DNA of 62,913 nucleotides, filler included, from Globobulimina sp. (GCA_003354225.1; 37 parts of 37 records of this genome joined end to end with filler, not necessarily neighbours in it), one strand, 5' to 3'; shown: positions 1-62,913, numbered from the whole stretch's first letter. Notes: a model not told the origin generated them from the letters alone. Made by a program: numbers and translations.

Positions 1-1
1 A

Positions 2-1486
2 CACAATCATAATTATATATCATCGAACCGTGCTAAAACCCCGCAACTAATCGATGATGAGGATGAAGATGATTTGAAATCGCATCGTAGTTTAAAACAA
101 AACAATAACAAAAATGCAATCAATCACAACAAAAATGGTATGCACATTTAAAACTGATGTATATTGCTAAAGTTTCTCTCTTTTTATTGCTTTATACACT
201 ACAAAATGTGCTAGATTTTTTTACAAACTTTTTTTTGTTTTGTTCCAGGAATAATTATCGACACAACTACCAATCACGGATTTAATTTCAATATAAATCC
301 AATACCAACTCCAACAAACCAACCATCCGAAATCCCATCCATTCCCCATCCAAAACCACCACCTCACCGCAGCGATAAAGTCGAAATAGATGCATCAGAC
401 TCAGACAATGAGACCGAAGTAACACCAGAAATATCACGCAAACCAAGTTAAAAAACCGCATCCGTCAATATTTGTATATTAATATCCTTGCACTTATAAT
501 TATAACTAGTTTCGAGCCCAAATAGGTACAATTCGCTGCGATGGGGAAATTGCGTTCGTTCCCCTTTTAAGCAACGCATCAATACAATAGAGAGAGACCG
601 CAAATTATCTGATTACAGGAACGAATTACATTATTTTAAGCAGACTGAGCAGTCATTAAAAATCAGCGAATGGTTCAATAATAGAAACACAATGGATTTA
701 TTGCAAGAAATCCAAAAATATAAATCGGATTTATTGAACAAAATCGATGCTTTAAACGAGATATCCGATGGGAAACAGTGGTATCCAATGATGCATTTTA
801 ATGATTTAAACAGCAAATTTACGCCCGATATCTATAGATTTGAACCAAAACAATACGACATATATTTGAGAAAATTGAATGAAAATATATTACGCTATCG
901 GGTCAATCAAGAAATGATATTAAACGAAGCGGACCGGAAACGGACAGAACATACAAATGAGTCCATGTGGGAACATTTATTGACGCAATGTGATAATATC
1001 AAGCAAAGCGTGGGTAATATCGATGTGTTTTATCATAAGGGGAGCTATGAAAATAACAGAGATCTGTGGAAGTTCAAGAATAATAAACAAAGACAAGAAT
1101 ATGGCAATGCATTGGTGGACACATTGACTTGGTACAATACGCACGATAATAAGTCATTTAATGATGATAAAATCGGTGTGATTTGTTTTGAGAAAGTGGA
1201 TGATTCGAATGGATCGTTTGGATATAGGGCACAGTTTAAGCGGATGGGAGTGAGTGAATATATGCGGTATAAACAGAGATTTGCGCAAGAGATGAATGAT
1301 TATTATAATGTTGATATAGAGACTAATGAGCATGGTCGCAATCCAGTGTATAACCGAGTGATTAAAATGAGATTTAAGGAGGATAGGAATAGAAATAGGA
1401 AAAGGAAATTGGATGTTTATGATGTTGGACAAGAACCGATGGCAAAGAGACAAAGGAAAGACACACCAATTTATCACAGCAAATAA
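2..1486 (+). CDS. Partial multi-exon hypothetical protein with basic, NLS-like C-terminus
   Basis: GT-AG intron 138-248 keeps frame. A second probable intron runs 474-509 or 474-525. ORF 692-1486 is open back to 506. Joining everything needs one frameshift or read-through of TAA 449-451, so two genes are also possible. Confidence 0.5.
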
Positions 1487-1604
1487 TAAATTAAAAACAG
1501 CGATTATTTGTCATTGCAATGGGAAAAGTAAGCCATGTACAAAATGCGCAATAATGGCATTAACAAAGCAAAGAATGGCACAAAATAGATCCAAGGGAAC
1601 CAAA

Positions 1605-1704
1605 NNNNNNNNNNNNNNNNNNNNNNNNNNNNNNNNNNNNNNNNNNNNTTAATTAATTAANNNNNNNNNNNNNNNNNNNNNNNNNNNNNNNNNNNNNNNN
1701 NNNN
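1605..1704. other. Artificial contig linker N44-TTAATTAATTAA-N44 (first of 36; last at 61212-61311)
   Basis: Identical 100-bp spacer about every 1.7 kb, with stops in all six frames; contig lengths fall monotonically from 1604 to 1602 bp. Confidence 0.99.
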
Positions 1705-1932
1705 TGTCTACAAGTCATGAAATGTTGTAGAATTCTACAAGTTGGGACAACGCCTTTCAGATATTCGGAACACAAACCAAAATATACTTTATAATTATAT
1801 ATATTTACATATGTTATGTATACTTTAGTCTTTAGAATAGGACCTGTTTGAAACATTTGTAATGCCATAGGATTTTAAATTGTTCAAACACGTATATATT
1901 CTAAAGTATTAGAAGTACATCAAATCAGTGAG

Positions 1933-3285
1933 TTATACTATTTTTTTCACTTCAATTTGCTTGTTTTGTGGATTAATTATCAATCCATGATTGAATAATT
2001 CATTATTTCCGTGTTTCTCATTAATATTTGATAACATTTCAAATACGTTTTCCTTCGTTTTGGATGATACATCGTTCAAAACAAATCTGTTATTGTTTTT
2101 GTGAATAGTATCAAATGATAATTTGAATAAATTCTTTTCTGGCAATGTAATGACACTGTTCCGTATCCACTTTAATATCTCATATACCATTTTAATACAT
2201 TTACTGGTAATCACAGGAAACATTTTTTCAATGTCTTGTGTAAATAAAATTTTTGCTTGCTTTATAATCCCTCGTTGATGCAATGCAATAACAACACAAT
2301 GAACCCCACCAAATATACATTGAGTCCAGTACTGAAGTAATTTGTTAACTTTATTTGTTTTCCATGATTGTATGTTACAACATTTTATTTCAATGCGTTT
2401 ATTACCCAAAACCGCATCCATCTCACCTGCTGCTAAAATTTGTATATCTTTAATTTGCAATTTATTCAATGCTCTTATTTCGTTTCTATTCATGCATTTT
2501 TGTGTATAATCCATTGCTGCAAATTCAATGCGTTTATTATTTGATAGAGTTTCTAATGTATGTTCCAATAAAAATCCATACGCACAATTTTTTGTAAACC
2601 ACGGTTCGTCACTGTCTTGATCAAATTCAATAATATTTTCAAGAAAAATATCATTTCCATTTCGATGAACACCAATATTAACACCACATTTATTATATAT
2701 TTTTAAGTGTGTCAATTTAAATAAAACGACGTTTGCTATCTCTCGCAAATTATGACGATATGTTATAAATCGCACGGGTTGCACGGCTGTACATGATTCT
2801 TTATCTTGATTTAATAATATTTTGTATATTTCATAACAAAAAGGATCGATTCTCGTCGTATTCCAATATTGTTTTGCTGGCGTTGCTTGCTTTAAATTGT
2901 AAGTTTGCTGACTCGAATAATGGATTAGTATTTCATTTAAATTAATATTAATTAATGATTGAATACTTTCTAATGTGATGCGCATCGGCTTTATTTTATC
3001 ATTAAATTCTAATAATTTATTTGCTGGATCAGTATGATAATAAATAATATGCATATCTTTTTTTACGTAACAATGCAATCTTTTTTTACGTAACAATCTT
3101 TTTGTATCAAATTGTGAAATAACTGTCCTTTTCTTTTTGTTTGTTGTGTGACTGGTATCACTTTTTGTTTTTGTTTTTTTTGCAAGAAACATTAATTGAT
3201 TTGTATGTTTGCGTTGACAGTGTGTACATTTATATGCATTTTGTTTCATTTTTTTGAGCATCACAGACTTTCCTAAATGACTCAA
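1933..3285 (-). CDS. DXO/Rai1/Dom3Z-family decapping exoribonuclease-like protein
   Basis: Ordered family motifs FITYRHNL, YGFLLE, LAAGEMD, IEIK and KLLQYWTQCIFGGV; start codon uncertain. Confidence 0.8.
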   Translation of the reverse strand: MSHLGKSVMLKKMKQNAYKCTHCQRKHTNQLMFLAKKTKTKSDTSHTTNKKKRTVISQFDTKRLLRKKRLHCYVKKDMHIIYYHTDPANKLLEFNDKIKPMRITLESIQSLININLNEILIHYSSQQTYNLKQATPAKQYWNTTRIDPFCYEIYKILLNQDKESCTAVQPVRFITYRHNLREIANVVLFKLTHLKIYNKCGVNIGVHRNGNDIFLENIIEFDQDSDEPWFTKNCAYGFLLEHTLETLSNNKRIEFAAMDYTQKCMNRNEIRALNKLQIKDIQILAAGEMDAVLGNKRIEIKCCNIQSWKTNKVNKLLQYWTQCIFGGVHCVVIALHQRGIIKQAKILFTQDIEKMFPVITSKCIKMVYEILKWIRNSVITLPEKNLFKLSFDTIHKNNNRFVLNDVSSKTKENVFEMLSNINEKHGNNELFNHGLIINPQNKQIEVKKIV

Positions 3286-3408
3286 AATAATTTCAAATAT
3301 TTCGCCCGNNNNNNNNNNNNNNNNNNNNNNNNNNNNNNNNNNNNNNNNNNNNTTAATTAATTAANNNNNNNNNNNNNNNNNNNNNNNNNNNNNNNNNNNN
3401 NNNNNNNN

Positions 3409-4468
3409 GCTCGCTGATAATTGTCATATAAATATCTACGAATTGAGGTCAAGCCATCACCACTTTGCATTCGCTCCATGTTCAACGCATAAAATTGGTA
3501 TAAACGCGAAGATAATAAATCAGAGGTTCGACGATTCGCCGATACACAAAAATTTATTAAATTATCTAATATTTCTAGACTCGATTCATATGACGACATA
3601 TCATATAATTCCAATGCGATTAATAATTTTAAAAATATATACGTTTCTGGATAGAATTTCCTTTTATTGCGTCTGTCCTTAAGTGGTATTAATGTTATTT
3701 TTATGTCTTTAAATTCTTCCTCGTTATCTTGGCCCTCATTATCATTATCTACGTCCATTGCATTCATTGCATCATTATCAACTTCCATTTTATCCTTATC
3801 CTTATCCTTATTCTCATCCTCATCCTCATCCTCCTTCACAATACCTTTTTTTTTCTCTCTTTTGGCATTAAATAAAATAAAATAAAATAAAATAAATTGT
3901 TAATGGAGTGCAAGGATAAAAAGTACATAAAAAAAAAATAATTTACAAACCTTTCAAGACGTTCTTTTTTTAACTGTTGCTGTTTTTTTTTATTCTCAAT
4001 TTTGGCCAATTTTTCCTTTTCGGCAATAAATGCCATCAAAGTAGCAAATACGTCATTGTTATTTTGATTTAATTTATTCTGTACGTCATGGAGTGATACG
4101 GCCGCCAAATTGGAGATTAATGCTATTTCTTGTTGGGCTAAATCAGGGATAAATGATTGCAATAAATCTTTAAATTCTTGTTTGTAATTTTTTGGAATGA
4201 TTGTATGGAGGATACGACACCATGTGGTATGCGGTAACCTCTTACGGAATCGATTTATATTTCTTGTGCCGCGACCCAATGCCGATAAATCTCCTTCGAC
4301 GCCTTTTTCCAATTTATCCAATGTTTTCAATATTTCAATCCATAAAAGATCTTCTGGTTCAAGTTCATTCATATTTTTTTTAATCTCATTGTCACGCTCT
4401 GACTCCTTCGTATCCTCTTTTTTCTCTTTTTCGTCTGTCTTCACATCAACAACATTCATTGATGACAT
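3409..4468 (-). CDS. RPN3: 26S proteasome lid subunit Rpn3/PSMD3, N-terminal part, 2 exons
   Basis: PETYIFLKLL and NRRTSDLLSSRLYQFY match Rpn3. Intron 3859-3950 (GTTTGT..AAAG) joins LER|EKKKGIVKEDE in frame. Confidence 0.85.
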
Positions 4469-5280
4469 TTAATAGCTGATAGCTCCGAGATAAGATTGCT
4501 GTTACTAGCTACACGCGACGTGTGGCAAAGATGAGATGATTGGTATTTCAGTAACAAAGTTGAAAACTCTGATACATCAAATTTGGTTCGATCCTAAAAC
4601 CATTCTTTCGTCACAAAGATCAATATCATTATCCCTTAATAAAGAAATAAATATCGATATTTTACATAAATATTAAACAATGTACGTAACAAAAATAAAA
4701 ATAAAAATAACATATTGGTTTCAATCACATATTCACATATCACACAGAAACGAAATCTCACAAAGCACGCCACAAAGACAATAATGTTTAACTTAGACAC
4801 AAAGGCAATCAATCACAATATCACATTAATCAATCACAAGTGACAAATAATTACAATATACACATTTAGCTATAATTTAAGTCATGACATTTTATTTATT
4901 TGCATGAATTAAATTACATTGCCCGGGATGAGCCGCGTGGAGGCAGTGTATGTACAAATTCATCCCATGACCCTCTGGTAATCAGTCGCAAGTATTCCGT
5001 CCTTGCGTCTCTNNNNNNNNNNNNNNNNNNNNNNNNNNNNNNNNNNNNNNNNNNNNTTAATTAATTAANNNNNNNNNNNNNNNNNNNNNNNNNNNNNNNN
5101 NNNNNNNNNNNNGATAACATGTATGAGTTGCAAATTTTCAGATATACGACCACTCATGATCGATAGAAAAACCAATAATGATTGAGAAGGGGGCAAAAAG
5201 TCTTTTATATACAATTTTATTCCCACCACCACATATTATATTCACGACAATTTACAACTGACAGTTGATATACAAACAGA

Positions 5281-6520
5281 TTACAAGTCTTTTTGGGTTA
5301 CATTAGTATTTTTATCAATGTATACACAACTACGAAATTCAGCGATTACAAGTCCATTCAATGATTCAGTGACATTGTTCTTAAAACGTACTTCTACACT
5401 AATACTGCCATCTGATGGCATTGCCAGATTACTCATATCAGCACTCAAGTCGACCCCAAAGATCGTATTGGGCCCGGCAAAGGAGGAGTATGGAACCGGA
5501 CATTTAGCTTGTGGGTTGCCAAGCAACCGCAACGCACGCAGCAATCCTATGTATGACATGACATAATCATCTTTCTCAAAATCAGGAGTAAAGGCATTAA
5601 AAGCCGTCGGTACATTATCAACAAAAAATTGTACATAATTAATATTCAATCCTTTTCCATTAAAAACAAATGGATTATTATGAAAGCTACCACCTGAAAC
5701 ACTCAAAGAGGGACAGACTGCAAACAGTAGACGAGTTGGCATGGGTCCATTGTAGATATTTGGATGCTTGACACTCTGGCTTCCTGCTGGTATGAGGAAA
5801 TGACGTAGCTCCGTTCGCATGTAAGGATACACAGCTTCCTGTGAAGCCAGTCTGTGTTCTATCATGGATACAGTATGAGGGGCCACCTTTACTTTGCGAA
5901 TGAACAAAGTGGCACTGCGCATAACAATCTTGTATGTATCAGCTATGGTTTTATCAGTGATCAAACTAAATGCTGAAGAATTTCGATCCAGGCGAATTCT
6001 GACTGGTACATGAGGCATGAGCAGTTTACTGCAGTTGAAGAAACTGTTTTGCAAACGCCCGCACATTGTGACCAATCTACTTCCTTCAATCATCTCATGA
6101 CGCCAAACAGGGAATGATGGGTCTTTTTCGTCATGCAGAACAAATTCCTCTGCGAATCCTATGGTATCTCTCAGTGCTCCAGATTTGAAATCGTCTCCAT
6201 AGTTGAGGAGATTGCGTAGATAAGCCAATTGTGGATGGTTAGCCGTTTCGCTACCTATGGCCACATCACCCAGTGAAATCAAGATTCTTGAAAAGAGTGA
6301 ATCAAAGAACCCTGCTACTGGTACCACCTAAAATGCTCGTTATTGCAAAAGTCAATATAATGGGGTAATTTTACCTTTTCCTTGTCAGTTTCGTCTATTT
6401 CTGTACCATTGCTTCTGTATACTTGCAACTGTACTTTGAGGTAAGCGTTGGCCATGTCAGTGAAATGTTCTCTGTTGACTGGCAGAGTGAACTGAATTGG
6501 GCCGTCATCTGTCAATGCCC
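5281..6520 (-). mobile_element. Polinton/Maverick (adintovirus-type) major capsid protein gene with a 47-nt intron
   Basis: Motifs DGPIQF, DMANAYLKVQL, FFDSLFS, LRNLLNYG, KLLMPHVPVRIRLDR, ATLFIRKVKV, FGVDLSAD and GSISVEVRF. Intron 6328-6374 joins DKEK|VVPVAGFFDS. True 5' end uncertain. Confidence 0.85.
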
Positions 6521-7201
6521 AATGATCGCCATCAGCTACAGTCACCCAGCCTCGCGATTTCATTTCACTGAGACTGCGGTCAACCCCACCATGACCCTCA
6601 GCCATCACACGGATTGTAGCGATAGAGTGAGCGTGGGTAGGGGCTTCGTGCTGCATCGCAAGATGATAGAGATCCTCCAGAACAGCGCGTAGTTGCAGTT
6701 TGCCCCTATTTTGGTGNNNNNNNNNNNNNNNNNNNNNNNNNNNNNNNNNNNNNNNNNNNNTTAATTAATTAANNNNNNNNNNNNNNNNNNNNNNNNNNNN
6801 NNNNNNNNNNNNNNNNGACGGATATTGCAAGGAATGCAAAGGACGTGGTCGATTTGAAAAATAGTACAGCTGTTCAAGTTTTAAATATAATAACTATGGA
6901 TCACAAAAGGAATACAGGTGTTGACGATGACAGTTCTGTTAGTTGTGAAATGACGGAAATCGACAAGGAACCTGCTGACAATCAATAAATAAAAGAACAA
7001 GAAAATAAATAAGAGATGGGGTTTGCCCATGAATGTCACACATGTTGATTTTTTTATATTTATGCTCTTTTGCGTTCAACGATGTGTTCCGATATTTTAT
7101 ATTTCATTTATTCAAGGAGCGATATAAAAATAACGGTATTCCTTCAAAAACCACAAACCATGGCACAATTTCAAAATTTTCTAAAGTATTTAAACTGAAT
7201 C

Positions 7202-8212
7202 ATGGCATTCCTTTCGAAGTTAACTAAATGTATTATTATTATTATGATTTTAAACATTCTATCAATGAGTACCTGCAGTAACATGAGCCAAGTAACAGAT
7301 GATTTATTAAGTCAAATCTATCAATGGTTACCATCCGATGAATTAGTAAACATATATTTAAATCATGGAAACATTCGTTTCAGAAAAGCGGCAGAGTCTG
7401 AAATGAAACAAAGAGATTTAGGAACAGCAAATAGATTACGCTCACACGATTACGAACGATTAATATTTGCATTTATTAGAGAAGAAAAAGAAAATGGTAC
7501 AATTGCACGCGCCGAAAAAGCATTAAATTTTGATCAGAATTTCAAAAAACAAATCAAAACAACATGTTCAAACGTTATTTCTTCAATGCTTAGAGCAATA
7601 ATACAACATCAGTGGTATCTCAGTGTGGCTCAAGCTTTAACTTTAAACAATAAATGGTATTTAAATCGAGAGGTGTTACAATATTTGGAATTTGCTGATC
7701 ATGCAATTAAAATGCCTGGGCCAGGCTTTGCAGCATTCTCTGACGTTGATTTAAACGGTAATAATTTAGATTCATTACAAAAGTTTTCATTTGGTGGTAG
7801 TATGGACTGTCTATCAATTGCCGATAATAAGTTTACAAGGTTAGATCATGAAACATGTGGTATGCCATTCGCTGTGAAGTATGTTGATGTTTCTAATAAT
7901 CCAATTCAAGGAGTTATTGATTTCATTGCATGTAATTCTACTCTCACAATGCTAAAGTTCTTTAATATGAAAGGCTGCAAATATGTAACAAGACTGGTAA
8001 ACATACCCAATACATTACAGATTCTTAACATTGTTGATTCAGGGATTACATCGCCAGATCAATTAGAATTTGAGAATGGAATTGGATTGAAAGCTATTAC
8101 AACCAATCGTAATCAAATAAAACAGTTTCAAACGTTTTTCCATCAAAATAGCAAACATAATGGTATAACAGTGCGGGTTGATAATGATATATATAGTATA
8201 TACAAGTTCTGA
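7202..8212 (+). CDS. Leucine-rich-repeat protein with F-box-like segment and hydrophobic N-terminus
   Basis: DDLLSQIYQWLP is F-box-like. LRR units are VDLNGNNL, LSIADNKF, VDVSNNPI, FNMKGC and LNIVDSGI. Confidence 0.55.
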   Translation: MAFLSKLTKCIIIIMILNILSMSTCSNMSQVTDDLLSQIYQWLPSDELVNIYLNHGNIRFRKAAESEMKQRDLGTANRLRSHDYERLIFAFIREEKENGTIARAEKALNFDQNFKKQIKTTCSNVISSMLRAIIQHQWYLSVAQALTLNNKWYLNREVLQYLEFADHAIKMPGPGFAAFSDVDLNGNNLDSLQKFSFGGSMDCLSIADNKFTRLDHETCGMPFAVKYVDVSNNPIQGVIDFIACNSTLTMLKFFNMKGCKYVTRLVNIPNTLQILNIVDSGITSPDQLEFENGIGLKAITTNRNQIKQFQTFFHQNSKHNGITVRVDNDIYSIYKF

Positions 8213-8746
8213 TGTAGTTCATATTTATCCTCCTGTGGGAAAAGAAGGAAAAGAAACGAAGTGTTCATCTGTATAAATTATTTTTGTTATACTTGTGCTA
8301 GTCTTATTTCATAATGTAACGTATTTACGACCGGAAAGAACCAAATTGTAGTTTGTTTTTGTTGTAAACGTCTGACTGTATTTTCAAATTATAATATATA
8401 AATAAAATAAATTATTTGATNNNNNNNNNNNNNNNNNNNNNNNNNNNNNNNNNNNNNNNNNNNNTTAATTAATTAANNNNNNNNNNNNNNNNNNNNNNNN
8501 NNNNNNNNNNNNNNNNNNNNACTGGAAATCACTGGAAAATTCGTTTACAAACAATCTTGCAAAATTTAGAGTAAATTAAATCATTGTGTTTTGTAAATTA
8601 ACTCATCGCTCATGATTTTAATGATGTAGTCACTGAAAAGTCAATACCTATGTGATATGTACATGTAATAGTTTTCTAGAAACATGCTATTTATTTTATT
8701 GCGTTTATGCGTATAATACAAAACAAAAAAAAAGAATAAATAATAA

Positions 8747-9898
8747 TTAATCATTGTTATCATTTAATTGATTGCCAACTTCTTTAATGGCCATCGCCAT
8801 TCTTCCAATGCCATTTTCTAAACCTTGATTTTGTCCAAAATTAACAATTTTCAATGAGTCGACATTCATTGCCCCATAAATATTTTCAACAGTTTGCAAA
8901 ATTAATTTCTTCATATTCGCATCGCCCATTTTCGAATCAATGTCATATCGATCCTGAATTTTCCTTAACTCCGCATCGTGTTTTAATTGTTGAGTCTTTA
9001 AATTATACTCAATTTTGCTTAAATCCACCGCTTGTTTTTGATGTTGGATTTCATAATTCATTTTACACTCTAATATGGCAGTTTTATTCTTCATTTCAAG
9101 GCTGGTTCTCTTAATCTCCTCCCGTTGTAACAACACTTTTTGTTCTGCTTTTTCTTGATTCAATTTCATTCGACTCCGTTCAATCTGCGCTTCCGTATCT
9201 TTCTCATTGCGCAACTTCGTGATTTTAAACTGAGTCAAAACCCTTTTTTCCTGCAAGTCGTGGTCTGTGTCAATACGTATTTTCTCGGCCATTTGGCGCG
9301 TCGAACTGCGAAAAGGTTGTTGTAAATCATTAAACAATGAGTTACTCAAAATCTTCACCTCCGTAATCTCCACCGTTTCCAACCATATTCCCCATCCACT
9401 TAATATGGCCTGCATGTCGCCGGTGATACGGTCCCTTACTTTCTTCCGTTGCGATATCACTTCATTAATGCTTAAGTTTGCAATTTGATGTCGAACTATT
9501 GACTCCGCCATGGATTTAATATGCATATTTACTTCAGAGTTTGGTTGTAAATCGGTCAAATCACTGATGTTTTTGTATGCTTTCAATGGATACTGCTCCT
9601 TGCGATTGACGACCCAAATGATAAAACCTGATAATTCTACGCCTTGCATCTCTTTCGAGACTTGTTGAGCTACGAAAGTCACTTTATTTAATAAGGAGGG
9701 GAATGTAACCACAGTCTCGTTCCAACCGCGAAATACTGAAATACCAATTCCACATTTTCCTAATTCGCCATCTTTAATCACCAATAACCATTCATTGGGT
9801 TGAGCCGATACAAAACGTGTTTTTAAATGGAAAGCTAAGATTGTCAATAAAATGACTAATACGGTTGTTATGGTAAAAGGGACGTACCACTCTGTCAT
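8747..9898 (-). CDS. SPFH/Band 7 (flotillin-like) membrane protein
   Basis: N-terminal TM, AQPNEWLLVIKDG, WGIWLETVEITEVKI, C-terminal coiled coil; complete 383-aa ORF. Confidence 0.85.
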   Translation of the reverse strand: MTEWYVPFTITTVLVILLTILAFHLKTRFVSAQPNEWLLVIKDGELGKCGIGISVFRGWNETVVTFPSLLNKVTFVAQQVSKEMQGVELSGFIIWVVNRKEQYPLKAYKNISDLTDLQPNSEVNMHIKSMAESIVRHQIANLSINEVISQRKKVRDRITGDMQAILSGWGIWLETVEITEVKILSNSLFNDLQQPFRSSTRQMAEKIRIDTDHDLQEKRVLTQFKITKLRNEKDTEAQIERSRMKLNQEKAEQKVLLQREEIKRTSLEMKNKTAILECKMNYEIQHQKQAVDLSKIEYNLKTQQLKHDAELRKIQDRYDIDSKMGDANMKKLILQTVENIYGAMNVDSLKIVNFGQNQGLENGIGRMAMAIKEVGNQLNDNND

Positions 9899-10224
9899 TG
9901 TTTCAGTCTACGGATCACTAGATTAACTACGAAGTTTTTGCAGTTTTTATTTGCGTTGTTTGCCAATATGTGGTTGCGCATACGCGAGCATGCACCTTGT
10001 ATACGTGCAAGGATAAAAATAGAAAGAGAGTAAAAAAGCAATTTTAGTAACAAAAAAATAACAATATTCAAATCAACAAAATTGCATACATATAAAATAT
10101 ACGAATTGTAAGGCTTTAAATAGTNNNNNNNNNNNNNNNNNNNNNNNNNNNNNNNNNNNNNNNNNNNNTTAATTAATTAANNNNNNNNNNNNNNNNNNNN
10201 NNNNNNNNNNNNNNNNNNNNNNNN

Positions 10225-10405
10225 CCGTCTCGGTTTCGAAATACCATCGGCAAATATATATTAAAAAGAAATGCCAAATGTGTGGCCTGTGGAAAATGCG
10301 CTGAGCTCTGCCCCCATGGTGTTCACATCATGCCGGAAAATCATGCTGCTCCGCACAGACCTGTTGAGCACAAATGTATAGGTCCTGACTGCAAAAAAAC
10401 AGACC
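10225..10405 (+). CDS. Bacterial 4Fe-4S ferredoxin-domain fragment (glutamate-synthase-related protein type), chimeric
   Basis: PSRFRNTIGKY..CVACGKCAELCPHGVH (CxxCxxCxxxCP)..CIGPDC, cut before the second cluster is complete; higher GC than its neighbour. Confidence 0.7.
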
Positions 10406-10422
10406 CCACCCTAATTTAAACC

Positions 10423-11262
10423 ATGTCTGCGTTATCTTCACTTGTTGGGATTATCCTCTTTAATATCATCATCATACTGAGCAATGACGATGAATACGAT
10501 GACCTTGACGCACACTACGAAGGTTGGAATGATCCAATGACACTTGGCTCATTAATGAAATTACGACATCAAAATAGCGGACATTTCCTACATTCGCATG
10601 AAATAAGTTGGGGCTCTGGCTCTCAGCAACAATCCGTCACTGCCTATCCAACTCTTGGTGATGGCAACTCATTATTTCAACTCTACGCAAGAATCGGCGA
10701 CACAAATTTCACGCATGCTTCTGCCATAAAGTGCGGTGAGATTATACGCTTAAAACATGTCAAAACAAGTCGATGGCTACACTCTCATTCAAGTCATCGC
10801 GCGCCGTTATCACATAAACAGGTTCCATGTACCTCCTTACCCCTTATCCCTTATCCTAGCACTCATATTTTGACACATAACACACTGAACAATGGATAGG
10901 AAGTGACATGTTTTGGCGATGAGAATAACAGCGACGAAGCTGATGATTGGAAAGTAATTTGCAATAAAAAAGCATCAAAGAATGCAGAAATAACCAATTG
11001 GTGGAGAAGGGGCGAATCGTTTTCATTGCAACATGTCGTGACTAAACACTATTTATTTACATCTAAAAAATCCGAATTCAATGATAATAACTGCAGAGGA
11101 TGTCCAATCTTGGGACAATTTGAGGTGAGTGCCTCTGAAAAAAAAGTGAAAGGCGCGAGGTGGATTACATCGCATGGCTTTTATTTCCGACCTTTTGATT
11201 TTGAGGATTATCCTGAAAAATATTTAACTGATGACACGGATCAAATAAAAAAGGAGTTATAA
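10423..11262 (+). CDS. SDF2: SDF2-like ER MIR-domain protein, 2 exons
   Basis: Signal peptide, LHSHEISWGSGSQQQSVT, IRLKHVKTSRWLHSH. Intron 10822-10899 gives PLSHKQ|EVTCFG. C-terminal KKEL. Confidence 0.9.
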
Positions 11263-11374
11263 CTCACTTTTAATGACATAGATTTGACATCGCTTGTTAA
11301 CACCTGATGAGTTGCACAGTTCACCCAAAAAGATTATAGAAAACTTGAGTTGCGTTCATATCAAAATAGCAACA

Positions 11375-11828
11375 ATGAACTCCAACTGGTCACATTTAAA
11401 ACGCAAACTCGATGACGACAAAGAAAAGAAGTCCAATCGCTACAAACGGCGGCGATTAACACCTCCAGAAAATCCGAAATCGTCAAATCATAATGCACCT
11501 AAACCCCAAACCAATACCCATTCCAAACCATCCATGACCAAATATTTAAACTCATCATCAAATACCAACACCAAATCCTTACACACCAAGTTGACCCAAA
11601 CAGACACATATCGCCAAAAAACACCTCGAAAACAATTATTCGAAAGCATCAATTTGTTCCCACCGCCATCCACCGACAACAACAATGAACAACGAAAGGC
11701 CTTTTGGCATGACCTCCGCTTGAAATTACGGGCTCGTTTACCCAAAGCATTTTTTCTACCAGACATCACAGATTTGAAATCAACCAAGTTAACTTTTCGG
11801 GGCTTAAAGCCAAAACCACGCAGATGCT
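11375..11828 (+). CDS. Hypothetical basic low-complexity protein, 5' fragment
   Basis: Open frame to contig end; NLS-like KRRR. Confidence 0.4.
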
Positions 11829-11928
11829 NNNNNNNNNNNNNNNNNNNNNNNNNNNNNNNNNNNNNNNNNNNNTTAATTAATTAANNNNNNNNNNNNNNNN
11901 NNNNNNNNNNNNNNNNNNNNNNNNNNNN

Positions 11929-13291
11929 GTTTTATTTCAATCTTTTCATCATCTTTGAACTCAACGTTTTCTTTTGAAATCGGTAACGTTTCTGATTTCA
12001 ACTTATTTTGTACCGCTTCCTTGGGTTTGGTTTTTTTATCGTTTTCAAAACAAACAACGCAAACTCGCACCTTTTCCTTCCTCGCCCTATGCTTCAATTT
12101 CTTGTTTGAACAATTACCACAAACCACAAACCCACAATAATTGCAATGATGTCTTCTGTTTACAAAATTAAATTTCGATGAACACCAAGTCATCATACAA
12201 ATATCTGCGAAACCATCAGGAACATACAACGTTGCTGCAGCCAAATGAGCAGCTTCCATTTGATTGACACCTGTTTTCAACACAAACTCAGTGAATGTTT
12301 GTTGTATAATTTCCATCCATTCCTCCGTTTGCCGCATAGTCTCAGCATACAACATAAAAGATTCCTCACTCGAATGTATCTGGAATAAATTGTCAATGAG
12401 TGAACTCTCTGTTTTTTGAATGCTAAAATTCGAATCAAAGCGCAACAAATTGCCAAATAATAACTTGTTTTTATTGCCTGACTGCACAGCCTTAGCATAA
12501 ACAATACAGTCATTGAACAATATAAATAAATACTTAATTTCATCATTGTTCATAAAAAGTTTGCACATTTGGCCTTTTTTGATGTAGCGCCTGGACGGAG
12601 TTACTAATTTTTGTTTGCTTTTCCCTTTGAATGTCAATTGATTCTCAATGCTTTGTACTTCATTCCGGGACTCAAATTCTTTGATTCTGTCGTTTATGAT
12701 GTGATTAACTTTGCAGATCTCCGCCAATGCTTTGTTTAATTCCTTGTGGTCGGGATGGCTCACTTCTGTATATTTCAATATTTCTTCCAATAACATTTTG
12801 TAACGCGGCATGCGTTGAATTGGCAGAATAAGTAATTGCTCAATGGATAATGTGTTGAAATGAACGGATTGTTTCTGGCAAAAACGACAAAATGGAGACG
12901 ATGTTTGTTGCCGCAACGTTGCTAAATGCCTGGCCATGACACCATAGTTATTGGCAAAGGATTGGTACATTTTGAAATGGGGAGAAAAGGCAGAGATAAT
13001 GTCACCAATTTTGGAATACCAATTGGACCATGAACTGGATTCCATTCTACTGGTTAATTCTTGTAAAAATGTTTGATTCAAACCAAGGATCGCATGCAGA
13101 TCTGCTGGGAATATTATTTTATAGTCGGCAGCGGGTAAAGTTGCGGGATTTGCGCGTAATTCATCAACATAATGATGCACTAAATTTGTCATTAAACTCA
13201 CATATGTTTTCTCAGTGGTTAGCAACTCGTCGATGGCTTTCCTCCTTCTTCTCCCACGTTTGGCTAAGGGGTCATTTTGAGAAGAAGCCAT
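11929..13291 (-). CDS. RhoGEF DH-PH-FYVE protein (FGD/frabin-like), 3' partial
   Basis: ELLTTEKTYV and LILPIQRMPRYKMLL (DH); YLFILFND (PH); RRHHCNYCGFVVC and RVCVVC (FYVE). Confidence 0.92.
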
Positions 13292-13369
13292 TACAAAATT
13301 AAAGTAACTTTTCAACTTTACTGAGTTGCTCTCGATCCAGCAGAGCGGAGATAATGTTTGCTTTCTCAA

Positions 13370-13532
13370 AGAAGTCGAATGAAACCAATTTAATTCAAAC
13401 CAGTAACAGCAACAACAATAATAATATAATTAAAGAAGGCTATTTAGAGAAAGAATCAATTCATCTAAAAACATTTAGAAAACGATGGATTGTGTTGACA
13501 ACAGACAATAAATTATATTCATATAAAAAGGA
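13370..13532 (+). CDS. PH-domain fragment
   Basis: IIKEGYLEKES..FRKRWIVLT..LYSYK. Confidence 0.75.
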
Positions 13533-13632
13533 NNNNNNNNNNNNNNNNNNNNNNNNNNNNNNNNNNNNNNNNNNNNTTAATTAATTAANNNNNNNNNNNN
13601 NNNNNNNNNNNNNNNNNNNNNNNNNNNNNNNN

Positions 13633-13836
13633 TATTGATTCATATCCAGTAAACGTAAAATTTCTAAAATTTGGTGCTAATGTTAGGTTGTATTGGATTG
13701 GATTAATTGTTGTTGGCAATCGGTACGGGTTTGTTGTAGATGCGGTGCTAATTATAAATACCATTGAACATAGGTATAAATATGATATGATATGATGGAC
13801 ACTCCTTAGGTGTTGACATGATTTGCTACTCATCAC
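13633..13836 (-). CDS. M1 aminopeptidase N-terminal fragment
   Basis: Hydrophobic leader followed by YRLPTTINPIQYNLTLAPNFRNFTFTG. Confidence 0.75.
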
Positions 13837-13850
13837 TCCTTAAACTAATC

Positions 13851-15014
13851 ATGGGTGATTGTTTAACAACACCTGCAGCTGCACAACAACAGTCGGATAA
13901 CAGTTATGCACCACCTGAAGAGACGCAACATGATGCCGCTGTGAAATATGGCTTAGAGATTATGCGAAAAGGATTTGGTATGTTATTTATATTTAATTAT
14001 ATATGTGTCAAATTTTGTGAAATATGTAAATAAAGTGAGGGCTGATCATTTTGATAACATTTATCGGTTAAAACCCAAATTTGAAGGTGCACCAAACTTG
14101 CGACAAGCTTCAGGATTTAATATATATGGCACAGGGCAACCAGACAAATCTTCGATTTTAGCACTATTAAACATATGGTTTAAAGAGATGAATTTGAATA
14201 AATGTTTATGGATCAATATGAGATCGGATCAGAACCTGTGATATATGTCAACGACTTTAGTTTATCCCCCAGAGATCCCCAACATCCGTCTGAAAATATC
14301 CAATTTGGTGAAGACATCATAACCATCGATGATTTAAATTCATTCAACGACGAATTAGAAAAAACAGTCAAACAAATTAAAATATTGAGATCGAAAAACA
14401 AAAATATATTCATTCGAATATCACAAGGATACATATGCGCCGTTGCCAGCTGATAGAAATTAAAAGACAGAGTCGAAAGCTGTGAGTGCAAGAATGGAAC
14501 AAATGATGTTTATGGTTTGCAAACAGTGTATAAACATTTCAAAGAGAAGCAAGATTTTAATTGATATTCAACTACAACGTATTACTGTTTTGGATGAAAA
14601 AGCGCCGCAACCACAGCATATTGAGAAATTAAAATTGTAGATGTCATTTTAAATAAATTAATCCAATGGAAACACGGTGATTGTCTTCAATTGCATGATG
14701 GGTAAAGGCCGGACAACGGAAGTTAAGGGATGATAATGGCGTGTTTGATTAAACAAATACAAAACGAAGAAATGGATGAGAAACAATATGATATTATTAA
14801 TAAAAATAAATGGCCACATGATATACCTGAGGAATGCGAAGAATTTGTAGCATTTAAAAAAAAATTACAAAATAAAAAGGATATGATGATGGATGAAAAA
14901 AATGGCGATGCGATAAAGAAAGAGACGGATGATACTATTTATTATGGGAAATATGGCGGCGACGCAGTCGCCTCATCGTTTGCCAAAGAATTTATTGTGA
15001 TGATAGCTCGTTGA
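13851..15014 (+). pseudogene. Paladin-like (PTP-like phosphatase) gene with multiple frameshifts
   Basis: MGDC start, intron 13978-14035, GAPNLRQ..IYGTGQP, WINMR/EPVIYVN and VFNCMMGKGRTT/GMIMACL (CX5R). The pieces lie in different frames with stops. Confidence 0.75.
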
Positions 15015-15336
15015 GAGCACTTATTAAATAAGATTTGGGTCCAAATCCCAATCATCACATTTTTTTTATTTATTATCCCATAATTCATCACATTTTTTTG
15101 TTTTTGTGTTTCTTTTACCAATAATGTACAATATTTTACCAATCACGTACAAGATTTCTATTTTACTGTCACTAGGTCAGTAAACGGGTCAAAAGGAGTG
15201 GAGTAATTCCACTTTTACTGCGTTTTTTTGGGTAAANNNNNNNNNNNNNNNNNNNNNNNNNNNNNNNNNNNNNNNNNNNNTTAATTAATTAANNNNNNNN
15301 NNNNNNNNNNNNNNNNNNNNNNNNNNNNNNNNNNNN

Positions 15337-16899
15337 ATTTCCGAACATTAAACATAAAACTAAACAATTTATAATCGCATCACATGGAATTAAGAATGTA
15401 ATACCACTAAAAATAAATGCTCCGCCAAAAAAAAATACAAATGATGATAAAATAGCCACACAAACCAATGTTGTTTGTTTGTTCATAATTTTTGTCAACA
15501 CATTGGCTCTTTGCCGTACTTGTTGATCCAAACTATTTTTTTCTTTTATATCTTGATCATATTTCATTGCCATACTGCTCATTCTCCGCATACTGCGAAT
15601 ACGATCAACAACCAAGTTAGTTGAAGGTGGCGGCGTTGAATCTGCTTTTTTATGTTGCGTAAAACGACTTTTTCTTCGAATCTCGAGTGGATTTGAATGT
15701 GATCGAACGCGATAACCTTTTTTTGGTTGACTTTTACATAAACGCATATCATTGATTTTAGACGTTGCAATTTGTCTCGTTACAGTAACATTGAGCTGAT
15801 AATTTTCATCCAATGCTTGCAAAGAAAGTGATAATTGATGTTTTGCATCGCTTGGCGTTAAAATAACTTTTAAATTATTTTGAAACGAATCACTTGTTGG
15901 CGATATGGTATTGTGTCCTCGTCGAAATTCAAGAATATTATCAATAGCATCATCTGGCAAATAACATAAATTTGAATTTGTACTAATTGATAATTTTTTG
16001 TTTCTGGAAACACTTTGCTTGGTTTCCGGGCAGGTTTGCGTAGTTCGTGTGGTTTTTGTAAATTTTGTGCGTGTTAATATTTTAAAAAATGGTAATTTAC
16101 ATTTACAAATATTGTTAGTATTTTCATTCGAATTATTTTGGATTTTGCGTAATTTTTGCAATTTATATACAAACATAACTACCATAATTGTACTGAATAT
16201 GCAATCAGAAATCCCAAATAAAGCTAAAAATATAAATGATTTCTTATTTTCATCATAATACACACACAAACCAATGTTTTCGTGGTTTGCTAACGTTGCA
16301 AATTTGATACCATCGTTACTTATCACTAAAACCGACCAAAATATAAATAATATCAATAAAATTAATGTCAAACAAATAAATAAAGAAATTAAATATTTTC
16401 GTGGATATTGCAACACAGAATGACGGAAAGTAAAATATATTTTAAATATAAATAATATATACATTGAATATTTAGATAACGCATACGAGCCAATACCAAT
16501 AAAATAAACTAAGTTACATGATAATATTCGAAATATAAATGGTAAAATAATGTTAGTTTTTATTAACGTATAACAAAAACATGTTAATAAATTGAGTGAA
16601 AATGTGATTAAATACAAAATCTTTAAATTTTGTGTCATTGATGTTAATTTTGAATCTCTTGCAATATACATATTGAATAAAGTATGGCATAAAACAAATG
16701 AAATAATCGCTATTCCACAACTGCCAAATATAATCATTGATATTATGTATGGATAATTGCGATCAGATAATGTTAATTCAACATTTTGATTGTTACCCAT
16801 GCCTTCGGAGACACCGACAAAAATGAAAAATAAAGCTAACTGCACGAAACGTATATTTGCTAACAAAAACGAAGTCATTGTCTGTGATGATCGCGACAA
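15337..16899 (-). CDS. 7TM GPCR-like membrane protein with long third cytoplasmic loop
   Basis: Signal/TM leader, five TM helices, a basic Ser/Thr-rich loop of about 230 aa, then two TM helices ending DAIINCLVLCLMF. Confidence 0.65.
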
Positions 16900-17040
16900 A
16901 AAAACATTGATAATGTTAGTGTCAAAAACCTCTATTTTTTNNNNNNNNNNNNNNNNNNNNNNNNNNNNNNNNNNNNNNNNNNNNTTAATTAATTAANNNN
17001 NNNNNNNNNNNNNNNNNNNNNNNNNNNNNNNNNNNNNNNN

Positions 17041-18188
17041 ATATGTATTCGAATTTCGTTGTTTAAATATATATTTCCGTCAGATACATCTAATTTGGTC
17101 TGGTTGACGACAGAGTTCTCTGGAGGGGGTAATTCTGTATTCGATTCGATAGATATTAATTCTATAATTTCCGTATTCGTAGATTTATCTATTGTAATCA
17201 GGTCTGAGTCCGTATCAGTATTATTATCTATTTTAACTGAATCTGTATTAGATTCGTTAGATATAAACTCTTTGATTTCCGTATTCGTAGTATTATCTAA
17301 CATTAGATTCGTATTCGTTGCGATAGATATATATTCTTTAAATATAGTGTTAGTTTCCTTGTCTTCATAAAGATTTGTGTTTGTTGACTTATCTTCAGGA
17401 GTGCAGTGAATTTGATTAGAGTCATAGTTTGATAAATCTAAAATATTGTCGATATTATCGGTATTATCGATACCTGATATTTGTGAAACATCAGCAATAG
17501 TTGGGATTTCGGGATCTGCATGATATAATATAGAGTTATTATATTTAGTGTCGTTGGATCTATCTATAGTTGAATTCAGAGGATCATTCAAAGTATTTGT
17601 CTCGTAATCTTGATTATTTTCTAATTCTTCAAGGAAGTCTATATCTAAATGTTGAGGTATATATTGTACTCTCTCTGTATTTGGAATAATATTACCAATC
17701 AGATTTTTCTGTACTTTAAGTTCCAATATTCTGTTTGAAGTCGTGATATTTGATGTGGATGTGGATGGGCCAGGCAATGGCTCAGCATGTAAAATATTAG
17801 AACTTTGGGAAATAGGCGCTGTATAAGATTTCCGTTTATCTACTCTCTTATCTACGTTGTTTACATTTTTAGCCACCTTTTCGTTTTCTTCTTTAAGTCT
17901 TTTTCTTTCTTTGATTAAAAATTTTTTTTCTTCAGCTAATCTATTTTTTTCTTCCATCTGTAATAGAAACTTACTTTTCACAGCCCTTTGGGGTTGAATT
18001 CTAGTCGGAACATTGTTAGATAAAACGTTGGGAGTACTACTATCTGTCAATAAAACTTCGTTCGATAAAGTATTGTTAGTATTTGTCGTAGAAAGGTTAT
18101 TTACACATACATCTGTACATAAACTTAAATTGTCATGAGAACAAAATTTTTTTGTTGATTTTCCAGAAATTCTATTTTCTCTGTCCAT
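17041..18188 (-). CDS. Low-complexity Asn/Thr-rich protein with repeated (S/T)NT motifs, 3' partial
   Basis: Open frame of about 380 codons with KSTNT, KETNT, IATNT, NTTNT and ESNT repeats. Confidence 0.6.
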
Positions 18189-18385
18189 ACTGATAGTGTG
18201 TTAAAATCGTAATATTTTAAAACAATGAAGTTGATAATATATCAATTTAAATGTAGTAAATGATATAGTAATGTAGGACTGGTGATCGTAATATATTGTT
18301 TGATTAATGGTTATGGTTATGGTTATTCACCGAAGTAGAGGTAATGCGTGATCTAATAACGTTCCCTAATTGGCAGAACCAATGC

Positions 18386-18630
18386 TACCCTTCCCAAAGG
18401 GCCAATAGCCAGTGGCGTTATCTTGGTTACTTTTTCCAATGGGACAATAGCCAATGGCGTTATCTGTTACCCTTCCCAAAGGGCCAATAACCAATGGCGT
18501 TATCTCTATTACTTTGTCCAATGGGACAATAACCAATGGCGTTACGTTTATATAATACTTTTCCAAGTGGGTCAGGACCAAAATATAGGGCGTTATCTAT
18601 TACCTTTTCCTATCGGGTCAAAAACCAATA
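18386..18630 (+). repeat. Tandem repeat of about 40 bp (about 6 units) with alternating A/B variants and CCAAT motifs
   Basis: TACCCTTCCCAAAGGGCCAATA.CCA.TGGCGTTATCT alternates with TACTTT.TCCAATGGGACAATA.CCAATGGCGTTA. Confidence 0.85.
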
Positions 18631-18746
18631 ACCCAATAACAGGANNNNNNNNNNNNNNNNNNNNNNNNNNNNNNNNNNNNNNNNNNNNTTAATTAATTAA
18701 NNNNNNNNNNNNNNNNNNNNNNNNNNNNNNNNNNNNNNNNNNNNAT

Positions 18747-19217
18747 CTAAATAGATGGGGTGATTTTGATGTAGATCAGATCACTTACGAAACCTCAAGA
18801 AAAGGCGTTTTTGCTGGTGGTGATGCAGAAACTGGAGCATCCATTGCTATCGCAGCTGTTGCTGCTGGTCAGGAAGCTGCAATCTCGATTATCCGACAGC
18901 TGAAAGGCGAGGATATGAAAGAAGGGCGGGAGAAAGTTGAAATTCCTCAAGAGGATTTCAATCCAATCCCCAAGGTAGCAGAACTCGTCCCTAGATCTCA
19001 TATGGATAAAATCTCTATGGATCAAAGGAAATCCGGATTTGCAGAAGTTGAGTTGGGATTGAGCGAAGAGGTTGCCAGAGCTGAAGCCAATAAGTGTCTT
19101 GATTGTATGTTATGCTGTGAATGTCTGGAATGTGTTAAGGCATGTGGTGCTGGAGCATTGACACTAGATACTCATCAGGAACAATCAACCGAAGTTGCGT
19201 TAAATGTTGGTTCGATA
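18747..19217 (+). CDS. Bacterial FAD/4Fe-4S oxidoreductase fragment (HdrA-GltD fusion type), chimeric
   Basis: KGVFAGGDA..AIAAVAAGQEAAISI, FAEVELG, EANKCLDCMLCCECLECVKAC; ends at LNVGSI. Confidence 0.85.
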
Positions 19218-19435
19218 CCAGCGTTGCTTGGATTGTCCAAATTTACGCATCCATCACAACCAGTTACGCAACTATGAAATCCATAGCGTACCAAATTACC
19301 CACACTGAAATCACCACCAATATTTTGTAAATAATAAATAATATCACCTTTTAAATGCACTGTAATCTCTTCATATGTAATATCAGCATTAAACACCGAA
19401 ACACACAAAGCTAACGACAATAAACGAGGTAACAT
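19210..19435 (-). CDS. Secreted heme peroxidase (plant/ascorbate-peroxidase superfamily), N-terminal fragment
   Basis: Signal peptide, then LVRYGFHSC..GCDGCVNLDNPSNAGI (distal R-x-x-F-H motif); truncated at the chimeric junction. Confidence 0.75.
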
Positions 19436-19501
19436 CTCAAGTCAGCTATTATTCGCTTTAGAAAAGTTTTTTTGAATTATTTGTCAGTCGAAGCTAACTG
19501 A

Positions 19502-20347
19502 ATGAGTTCAAGTAAAAAAAGGCCGTTTTCAGAGTATACTGCAGGAGACTTTTATTTATGCGCTGATTGTGATTCAGTTTATCACGGACAACAAGAATTA
19601 TGTGAACATTTAGCAAAACATTCCAATCTCAGACGACAGGTCTTATCCTTGCACCGCGTGCAATTATTGCAATACTTAATAATTTAAATAAACATAGGCA
19701 CGAAAAAGGATATGTCTTCGTAACAAGCAAAAAAAAGATATTTTGGATTATACTAAGAAACCGCAACAATTAATACCAGACAATTTAAGCAACGATACAG
19801 CAGGAAATGGAATGAATGTTTGTAAATTATCACAATTATCAGGCATTGAACAATTGACACAAACAAAAAAAATGAGCGATCACTATTACACATATCACCA
19901 ATTAAAAATGGCAGTGAATACCATTGGAAACACACGACGCAAATCGTCACATAATATAAAAACATCACTGGATATCATTCACGATATTACTGTGTTAAAA
20001 CACGCAGCAAATGTATTACATTTGCAATGTAAAAATAGTCATTTATTTGATAGGATACAATCAAAATTATTAGGCTCCAATTTCAGACAGCCTCCAATTA
20101 AAAATCACCAAAAAATTGTAAAGACAGTGAAAAAAAAGCAAAAACCATTAATTACACAAATAATCGATAAACATAATGATAAACAGGAAATTGATGGTAT
20201 TGTTGAAGAGGAACAGACAATAAATTTTCAATTTGATTCTTCCGATTTTCAACGTTATTTGGATGCAAATAGTGAAATCATTGGGAGATTGCAAGCGATT
20301 CGGAGAGAAAAATCTTTTTTTGGTGCGACTAAAGAAGAGATTGATTT
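19502..20347 (+). CDS. C2H2 zinc-finger protein, 2 exons, 3' partial
   Basis: CADC..HLAKH; intron 19640-19697 joins in frame to ORF 19743. Confidence 0.7.
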
Positions 20348-20454
20348 NNNNNNNNNNNNNNNNNNNNNNNNNNNNNNNNNNNNNNNNNNNNTTAATTAAT
20401 TAANNNNNNNNNNNNNNNNNNNNNNNNNNNNNNNNNNNNNNNNNNNNGACTGAA

Positions 20455-21204
20455 TCACAAGGATTGAAATATAGGCTGACCGAATATCAGAGTCCAATGA
20501 ATTATATCAGCCATTAAGTCGACTAAAAAACCATCCCATAAACACATTACTCCATGATTCTTTACTAACGCTTTTGTAGAGGCAAGAAACCCTTCACCAG
20601 TTAGCATCTGTCGCCGGATTACAGTTTCTATTCCATAACCAACAGAACGGGCAACATACGCTTTTGCAGTAATCTTAGTAAATTCGCTGCGCCCAGAAGC
20701 TGTATCAAAACTATCTAAAGTTTTCCAAATCGAAGAAGTCATTAATACAAATCTGGCAGCTGACAATACGAATTCTTGCATAAATGAACGATTTAATGTA
20801 CACAGTCCCTTCAATCCAATCACATTCTCGATCCATTTTAAACGTAACCATGTAAACCCTGCGAGTGATAGACTTCCCGCAATGGCACGACTCGGATGAG
20901 GGAACTTTCTTGGCCTTGGCAACAAAACTGAGCGCCAAAGTACATCGATAACAACATACATTGGAAAAAATGAGATCATTCGATAGGGATAAGCCGTCCC
21001 TCCATATAAAGCAAAAAAGTTATCATATCCAAAAAACTTTGGCTGAATGAAATTTTGTATGTCAATGTTTAAATCATCGTTTACTAATTTTCCATTTTGT
21101 TGCAATTCCAATACAGTTCTCCTTATTTGTAATCTCGTGCTGTATGTTCTCAATGGGGTCGATATTAATGCTGCGACATTGCTAACTAAACCCAAATTAA
21201 CCAT
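20455..21204 (-). CDS. Divergent mitochondrial-carrier (SLC25)-like protein
   Basis: Degenerate PxD/ExxK/R motifs (TPLRTYSTRLQ, YGIETVIRRQM) and KNHGVMCLWDG. Confidence 0.55.
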   Translation of the reverse strand: MVNLGLVSNVAALISTPLRTYSTRLQIRRTVLELQQNGKLVNDDLNIDIQNFIQPKFFGYDNFFALYGGTAYPYRMISFFPMYVVIDVLWRSVLLPRPRKFPHPSRAIAGSLSLAGFTWLRLKWIENVIGLKGLCTLNRSFMQEFVLSAARFVLMTSSIWKTLDSFDTASGRSEFTKITAKAYVARSVGYGIETVIRRQMLTGEGFLASTKALVKNHGVMCLWDGFLVDLMADIIHWTLIFGQPIFQSL

Positions 21205-21376
21205 ATCTCTTCGAATGTGTTGGTCAAATATACTATCACTAAATGGCGCAAACCTTATAATATTGAATTAAATTTGCAAAAAATCTTAATTACCATTGTG
21301 TACGTAAACTTAACGGAAACATTACGATTGCGTTATTTGCGTAGGTCAACAACCTTGAGTAAGCGGAGTAGTCCAA

Positions 21377-22015
21377 ATGGCACAAAGTGAATTGGAATCA
21401 AAAATTGTGGGTCAACACAAAGTATTTGAATCATTGAGAATCGACAGTAAAGGATGGAATATGTTGCTGTTTGAAGATGTGACAAACGTGATACAAATAT
21501 TATGTCCTCTCTGTAAAAATGTATGCTGTGATGCTGTGGAATTAGGATGTGATGAATACCATATATATGATGAATATGATATAAATCCTTATTGTAATCA
21601 ATGTTTAATAACAAATATTTCAGCAAATAATGACAAATGCCCAATAAATGGCCAGACAAAGTCGTGTCATTAGAAAACAAATTATGTCCAAAATGGTAAT
21701 ATGTCCATTCAGTGCAGCATATAAACTTAGACTTAACTCGAAAAATAAAAATAAAAATGACAATATTCAACAATTACAGGATACGATCGGTAATGATGAC
21801 CACGAGCAAAAAGAGGGCATATTCAATGATGATATTAATTCACATCGTTGTTTATGGAGAGGATCATTGAAGGAATTAACCAATAAACATTTAACTGAAT
21901 GCATTCAAAAAAATGACCCAATTTATTTTATAAACATTGAAAATAAAAAATTGCAAACACTTATTTCCGATCTCCAGACTCAAATATTAGAGTTAAAACA
22001 GCAAACAAATTCTGG
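21377..22015 (+). pseudogene. RING/TRAF-type zinc-finger gene, frameshifted near 21655
   Basis: CPLCKNVCCDAVELGC..YCNQCL..KCPING, then a shifted frame with RKQI..VICPFS..CLWRGSLKELTNKHLTEC. Confidence 0.65.
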
Positions 22016-22274
22016 TATACATATATGAACCATTTTATATTTTTTTTATTNNNNNNNNNNNNNNNNNNNNNNNNNNNNNNNNNNNNNNNNNNNNTTAATT
22101 AATTAANNNNNNNNNNNNNNNNNNNNNNNNNNNNNNNNNNNNNNNNNNNNAAAACAATATAAAATGTACAAATTGAAGCTTTTTTGTGTTACTAAAAAAC
22201 ATTCTGTTTACTGTGAGCATTGCATAGCGCTTACTAGTAAACTAGCACTTACTCGTCGTTAACAAGCAAGAATA

Positions 22275-22924
22275 ATGTCGTTTATATGGAACTGGATGTT
22301 CCGAGCACTAAATTGGGTGGGATTGGCCAACAAGAATGCAACAATACTATTTTTAGGATTGGACAATGCTGGAAAAACAACGTTGTTACGAATGTTGCGC
22401 GACAACAAGGTGGAAGTAAACGAGCCAACGCGGCATGCATGTTCTGAGGAGTTAGTAATGGGAGGAGTCAAATTCTCCACATATGATTTAGGCGGACACT
22501 TTGCCGCCAGACGTATTTGGAAAGATTATTTTGTTAAAGTCGATGGCATTGTATTTTTAGTGGATGCTGCCGACCGCCATAGGTTCGATGAATCGAAAAA
22601 AGAATTAACTGCATTGCTATCAAGTAATGAATTAAACGACGTTCCATTCTTAATTTTAGGCAACAAAATTGATAAAAAAGTTATGTTAATGTTACTCGAT
22701 ATATGTCTCGCAAATTCGCAACAACACAAAAAATATATTCATTAATTGCACAGTCTGCAGTCAACGAACAGCAATTGCGCCAATCCATAGGTTTAAGGAA
22801 AACAACTGGGAAAAAAGCAGCACCTCAAAAAGGACAACGCCCCATCGAATTATTTATGTGTTCCGTTATTAAACGCGCCGGATTCGCCGATGGATTTAAA
22901 TGGTTATCCAATTTTATCGAATAA
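22275..22924 (+). CDS. SAR1: Sar1 small GTPase, 2 exons
   Basis: [21 protein letters not shown]; intron 22680-22753; [16 protein letters not shown]. Confidence 0.96.
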
Positions 22925-23189
22925 CTGATGTTTTTTGAGAAGCTTTTATTGTATGCCTTAATTTTATTGTTACCACACAACTTTTTTGATCAGTTTGCCT
23001 GTTTTTTTTTCTTTCTTTTTTCTTTTTTTGTTGACGTCGTGTTGAATAACTTGAATTCCAGGGGTTTTAATTTCATTTATTTGACACCTACTTTTCGAAT
23101 TTTCTATAACCGGATGTTATGCAATTCCAAAAAATTGATTTCTTAGTGTTTTGAAGAAGTTGGTGAAGTGACATTTTTTTTTGGAAAAA

Positions 23190-23741
23190 ATGGATACAAT
23201 GGCATCTGAAGATGGAGTGTCAATGACGACAACGGAAAAGGGAATATTAATGAAATATAAATTATCATTTAATGATAACAATATTTATTTGAAACGTAAT
23301 GTTGATTTCCAACCATTTAATCGCAGCACTGTAATATGCATCGGACGTAAAAATATCACAAGTATCCGATTGGATGAAGGCCCCGATCTAAGAACAGCGT
23401 CATTAATTGCGTTTGGTGCGGGTCTTGGTACAGGAGTTGCGGGTATATTTTTATACAAATATTAATATTAATAACAATGAAATTTCTGGAAATTATACAT
23501 TTTGAAAAACATAACAGGAACATTTGCAGGTTGGGCAATCTCAGGCGGTTCAACTGGAGCAACTATTGGCGGATTTGGTGGGTTTTTAACTGGATTTGCT
23601 GGCGGTTTTACGTTTTCATTGAATAGATTTCGAGTGGCTTCATTACAGTTAAAATTGCCATACGATTCGTATACATTTTGGACACCGACTGATAATATAC
23701 CGAATTTGAATAAACTCATCAATAATTGTAACGGAAACTAA
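23190..23741 (+). pseudogene. Gly-rich two-TM membrane protein interrupted by stops at 23463-23480
   Basis: Two same-frame ORFs separated by TAA/TAA/TAA/TGA. Confidence 0.4.
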
Positions 23742-23947
23742 ATTGTTCAACTCNNNNNNNNNNNNNNNNNNNNNNNNNNNNNNNNNNNNNNNNNNNNTTA
23801 ATTAATTAANNNNNNNNNNNNNNNNNNNNNNNNNNNNNNNNNNNNNNNNNNNNACTGTCGCATAGCAATTTATTTAATAAATGGATATCTATTCTCACTG
23901 CAAAATACAAATGCAACGCTGCGTTCAATATTGGTATCTTCAAAGAG

Positions 23948-25456
23948 ATGAAAGACATTTGCCAAAATCACCCACAATTAATATTTACAATGAAAGAGCA
24001 ATGTTACAAAACCAATTTGAAAGACAAAACATATGATGACATATTAAAAACATTACTAAGTTGGAGCTTATCCGTTAAGTGTTCCTCTCAGCGATGTGAT
24101 GGCGAACTGAAAATCCACTGTCATTGCGACAGTCAAACATTTGCGAAATATACATATTTTATGATAATGGCGATTCTCAGATTGAGCCATGTCTCATATC
24201 TACGAGTTATTGAACAGTATTCGAGGAAGCAGGTTTATAATAAATATACCGACAAACACATGATGACATTGCAAGATATCATGACTTTAATTAACAATTA
24301 TTGCGGCAATATAGTGACAATATTACAGAATACGAACAAAAACATTGCTACTGTCGCTGACGAGTTATGTACCTTTTTACCTGTAACATTGCAAGAGCAC
24401 AATTCGTATATAAGCAGCTATAACAAGTTAATCACCAAATTTCTTCAATTTTCGTTCTATAATTTCCTGTGCGGATATTGTGGAAACACCAATGTTTCCA
24501 TAATGATTGATCGCCAATTTCATTATGTCAAACAATTGGGGAATTGCAGGGTTTGTGGAATGATAAAACAACGACATCTGACTGGTAATTATGTGAAAGT
24601 ATACACAAAACATGACACGACGGAGTCGACCGATTCTGTATTTTGGTTTGTTGCAAAAATTAAAAAGCATCTGGAAAATTATGATGTTGAACCGGGCGAT
24701 TTGCATAATTTTTTGATGTATCATAATGTATCAGAGAGCATTGTACAATTTGGAGAAACGCGTTTGTTGTTACTATTTAATACGGATTTGAAGTCAATGG
24801 ATGGTTTAATTTATTATTTGAAGAGGTTTTGGAATGACATTGATGATTATCGTGCGCTGCGAATTAGCATATCACTCAATTATTATATTTATGGAGCTCA
24901 CGAGTTTGGCGACTTTGTGAAACCTCACATACTATTAAAAGATGCCGGCATTTCGCATTATGATATTGCTATTTTCAAGCATTGTTTTTTAAGAGCATTG
25001 TACCAAACGACCAATTTCAATAAAACGGATAAATTAGTAAAGATATTATTTAATACGGATGAATTATGTGTTTCTGATAAATATTTGCAAACGATCCGTT
25101 GTTTAACATCATCGATATCGTCATTTGCAACGCGGATCTGGTCAATGCGGAAAATATCCAAACCCATTAGCGATCCGCATCAATTCCTGGAGGCGTTGGT
25201 TGAATATAAAATCAATGAATCCGTGTTTTCCACATTAACAAAAGAAGAATTTCGTACTGCGATTGCTTCAAATTATCATATATCGCAACAAGAGGACACA
25301 AAAACGGAACTAACGGATGAAGAGGAAATGCTGTATGCTTTGCAAACATGTATTGATGAAATAAATGATCCATTTTTAACAAGTTACACGCATAAAATTA
25401 TCCAATGTTTTAAAGAGAACAACATTACATTGCCGACAATGTCAAAAGATGAGTTT
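23948..25456 (+). CDS. Hypothetical protein, partial, with a CxxC..CxxC zinc ribbon
   Basis: About 500 open codons; CGYCG..CRVCG. Confidence 0.65.
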
Positions 25457-26066
25457 NNNNNNNNNNNNNNNNNNNNNNNNNNNNNNNNNNNNNNNNNNNN
25501 TTAATTAATTAANNNNNNNNNNNNNNNNNNNNNNNNNNNNNNNNNNNNNNNNNNNNAAATTTCTGTAAATTTCTGTACTATTTTGTATTTTTGTCGTGTT
25601 TTCAAACACAAATATATTGTGATTCAGACCGGACTTTCGCGGCACAAAACGGACCAAAAAATAACAGCAAAATTATCATCATATTTCCTGATTTTCATTG
25701 TGGTGATCGGATTTCAACTTTTGGAGTTGCTCGCTCACCACAATAAATTTACGGTACAGTGTCTGCAGTGGGATATTCAATCTCAAGATTCCATCCAAAT
25801 ACACGCGGAATAGCACTTCATTGTATACAAAAATTAGCAATACATTTCAAACAATATCAAAACTCAATACTGAATTTTATTCATGGGAATATATTAGACC
25901 TAATACAAAAGCCAGGAATCTTTTAATATATCCAACACCGTATATCTTGTGAACAAAAATCAAAACAGAAACAGAACAAAACATGAGATACAGTTACATT
26001 TACTATTAATATATACACGAATACATAGACAAACAAACAAAAAATGACAACAGCAAAAGTTATTGG

Positions 26067-27140
26067 TTAGTTATTTTCTGTCTCAACCACCTGATTTTGA
26101 GAGATGGCATCTTCTATGTTTTGCATTTTATAAAGAACCGGGGAATTAGTAAACGTATATTTTGCATTGATATTTTGCGAGGTAAACTCCAATATCTCTT
26201 TCATTTCATCATCTTCCTCTTCGTCAATAAATTCTAAAAGGTTCCTATTTGCATCTTTCACAAAATTCGCAATATTTTGTGTATTATCCTTAATTATTTT
26301 AATAAATTCATTCAATGCATTCCAATCAACATTGTCTGTTAAAATTATTGCTTCCTCCACTTTGTTTTTAATTAAATGCTTATATTTTTGTGAAATCAAA
26401 TCAATTTCATCTTCATCCAATATCTCATCCGTATCTTCAAATATTTTATTAATGACTTTCGTAGCTATCTCATCATCATATTCATCAAAGTTTTTCTTAT
26501 TATTTCCCTTCAATTTTTCTTGTCGAATGATTGGTTTCTTCAATGCTGTATAAACCTGATAGGGATTCACTAATTTTATCTCATATCCATGAATGTCGTC
26601 ATTATAATATCGAAACCAATCCATAAATATGTTTTTAATCTGACTGTTATTACAAAAACACGCTTCAAACATTGCAAACACTGCAGCAAATATGGCAATT
26701 ATCACAAACAAAACGAAGAAAAGTATCATTAGCGGCAACCGTAAACACAAAAAAGATAAAATGTGATAGATATAAAATGAGAAAATGCTGTCCCAAACTT
26801 CATTTCTCGAGCAATCCTGTCTGGGTCGAAAACAATTATCACACAAATCAATTTCCATCGTTTGAATAAACTTTAAGTCTTCGTCTCGAAACGCAAAATC
26901 TGGCTCTTGTTTATTATTATATTCATAATAATTAAACACATCTTCCTGAGACGAGTTCTTCTCTCCATTTATAAACAAACAATAACTGCAGATCCAGAAA
27001 TTATATTCATTTTCTATCTGCGCATTGGACGGTAACTGACCTGCATTCATTTCATAATAAATGGTTTTCAGTCGACGCCAACAGCCTGCATTTTTAATAT
27101 GGCTTTTCATGCAAAATGGTGTGATCAGAATATGTTCCAC
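26067..27140 (-). CDS. Hypothetical membrane protein, terminal exon, split RanBP2-like zinc finger
   Basis: Preceded by acceptor CATCAG; WICSYCLFIN..CDNCFRPR; TM segment; acidic tail. Confidence 0.6.
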   Translation of the reverse strand: MEHILITPFCMKSHIKNAGCWRRLKTIYYEMNAGQLPSNAQIENEYNFWICSYCLFINGEKNSSQEDVFNYYEYNNKQEPDFAFRDEDLKFIQTMEIDLCDNCFRPRQDCSRNEVWDSIFSFYIYHILSFLCLRLPLMILFFVLFVIIAIFAAVFAMFEACFCNNSQIKNIFMDWFRYYNDDIHGYEIKLVNPYQVYTALKKPIIRQEKLKGNNKKNFDEYDDEIATKVINKIFEDTDEILDEDEIDLISQKYKHLIKNKVEEAIILTDNVDWNALNEFIKIIKDNTQNIANFVKDANRNLLEFIDEEEDDEMKEILEFTSQNINAKYTFTNSPVLYKMQNIEDAISQNQVVETENN

Positions 27141-27826
27141 CTGATGATGACTAATACTGNNNNNNNNNNNNNNNNNNNNNNNNNNNNNNNNNNNNNNNNN
27201 NNNTTAATTAATTAANNNNNNNNNNNNNNNNNNNNNNNNNNNNNNNNNNNNNNNNNNNNAAGCCATAAGCTTCGCCGCGCTCTCTTTTGCTTAATTCTCC
27301 GTAATATAACAAGGCGGTCACTAATCGCCGGATGGCTTTGCAGTCACTCACTGAGCTACAGTTATCATTGAACTCTTCTTCTAAAAATATATCGAAATCC
27401 ATATCGTGTTTTTATGTTTGTATTGTTGTTGTTTGTATTGTCGATGTCGGATAGTCGTAATCTATGGATTGAAATCGATATTTGTTATTTATTGTTGTTT
27501 TTGGCTTTGATCAGATCAGGTAATGCACTGGGTTTAGTTGAAGCAAAATGTGTAATATTTGGTTTGATTTGCCTGTTTTCTTGTGAAAAACAACTATAAA
27601 TTAAAGCCATCCATGACTTCCATTGTAACAGCTTACACCGGCAGAAGTCTTTATTATCATGATGATGATCAGTAAGTGGATCCCTATATAAATATAATAT
27701 ATTACTAACCTCCCTTTTATACTGAACAGCAAATCCGCAGATCAGGATGTTAAAATATTGAAGCCGTTATGTGATGTTTGTGTCTTGTACACTCCATTTA
27801 ATTACATATGATATTTACATATACAG

Positions 27827-28862
27827 ACACAGAGTCCGAGCATATATTGAAAATCAGCTATATGCTCTTAATGAATCTGCATCAAAACCTAAAATATTAA
27901 AAATAAGAACTATCACACAACAAAAAGAAAAAGAAATTACAAAAGCATTAAATCCACAGATAAAAGAGTTAAAAAAATGGAATGCTGATATGACATATTT
28001 GGCAAACACATTTAAAGATTATTCTGACTCTGATGATGAAAAAAAGCAGAATTATGAATTGGACGGCGAGGTATTATTGCGACAGTATACAAATTGTAGT
28101 TGTTTACTCACAGCACAACAGGCGAGACGCGAGGTCGTTGGCGAATATATAATGCCAATAAATGAAATAAAAAATAGCGTAAAACAAAATATAAAAAAAT
28201 ATAATGCGGAGGTAAATTCATTACAAAATAAATATGATATAATTGATACAAAATATCACACGACAATGAAAAAAAGAATTATGTTACAAGAGCAAATCGG
28301 GCAATTAGTGAAAGAATTAAATATATGCATAAACACAGAAAATGTGACCGGTAAACAAAAGATGCAGACACAAAATGATTTGAATGTATTAAAATTAGAG
28401 AAAAAAACATTTGAAAAGTTATGGCAAACATCAAAATCTTTAACTGCAGGATATCAGAAATTTGTTGAGGACGTTGGAACCGCAGCAAATGAAATAAATA
28501 CATTTTTAAAGACAGAATGGATTTTCATGAACGGAATTGGAGCAAATGGCAAAGCAAAGATGTGTCGAATTGGATAAAATATTTAAATCAAACTGAATGT
28601 GAAAACAAAATAAAATTATCAAATAAAATTGATTTAAATCGAGTGACAGAAAATATTATGGCCCATGGCATTTGTGGGCAGACTTTGGATCAAATTGAGA
28701 AGAATGATTGGTGTGTTCTGGGTGTCCAATTGTTGGCGGATAGGACACAAATTAACAATCGAATACAAAATATGATCAAATTATATCCAAGAACTAGTGG
28801 TACAGAGAGAGAGACGGAGTGCAAAGATGATATTCAAATTCCGCAACAATTTAAATGTCCAA
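27827..28862 (+). CDS. Coiled-coil + SAM-like + U-box protein, partial, frameshift near 28505
   Basis: WSKWQSKDVSNWI (SAM-like) and IPQQFKCP (U-box start); one extra T in the T5 run restores the frame. Confidence 0.6.
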
Positions 28863-29234
28863 NNNNNNNNNNNNNNNNNNNNNNNNNNNNNNNNNNNNNN
28901 NNNNNNTTAATTAATTAANNNNNNNNNNNNNNNNNNNNNNNNNNNNNNNNNNNNNNNNNNNNATGATATTATTGGATCATATACCAAATATAAAGTTGAT
29001 AGCACAAAGTTATGGTATAGCTGGAAATTTGGTCAAATTTCACAATATTACTGTACAAAATTCAAAACAAGATCCAAGTGAACCATTTTCTAATATTAGT
29101 GGTGCTTGGTTTTGATGAACGTTTGCGCAGTGATTTCGTTTCTTTCTTTACATGTTTTAATTTATAATGTCTTGCGCGTTGAGACGACATTACTGTGCTT
29201 CTGCTTCAGTTTAGGTGAAATCTACAAAAAACAG

Positions 29235-30164
29235 TCAGACAAAATAAATGATAAAGAATCCCCATATCCAAGTTAGTATGACAGTAAACATCATCAAACA
29301 CATAGTACATGTCATTCCAGACGTTGCTTCTACATATTTATTCATTCTATTATTTAAGGCAGTGACTTTATCAAAAGTGCCATATGTTTCCTCATCTAAA
29401 TCTTTCATAACTTTGGCGTCCGCTTTCAATGTTGTTCTTAAACCAATCACTTTTCCTTTCAATAAATTTGTCATATTTTCTAATTCTTCAATTAATGCTT
29501 CTCTCTCACTCGATTGATCATTGTTGCTTTTATTTTTAGTCTCGTCTAAATTTCCAAGCCTTTTCTCTTCATATTCCTTTGTCAATTTTTCTGAAAATCT
29601 CATTATTCTTCGTCGTTTACGCAATCTCCAATCTTTTTTATGTTGACTATTTTGATGGTTTTCCTTATAATTATTTATATTGTTTAAGATTTCCTGAGTT
29701 TGATTATTTTTCGCCTCATTTTCATCATAATTACCATAACCATCATTATTACTGTTTTGATTTTGCACAATCCACTTATTTACAATATTTAATTTCGATT
29801 GATATTGAGGCAATAAATTAAACTTTACATTGGTTATATGGTCATTATTTTGAAAATCTTTTAACATTTTAAATTCAGATAGCAGTGATTTGTAATATTG
29901 TTGAATACGTATTAATAATGGAGGATGATGTGGATTTGGTATTGTTCCCTCGATATTTTCAACTATTTCCAATGTTTTATATAATAAACGTTGAAAATTT
30001 ATTTGACATCGAATTGCATTCTCTTCATCACTTAGTTCTGTCTCGTTTATATCGACTGTATCTTCCCCGCCAAATGACTTTGATATGTGTGATATTAAAT
30101 GTTTTGTTGACTTTGCAAACCTATCAGTTGTGTTTTGAACTGTATTTTGCAGAGAAAGTGACAT
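29235..30164 (-). CDS. USE1: USE1-like ER SNARE
   Basis: QINFQRLL N-terminal motif, SNARE heptads and a C-terminal TM anchor. Confidence 0.65.
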   Translation of the reverse strand: MSLSLQNTVQNTTDRFAKSTKHLISHISKSFGGEDTVDINETELSDEENAIRCQINFQRLLYKTLEIVENIEGTIPNPHHPPLLIRIQQYYKSLLSEFKMLKDFQNNDHITNVKFNLLPQYQSKLNIVNKWIVQNQNSNNDGYGNYDENEAKNNQTQEILNNINNYKENHQNSQHKKDWRLRKRRRIMRFSEKLTKEYEEKRLGNLDETKNKSNNDQSSEREALIEELENMTNLLKGKVIGLRTTLKADAKVMKDLDEETYGTFDKVTALNNRMNKYVEATSGMTCTMCLMMFTVILTWIWGFFIIYFV

Positions 30165-31221
30165 TATATATATGATATTTTTAAAAAAATAGATATTTTG
30201 CAGATAAATTAGATATTTTAAACGTGAAAACCTTGCAACTAAAAACAGACTTTAACTGTGCTTTTTTCGTTCGTGCCATCTGTAAATGCGCAATGAGGAA
30301 ATTAATCCAAACCAATCTAAATGATCAACCATTGCGTTTTTTATTCGTTCAAGGGTTATTATTATCAATTATCATTCAGACTTATCGTAATAACGCAGCT
30401 GAACTTACATTCCAACCATCACGTTTAGTCTACACATTATCCTCCAAATCCCAACAAAAGTAAAACATTTTCGTGCATTGTAGCAACAAATGTAGCCGAC
30501 GAGTATTGCGTGGACGAATTCTATTGGCATAACAATACATTGACAGATGTATCATAATATTGTGANNNNNNNNNNNNNNNNNNNNNNNNNNNNNNNNNNN
30601 NNNNNNNNNTTAATTAATTAANNNNNNNNNNNNNNNNNNNNNNNNNNNNNNNNNNNNNNNNNNNNCTGTGTAGTCAAATGCAGGCGTCCGTTTGATGGTC
30701 GAGGTTTGCCTATTGCCGTTGGACGCACCAATAAATCTAATCAGCTACCTCCTCAGCACAACGTAAGATGACGAAAGGATGCTTAGAAGCTAGTGACTTC
30801 AGAAAAACTAGTAAGGTTTGGTTTTAAAATGCAAGTCTTCAAATCAAATGATGAGGCCATGTAAAAACGTGCATTGTCAAGATTTTGTTTGTGTCAAATG
30901 TGATGGAAAAAAACAAAGCGGAAAATGCAAAGTGCGAGGATGTAATTGGGAACATCTAGGAGACATAACTCAAATTTGTTTTTTTTTCATAAAACATCTC
31001 AATAACATCTTTGCAGTTTGCATAAATCCGTTAAAACGCTTTGGCAGTGATCGACACAGTTTGTTGAAATCCGATGAAATCAGATAAAAAAAGTGTATCT
31101 TGTGCATAAAATTAATATAAACTAAACCGAACGAAACAAGAGTTAAAATAAATTTATTGCAATTTCCATGAACTCAAATTACAATAAACATGAAAGTGAT
31201 AAATATTTGTTTGCAACATAT

Positions 31222-32192
31222 TCACCACGATGACAATCCCATTAAATTCCTACACTGTTCAAATGTGACATACATCACCATTGCCTTTGGTCCCATCCTT
31301 GCCCAAATTGGGAAAAATCCGCGATACAATGCAAAAACACCATCATTGGAAACCGTTTTAGCCAAACAATCCAAAGTAGATTTATATGCATCTGGATTCG
31401 ACATAATCCTCGTTTTCAACACATCCGATGGCGTACTCATTATCGTAGCCACTAATCCAGCCACAATACTCGCACAGCCATGCGCCAAAAAATTATCCTC
31501 CAATGGCGTATGTAATAATATCTTCTGCTTCGCAATATCATAAGCAGTCAAATCACCCAATTGAACCAAAGCGGCTCTCTGTACATTTGGAAACCATCCT
31601 CGCCACATACCAAAAAACCCCATTTTCTGATACATTGATGTCATACAATGCACAGTTCCTGAAAATAAGCGTTCTTCGCCTTTTAACATACGGAAGCCTT
31701 CAGTTTGCATTTGCACTTTAATTAAATCTGTGGGACTCGCAACAAACTGACCAATGGCACCCGCGGACATTGCGGCCAGCGCAGATTTCCAAAGTGGGAA
31801 TGAGCCGTCGGCGTTACGTTTGAATACGTTTTCTTTCAGTACTTGATATGCAAAGAATCGGATACCGGAATAGATACAATGTCGGAAACATGCTGCGGAA
31901 AAGCCCATATATAAACCCTTTGGTCCTTCGTTGCGTACTATGCTGGCAGCGGTAGAAAACATTCCAGCGCGCGTGTCTTGAATTTGTAGCCGTGTTTTAA
32001 TCATATCACAGGGATATACCACTGCTTCTGCGGTACATGCTGATATAGCACCTAAGATGTAAGTTGTGCCAAAGTTTAAACCTTCTTTGTTTGGTCTGGA
32101 GATATATTGGTATTATTAATACAAAAATGAGTGTTGTGTAGGAGATATTTGACAAACCCTTTGGATCGTTTTTTGGGTTTTGCCGGTTGCAT
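31222..32192 (-). CDS. Mitochondrial uncoupling protein, UCP4/SLC25A27-like, 2 exons
   Basis: Three carrier motifs (PCDMIKTR, PTDLIKVQ, PSDVLKTR) and PNVQRAALVQLGDLTAYD; intron 32096-32157 joins in frame. Confidence 0.9.
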
Positions 32193-32368
32193 TAAAACTG
32201 TTTGTTGGACACAGTGAAGTTGACTAAAGATCGAATGATGTCAACACGAAATGCTTGGGATGAATATGNNNNNNNNNNNNNNNNNNNNNNNNNNNNNNNN
32301 NNNNNNNNNNNNTTAATTAATTAANNNNNNNNNNNNNNNNNNNNNNNNNNNNNNNNNNNNNNNNNNNN

Positions 32369-32715
32369 GTGGCTGAAGTCGAACAGGTCGTCCGCGCGGT
32401 TGAGGATTTCATGCGCCGGACCTGCGTGGGTCAGCAGCACACCGCCCGCCGTGCGCGCAAACAGCGGCAGTCCCTTGAAGAACGTCATGATTTGTTCGCG
32501 GTGCGGCCCCAGCGCGTGCTCGAAGCGCGGCGTGAACTCGTGTGCGCCCTTGAACAACTGCACGCCGTAAATATGCGGCATCTCGTGGTTGCCCAGCAGC
32601 ATGACCACGTTGTCCGGGCCGAATTCCTCTTGCAGCGCGATCACGTCGAGCGTCATGCTCAGGCTGAAATCCTCGTCCGGTGGGCCGTAGCCGTGAATCA
32701 GGTCACCGATGGCAT
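32369..32715 (-). CDS. GC-rich bacterial metallophosphoesterase fragment, chimeric
   Basis: GDLIHG, LLGNHE and THAG motifs; GC far above the flanking DNA. Confidence 0.85.
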
Positions 32716-32724
32716 AGATGTTCG

Positions 32725-33017
32725 GTAAATTGGTCTGATAATTTTCCTTTGATCAATGTGGACAATGTTGCAGATATTCCAAACGTTGCGTACAATAAAC
32801 CTAATTCTTTGCCATCTGCACCGAATGTTTCTGCATAAAACGGTAAAACTGGCTGAATTACCGAGAAAGCCAACATATCCACAAAAACAGTCATATACAT
32901 CACAATGATATTTGTTTGCGTTTGTGCACTCAGTTTGGAATGAACGGCTTGTGAATTGAGTGTGTCATGTGTTGATCTTTCATTTGACGTGGACCCTTCT
33001 TCAATATCTGGAATCAT
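32725..33017 (-). CDS. MFS (DHA1/TetA-like) transporter N-terminal fragment
   Basis: VFVDMLAFSVIQPVLPFY..GKLSDQF, truncated within motif A at the junction. Confidence 0.8.
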
Positions 33018-33170
33018 TAAATGAGACTATTAAATTACTAATTAAAACCGTTCCGTGCAAAATCAACTCCAGTAAATCAAGAATCAAGTTTTTCAAGAAA
33101 AAAAATCAAAGAATCAACTAACACACAAATAATTTAATACATGATATCTCGCATGGAATATGTTAATACT

Positions 33171-33896
33171 TTACTGTGCTTTACTAGCTATAGGAGCTTT
33201 TGTTGCATTTTCAATCAATGTTTTCAATTCACCTCTTTCATCCAATGCCTTTGCATCATCGCAACCACCAACACATTTCCCATCAATAAATACTATCGGT
33301 ACCGATGTCTGAGTTAATGTCTTACAATAATTGCTAATTTGTTCCACATCAGATTCCTTAAAATCGGCATCAATCTCTTTTGTAATCACATTTTCTGAAT
33401 ATTTCTGTAATATTATTAAGACTTCAGCACAAAATTTACAATCAGATCTTGCAATCATTACAACAGATCCTGAGCTGGCAGCATCATCCACATATTGTTT
33501 CGCATTAAGTACAGCTTTTAATTTATCCTTTAATTTATCCTCTGCCACAGCCACATTCTCTTTTTCATCTTCTTTATCCACTGCTTTTGCGTCCACTTTA
33601 GGTTCAAATGATTTCACCAAACCATCCAATAAATCAACCAGACTCATTGTAATATCACCATCCTTCTCCTCCTCTTTGTCATTCTCGCCCTCCTCCTCTT
33701 TGTCATCCCCATCCCAAATCGTCTCAATTAAGCCCCAATCAATTTCATCATCGCTCAGTTCCGCATGTTTTTTAGTATTACTTTTCGCGAAATGCTTCAA
33801 TTGACTCGAACTAAACGGCTCGAGCGTTGCCGATGTTTTTTGTTTCTCTTCTTCAATATTTTTCTCGTGTCCTTCCAAACCACTAAAAAACTTCAA
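33171..33896 (-). CDS. Glutaredoxin-domain protein with acidic N-terminal extension, 5' partial
   Basis: CKFC, SVPIVFIDGKCVGGCDD. Confidence 0.85.
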   Translation of the reverse strand: MKFFSGLEGHEKNIEEEKQKTSATLEPFSSSQLKHFAKSNTKKHAELSDDEIDWGLIETIWDGDDKEEEGENDKEEEKDGDITMSLVDLLDGLVKSFEPKVDAKAVDKEDEKENVAVAEDKLKDKLKAVLNAKQYVDDAASSGSVVMIARSDCKFCAEVLIILQKYSENVITKEIDADFKESDVEQISNYCKTLTQTSVPIVFIDGKCVGGCDDAKALDERGELKTLIENATKAPIASKAQ

Positions 33897-34071
33897 ATAA
33901 ATTTTTGGTTTGACTGCTTTTCAATCTCAAAGATGATTGTAACTGCGCTTATTCTATTCTTTATTGGCTCANNNNNNNNNNNNNNNNNNNNNNNNNNNNN
34001 NNNNNNNNNNNNNNNTTAATTAATTAANNNNNNNNNNNNNNNNNNNNNNNNNNNNNNNNNNNNNNNNNNNN

Positions 34072-35674
34072 TTTAATATATAAACATCACACGATAACGG
34101 TTTAATATCAAATAATGCATAACCTTTCAACAGTTCATTCAATATATTTATTACCTTTATCAATGGCTGAAAATTGATCTGTTGTGGAATATTTCTAATG
34201 GTCGCAAATGTCAATACATCCAATCCGCCAATAAATAATCGTTCATCTTCGTTCACAAATGCTGTCCAATAATTTGCGTTGAAAAATATTGCCGATGAAT
34301 TAGTATTTTTTATATCAAGCACAATCCCTTCGGCACCAAATATCGACCAAGCAATGGTGAAATCTAATATGTACAAACAATTATTACTCGATAGTGCAAG
34401 GATAAAAAATATAAAACCATGTACAAAACTGGCAGTGGTTGAAAAGGGGCCACATATTTTTATGGTGGTACTATCAAATAATAACTCTGTCGATACGCCA
34501 TGGAAAAATGTGCGAATATCTGACTCATCCATCATTTCGCCATAACATTCCACGCATTCTCTTAGATATTTGCCCCAATGATAATATTCAGCATGGCGCG
34601 TTTTTAAAACCTCATTGGTTTCGTAGGGACTGGTTTTTCGAAAGGTACTGGAAAATGTGTTACTATGCGCACTAAAGTTACAATAAAACATTAATGCCAT
34701 TATATGATGAATTCGAATCTGTTCTCCCTTTTGTATACCATACATTTTCTCCGCCCATGCACATTCTTCATGGGCGGTATATTCACATTGCAGAGGCGGA
34801 GCATTTTCATCATTCACCCAATTACGTAATTGAATGGTTGCTTTCTCCAAAATATCACAATATTGGGAGAGGGAAAATTGACTCCATTTATTATTTAACA
34901 GTTCAGTCTTAAAATTGATATATTTGGCATAAACGACCCAGTCTCGAATCAAAAAACCCGCATTGCCTTCAACCACTACTTTGCCCCTATCCATTTTATA
35001 TAAAATGTTCCATTGTTTATTGCCATTTTTTTTATAATACGAATGATAAAAGAACCTAAAACCGGCACTATAAATTTTCGATTTTTGTTGTTTTTCAAAT
35101 CGAATACTTTTAAATAATTGATGTAATTTGTTATTATTAAATGTAAGAAATAGATTTGATTCTTGTTCAACACATAAATCGTTATAAATACTCTCTGTTT
35201 CATATTCTTGTTTTTCTATAAATTGACAAAAATTATAAAATAATTTATGCCCAAATTCATGCGCTTTTATGTCATAAAATATTGTATCTAACCAACATTC
35301 GGCATCACCAATCTCAGCTTTTTCTTTCTTTTTTTTCTTTTTTTCTTTTTCTTTTTCTTTTGCTTGTTTTAATAATAATTGATTATTCTCATAAACTGCC
35401 ATCTGATACATTGCAATTTCATTCTCATAATCATATAATGACTCTTTTTTTTCTTCTTTTTCATCCAATTTAAATAGAATGCCTTTATTTTCTTGTGTTG
35501 TAGTCATAAATTTTAAATTATTTGAACTTGATCGTGATTCATTGACTGATCTGTATCGATTTGATGATTCTGTGGCATTCCTTATAATATCACCAATATT
35601 TATTGTTGCTTTGTCCATACATTGCATATCAACTTTCTCTTCGCTCTCTTCTTCAGACTTTATTTGATTAATAT
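34072..35674 (-). CDS. Large protein with C-terminal ADP-ribosyltransferase-like motifs; stopless 66-nt intron
   Basis: FFHGVS, GPFSTT and NEDERLFIGG in ART order; probable intron 34364-34429. Confidence 0.55.
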
Positions 35675-35774
35675 NNNNNNNNNNNNNNNNNNNNNNNNNN
35701 NNNNNNNNNNNNNNNNNNTTAATTAATTAANNNNNNNNNNNNNNNNNNNNNNNNNNNNNNNNNNNNNNNNNNNN

Positions 35775-36236
35775 CTGAAATTTGACGACATTAAGAAGAC
35801 AAAGGAGGGTCTGTCTATTACTCTACGCAAGAGTAAAACTGATCAGCACAAGTACGGACATGAAGTGGTCATCGCGCGGACTGACGGAGAATTGTGCCCT
35901 TTACAGGCATTTCAAAAATACATGGAACTTCTACCGCATGGAAAATCAGCCAATAATTCTTATGTTTTTGCAACTATGGATAGTGATCGCGCGATGACTA
36001 GAGACTCTACACTGAGAATTTTAAAAAATATGCTTAGGAGAGAAAAAGCACCAGAAGCCGATTCAATTACAATGCATTCATTCAGAATTGGCTGTGCGAC
36101 AACTTTGGTGGAAAATGGCATCGATTTAGTCAACATTCGTCAACTAGGGCGGTGGAGGGGCACAACATCATTTGATCGTTATATTAGGCCTTCTAATGGT
36201 CATAAAAAGCACATCAGCAAAGCTTTAGGATTGTAG
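35775..36236 (+). mobile_element. Tyrosine recombinase C-terminus, DIRS/Ngaro retrotransposon type
   Basis: RKSKTDQ, LCPL, HSFRIG.AT, GRW and RYIR catalytic motifs. Confidence 0.85.
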
Positions 36237-36902
36237 AATGTTAGTAGTTCATAAGCATAAAATGTAGTATAAATAACAGGTATATTGTAAATGTATAACT
36301 ATAGCGTGTGTGTTTATTTCAGAACCAGTAACCTGTTCGACCGTCCTTTTTGCACTTTCCGCTCAAGAGATGGTTTAAGAAGGAAAAGGCTTTAAACACA
36401 ATGTATGTACTGTACATAGATAAATTTATTGCATAACCTTGTTATTGTATACGGTGCAATTTAAATGGTACTTATGATGTATTGACGATATATCGATTAA
36501 TGGTGTTGTGTTTAAGTGATGTCTGTTCTATTTGTCTTACGGTATATATTACGTATGTTAGCCCATCGGGGTGTGTGCAGGCAACGACCTACCGAATAAA
36601 ATGTGAAAACCAAATTATGTCTTTTTCCCTATTCTGAGTGCTAGTGCACGGAGCCTAAACTGGTTTCTACCGTAATGTAATGGAGGTAGAATGTCTCAGT
36701 TTAGGCGCAGTAAACGGGCCAATCAGAATTGGCCGCCAGGAGGCGTGTCACGCCAAAGTTGACATAGGCCGTTTTTGGGCAATTAAGTCATTCACTTCGT
36801 TATATTCGGTTAACCCGGCCACCCACCAATTTTCAGATTTTCAGAAGTTCTTTTCTATCTACAGTCACTCAAAACACACGCAACAACAGACAATTACATA
36901 AA

Positions 36903-37329
36903 AACACGTCCTTATCCAGACTGGCAAAGCTGGGATGGTCACCTTTTTTTCAACAGCAATACGAAAATTCAGCTGCCGATTCTACCCCGGCAAGGATAGT
37001 CGGGGTACACAGGCATGTTTTTTCAGTAACGCAAGGAGATGAAGTATTCCACGTTTCACTTGCCGGTCGGCTGTATAACCGGGCAGCTGGAATATATCCG
37101 GTTGTTGGCGACTGGGTGCTTGTGAAAGAGCAGGTTATTACAAACATTTTTACAAGAAATAATCTGTTGTCCAGAAAGACCGCCGGAGGAAGATCCGGCC
37201 GGAAAGCTGAAGTATATGACGAACAGGGGATAGCAGCCAACCTTGATTTTGTCTTTATCGTCTGCGGCCTTGATAGGGATTACAACCCGGCAAGGATCGA
37301 ACGATACCTCACGCTTGCCTATCATTGCG
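36903..37329 (+). CDS. rsgA: Bacterial ribosome small-subunit GTPase RsgA, N-terminal fragment, chimeric
   Basis: LGWSPFF, PVVGDWV, EQGIAANLD, DRDYNPARIERYL; ends before the G motifs. Confidence 0.88.
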
Positions 37330-37477
37330 CCTGTCTCTTGGGCTCTCTCATTTCCCTCTTGCTTGCCCTTCGCTCGCNNNNNNNNNNNNNNNNNNNNNNN
37401 NNNNNNNNNNNNNNNNNNNNNTTAATTAATTAANNNNNNNNNNNNNNNNNNNNNNNNNNNNNNNNNNNNNNNNNNNN

Positions 37478-38526
37478 AAAATGGCCGAAGAGTCAAGGTA
37501 ATGAATTATGAAGATTTATGTCAAAAATGTTGGGGTGTCTGGGGTTATTACAATTTGGTAATATCCATTTTATTATTTGACTGCGGACAATGCTTAACTT
37601 ATGCAATTATTTTAGGAAACAGCGCGCATTCAGTCTGTGAGCAATTATTTGGTTGGCACAGCTTTCGCGATCGCCAAATAATTATAACTGCAGCTTTCGT
37701 ATTGTTTCTGTTCCCCTTCAGCTTGGGCAAAGACTTCCGTTTCATTGAGAAAATCTCAGCGTGTGCAATATTTTCGATCACATTCATGGTCGGAATAGTG
37801 ACATTTGAGTATTTTTACAGTTATCAGGAGGAACATGAACAGGTCGAGTTGCTCAATAACTCCATTCCGGATTTGGTGAAATCATTTGGAGCCATTGCAT
37901 TTGCGTTCAGTCAGCAAGATCAAACATTTTTAGTCTACAAAACATTGCAAAATCCCACAACAAACCGCTTCACCATATTGGCGTCGTGGGCCATGGCGAT
38001 CCAGTTTTGTTTATGTGCTACGGTCGGCTTCTTTGGTTATTTGTCCTTTGGGGACTCTGTCGGCGATGATATTTTATATGCACTTGGCGATGGACATGTT
38101 ATTGTTGCCACGCGCATCTTATATGTATTTACGATGGTTTTTATATTCCCCACCGCATTTTATGTGGTTCGCCATATTCTTTACAGCTCAATTTATTATT
38201 CAGCGGCGCAAACATTTGAGAAGGCGTCATTTAAAAAACGGTTAATGTTTACGCTGCTTCCTTTGTTCTCTTTTTTATTGTTAAGTTTATGGATTACTGA
38301 TTTGGGATTCGTCATGACATTGACCGGAGTCGTTGCTGTCGTTAATTTAACATTTATTTTGCCGGCTTGCATTCATTTGAAATTAACAACACATCCCATT
38401 CTACCATGGCGAGCAAAGCAAGGACAAATATGCGCCGCTATCATTGATACGTGGCCCTCTGTTGGATTGCTAATATTTGGTACCATCTCCGTTGTAGTTG
38501 GCATTTGCGGAGTCTTTGTAAAATAA
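37478..38526 (+). CDS. Amino-acid transporter (AAAP/SLC38-like), 5' partial
   Basis: NYEDLC..WG, GAIAFAF, GFFGYLSFG, FILPA; multiple TMs. Confidence 0.88.
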
Positions 38527-38652
38527 TGTACAGTTTTTTAATTAAATTCATACTCGATATGCACACGGTGTGTGCATGAATACATCCTTGAGTTAAATGT
38601 GCCATTAAGCGCAAAGAGTGCAGTACTTTGAAGTGTAAAAGTATAAAGAAAA

Positions 38653-39080
38653 TGCATTATCGTCGTCCTAGTGCAGTTACTAATACAACAACAAGAGACG
38701 ATGGAATTTGTGCGAGTGCGACCCAAGGAAATAAGCTGCCATATTCTGTTTCGTCATTGATTGAAAGGCGTGATTTTCTGGGAGCAATTACATTGATTAA
38801 AAATAATAATAATAATAATAATAAAATAGAAGAATTTGAGAATTTAGCATATTGCCATTTTCATTTAGGAAATTACGAAAAAGCGATATCATTTTATTCC
38901 GATTTATATGAAAATGAATCGTCAGATGCGATATTCAAAAAATCCTTCTTTTTCTCTTTCCCCCATACAATTTATTTATAGCGTGTTGTTTATTTCATTT
39001 AGGGAAATATGAGAAATGTATAAAATATTTGTACAAATCACCCCAAAATAGATTACAAAATCGTTTATTGCTACATATTG
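38653..39080 (+). CDS. IFT56: IFT56/TTC26-like TPR protein, 5' fragment with frameshift at about 38940-38965
   Basis: RRDFLGAITL, AYCHFHLGNY; second frame gives IACCLFHLGKY..RLQNRLLLH. Confidence 0.75.
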
Positions 39081-39180
39081 NNNNNNNNNNNNNNNNNNNN
39101 NNNNNNNNNNNNNNNNNNNNNNNNTTAATTAATTAANNNNNNNNNNNNNNNNNNNNNNNNNNNNNNNNNNNNNNNNNNNN

Positions 39181-39576
39181 CTCGATTTGGATATTAAAAT
39201 TGTTGAATGCGATTTTAATGAAATATTAAACTGCGAAGCTGTGACCGAACACAAATATGATATTTTATGGAATAATGCGAGTTTAATGCATCTATCAAAG
39301 ACCGAGTTTGATAAATTTTTGTATGATATACACGATGTTTGTACAGGAAACACAATATTTGGTTCATTGTTTTACAAAGGAGATGGCAGCAAAGAAAGAT
39401 ATACAGATTTAACATTTGTGCCAGATAGATATTTGAGTGAATATTCGAAAAACGAGTTATCGAGAATTTATACCAAAAATGGATGGAAAATACTGTTGAT
39501 GAGTCCTGCTGCTGATTACAACAGAAAGGGTGATTGGATTCAAATACTGGCTCAACAAACTTCCGATCGGTTTTGA
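39181..39576 (+). CDS. Class I SAM-dependent methyltransferase C-terminal fragment (prokaryote-like)
   Basis: ECDF..YDILWNNASLMHL..YKGDG..RYLSEYS..WI. Confidence 0.65.
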   Translation, partial: LDLDIKIVECDFNEILNCEAVTEHKYDILWNNASLMHLSKTEFDKFLYDIHDVCTGNTIFGSLFYKGDGSKERYTDLTFVPDRYLSEYSKNELSRIYTKNGWKILLMSPAADYNRKGDWIQILAQQTSDRF

Positions 39577-39636
39577 AATTTGAATATCAAATTAAGCCAT
39601 GCCCTGACTTAAGTTTTTTTTTTCTCATTTATACGA

Positions 39637-40783
39637 ATGTCAAACCATAGACACACACAATACAATCGCTCAAACGCATATGGCCACAGCAATAATAACA
39701 ATCATGACATAGATGACATAGATATAACCGAAGGCAACCCGGTCTATGACATCCGGGTCGTAGCTTTTAAGCGACAAATCAAACAATTAAAGGAAAAAAT
39801 AGAACTACAAACAGAATTAAACCGTAAATTAGAAACTGATAAAAATGAGCTTGAATCGCAATTAGCATCGTATAAAAAAAGATGCGTAGATCTTCAGAAA
39901 AACTTAGACGACAAAGATGCACATTTAAATGAAGTCGTCGCCAGTCTCACCATACAACATTCTGTATGTCGCTAGCCACACTGTGCAAGGATACATACAT
40001 AAAAAATATACAAATTAACTATAACATGTACACAGAAAACAATCCCAGTCAACAAAAAAAAGAAAGAAAGGTCAGGTTGGTTTGGATTTGGTACACCAAA
40101 AGCACCCAAGTCCAGCCTTAATACGTTCCTGACACCAAATACAAAGCACAATCATACACCTTCACCCATTCAGAGTCCCTCCATAGACCTCAATCAAGAG
40201 ATAGATTATGACCACGACCAACATGTCTTACCATGTATGACTGCACCCATTGGACCCATTGGATCATCCTTACCCATTACTGGCAGTACACGGCGTCGCC
40301 GGCATGGCTCGGTGCACATTATTGATGGTAGTGGCGATTTTGGTGTGTATGTAGGGACCGGTACGAGTTCACTGATTGGTATGGATCGAAACGAAATGGA
40401 GTTTAAAATAAAAAATTCATCCAGGGACAAACTGCGCAATTACATACGTGACGTATATGCCAAATATAATGTGTTGGATGGCGAAAAAAAGCAATTGTTT
40501 CATGATCTGGTGAAGGCCACACACAATCAGGGCTGGACAGAGAAGCAGGCACTGACTGCGGACAAAGAAGCCAAAACTGCCATTTCCAAAGAGAAAAATG
40601 CCAAAAACCATATAAAATCATTGGAAAAGTCATTGAAAAAAGAAAGGAAGAAAATTGAGAAATACAGGATTACTTTTGAGGATTTCAAAGCGAGTGCAAT
40701 CAAAAAAAGAAAGGACATGTTGCTGAACGACAAGAAGTTGCAGGATATCATTTGTATGAAGGACGAGTTCATTCAAAGAGCGT
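39637..40783 (+). CDS. Coiled-coil protein, 2 exons, 3' partial
   Basis: Intron 39964-40035 joins ORF 39637 in frame with ORF 40237. Confidence 0.7.
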
Positions 40784-40883
40784 NNNNNNNNNNNNNNNNN
40801 NNNNNNNNNNNNNNNNNNNNNNNNNNNTTAATTAATTAANNNNNNNNNNNNNNNNNNNNNNNNNNNNNNNNNNNNNNNNNNNN

Positions 40884-41277
40884 TGTTATCCGGTTTAACA
40901 TCTCGATGTAAAATATTCTTCTCATTATGCAAGAAATCTAATCCACGTAAGACATCTTTCATCACCTTTAATATTTCAACCTCTTTCATTGCTTTTCTGG
41001 TTTTTAAGATATCGATTAACGACCCTTTTTGACAATATTCCATAACAATTAATGTGGAAAAGCCTTCTTCCATCACATCGATAAATTTAACAATGTAGTT
41101 TGAATTACATGCTTTTAATAATTTGATTTCTTGCTGAGATGCTTCAAAATTTGATAATGCTTTTATTGCTACGAATGAACCGTTTGAGAAATCTTTGACT
41201 TTATAAACTCGGCCAAAAGCTCCTCTTCCAATCTCAACTCTGTTTTGTAAGTCATATTTCCCTGTAACAAGCGCCAT
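40884..41277 (-). CDS. Ser/Thr protein kinase (STE-like), N-lobe fragment
   Basis: IGRGAFGRV, VAIK, IVMEYC, ILHRDVKPDN. Confidence 0.92.
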
Positions 41278-41629
41278 TGTTTCCACAATTAAAACCTTAA
41301 AAGGTTGAGTCGAATCAACATTTATCATTGCCTCGGCAATGCAGGTACAGATCCAGATTGTTTTAAAGGTAGTAATGTAAAATGTAACAACAAGCAATAT
41401 GCTGCAATCATAATAACTGCAGTGAGGAACACAGGTTTAAAATAATGTCGTGACTTGTGACATTTTTTTATGTCTACAAAGTACAAACCCACATACAACC
41501 CTGCAATTTTTTTACTAATTTTGTAGATTTTAATGCTTGGAAAAGTTTTTGTAATTAGAATTTGAAAACCGTGCAGCTTTGGGTACATCACTGTCACGTG
41601 GCTGTACACTCGCAATAGTTATTATTAAT

Positions 41630-42486
41630 ATGGAAATATACGCGTCTATGGGTGAATTAGAACGGAGGTTTTTAGACACAGCATCTTCTGATTATGGATT
41701 AGAAGAATCTGATGATTATTTTTCATCTCAATCATCTGATGTACCAAAATTGTGCGCAAGCAAACACGAAAAAACAAAAAAAGAGAATGAAAAACTACGT
41801 AATTGGTTAAAAACAAGACGTACCTTAACAAATACACCAAATAATTTATTATTATCTTGCACAAATGCTGTAATTAACGATGTTTTTGGTGGATTAAATA
41901 ATATTTTACGTTTATTAGTTAACAATGCGAATAATACTCAATTAATGCAAATAAATCAAATAATAAAATCAATAAACGATAAAAATAAAAAAAAATTAAA
42001 ATTAAAAAACAAAGTTATGGATATAGATAAAGAAGAAAAATCTATAGAAACGAAAAATAATTTTAATATTATACCCTCGGAATGCATATCGTATATCACT
42101 TCATTTCTTAACAAAGATGGTGATGCTTTTGAACATTTTAAATTAGTTTCACGAAGAATAAGCATTTGTTGTTTGGAAGAAATGTTAAAATTTAGAATTG
42201 GAATATGCGATATGAATGAATTTATTTTATTTAATACGCATAAAAAAAATCGTTATCGATTTGATGAATTCGAATGCATCAAATATTACCGATACAATCC
42301 AAAGAGGACAGTGCAACATTTACAAGAACAATGGAGTAAACATTATAATATTGATGAAAATAAGCAATTAGTATTTCCTTTGTGTGATAATATTAGAATC
42401 ACACGAAAGAAATATCGAAAATATCGAAATATAATTCGCTCACAACAAAAAATTTTAAATTTCATTGATTTTCGAGAATTTACTAC
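41630..42486 (+). CDS. Hypothetical protein with F-box-like segment, 3' partial
   Basis: FNIIPSECISYITSFL..FKLVSR. Confidence 0.55.
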
Positions 42487-42650
42487 NNNNNNNNNNNNNN
42501 NNNNNNNNNNNNNNNNNNNNNNNNNNNNNNTTAATTAATTAANNNNNNNNNNNNNNNNNNNNNNNNNNNNNNNNNNNNNNNNNNNNAGGTATTTTTGGGT
42601 TTTGTTGGGTGAGTTGTTGTGGTTTAGTATTACTGTGTATAAAAACGGCA

Positions 42651-43178
42651 ATGAAAATAGTAGAAAAGAACAGATTGGAAAGGTTACAACGTGAAAAAAA
42701 GGTGCTTGCAACAGATAAAAATAGAAAGAATGTGAATGATGTATATGTTGAATGGCGTTTGGAAATGCAAAGAGTGCGAAAAAAAAATGCAAATGATTTA
42801 AATGTTGAACGCCGTTTGGAAATGGAAAGAGTGCGGAAAAAAAATGCAAATGTATATGTTGGTGAGGAGCAACACATAGAAAACAAACAAAGTAAACAAG
42901 GAAAGTATGAGGATAATTATAATGATGCATTGGAGGATGAATTGGCAAAATCTGAGCAATTTGAAAGGAAGATATCAAATAATAATAAAGAACAAATTAT
43001 CTCTAAACAACCAACATTATCGTATTCAGCAATGAGTTGTGTAATTTGTCTGGATGTGTTATTGGAGAATGAAGCGACAAAATTGTTTTGTGGGCATAGA
43101 TTTCATACAAATTGTATCGAGGAGTATAATGAAAATAATTCCAACTGTCCATTGTGTAGAAAAACAATCGAATATTAA
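42651..43178 (+). CDS. RING-H2 E3 ligase with internal 57-bp tandem duplication (42729-42862)
   Basis: CVICLD..CGHRFHTNCI..CPLCR; 19-aa unit repeated about 2.3 times. Confidence 0.85.
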   Translation: MKIVEKNRLERLQREKKVLATDKNRKNVNDVYVEWRLEMQRVRKKNANDLNVERRLEMERVRKKNANVYVGEEQHIENKQSKQGKYEDNYNDALEDELAKSEQFERKISNNNKEQIISKQPTLSYSAMSCVICLDVLLENEATKLFCGHRFHTNCIEEYNENNSNCPLCRKTIEY

Positions 43179-43333
43179 CAACATGTACATAATATTTTGA
43201 GTTGTTTCCAACAGGCATTAGATTAGATTTTCATATACAGAAATCGCAAAAACTGTGGCTTAGAAATTTATATATATCACAGCTCAGAGCTTTAATTTTC
43301 TTGTTTAACTTTATCGACATGGTACTCATGATA

Positions 43334-43532
43334 CGTGTTCACACATTTTTGGGTACACCAAGTTTTGCCTATCAAAAAAGCAATATCCAACTCCACTGTG
43401 TTTACATAAAAAATCAGTGACCAAATCAGTATATTTACTGTTTGGCCACTGCTTTTGTATCTAAACACAGTAGAGCTGAGGATTGCTTTTTTGATAGGCA
43501 AAACTTGGTGTACCCAAAAATGTGTTAACACG
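43334..43532. repeat. 199-bp foldback (near-palindromic) element, MITE-like
   Basis: ACACATTTTTGGGTACACCAAGTTTTGCCTATCAAAAAAGCAAT is reverse-complemented exactly on the right arm; imperfect pairing continues to the centre. Confidence 0.9.
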
Positions 43533-43640
43533 AACAAATCCATAAAATGATATTGCTATTTTGATCAGTGTTGAGTGCTCTATTTGAAAATGAACGAAAA
43601 GTGCAAGACTAAACATAGTAGTCGCGAGTCTGTCGTTGAG

Positions 43641-44147
43641 TTAATTACCCACTTCAAAGCCAGGCACCGTGCTGGGCAATACTTTATTTATTTTATCAGC
43701 AATAACAAGCTGTGCTTTTGTCATTTTTCCTAAATATACCATCATTAAGAAATCCTGTAATCGATTTGATATCATTTGTTCAAATTTCGCCGGCGATAAG
43801 TTAGGCACTGAAGACAAGGCCGCACCAATCAACCACCCGACAGATTCATTGCCCTCCACCTCACCATTTATCACCGACTGTACATATTGTTGAACAGTCT
43901 CCAAATTCTGCAATAAACTTTGTAACACACTCTCTAAATGATTCGTGTCATTCATTAACATCGACGGCGAATCCAATGTGTTGCCCTCAGGCGGCGATTC
44001 TATGATCATTTCCAAGCCAATTCTCTCCGATTCAGACGCAAAATAGTTACATATCACTTGTTTAAATCTATAAAATATCGGAAATGGTTTCTCCACTTCT
44101 TGCAATGGTAACAGTTCTTCCTTTTTTTTCTCTTTTTCTTCCTCCAC
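43641..44147 (-). CDS. EIF3F: eIF3 subunit F C-terminal part
   Basis: ESERIGLE, VPNLSPAKFEQM..LQDFLMMVYLGKMTKAQL..KI. Confidence 0.8.
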   Translation of the reverse strand: MEEEKEKKKEELLPLQEVEKPFPIFYRFKQVICNYFASESERIGLEMIIESPPEGNTLDSPSMLMNDTNHLESVLQSLLQNLETVQQYVQSVINGEVEGNESVGWLIGAALSSVPNLSPAKFEQMISNRLQDFLMMVYLGKMTKAQLVIADKINKVLPSTVPGFEVGN

Positions 44148-44343
44148 TGCTGTTTGACTTTCTTTTCCTTTTCATTTTCCTTTTTTTTTNNNNNNNNNNN
44201 NNNNNNNNNNNNNNNNNNNNNNNNNNNNNNNNNTTAATTAATTAANNNNNNNNNNNNNNNNNNNNNNNNNNNNNNNNNNNNNNNNNNNNTTTTCTTGCTT
44301 TAATTTATACATTTTGTAAAAAGTTTATTCAATTAAAAAACAA

Positions 44344-45860
44344 TCAAACCCGACCATTACTTGAGTTTCTATTAATTAGATCAATAGCTATAGGATTAGA
44401 AGGTTGTACCTCATCCAAACTATCCAAATGTACCCACCATAAATAATCCTTTTGTCCAATCTTTACGACTAACTGTGTCTGTCCACTATGCTTATCCACC
44501 CTCTTTATAGTGGCCAATCTCCATTCATTCATATCATACACTTCCGGTGATACATCCGGGTGTTTCATATACCAATATTTAGCCAATCTACATTTAACCG
44601 CTGTATCTTTCAAATCCTTTCCTTTCGTTTTAAATTCTCTCCGATGAATCTGTCGCGTCGATATCGAACCAGCACAACAAAAGCGAATTTGTTGGCATTT
44701 TGCTGAAATATCACACCATAAATCCCATTTAGACTGCCAACCAATATAATGTAATTTCACTTTATTTTTATTCCTATCAATATCAACAATCACCGCTGTT
44801 GCAAATCGACCAACATTGTCACGGTGATCAATATGATCATCAATGCATAAATTAGCAAACCCAATGGCATTAAAACACATTTCATCATTGAAAAATGTAT
44901 CATTTTCCTCCTCAATCTCTACAATGTCAAAACATCCCTCATCAATCTCAATATTATCGCCATCTTGTTTTTGCTCCTCAGATTCTGATATTTGTGCACG
45001 AAATTTATGTTTTCTCATTGATTTACGATTTACTTTTGCTTTTTTATTTTGTTGAATGTCTGTAAAATATTTTAAATATTGCTTCTCTCGTTTCATAGTA
45101 ACGTCACGTATACTTTTTTCCGGTTTGATTTTGCAGAGTAAATAGTTTTGAATTTCAATCACTTTCCTCAAGGATAATATGCCTGAAAATTGCACCAATT
45201 TAATAAAAAACATTGGTACCATCAATGTAAAACGGATATGCGGCGCCAAATTATTCATCATATCTTCAAACATATTGATAAATTTTTTGTCATTCTCTTG
45301 TTCTGTATCTTTCTCCTCATTATGCTCCATATCCATATCCTGATTATCTTCCTCTTCCTCACCATCATCATCAATGATAATGTCACCATTATTCCTGCGA
45401 TTTTTTTTGGAATGTTTAATAAAAATATCATGCTGTTTAATAATCATTTTTTCCCAGTTTTTAATATTATTTTTCTGTGAACTGCACCAAAAATTTGTGT
45501 CTCCTGTGGATAAACCAATGGCTTGCGACAATATGGATTCTCGTTTATCATTTTTCTTAATTTCTTCATAAATCTGTTTGGGAACACTCAAATGTGCATC
45601 GATTAGTAATTTTATTTTATGTGGGGTCTTATTATTAAATTTCTGTTTAGTTTTATACAGTGAATATCCAATACATTTATGCCATATTAGTTCCTCTGAT
45701 AAATATACGTTATTGGATTGGATAATTCTGCCTAAAATATCGATATTTAATGCATATAATTTATGCAAATCTTGAAAGATAATTTGTGTGCAATTATTCA
45801 CCATATAATTCTCGTCAATTAAGGCCTGTAAATATTGTTCTACACCAAAACAATTGTTGT
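44344..45860 (-). CDS. BTB/BACK-type protein with C-terminal Tudor/chromo-barrel-like domain, 5' partial
   Basis: SEELIWHKCI and HIRFTLM (BACK-like); IDHRD..KLHYIGWQSKWDLW. Confidence 0.6.
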
Positions 45861-46158
45861 ATTTATTTTGAATTTCATAGATGATGTGATACNNNNNNNN
45901 NNNNNNNNNNNNNNNNNNNNNNNNNNNNNNNNNNNNTTAATTAATTAANNNNNNNNNNNNNNNNNNNNNNNNNNNNNNNNNNNNNNNNNNNNGAGAGGTT
46001 GGATGTTCGGGAGTTGGTGGGAAAAAGTATCGTAGAATTGGATTCTTGTTTCATTAATAATTCAACTTCTCAACGCCTAAACTTCCGAACCTCTCATTGG
46101 CTCTCAACCTCTCAAACCTCTGACTTTAATGCATTTCTTTCAATGACTGTGATTTAAT

Positions 46159-46941
46159 TTAATTTGATTGTATTTCTGGTTTCTCCATAGTTTCTGATTC
46201 TGTACTTTGTTTTGGATCTTTCTCCAATATTACTCCAGCTGTTAAACATATGTAAGTCATAATCAGTAGAACGTGAAATGCAGCAATAGACCAAAACATT
46301 GTGATGATCGCTGCAACGGTAACAACAAACATAATAATATACCAAATCTGTGGGCCAATTTTTTTGTTTCTGAAAATTATTAATATTGCTTCGATGAACA
46401 AATAGATTAAAGGCACTGCCATTTCCAATATTTGCAGATTAAAACTGAGAGCGCGATTCGAGTCAGTTATCCATGTCATCGATACGATAGCCACAAAGAT
46501 TACATTGACGAGTATGATTGCAATCACATTTCTGCTGACATACAATGACCCCCTTCGTGCCAATAGGAATATGAATCCAAAATTTGCCGAAATTTGACTG
46601 TCAATCATAATGCAGAAAATACGGCATTTGTCTATAGAAGCTTAGGTGTTGTATAAAATGAAAACAGTAACAGACCTGAATGTCAATACGATTGTCCATA
46701 CAATAACATATCCAATGGATGGACTTGTCTTGTTGTCTTGATGTGGGAGGAATTGATGCACTGCACCACCAATGAAGTAAGCCATTCCTGCAAATATACA
46801 AAGCAAGGAGGCAGAGAAATGCGGGTCTTGTATGTCAAATTTTGTCCACTTTGATCTTCTGTAAGATTGCAATGTGAACCCACAAAATAACGTGATTACT
46901 CCAAGGACATAATCTGTTATCATCGCAGCAGTTGATGCCAT
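46159..46941 (-). pseudogene. Multi-pass membrane protein, frameshifted near 46640
   Basis: Two hydrophobic ORFs in different frames; TDYVLG and GGAVHQF motifs. Confidence 0.45.
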
Positions 46942-47419
46942 TCTCTGTATTACGTTTTGAATATCGTTGTCTTATAGAATTAATTTGTGTGTTTTGCCGC
47001 TTTCCTTTGACTAATTATAGATAATTTACGAAATTTGCAGTAGTTCATAATTGTAGATATATCAGCTGTCTATGTTGCACTTCGATGAATGTTACGACAA
47101 ACGCAATCATTGATTGGTTGTCTGAATGTAACTGCAATCTCTGCTGTAATGGCTTATGACGCCCAAGTGAAAATATTAAATTGGTCCTTGCACACAAAAC
47201 GCACACGTCTTCCAATTGTTGCAGTTTATCATTCGTATCAGTTTTATCCTCCTTAACCAATGGCTTTGCTATCAATGATTTAATGCGTTGCACTTGTTCT
47301 GTAAAAAAAAAATATTGTAAAAAAAAAATATATATTTTTTGTTGTAAAAAAAAAATATTGTATATTTATTTTATGAAACAAAATAACCAGATATATAGAA
47401 CCACCACTCACTAGTAGCC

Positions 47420-47595
47420 CACCCTAAATATCCTAATAATCAGCTTATCCTAAACTATCCTAGTAACCCTAAACTATCATATACTAACCCTAAACTATGC
47501 TAGTAATCATTTCCCTAAACTATCCTGTCATTGCCCTAAACTATCCTGTCATTGCCCTAAACTATCCTGTCATTGCCCTAAACTATCCTGTCATT
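47420..47595 (+). repeat. 21-bp minisatellite CCCTAAACTATCCTGTCATTG, 4 copies (47513-47595) plus degenerate upstream copies
   Basis: Direct reading; the array runs into the contig end. Confidence 0.92.
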
Positions 47596-47695
47596 NNNNN
47601 NNNNNNNNNNNNNNNNNNNNNNNNNNNNNNNNNNNNNNNTTAATTAATTAANNNNNNNNNNNNNNNNNNNNNNNNNNNNNNNNNNNNNNNNNNNN

Positions 47696-49297
47696 AGAAC
47701 AGCAACTGGCGTCGGCCATTTTGGAACAAGACTTGTTGAATCAGCCTTCTAATATAATTCCAGCAGAATAAGAAGAAACGGACCTAATAATAGGTTGATC
47801 TAATTGTTTATTGTCTGCTAATATAATTTGTGTGTTGTTGGCCTAGAAAAGGCTTATTCTCATTCACTTTCGCCCCTATTTCAAGTAAAACCGTTTAGTT
47901 TTTACATTTATAAATACATAATAAATTCAAGGGGAAAATAATGGCTAATTCGAGCTCTAATAATATTGCTCAGAAATCGCCTCGCTAAACCGTAATCAGG
48001 GCTTTTCATTTCAAATCATATTCTAATACTTGCAGGAAGGCGATCTTTCTGACATGGTGACCCCATAGTTTTCTAAACACTCAAAAACGGCGTAAATTGC
48101 GTATTTTTATGTACTTTACGAATTATAAACATTCGTTTTCTTTCAGCTGATCATTCCTACCTAAGTAGAAGACCTAATAAAGGTCTAGCATACAAGCCAG
48201 CGTACGCTAGTTTACGTCTGAGCAATTGCTATCCTTCACAAATTCAATTCTTTCTTTTTCTTTATTTCAATACTGACTTATAAAAGTTTAGTAAAATTTA
48301 TTTCTTGTTTATTATTGATAAATTGTATTGTACTATTCATTATGAGTGCACAGAAAAAAGGTGCTGTTACACGACTTTTGAATTTTCTAAAAACTGAAAT
48401 AAATCATCACGAAAACGACGGTCTTTTAGCAATTGAAAGGGATACACATTTATATGACTTACCAACTACTCAAGGACATATAGTTCAAATTAGCAAAAAG
48501 CTTACTTTACTCACTACAAAATTTAATAAACTTGAGAATGCAACTGCTGAGTATTCTAATGCTATCGAAGGTGATGCAGCAAAAGTTGAAGAGTTTGATA
48601 CATTTCAAGATAATGAAGCGCCTTCATGGGTTAAAAGTAATGATCTTATTGCGCAGTTTTCAGCATTAAAAGAACTACTTTTGGAACATAAAAAAGACAA
48701 AATCGCCGAAATGGAAATTCAAAATCAGTTAGCTCGCGATAATAACGATCTAAGGCGTCAACTTGCTCAACAACCAAATATTGCGGCCCTTCCAGTGCAT
48801 GCAAATGTAGGTCAACCCCCTGTACCGGTGGTTCCTGCTCGACAAATTACTGCAATAAAATTGCCCAAACTTGATATACAATCTTTTAATGGCAAAATTT
48901 TAGAATGGCAATCTTTTTGGGATTCATACGAATCTGCCATTCATAATCATCCAAATTTAACAGGAGTTGAAAAATTTAATCATTTACGTACTAAATTAAA
49001 AGAGGAAGCTTTAAGTGCAATTTCAGGAATCCAAATTACTACGGCAAATTATCAAAAAGCAATTGAAATTTTAAAAGCTCGATTCGGTAAACCACAAATA
49101 ATTATTGATACTCATTATCTTTGTTTGACAGATCTCCCTAAAGCGACCAATCAGTTAGGTAAACTACGACAGTTACATGATAGTTTAGAAGAGCATTTTC
49201 GATCACTTGAAGCATTAGGACAAGATATTAATGGTACTTTTATGCTTATTTCGTTAATTAAATCTTACCAATCGAAGTACTTCATCAGCTCAATATG
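47696..49297 (+). mobile_element. BEL/Pao LTR retrotransposon 5' part: partial LTR, PBS, gag (48342 onward)
   Basis: KLPKLDIQSFNG..WQSFWDSYESAIH..EKFNHL..NYQKAIEILKARFG (DUF1759-type gag); LTR-like end ..GACA at 48054; frameshift near 49265. Confidence 0.88.
48055..48064 (+). promoter_or_regulatory. Primer-binding site TGGTGACCCC (tRNA-Trp-like)
   Basis: Immediately follows CA; complementary to the ..GGGGUCACCA 3' end of animal tRNA-Trp. Confidence 0.65.
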
Positions 49298-49546
49298 NNN
49301 NNNNNNNNNNNNNNNNNNNNNNNNNNNNNNNNNNNNNNNNNTTAATTAATTAANNNNNNNNNNNNNNNNNNNNNNNNNNNNNNNNNNNNNNNNNNNNTGT
49401 TCAAACTGGTTTACCATCACTTTAGGTTTTTGTCACCACGCTTGTACAATTATAATTGTTTGCAATTTAACTAACTAACTGACTAACGGTTTCTCCATAA
49501 AAACAAAATTAGACATCAAAAGTTTGCAGCAAATAATTAGAAAGAG

Positions 49547-49640
49547 CATCAACATCAGCATCAGCAGCAGCATCATCATCATCATCAACATCATCATCAT
49601 CATCATCGTCATCAACATCATCGTCAGCATCATCATCAAA
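49547..49640 (+). repeat. (CAT/CAG)n trinucleotide low-complexity tract
   Basis: Direct reading; encodes poly-Ser on + or poly-Asp on -. Confidence 0.8.
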
Positions 49641-50061
49641 ATCACCAGAACAATCATCAAAATCACAATTAAAATTAGCATCAAAAACAAAAAAAACCAC
49701 ACCAACAAGAAGAAAAACATTCAGTCCTAAAACAATTGAAAAATATAAAGAAAAAGCCAAAAGATTTGGTATTAACAAAAAACACACCAAGCCAACGTTA
49801 ACACGAATGTCAATATATATGTCCGAACTTTTATGCATTGCTAACGACTGGAAAATTAGAGTAAGCTCAAAAAAAATAGTGGACCAAATTTATAATAATA
49901 TATATAACCAGTCATTGTTTATGGCTTTCCATTAGCTCCGTCATCATAGTTTCCATCCTCGTCTGGGGCCATGATTACATTCAATAACTCTAAATATGCA
50001 AAATAAACATCATCTGTCATACGAACCCAGTTTCCTGGATTACCATTTGGGCTTTCGATTA

Positions 50062-50322
50062 CTAAACATTGGATGATCTTTCTGCGCCAGAGAGCGTCTC
50101 AGGCATCATAGGAGTCACAGGAGTCGCAGGCGTCACAGGTGTCACAGGTCTGTCACCTTCTATCCAGATGCATCTATGGTCATCAACTTTGCCTTCACAT
50201 CGTTTTTCTTCTTGATCAAAACGACTGCAATCTTTTTCTTCATCAGGTGCTGCTTTCATGCAATAACCATTTATGTTCACAATAGCTAAAGAAAAAGCAA
50301 TTATTGATAGAGGGGAACCCAT
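50062..50322 (-). CDS. Small secreted Cys-containing protein or first exon, with VTP repeats
   Basis: Signal peptide, four Cys, PVTPVTPATPVTP. Confidence 0.5.
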   Translation of the reverse strand: MGSPLSIIAFSLAIVNINGYCMKAAPDEEKDCSRFDQEEKRCEGKVDDHRCIWIEGDRPVTPVTPATPVTPMMPETLSGAERSSNV

Positions 50323-51099
50323 TTTTGTTTAAAGCAAGTTTTGCCTGATAAATCCAGTCAAGTGAACAAATTCTTAACCAATAATGCTTCTGACCCCAAG
50401 TCATACAAAGTTTGACGATGTTTCTGTATATACACACAACTTATTTTCTTTACATACATCATACATGATATAGCAAAAGAGGAAAATCCGACAGATCCAA
50501 ATAAAATGCGATTACCAAGAATTACGTATTCAAATTTAAAACAAGCAATCAAAGCACATCAAAAATGTACTAATTCATTTAGCGAAAAATTAGATGGCAA
50601 TAACAATATCAATCCAATATTAATCAAGGACAAAAACTCAAATCCGCCAGCAATCTCAAATCCACATGTTTCAAAAATGCATATTGAGAGCAAACTCAAT
50701 AAATTTACATTTCGTTCAAGGACTTTATGGGAAAAAGTATTGATTTTGGTTTCTTTTTTAAACTGTTCATTCTCGTATTTGTCATCAGTTTATGTCTATA
50801 AATATGGCACAAATAATAATATTCCAAGCACAGTGCTGTGGTCATTATTTCATTTATCTTATGGTACAATGCCAATATTTGGTATTTGGGAGCATGTTTT
50901 TTTTGAGCAAAGGATGAATCCAATGATTATTAAAACAGATAATATCAGCTCTTTTTGCAGTATGTCGTCATTAATTTTTTTTTTATCAGCAGTATTAAAN
51001 NNNNNNNNNNNNNNNNNNNNNNNNNNNNNNNNNNNNNNNNNNNTTAATTAATTAANNNNNNNNNNNNNNNNNNNNNNNNNNNNNNNNNNNNNNNNNNNN

Positions 51100-52701
51100 A
51101 ATTGTCCAGCTAAATATGATTGTAATGAACGCTCTGTAATATATGACAAATACGGAGCTTTTGTAGTATTTCCAACAGGCAATGCCGACACAAATGAATG
51201 CATTATACTTTGTTCTAACTCGCCATCCCATCCTTTAATAGTAATCGTTGGGATAGTAAATGCATTCGCGTCTTGTTTATTATGTGACAATTTAATTTTG
51301 CCCAAACCCAACATCTGCAATGATTGCATTAAGTTGCTGGAATATAGCATGTTATGTTCAGACAATGCAAACAATATTTGCTGAAACTTATGCAGCGGAA
51401 GTTTTTCATTTTTATACTTGAGGCCCAACAAAACCAATCCCTGCTCAATGGGTTTGCATTTATAATCATTGACACTGTTTGGCATATTTGCGGAGGAAAA
51501 TGCAGGATGATAAATAGCGATATTATTCGGTTTAGTGAATGTTAAATCATCCGCTTGATCTGGATGCTGTGTCTTTGGTGTTGATACTCTAAAATCTAAA
51601 GAAAATATATTGATGATTTTATTCAATAATACGGACCATTTTACATCTAATTTTTCACTCAATTGCTGCAATGATAATTTATTTTGTTTTCCAGTGTAAA
51701 ATTGTTGCATTATGTTTTCACGTAATTTGGAATCATTTGCTTTCATGGTTTTAATGTAATTGTTTGCTTTTTGATGTAAATGGTCAGTATTTTCAAATGT
51801 AATATGTCGATCTAATTTGGAATAATCGACATTGATAAATGCTGAGATTGAGGTTGGAAACTTGTTAAATATCCAGGGCCAATCAGTAGTTTCCGGTAAT
51901 TTATCAAATAGCAATGTTTGGAAATCGCATAACCGCATAGTATCGCCATCCATATTGGCTATAATGTCTTGCATAATTTCCTCTAAGCTCATATATGATG
52001 ATACCATTGATTTTAATGGAGAACGAATGTCGAATTTTTGCTGTTTGTAACAAATATCAAACATTTCAAAAATATTTTTTTAATAGAAATACTAAACCGG
52101 TCTTAGTGCAAAAAATGGTAGCTTGGAATCTGGAGAGTCATATTGAATGGCGATCTGATGCGGGCTGTTATACAATAAAAAATAAGCAGTGTTTGAATAT
52201 TGATCAAATGGATATAATTGGTTGGGATTATTTAAATATTTATGTTTGAATTGCGCTGAATTTGGTAGTATTTGAGGCAATTCGTGTTCAGAGATTCGTT
52301 TTTCAGGACTTTTGCGTATTTCTGATAGTATCATATTGTTTAAATAATAAAATGTCGTTTTATGTGATCGATTATGCACATTTTTTTGAATACTTATCAA
52401 CCAATCAATGGTATGACCATCATAGTTTTGATCAATTCGCCAAATATTATATTTTGTTTTGATGAGTTGATAAAATGGGGATTTTTGGTCAGGATTTTCA
52501 ACTATGTTTTGAAAAAATTTCTTACCGAAAATCTGGGAATAGTATTTGTTGAAATTAGATAAATTCAGAGAAATTAATTGTTTTTGGTGAAATACTTCAT
52601 TAAATTCCGACAATAGCGATGTCTCCGATTGTGCACTTTCATTGATATTGACATGTTCTCTCAATCTAATCACTGGATCATTAAATATTAACTCTTTTTG
52701 T
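51100..52701 (-). CDS. Hypothetical protein, partial; probably one gene frameshifted at about 52065-52110
   Basis: Two long adjacent same-strand ORFs; no recognised motif. Confidence 0.5.
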
Positions 52702-53299
52702 NNNNNNNNNNNNNNNNNNNNNNNNNNNNNNNNNNNNNNNNNNNNTTAATTAATTAANNNNNNNNNNNNNNNNNNNNNNNNNNNNNNNNNNNNNNNNNNN
52801 NGAACACGAAATAAATGTAACCCACAGACACGTAATAGGTCCCGCGCAAACGAAAAAAATGTATACCACACCAAACAAACGAATGTTCCCCGCACACTAA
52901 AAAATGGATAACACGAACCATCCAAATTAGTCTCCCACCCATCGAAAGAACAACGCGCACCATGGAAATGAACAACGCGCACAAAGTTTCTTGCAAGTGA
53001 AAAAATATATGTAATAAAGCATAAAATAAGTTAAATACTTGATTTAGCAGTTTTTAAACTCCTAAATAAACAGTTTAGTAACACTTCGTTCAGTAATCTT
53101 CCTTAGAACATGTGCAGGATGTTGATGGTAAGCATATTATTTTTATTTTTATTGTCAGAAACTGAGTTAACTGACAGCAGAACTATTCTCTCAAATGAGT
53201 CAAATCACCAGGTTTTATTTGTATATTCTTGTTTGCCGGAAAAATAACAAACTAAAATTATAAAATTAAAAGTATCTCCAAATAAAATTTGGTTGCACA

Positions 53300-54403
53300 T
53301 CAGATATAGAGATAATTTCAAATAGCATCGATACCATTATCAATGCATTCGAATTCATTACCAAAATAGATGCATCCTATTGGTCTGTATCTGATGGTTC
53401 ATGGTCTTATTATGATTCCACCATTAATTTGGAATATATTTACACAGATTTTGTAATTCAAAGTGATACAGACACCGAAAATAAACTGAAATCATTGCGA
53501 GAATGGCTAGATTATGATAAAGAGCAATTTATTGTTTTATTTAACACACATTCCGATATTATCCGTTTATCAACGATTTGCATCATCGGAATCAGTGATG
53601 GATATATTTCCAATTATTATAACACTGAAACAAATACCACATTGGCAATAAAAGATACATTGGATTATTCATCAAAAGATTCAACAGTGTCTGGACACGG
53701 TATTTTATATTCTTATGACAATAATTTCAATTTAAGATTATTTTGTAATAACACTTGGCAGTGGGCAGAAACACAAGGTTTAATAACAATGTCTTCTTTG
53801 CTATCCATATAAAGTTATATCTTTTCTTTTAAATATTTTAGTTGCATGCAAATCAATGGGATATGATTTTGGTATTTATATCAACGGCGCAGCAGCCGCA
53901 ATCTATAATGATTTCAGTTATTATGATCCGTATTATGGCAATGTGAATTGTAGTGGACACGAACAAACATTATGGGATTGTGAAATGAGCACAAATGCAT
54001 CTGATATCATCCCCGAATGTCGTGATGTTCAATCTGCTGTGGTTGTGTATTGCGTTCGATTTTGTTATGTTTTTTTCTTCTACATTTCCATGTATTTAAC
54101 ATACCACATTACCACCATATATACCTATAGTCCCCATCGCAGATAATATTATTCGTATATTCCAATCTTATAATTCCTACAATTCATTTTTACCGTTAGT
54201 TTATGGTGATTATGGTGCCACAGATGAATTTGTTACAATTTGCCAAGACAATAATATTTTCGATACTGTTGAAATTGCAGATGCGGTTTGCGATTTATTT
54301 AATTTAGCACCGGGGATAAATGGATCTAGTATTGATACTTTAGAGGGGTATTATATTGCTAGTAATGTGTCTTCCGCAGAGCTCACAACCTTTGATTCTA
54401 GCG
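53300..54403 (+). CDS. Scavenger-receptor cysteine-rich (SRCR)-domain protein, multi-exon fragment
   Basis: FCNNTW..Q|VACKSMGY (intron 53778-53841), NVNCSGHEQTLWDC; next exon VTICQD..ADAVC. Confidence 0.7.
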
Positions 54404-54503
54404 NNNNNNNNNNNNNNNNNNNNNNNNNNNNNNNNNNNNNNNNNNNNTTAATTAATTAANNNNNNNNNNNNNNNNNNNNNNNNNNNNNNNNNNNNNNNNN
54501 NNN

Positions 54504-55756
54504 AACCTGGACTGCAGCTCATATATCGCGGTACTGATCGCATTATTCCCTCCAACAATGGCAACGTTATCAGTTTCATATCCTGCTATAAATGTCAATA
54601 AATATAATAAACTTCGAATTTTTTTAATGTCTGGTTTATAAAACCTATCAAGCACACATTTATCCAATATTCTTTTATATACACCACAATTATCATAACC
54701 TGTAGCATATATAATTATATCTACATTTTCAATCAACATGTTATCATTCGCAACAATATCATTTCCATTAATTACACATTCAATCTCTCCTCGTATTCCT
54801 TTCACAATTCCTTGCTTACAAAAATATTCTAATCCTTTACAAAAACCAATTTTAAAATCACTTTCAATATTTGGAGTGACAAAGCCATAGTCATCCAAAT
54901 AGACTGCCATTTGCTTTAAATCAAATTCAATTTGGCGCGCTGCAATGTATGTATCTAATGTATGATTCGTGTCACTTTCCCAAAAATGCAAAAATAATCT
55001 TGGCTCTCGATACAAATTATACACATATTTAGCTCCATTTTTGGCGGCATACTCCACCATATCTGGGCCAGAAATACTATTTCCAACAACTAATACAATT
55101 TTGTCCTTTACCCCGTACGAATCAATTTGTTTAATATCTCGTGAATGATATATTTTGCCTCGGAATCGTTGCTTAATATCATCAATATTTGATGGGTATT
55201 TTGGCTGTGAAAAGGCACCAAGACATAAAACTATTCGGTCAAACAAATAATTTTCAACATTTCTTTTGCTTTCCACGCTAACATTCCATTTATTATTCTC
55301 ATTCTTATTCACACGCAATACATTCGAGTTGAATTTAATATTACTATATAAATCAAAGTGATTTGTATAATTTTTCAGATGTTCGTATACGTTTTCAATC
55401 TTCGTAAATTTAGCGTGATTTTCGCTGCAATATCCATAATTTTGTGGCTCATATATATAATCTGAGAATGGCCATAAAGTATAGGAACTATTACTAAACA
55501 TCCCTTTATATCCTCCGCCCAAATCATTGTCATAATTCCAAGTGCCACCGATATCATTATCATGTTCGAATAAAGTTATGTCACTAAATCCAATTTCTTT
55601 CAATTCTTTTAATGTGCCAATTCCACTCATACCGCCACCAATTATTCCAATTTTCTCATTACTGTAATTATGGATGTATTGAGTCCTACATTTTCTAACG
55701 CATCCACTTACTAATAACTGTGACAGTCTTTTCCTGACATGGTTCGTGATTTGCAT
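54504..55756 (-). CDS. Flavin-containing monooxygenase, 3' partial
   Basis: IIGGGMSG, GGTW, FRGKIYHS, VVGNSISG, ATGY. Confidence 0.92.
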
Positions 55757-56546
55757 ATTGCATTGGAAGAGTTTTATAAGAGCATCCGGTTTTCAGCGTC
55801 ATATTTTTATTGGGCAACAGTCGAAGCAAACCGTTTCTGGTGAGTGACAAAGGTAAAAATTATATAGGTTTGTTTGCCTTCGTTTCTCACGCTGGAAACC
55901 GGATGCTCTTTTATTAGAATGAAGAAATGGCAACATCCGTAAACCCAATGCACCAATCCTGATTTTTTATTGTATACAGAGTCTGAACAAGAACCTGCAA
56001 AATATTGATCTATACTCGAAGTAAACAACATATTTGCAAATAATGTTATTTATACATTAAATATTATACCCCATAAGTTTAGCAATGATATAAAGAAGCA
56101 GTATTNNNNNNNNNNNNNNNNNNNNNNNNNNNNNNNNNNNNNNNNNNNNTTAATTAATTAANNNNNNNNNNNNNNNNNNNNNNNNNNNNNNNNNNNNNNN
56201 NNNNNTACATTATTGACGATGTTGATTTTTTTTCCGTTTGAAGATCCTCAACTATCGATATGGAATATGGATAGTACTTAATAGATAGTTTTGCCATTGA
56301 TATTCTTTGTTAATTAATTAATAGATTGTCATTTCCATCTTGTACAGATTTTGTTTGTTTACATTTGTGTGTAGCAAACGGATTGATTCCATTCATGGCT
56401 GCAAGTTATATATCCATCAGCCATACAACTAAGTCGCTGCAATTTCTACAAATTAAAAATCTAAATATTGAAGAAAAAAAACTTTCTTACCCTTTCTGGC
56501 AGCATCCGCAGCTTTGCATTTCTGAACATATTATTGCCGAACATCA

Positions 56547-57426
56547 TATGGACGCATTAATTGGCGGAGCACACTTAGAAAATGATTACAAATTAGAATG
56601 GGACGACAATTATAATACATCCGTGGCATTGTATGATGATTTTGAAAAGTGTCTTTATGTGGATTATTATAACGATTACGCATCGCATCCTGATCAATTT
56701 AAAGAATATATGACTGCTCGCGATGGTATTACATGTCAGCAAAAAAAGAAGAGTGTTGCTATAAGACGTAAAAATTTAATAATATGGGATTGGGATGACA
56801 CGATATTTCCAACTTATTCCTTCCGCACACATCAAGACAAAAATGATAAGCAATTTATGCATAAATTAAAAACTTTGGTCTCTTTAATCAAAGACACATT
56901 TACTAAAATGATTCGATTCTATGGCTCTGAAAATATCATCATTGTTACCAATGCATCGCCCAAATGGATTTATAAATGTTTGAATGTTGATATTGTACGA
57001 GACACATTCATGAAATTTCAAAATCTATTGAAAAAACATCGTATTACAACAATATCAGCGTCAACACCACATATTACAAAGCAATATCCGTCCAATCATT
57101 TTAAATGGAAAGAAATTGCATTTGCGGAGTTTTTTGCTCAATATTTCGACGCCAATGATGAACAAAATGTAGTTGGCATCAATTGTATAACATCAATCGG
57201 TGACTCATTATCTGAGTATGAAGCAAGCAATTATGCCTCAAAAAATATTGCAAATCGTATATTAAATCGGATTAAATTTAAATCGAATCCGTCTATCAAT
57301 GACATGATATTTCAATTTAAAAATATACAAAATATCATTCCTAAATTTAAAACAACTACAAATAATATCCAATTGCATTATTCTTGTCAGTCTATTATAA
57401 CTGATTCGGATTCTACCTGCAATTAA
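56547..57426 (+). CDS. HAD-superfamily hydrolase-like protein
   Basis: IWDWDDTIFPT, IVTNA, WK, SIGDS..E; start uncertain. Confidence 0.75.
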
Positions 57427-58814
57427 AAGTGAAAGTTAGTTACTCAACACACACAAAACAATGCATTGAGAATAATTATTATTTGTTTGTACATTCTTTT
57501 TCCTTTTTTTGTAAACTAAATAGTACGTTATAATTATATTTGCAATGATAATTAACAAATGTTGCTGTTTTGTAATATGTTTTGTTTTTTTTATTTCCGT
57601 CCCTGTTCTTTTTTCTAATTGTAATTGTTTGATTGATTTTGTACTTTTACGCAATTTGTTTACATAATTCTACACTTTGGGTGTCGTGTACGTACATATA
57701 GTGTAATGTGCATTTTTGTATATATAATGTGCACTTTATAGATTTGTCATTTTTGTATATACTTTTTGTGCAACATTCTTTTTGTGCAACATAATTAATT
57801 TTAAAAANNNNNNNNNNNNNNNNNNNNNNNNNNNNNNNNNNNNNNNNNNNNTTAATTAATTAANNNNNNNNNNNNNNNNNNNNNNNNNNNNNNNNNNNNN
57901 NNNNNNNTTTACTTGAAATATTACCTTTTTTCCTTTAAAAAGTGGAAAATGTGATAATTTTTGCTTAAAACGCATGAAATGAGACCAAAAAAGTAAAAAA
58001 GTTGAAGTTTTAGAGCTCTCGCATCACAAATAACTACAACTATCTTAAATTTTTGCAAATGTTAATGTTTTTGTCCACATTTTTCGGAATTTTTCTAAAA
58101 ATTTCACATTTTATTTAACCTTTTTCTCTGCAATGTACAAGAAATTATCCGAATTGATTATGTTTTTCCAAATTGTGTTGACATATTGCGTTTTTATACA
58201 GTTTTACAACAAAAGGACTGAACTTCTTGACAAAGTTATTAGTTTTTGCATCAAGTATGTGAGTTTTTGATTGAAATATCTAAAATATTTATGTTTTTGT
58301 ATTAAAGTTGGTACTTTCTGCTGCTATTGCATCAAAATTGCTGATTTAAGTTTAGTTTTTACTGAATAAATGTCGCAGAATGTCTAATTTAGAGAAAATG
58401 TCTTTGATGTTTGCATCATTTTAGTAATTTTTATTCAAAAAGTTTGAATTTTATAGAAATTTTTGCCAAAATATACAATATTTCGCAAAAGTGTTTCAAT
58501 TTTTAATATTTTTATGGACAAACCATCTTTCGTCACCACAATTTTGAATATTTTGGTAGTATAATTCAAAAAGTTTAACATGTTGTCTGAAAAATATCAT
58601 TTTACCGCATAAGTTAAGTAATTTTTGACTATTTTAGAGACAAGAACTGCTTTTGTCACAACAATTTTGAATATTTTGAAAATTTACTTGCAGTTTAGTG
58701 AAATTTTGATACAATATTGAAGAAAACATTAATTTTATGGACAAAATCAATCTAAATCCTGTTGAAAACTCTGGATAGAGAAGACACAACTGACATTAGT
58801 GATGTCATTAGTGG

Positions 58815-58856
58815 CCAATCAGCGTGGAGTTACCAATGAAACTGACCAATCAGCGT
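58815..58856 (+). promoter_or_regulatory. Triple CCAAT box upstream of the capsid gene
   Basis: CCAATCAGCGT at 58815 and 58846 (31-bp spacing) and CCAAT at 58833, 90-130 bp before the ATG. Confidence 0.55.
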
Positions 58857-58945
58857 CGACCAGAAGCATTATATTCGTCAAACTTGAAGAATTTCTCAGT
58901 CTATCACATTATAACTTGGTGTATTGCGGTTTTTTCTCTAACAAA

Positions 58946-59509
58946 ATGGCCAAACGTCTACGTGGTTCTGAAGACTTGAGCATGGACTTTGACTTGCTTT
59001 CCATTGACAATCAAGATGAGACAGTCAAAAGGGTTTATTTTAAAGAGTACCAAGATTTGACACCAAGTGGTAAGAAATAATTGCGTAAAGGTTAAATTTA
59101 AATATTCATTTTTGTAGACCAAGAACGCAGTCACTTTACAATTCCACATTCCAATGAGCTTGGTACAGACCTGAGCAACATATTTGTGGAGACAAAGCTG
59201 AGAGTTGTCAAAGAGAATGGCCAGAATTTAACCGAACATGACAGAGAAAAGATTCAACCAACCCATGATTTTTTCGATGCACTCTTTTCAAGTGTAGATG
59301 TGTTGATCAATGAGGTCGGAGTGGGAGATATTGGCATGTTCCATCCGCAAACTGCTTTGCTCCACAACCTTCTTGACTATGATGAGCAGTATCAGTATGA
59401 TACAATGAAATTTTCAAATGTTTGGTCTAAAGATTACCAATACCCAGCTGCTATTCCTCAAAGTCGGCATATGTGTATCGAAAAAAGCAAAGTTCTTCAA
59501 CTTTATGGT
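58946..59509 (+). mobile_element. Second Polinton/Maverick-type major capsid protein gene, 5' part, with a 48-nt intron
   Basis: Intron 59070-59117 (GTAAGA..TTTGTAG) gives ..FDLLS..KEYQDLTPSD|QERSHFTI..DLSNIFVETKLRVVKENG..FFDALFSSVDVLIN..LHNLLDY, which aligns with the gene at 5281-6520. Confidence 0.8.
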
Positions 59510-59616
59510 NNNNNNNNNNNNNNNNNNNNNNNNNNNNNNNNNNNNNNNNNNNNTTAATTAATTAANNNNNNNNNNNNNNNNNNNNNNNNNNNNNNNNNNN
59601 NNNNNNNNNGACAAGT

Positions 59617-61211
59617 GTTTTTTTTTATTTTTACGTCTTAAATTTTCTTGTTGACTTTTTACAAAATGTGGGGGGATTTGATATCCATCTTTTATTGCTT
59701 TACCAATCATAAATATAATAATCTCGCAAAAGCTGTAACATTTCTGGCAATAAAACTAAATTCGAAAGTAAAGACAAATTCTTCAAAAACTTTCTTCAAA
59801 ACTTCTAAGAAATCAATTAAAGATTTCACCCATACACAAGTAGGAAACACTACAATAAATAGCATAAACAAACATGAATACAAGTCCTTTTATTTGGGGA
59901 TGAAACCAATGAACAAAGGTAATATATATAAAATATTAGAAAAACTAGTACTATAAAGTACGTTAGCTCTCTTGATCAGGATTGATCGGGCATATATTTT
60001 GTAGGTTCACCTGGTACAGATAATTGAATCTTTTTGTTTCTTTGACGAACTGAAGAACAGTTTTCCAGATTTCTAACTGGGTTTCTAAGCTAAGTTCACT
60101 TTCAATGTCTGGAGGTCTTCTAATGGAGTATGGATAAAACAGGTACTGTTTATCTGTTACATTTCCATTTTGAAATCCATTCCATGCTTTACCAAGGGAT
60201 ATATACATTCAATTTCTTTGGTTAAAATAAGCAGGACAGACAAATAGAAAGTTGTTGATGGATTCTATGGCGTTATTATTGCATTTGAGGCAAATTGGGG
60301 ATTCAATGATTGATTTATCAGTGTCTTTGTATCTATGTTTAAATAGGAATTGGTTCAATTCTATATGGCCGGAGATAAGTCTGTTTATGATCGCAGCTTC
60401 GTCTCTGTTGACATGTTTTATTATTTTATTTATTTTATTATGCAATTCTGGGTTATTTTTATACATTAAATAGCTATCTTGTCCTGGCTGGGTGTCTCTA
60501 TTCATCCATATTTGTTTCCATTGATAATTAATTTGGTTGTGCAGTTGGGTTATCGTTGTGTTATAAGATATTTCTGTGGATAGTTCTGGATTATATTTTG
60601 CATGTTTAGCTGCAAAATTAGCTAACTTATCCACCTCATCATTAAAGATATTGTTATTGTGCGATTTAATTTTGATGAAAGATATATGGATTTGCGGATT
60701 ATTAGTTTGTATTTGGCATAATTTAATTAAGATATTTTCGACGAGGAGCTTGGTTTCATTGTATTTAGGGAAATTGGCCCCATTTATAAATTGGAGTAAT
60801 GGGAGATTGTCTATGTATATTTTATAATGAATTGGATTAATTATTTGCGAGTCAATTATGTAGTTCAGCATCATGTGGACTGCTTCTATTTCAGCAGTTG
60901 TAATGGTTACAGGTATTTTGAAATAAAATACTTTTTTGAATGAATGAGTATGTGCTGGTTGAGCCGGGATGAACATTGCTGATCCACCTCTGCCTGGGTT
61001 GGGGTCGCATGATCCGTCCGTGAATGCAATAACATATTCATTATTTGTCGGTTGTTGCGGGTTAGCGGCCATTAATTGGACGCTGAAGTTTGTCGGAAGG
61101 TATTTTAAATTGTATGTCGGAGAGGCAGTTATTTGCGTTTTATTTAAAGCGCTTAGGTTCATTGATAGTGCCTTGATTGAATCGTCATTTTGGCAGTAAT
61201 TGGTCCAATTG
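59617..61211 (-). mobile_element. Non-LTR retrotransposon 3' end: RNase H, zinc knuckle, 3' UTR, A-tail; nonsense-disrupted
   Basis: FTDGS, AEIEA, YIDN, IKSH..NDEVDKLA (RNase H); RLISGH; CLKC..ESINNFLFVCP; in-frame TGA 60209-60211; AATAAA(A)n at about 59617-59632. Confidence 0.85.
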
Positions 61212-61426
61212 NNNNNNNNNNNNNNNNNNNNNNNNNNNNNNNNNNNNNNNNNNNNTTAATTAATTAANNNNNNNNNNNNNNNNNNNNNNNNNNNNNNNNN
61301 NNNNNNNNNNNGACTTGTTTAATAACACAAAAACGTTATTAAACTCGTCATAGTAACACCACTACGTCGGATTTCGCCGGATTTTTTATAAAAACATGTC
61401 AATTATTTTTGAATAATAGCATCAGC

Positions 61427-62870
61427 TCATTTAGGTGTTGCAAAATCGTTTCCTGCAGTTTTCTGATCAACATTCACTTTTCCATAAAGTTCCTCAGCAT
61501 CATAATCCTCTTCCTCCTCCTCCTCCAATTCAACAGTTTCTCCTACGTCAGGCCGTGATGGTGATGCTCCATTTAACATTTTTATCATACTATCTCCAGT
61601 CATTATTGCATGCGGCGGACTAGCACTTATCAACGAATTCACAATTTTATTATTTGATGGAGAACCAGGACCGCTTTCCATTGATACAGAGCCCATTTTA
61701 TTTAATGATAACATATCATTCGAACTCTTCGATTTTGATTGAACATTAATTTGAACCTGCTTTGTTTGCATTGCTTTTTTGATCTTTTCTTGTTTTTTAT
61801 TTCCTCTCCATACCAAAAACAAACATATTATAAACACCACAAAAAAACAAACAATTATTACAGAAGTAATACCAATGATAAATAGTAATTTTGTATCATG
61901 CAACAAAATAAATCCAACACTGGAACCGCTTCCATTGTTAGCAGCAACATATATATTTATATCAGTTGTTTCTGTCTCATCCACTTTCAAACTGGCAATG
62001 TTTGTGGGTGATTGGGTTGGAGTATTTGTTGGATTTTTAGATGGAACTTCTGTTGGATTGGCGCTTGGTGATTGCGATGGGAATTTTGACGGAAATTGAC
62101 TTGGATTTGGTGTGGGAGATTTACTTGGATTTGGTGTGGGAATTTTGCTTGGATTTGGGGTGGATACTGTTGGGTTTGTGGTAGGTGATTTTGTTGGATA
62201 TTTAGTGGGCAATTTGGAAGGGGATTTTGTTGGAGAAATGGTTGGGAATTTCGAGGGCTGTTTGGTTGGCATATATGTAGGGATTGGAGTGGATTTTGTA
62301 GGTATATGTGTGGTTATATTTGTAGGTGATTTGGTTGGATTTGTTGTGATTGGTTGTCCGATTAAATATATATCATCGACAACACATTCTGACGGACTGC
62401 CTGCGTTTTGATAGAAACGAATTTGAAAATTCTGATTATTATTTGCATCCGCTGGAAGATAATGGGTTTCATTAATAAGTATTGCAGGATAGATTTCATA
62501 ATTATAAGATTCTAATCGCGTCCATGAAGCACCATTATCTGCTGAATAATATGCACCACAATACTCATTGCTATGAATATCAAACGTAGTGATGCTATAT
62601 TTAAGTATAATATCTTTATAATTGGAAGTGGATAATGAAGAACCGGATGTTTTTATGGAACCAGTACTACTTAATATGCCAATACATTGTGTGCTGAATT
62701 GACTTTCAGTACAATGTTCACCATGAACCATTGGACAGCGTACAGTGCCGCTTCCAATCCATACGGATGAACACGTTTTGAATTGATCTGCAAAAATGAG
62801 GTCACAATATACGAGATTATAATGGTATATCAATGATAGTAATATTATTTGCGATACATAGATAAGCATC
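61427..62870 (-). CDS. Type I membrane protein: signal peptide, beta-rich ectodomain, P-T/S repeat stalk, TM, acidic tail
   Basis: About 25 PT/PS-type tetrapeptide repeats (PTKS, PSKF, PTTN) and a single TM LLFIIG..FLVW. Confidence 0.85.
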
Positions 62871-62913
62871 TTGCTGGTAATGATGCCGCAGTGTATAATT
62901 GTAAAAAACAAAT

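Follow-up and report, generated by a model that had tools for sequence, protein, structure and literature searches.

A recurrent, exactly repeated 11-mer probably marks an undescribed signal for handling short introns in a foraminifer-like protist

Introduction

Intron-poor lineages possess invariant intron signals, which are found in almost every intron and at a constant distance from the acceptor; examples are TACTAAC of budding yeast and the 12-nt branch/acceptor motif conserved in Trichomonas and Giardia. The 11-mer TATCCTTGCAC described herein resembles these signals in being an exact word in the introns of unrelated genes, presumably since each loss disables a gene, whereas it is carried by only 5 of 20 introns and at any position within them. 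In U12-type introns, the first bases form an extended donor, /[AG]TATCCTT, and the branch site conforms to the consensus TCCTTRAC and lies about 10–20 nt upstream of the acceptor. TATCCTTGCAC is, like the U12-type signals, a sharply conserved intronic word containing TATCCTT, and it is also reminiscent of the USSE, in which a donor-like word away from the real donor can act through snRNA pairing. In contrast to these, however, it is not placed at the intron start, lacks a tandem arrangement, has one antisense copy, and is present in about a quarter of introns rather than in under 1%.

Introners, mobile DNA elements that create introns, likewise recur in unrelated genes, within introns and in either orientation, but the copies of TATCCTTGCAC share 11 nt only, are devoid of terminal repeats and target duplications, and reside in old introns. 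The chromosome-breakage sequences of ciliates (the 15-nt Cbs of Tetrahymena and E-Cbs of Euplotes), which mark breakage and telomere addition, are similar as short, nearly invariant, and orientation-free words in non-coding DNA, whereas TATCCTTGCAC lies within intact, continuous genes on contigs whose ends carry no telomeres. The intron-mediated enhancement motifs of plants are intronic and in most cases close to the gene's 5′ end, as is TATCCTTGCAC; those motifs are short and degenerate, while TATCCTTGCAC is exact and one of its copies lies at least 1.2 kb into a gene.

Few large eukaryotic groups have genomes as little explored as those of foraminifera, whose gene structure is known only from scattered contigs. 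A search of the literature on introns and splicing in foraminifera and Reticulomyxa, and on introners in Rhizaria, yielded nothing describing TATCCTTGCAC, in keeping with the original prediction, and in print the 11-mer and its complement were found only within unrelated primers. The accessible parts of two papers (PMC6783311, PMC3079666) mention canonical introns alone. If the fraction of 5 in 20 held genome-wide, the exact 11-mer would sit in about a quarter of the introns, that is, in thousands of copies, and would represent a class of intron signals, or of intragenic DNA sites, without a described counterpart. It would be relevant to the recognition of very short introns with poor donors, and would reveal what takes the place of the minor spliceosome where it is lacking and whether compact protist genomes house signals in their introns. 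Here, we present the evidence that TATCCTTGCAC probably marks an undescribed signal for the handling of short introns.

Results and discussion

Recurrence and exactness

The window, namely the whole stretch of DNA analyzed (62,913 nt, filler included), consists of 37 contigs of 1602–1604 nt each, with spacers of the form N44-TTAATTAATTAA-N44 between them. The predicted six exact copies of TATCCTTGCAC in six contigs were all located, starting at 483 (+), 3908 (−), 10005 (−), 19644 (+), 34394 (−), and 39983 (−), in 6 of the 37 separate contigs (about 1.6 kb each). In 100 dinucleotide shuffles 0.04 copies were expected by chance and six were never reached (0/100); a second-order Markov model gave 0.026, corresponding to a Poisson P of 4e-13 in a window that holds 54,793 distinct 11-mers. 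The recurrence is thus far above chance, as had been claimed (six copies versus about 0.03–0.04). TATCCTTGCAC was also the sole over-represented word dispersed across many contigs, the rest being tandem repeats or codon-usage words. All inferences on TATCCTTGCAC are drawn from a sample of six copies.

As a background control, metagenomes were scanned with the 15-mer TTTTTATCCTTGCAC, which gave 119 loci from varied habitats, none resembling the DNA of the window organism. Although each of these unrelated contigs (745 kb in all) had been chosen for containing one copy, a second copy was found in 0 of 119. This result, together with the Poisson estimate, the embedding of the copies in frame-preserving introns, and a contig from another sequencing run (X2) that has the word at the same place, makes chance, adapter contamination, or assembly artefact scarcely credible as the origin of the pattern, even though the sample is small and the 11-mer also occurs inside unrelated PCR primers in 44 papers. 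Identity with an adapter was refuted, the adapters in the runs being ordinary Illumina ones unrelated to TATCCTTGCAC.

The exactness of the copies was as characteristic as their number. In the window, the one-mismatch class of TATCCTTGCAC had one member against about 0.9 expected, and the two-mismatch class 18 against about 14.5. The two near-copies of the original prediction both exist, but their mismatch classes are thus at chance level. Only the first, TATCCTAGCAC (10852–10862, +; one mismatch), gains some weight, since it is located, in sense orientation, in a candidate intron (10822–10899) of an SDF2-like gene with a MIR domain, and it probably belongs with the TATCCTTGCAC set. Membership of the second, GGTCCTTGCAC (47183–47193, +; two mismatches), is not supported by the count of its class, and the putative intron around it (47153–47206) is an in-frame part of an open reading frame. 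An alignment of seven loci over 131 nt each showed 10 invariant columns (10–11 conserved), no bases beyond TATCCTTGCAC common to the copies, and a mean identity outside the word at background level. Exact copies in coding sequence numbered zero, as claimed, but this absence is uninformative with only 0.03 copies expected.

Exact copies combined with mismatch classes at chance level form a profile typical of base-paired signals whose loss disables the host gene, and untypical of transcription-factor sites. We tentatively favor, at somewhat less than even confidence, the reading that TATCCTTGCAC is an auxiliary intron signal on the pre-mRNA, read via base pairing. Examination of eight stretches disclosed no shared or unusually stable RNA fold (z-scores from −0.7 to +1.6); a shared fold is not required by pairing, and none was seen. 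Rfam gave no matches at the gathering threshold over the whole window, and at E values up to 10 the region 9850–10124 gave a single meaningless match to a coronavirus UTR.

Host introns

Five of the six exact copies were found within short GT-AG introns, of which two were confirmed by spliced homologues and one was supported by homologues; the homologue-confirmed boundaries are those in contigs 12 and 24, and the other intron boundaries are our own calls. In contig 12, a small zinc-finger-like gene has a first intron (19640–19697, +; 58 nt, GT-AG, donor GTCTTA, junction ...RRQ|ARKR...) that holds the copy at 19644–19654 (+) in sense orientation. An alternative 40-nt intron, which would make the word coding, was excluded because the spliced homologue P0051 (96% identical) reads HSNLRRQARKRIC. 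In contig 24, the copy at 39983–39993 (−) is antisense to its host, a gene for a coiled-coil protein, and lies in its first intron (39964–40035, +; 72 nt, GT-AG, donor GTATGT). The spliced homologues P0036, P0037, and P0039 read ...SLT.QHS|KP..KKKERSGWFGFG, and deletion of exactly the 24 codons of this intron, which include two stops, restores the alignment with them. Spliced homologues thus corroborated both introns as predicted.

The copy at 34394–34404 (−) in contig 21 lies in sense orientation in an in-frame, stop-free intron (34364–34429, −; 66 nt, GT-AG, donor GTTTTG) that follows ...STTA. The proposed intron is supported by two homologues, in which divergence or loss of conservation coincides with its position: P0034 diverges exactly after STTAG, and P0033 has an unconserved 22-residue insert between highly conserved flanks. 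Since residue 15 in the window aligns with residue 206 of P0033, the word is more than 1.24 kb into the gene. No Pfam domain usable for testing the intron was found on this contig.

A PSMD3/Rpn3-like gene holds the copy at 3908–3918 (−), in sense orientation, in its first visible intron (3859–3950, −; 92 nt, GT-AG, donor GTTTGT). In agreement with the original prediction, this intron follows from reading-frame logic and from the match of its downstream exon to the domain TPR_PSMD3_N (E = 1.6e-13); the boundaries may instead be displaced by 4 nt, but the word is inside the intron in all solutions. For the copy at 483–493 (+), an intron starting at 474 had been considered probable. A donor that late was excluded because of a stop codon at 449–451, and the word instead falls, in sense orientation, in a candidate intron at 447–509 (+; 63 nt, GT-AG, donor GTTAAA), which links stop-free segments of 78 and 326 aa. 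Among the listed frame-consistent solutions, every one of which contains the word, this intron is the most AT-rich (0.73), the shortest, and the sole short one.

The sixth copy, at 10005–10015 (−), shares the orientation of an SPFH gene and precedes the ATG of that gene (9898) by 107 nt, in accordance with the predicted distance of about 110 bp; it is itself preceded by a 20-nt stretch with 18 pyrimidines. The contig from run X2, which is listed under another sample and study, has the same word at this place, and the only change next to the word concerns the length of the adjacent T-run. Reads were aligned to the contig at 8521–10124 only and showed no joints; the runs X6, X7, and X8, guessed to be RNA and, being about 6% diverged, derived from a relative, had no cover over the word, which is uninformative on transcription or splicing there.

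Our curated set comprised 20 candidate introns, together 1,393 nt or 2.3% of 59,313 nt, and five of them carry TATCCTTGCAC. The presence of five of six copies in this fraction of the DNA corresponds to a binomial P of 4e-8, and relative to non-coding DNA only, of which introns make up about 7–9%, P is 8e-6 to 4e-5. The location of the word also bears on the analogy with chromosome-breakage signals drawn in the original prediction: every copy is internal to its contig and lies in or next to intact genes, and the 74 contig ends show no telomeric repeats, so that the analogy with ciliate breakage fails.

Position, orientation, and flanks

In the five introns with donors GTCTTA, GTATGT, GTTTTG, GTTTGT, and GTTAAA, the word begins 4, 19, 25, 32, and 36 nt inside the intron, respectively. 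The donor-to-word distance thus ranges over 4–36 nt, where the original prediction gave 5–33 nt. The distance from the end of the word to the acceptor is 16, 30, 42, 43, or 49 nt, so that no fixed position in the intron is apparent; in the intron at 447–509, for instance, the start of the word is 36 nt past the first base and its end leaves 16 nt to the acceptor. Four of the five intronic copies are in sense orientation, a bias that is not significant (P = 0.19). All five introns with a sense copy, the near-copy included, have GTY donors, as against 6 of the 15 others (Fisher P = 0.038), while the intron with the antisense copy has the consensus donor GTATGT.

These positions weigh on the proposal that TATCCTTGCAC is a transformed donor or branch site of the U12-type (minor) spliceosome, as in lineages with expanded minor introns. 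The word does contain TATCCTT and resembles TCCTTRAC, and it is sharply conserved, as U12 signals are stated to be in the accessible part of a review (PMC3584512). It is, however, never at the intron start; the donors are GTT, GTC, or GTA with no common extension; the acceptor distance varies from 16 to 49 nt; the word has an extra base relative to the branch consensus; and one copy is antisense. Moreover, the accessible portion of a survey (PMC11347168) gives no minor-spliceosome snRNA genes in Rhizaria, together with 2.1% "minor-like" introns in one foraminifer. An Rfam search for snRNAs of any kind found none in the window, which says little for 59 kb. We thus consider a U12 signal very improbable: the splicing element of the original prediction loses its U12 form, and a splicing-related RNA signal of another kind is the best reading. 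By eye, ordinary WTAAY-like branch candidates were seen beside TATCCTTGCAC.

The orientation of the copies leads to the main rival of the pre-mRNA reading, namely that TATCCTTGCAC and the pyrimidine-rich tract on its 5′ side form the site of a highly sequence-specific factor binding double-stranded DNA, and that the compact genome houses such sites only in introns and short upstream spacers. The factor could be a general regulator or chromatin factor, one that acts at intragenic enhancers, a road-block for the polymerase that aids co-transcriptional splicing, or one of the origin type. This DNA-level reading, which we regard as rather unlikely, stays alive because the antisense copy predicted at 39983 is real, its host intron having been verified by homologues. 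The word occurs in both orientations, and one copy lies upstream of a gene and not in a demonstrated intron. The T- or pyrimidine-rich 5′ flank goes with the orientation of the word and not with that of the gene: 13–18 pyrimidines of 20 precede five of the seven copies, the antisense and upstream copies included, and the tract 5′ of the antisense copy, in the orientation of the word itself, has 13 T of 20. Spacers are tiny: in contig 24, a stop codon and the following start are 63 nt apart. Of the six exact copies, four are located from −110 to +550 relative to a start codon. Another copy, however, is at least 1.24 kb inside its gene, five of six copies are concentrated in the small intronic share of the non-coding DNA, and for protein–DNA recognition it is unusual that six 11-mers are identical and that degenerate variants do not exceed chance. 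Of the DNA-level or genome-processing signal originally envisaged, the DNA-level part accordingly survives as a rival, while the ciliate breakage analogy does not.

Conservation in a relative and the age of the host introns

The homologue P0055 represents a genomic read-through of the orthologous contig 12 intron, its first exon being 76% identical. After ...KRQ it runs on as VIIIIINHPCT..., in which HPCT is the one-frame product of xATCCTTGCAC; a compatible peptide is obtained in 0.7% of random AT-rich read-throughs of 102 nt. Judging from this read-through peptide, the word is probably present in the orthologous intron of the relative, at about 22 nt from the donor, compared with 5 nt in the window, and in an intron of about 100 nt instead of 58 nt; between the two introns, only the word seems to have been kept. 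The peptide's different offset in the orthologous intron suggests that TATCCTTGCAC is under selection rather than recently copied. Furthermore, the word resides in old introns, because the intron positions in contigs 12 (P0055) and 21 (P0033 and P0034) are common to homologues.

The age of these introns is pertinent to an insertional origin, according to which TATCCTTGCAC is the surviving or recognized core of a tiny mobile or templated insertion (introner-like, or a nuclease or recombinase site), inserted in either orientation and tolerated only where it is spliced out. Such an origin would fit the recurrence of the word, in both orientations, within introns of genes that are unrelated, as well as the one copy that is non-genic, and the intron with the antisense copy can be read as GT...AG on both strands, with ends that agree to within a few bases (39962–40031 on the minus versus 39964–40035 on the plus strand). 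A tyrosine-recombinase domain is also encoded elsewhere in the window (35775–36233), but nothing links it to the word. On the other hand, conservation is confined to the 10–11 columns of the seven-locus alignment; no family of flanking direct or inverted repeats, terminal repeats, or target duplications was found in any of the six regions searched; the word-bearing introns are not longer than the others (58–92 versus 47–111 nt); and two of them occupy positions common to distant homologues. Shared flanks would moreover be expected of young copies, and a loss of exactness of old neutral ones. An insertional origin is thus improbable, and the footprint of an intron-generating element put forward in the original prediction is, on the same grounds, not supported. 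A tRNA 3′-end or SINE origin, a retroelement primer-binding site, and a terminal inverted repeat were considered as well and rejected, as no feature was common to all copies; a decoy acceptor (pyrimidine tract plus CAC) and a snoRNA guide were discarded for the same reason.

Possible mode of action

Returning to the pre-mRNA reading, TATCCTTGCAC would be a selectively maintained cis-element in about one in four short spliceosomal introns. It may work as RNA that base-pairs with a trans-acting RNA belonging to the splicing machinery, and may thereby help or control the removal of introns with a weak donor (GTY instead of GTR). The putative partner is the segment of U6 snRNA that forms U4/U6 stem II as well as the 3′ side of the internal stem-loop of U6. 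TATCCTTGCAC would be antisense to this segment and thus similar to the 5′ end of U4. Either strand of the U4/U6 duplex, if set in an intron, could engage the U4/U6 pair, so that one antisense copy could be tolerated.

Comparison with antisense-U6 oligonucleotides for human and plant U6, which are not the U6 of the host, revealed 9 of 11 identical positions with both differences being transitions (human primer, 10.1101/2021.09.30.462508; Capsicum probe, PMC11434723; both as given in the accessible parts of these sources). The first-base variant C suggested by P0055 would agree with the oligonucleotides at that position. With about 3,000 snRNA positions, a figure of our own choosing, the chance of at least nine identities with transitions only is about 0.05, and that of any 9/11 match about 0.4; the U6 resemblance is therefore borderline as evidence for the partner.

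Several points count against the pre-mRNA reading. A strictly sense RNA signal cannot explain the antisense copy at 39983 without an extra assumption, and the copy at 10005 lies outside any demonstrated intron. Pairing with this U6 segment would compete with structures that the spliceosome needs, so that its geometry is not obviously favorable. In addition, the pyrimidine tract tracks the orientation of the word, a property that a composite DNA-level site fits at least as well.

An extended version of the pre-mRNA reading, which we put forward as a speculation with little likelihood, is that foraminifera may have evolved a third, lineage-specific mode of intron recognition. A large class of introns with weak GTY donors would carry this word, similar to the 5′ end of U4 and antisense to U6, which would pair with U4/U6 stem II or with a dedicated U1/U11-like snRNA and recruit or unlock the spliceosome in cis. 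Such a mode could operate from either strand because its target is a duplex.

A second recurrent 11-mer, TTATTATTTGA, is present in seven contigs. It occurs in coding-looking contexts, for example within ...ELLFD... in contig 21, and, as read by eye, fits the preferred codons for Leu-Leu-Phe-Asp; for these reasons it was taken to be a codon-usage word.

Recurrence and exactness of the word

The window consists of 37 separate, length-sorted contigs of 1602-1604 nt each, joined by spacers of the form N44-TTAATTAATTAA-N44 and holding 59,313 real bases; being a concatenation and not one locus, it does not lend itself to contiguous-locus statistics. The GC content ranged from about 0.27 to 0.39 along the window in 2-kb steps, and no telomeric repeats were found at any end of the 37 contigs. 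The 11-mer TATCCTTGCAC (the word) was present in six exact copies, one in each of six contigs, starting at 483 and 19644 on the plus strand and at 3908, 10005, 34394, and 39983 on the minus strand, exactly as the original prediction had placed them. This recurrence is real and highly non-random: only 0.04 copies were expected from dinucleotide-preserving shuffles, none of 100 of which reached six, and 0.026 copies under a second-order Markov model with 54,793 distinct 11-mers in the background (Poisson P = 4e-13), which bears out, at window scale, the claimed excess over chance.

The word was the sole over-represented word of the window to be scattered across many contigs, the others being trinucleotide or 21-nt tandem repeats or an apparent codon-usage word. 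The latter, TTATTATTTGA, was considered as a rival dispersed signal and set aside, as its contexts looked coding by eye and fit preferred Leu-Leu-Phe-Asp codons. The word family is remarkably sharp; one-mismatch variants numbered one against approximately 0.9 expected in the window, and two-mismatch variants 18 against approximately 14.5. As an outside control, 119 metagenome contigs (745 kb) were chosen for one copy of the word preceded by four T, and none of the 119 carried a second copy. An adapter origin was rejected, given that the adapters observed in the runs were ordinary Illumina ones and that the word-bearing introns keep reading frames. A candidate 92-nt intron of contig 23 (38518-38609) contains both TATTCATGCAC, a variant with two mismatches that is antisense to the gene, and, on the sense strand, ACATCCTTGAG; although intronic, this is at chance level for the window.

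Restriction of the word to introns

We curated a set of 20 candidate introns (1,393 nt, 2.3% of the DNA) with GT-AG ends, lengths of 47-111 nt, and AT-rich composition, each linking segments of the main coding strand that are free of stops. Left out were candidates lying on the other strand from the main frame, the segment 28564-28643 of contig 17 (possibly a frameshift), the weak candidates of contigs 19, 20, and 30, and 39570-39650, where homologues begin at the downstream Met and the frames are hence two genes. The exact word occurred in five of the 20 introns, two of the 20 being verified by spliced homologues, and a one-mismatch copy lay in a sixth (10822-10899). The probability of at least five of six copies falling within 2.3% of the sequence was 4e-8, or 8e-6 to 4e-5 when the comparison was confined to non-coding DNA, assumed to make up 25-35% of the window.

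In contig 24, the spliced homologous proteins P0036, P0037, and P0039 read ...SLT.QHS/KP..KKKERSGWFGFG... (the slash marking the junction), and removal of exactly 39964-40035 (72 nt, with two in-frame stops) restored the alignment with them. The host gene being on the plus strand and the word at 39983 on the minus strand, this copy is truly antisense, and its predicted placement was thereby confirmed. The same intron is also bounded by GT...AG on the minus strand (39962-40031), with ends within 2-4 nt and the usual T-rich tract ahead of the word. In contig 12, the homologue P0051 (96% identical) reads HSNLRRQ/ARKRIC over the junction, which places the intron at 19640-19697; a 40-nt alternative, likewise compatible with the frame but with the word in coding sequence, is thereby excluded.

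The contig-21 copy resides within an open frame of 533 codons, in a stretch of 66 nt that is in frame and free of stops. Two protein comparisons give good support to an intron at 34364-34429: the homologue P0034 departs exactly after STTAG, and P0033 carries a 22-residue insert that is itself unconserved but has strongly conserved sequence on both sides. A 28-nt inverted repeat (34381-34408/34457-34484, 79% complementary) relates the word-bearing part of this intron to the upstream exon; as its mismatches hit the core of the word, the repeat probably arose by coincidence from AT-rich ends. In contig 3, frames of 210 and 163 codons, the downstream exon of which matches PSMD3 N-terminal repeats, could be joined solely via an AT-rich GT-AG intron, and every listed solution contained the word. 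In contig 1, the predicted intronic position of the copy was retained, while the donor proposed at 474 was abandoned because a stop codon precedes it; 447-509, the shortest and most AT-rich of the frame-consistent solutions, was preferred.

The remaining copy, in contig 6, precedes the ATG of an SPFH/band-7 protein gene (8750-9898, minus strand) by 107 nt and has the same orientation as this gene. The closest named relatives of the encoded protein, at 61% and 54% identity, came from transcriptomes of the foraminifer Ammonia, and unnamed EukProt entries showed 75-98% identity. On the strength of this one protein, the organism was taken to be a foraminifer or closely related to one. A contig of X2, a sequencing run of unstated kind listed under another sample and study, was colinear with 9503-10124 and carried the word unchanged. 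Its sole change beside the word was one extra base in the adjoining T-run; the rest of the 217 nt leading up to the ATG showed three substitutions and a deletion of 9 nt. A candidate 5'-UTR intron around 10005-10015 would have the donor GTATAT near 10103 and its acceptor after ACAAG at 9997.

Anatomy of the word-bearing introns

When seven loci were aligned over 131 nt each, ten columns were invariant, every one within the word and nothing beyond. The introns were ordinary in length (58-92 nt), with the word starting 4, 19, 25, 32, or 36 nt from the donor and ending 16-49 nt from the acceptor. No family of direct or inverted repeats was found flanking the copies, and RNA folding revealed no structure common to them and none unusually stable. 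Read in the orientation of the word, the 20 nt 5' of it were pyrimidine-rich (13-18 of 20) in five of seven copies, including the antisense and upstream ones. The sense orientation of four of the five intronic copies was not significant (P = 0.19). GTY donors were found in all five sense-copy introns, with the near-copy counted, versus six of 15 others (P = 0.038, boundaries being partly analyst's calls); the antisense-copy intron has the donor GTATGT. Across the set, the +3 base of the donor was a pyrimidine (GTT/GTC) in 11 of 20 candidate introns, and the donor consensus would be unusually weak if the boundaries hold.

Probable conservation in a relative

P0055, a protein called on a relative's genomic contig and 76% identical across the first exon, reads through the orthologous contig-12 intron (...KRQ/VIIIIINHPCTYFW...) and, approximately 33 codons on, continues as the second exon in a shifted frame (RGKEFVFE for ARKRICxRN). 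The peptide HPCT within it is the translation of xAT CCT TGC ACx. Among random AT-rich read-throughs of 102 nt, only 0.7% contain any of the 22 four-residue peptides possible from the 10-mer core; it is therefore very probable that the sense strand of the orthologous intron bears (C)ATCCTTGCAC. The word would lie approximately 22 nt from the donor, compared with 5 nt in the window, and the intron itself would span approximately 100 nt, compared with 58 nt. No word-compatible peptide was found in the paralogous or orthologous contig-21 introns of P0033 and P0034, consistent with a signal limited to some introns.

Possible mode of recognition

The intron restriction and exactness of the word point to a pre-mRNA-level signal. 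If the copy numbers of the window hold genome-wide, so many copies could seemingly stay exact only if each loss crippled a gene, as with yeast branch sites or U12 signals. Such precision is typical of base pairing. We tentatively prefer, at somewhat below even confidence, that the word is read as RNA in the pre-mRNA. The verified antisense copy and the copy upstream of the SPFH gene point the other way, to recognition as double-stranded DNA, which is considered somewhat less likely, or to an insertional origin; RNA is favoured over DNA mainly because the word is restricted to introns and associated with weak donors.

More specific identities from the original prediction fared poorly. U12-type introns are defined, as outlined in PMC3584512, by an extended donor where the intron begins and by a branch site near the acceptor; the word showed neither, one copy is antisense, and minor-spliceosome snRNAs were not found in a Rhizaria survey (PMC11347168). 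Unlike introners, the proposed intron-generating elements, the copies share no common body, have no terminal repeats or target duplications, and sit in old introns. The analogy with chromosome-breakage sequences was dismissed, as the word lies inside intact genes.

With regard to a pairing partner, the word is identical at nine of 11 positions to antisense-U6 oligonucleotides, namely a human primer (10.1101/2021.09.30.462508) and a Capsicum probe (PMC11434723), both of which contain CATCCTTGCGC, the U6 concerned being human or plant and not the organism's own. Both differences are transitions, the first of which would still permit a G-U pair, and the variant suggested by P0055 would match the oligonucleotides at the first position. 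The chance of such a match was approximately 0.05 with transitions only over approximately 3,000 snRNA positions, and approximately 0.4 for any mismatches; with statistics this borderline, U6 as the partner is a lead, not a result. The matched U6 segment pairs with the U4 5' end in stem II, after which it becomes one side of the U6 internal stem-loop. The intronic word might pair with this segment, in which case the organism's U6 would read GUGCAAGGAU(A/G) there. Either strand of the U4/U6 duplex in an intron could in principle engage the U4/U6 pair, so that the antisense copy would be accommodated.

In the foraminiferal intron literature that was searched, neither the word nor any conserved intron-internal motif is described. 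The word appears undescribed; it was grouped with conserved intronic cis-elements, and the chance that it is something categorically new is small.

Other features of the window

Spacers between genes can be very compact, as at 39574-39636, where just 63 nt separate an upstream stop (frame 39181-39573) from the same-strand start codon at 39637, set by homologues beginning at the same Met. Frames that looked bacterial by eye occupy the 5' ends of contigs 7 (10225-10416) and 12 (18747-19274), directly preceding AT-rich eukaryotic genes; Pfam identified one of them as a 4Fe-4S dicluster fragment and gave no match for the other, a 176-aa oxidoreductase-like frame, and they could reflect chimeric contigs or transferred genes. 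A tyrosine-recombinase domain (Phage_integrase, E = 2.5e-8) at 35775-36233, on a GC-richer contig (0.42), had no tie to the word; it may represent a Crypton-like element or contamination. At the end of contig 28 (47421-47595), a tandem array of 4.2 copies of the 21-nt unit TCATTGCCCTAAACTATCCTG (98% identity), which includes the telomere-like heptamer CCCTAAA, is nested in a looser 67-nt periodicity.
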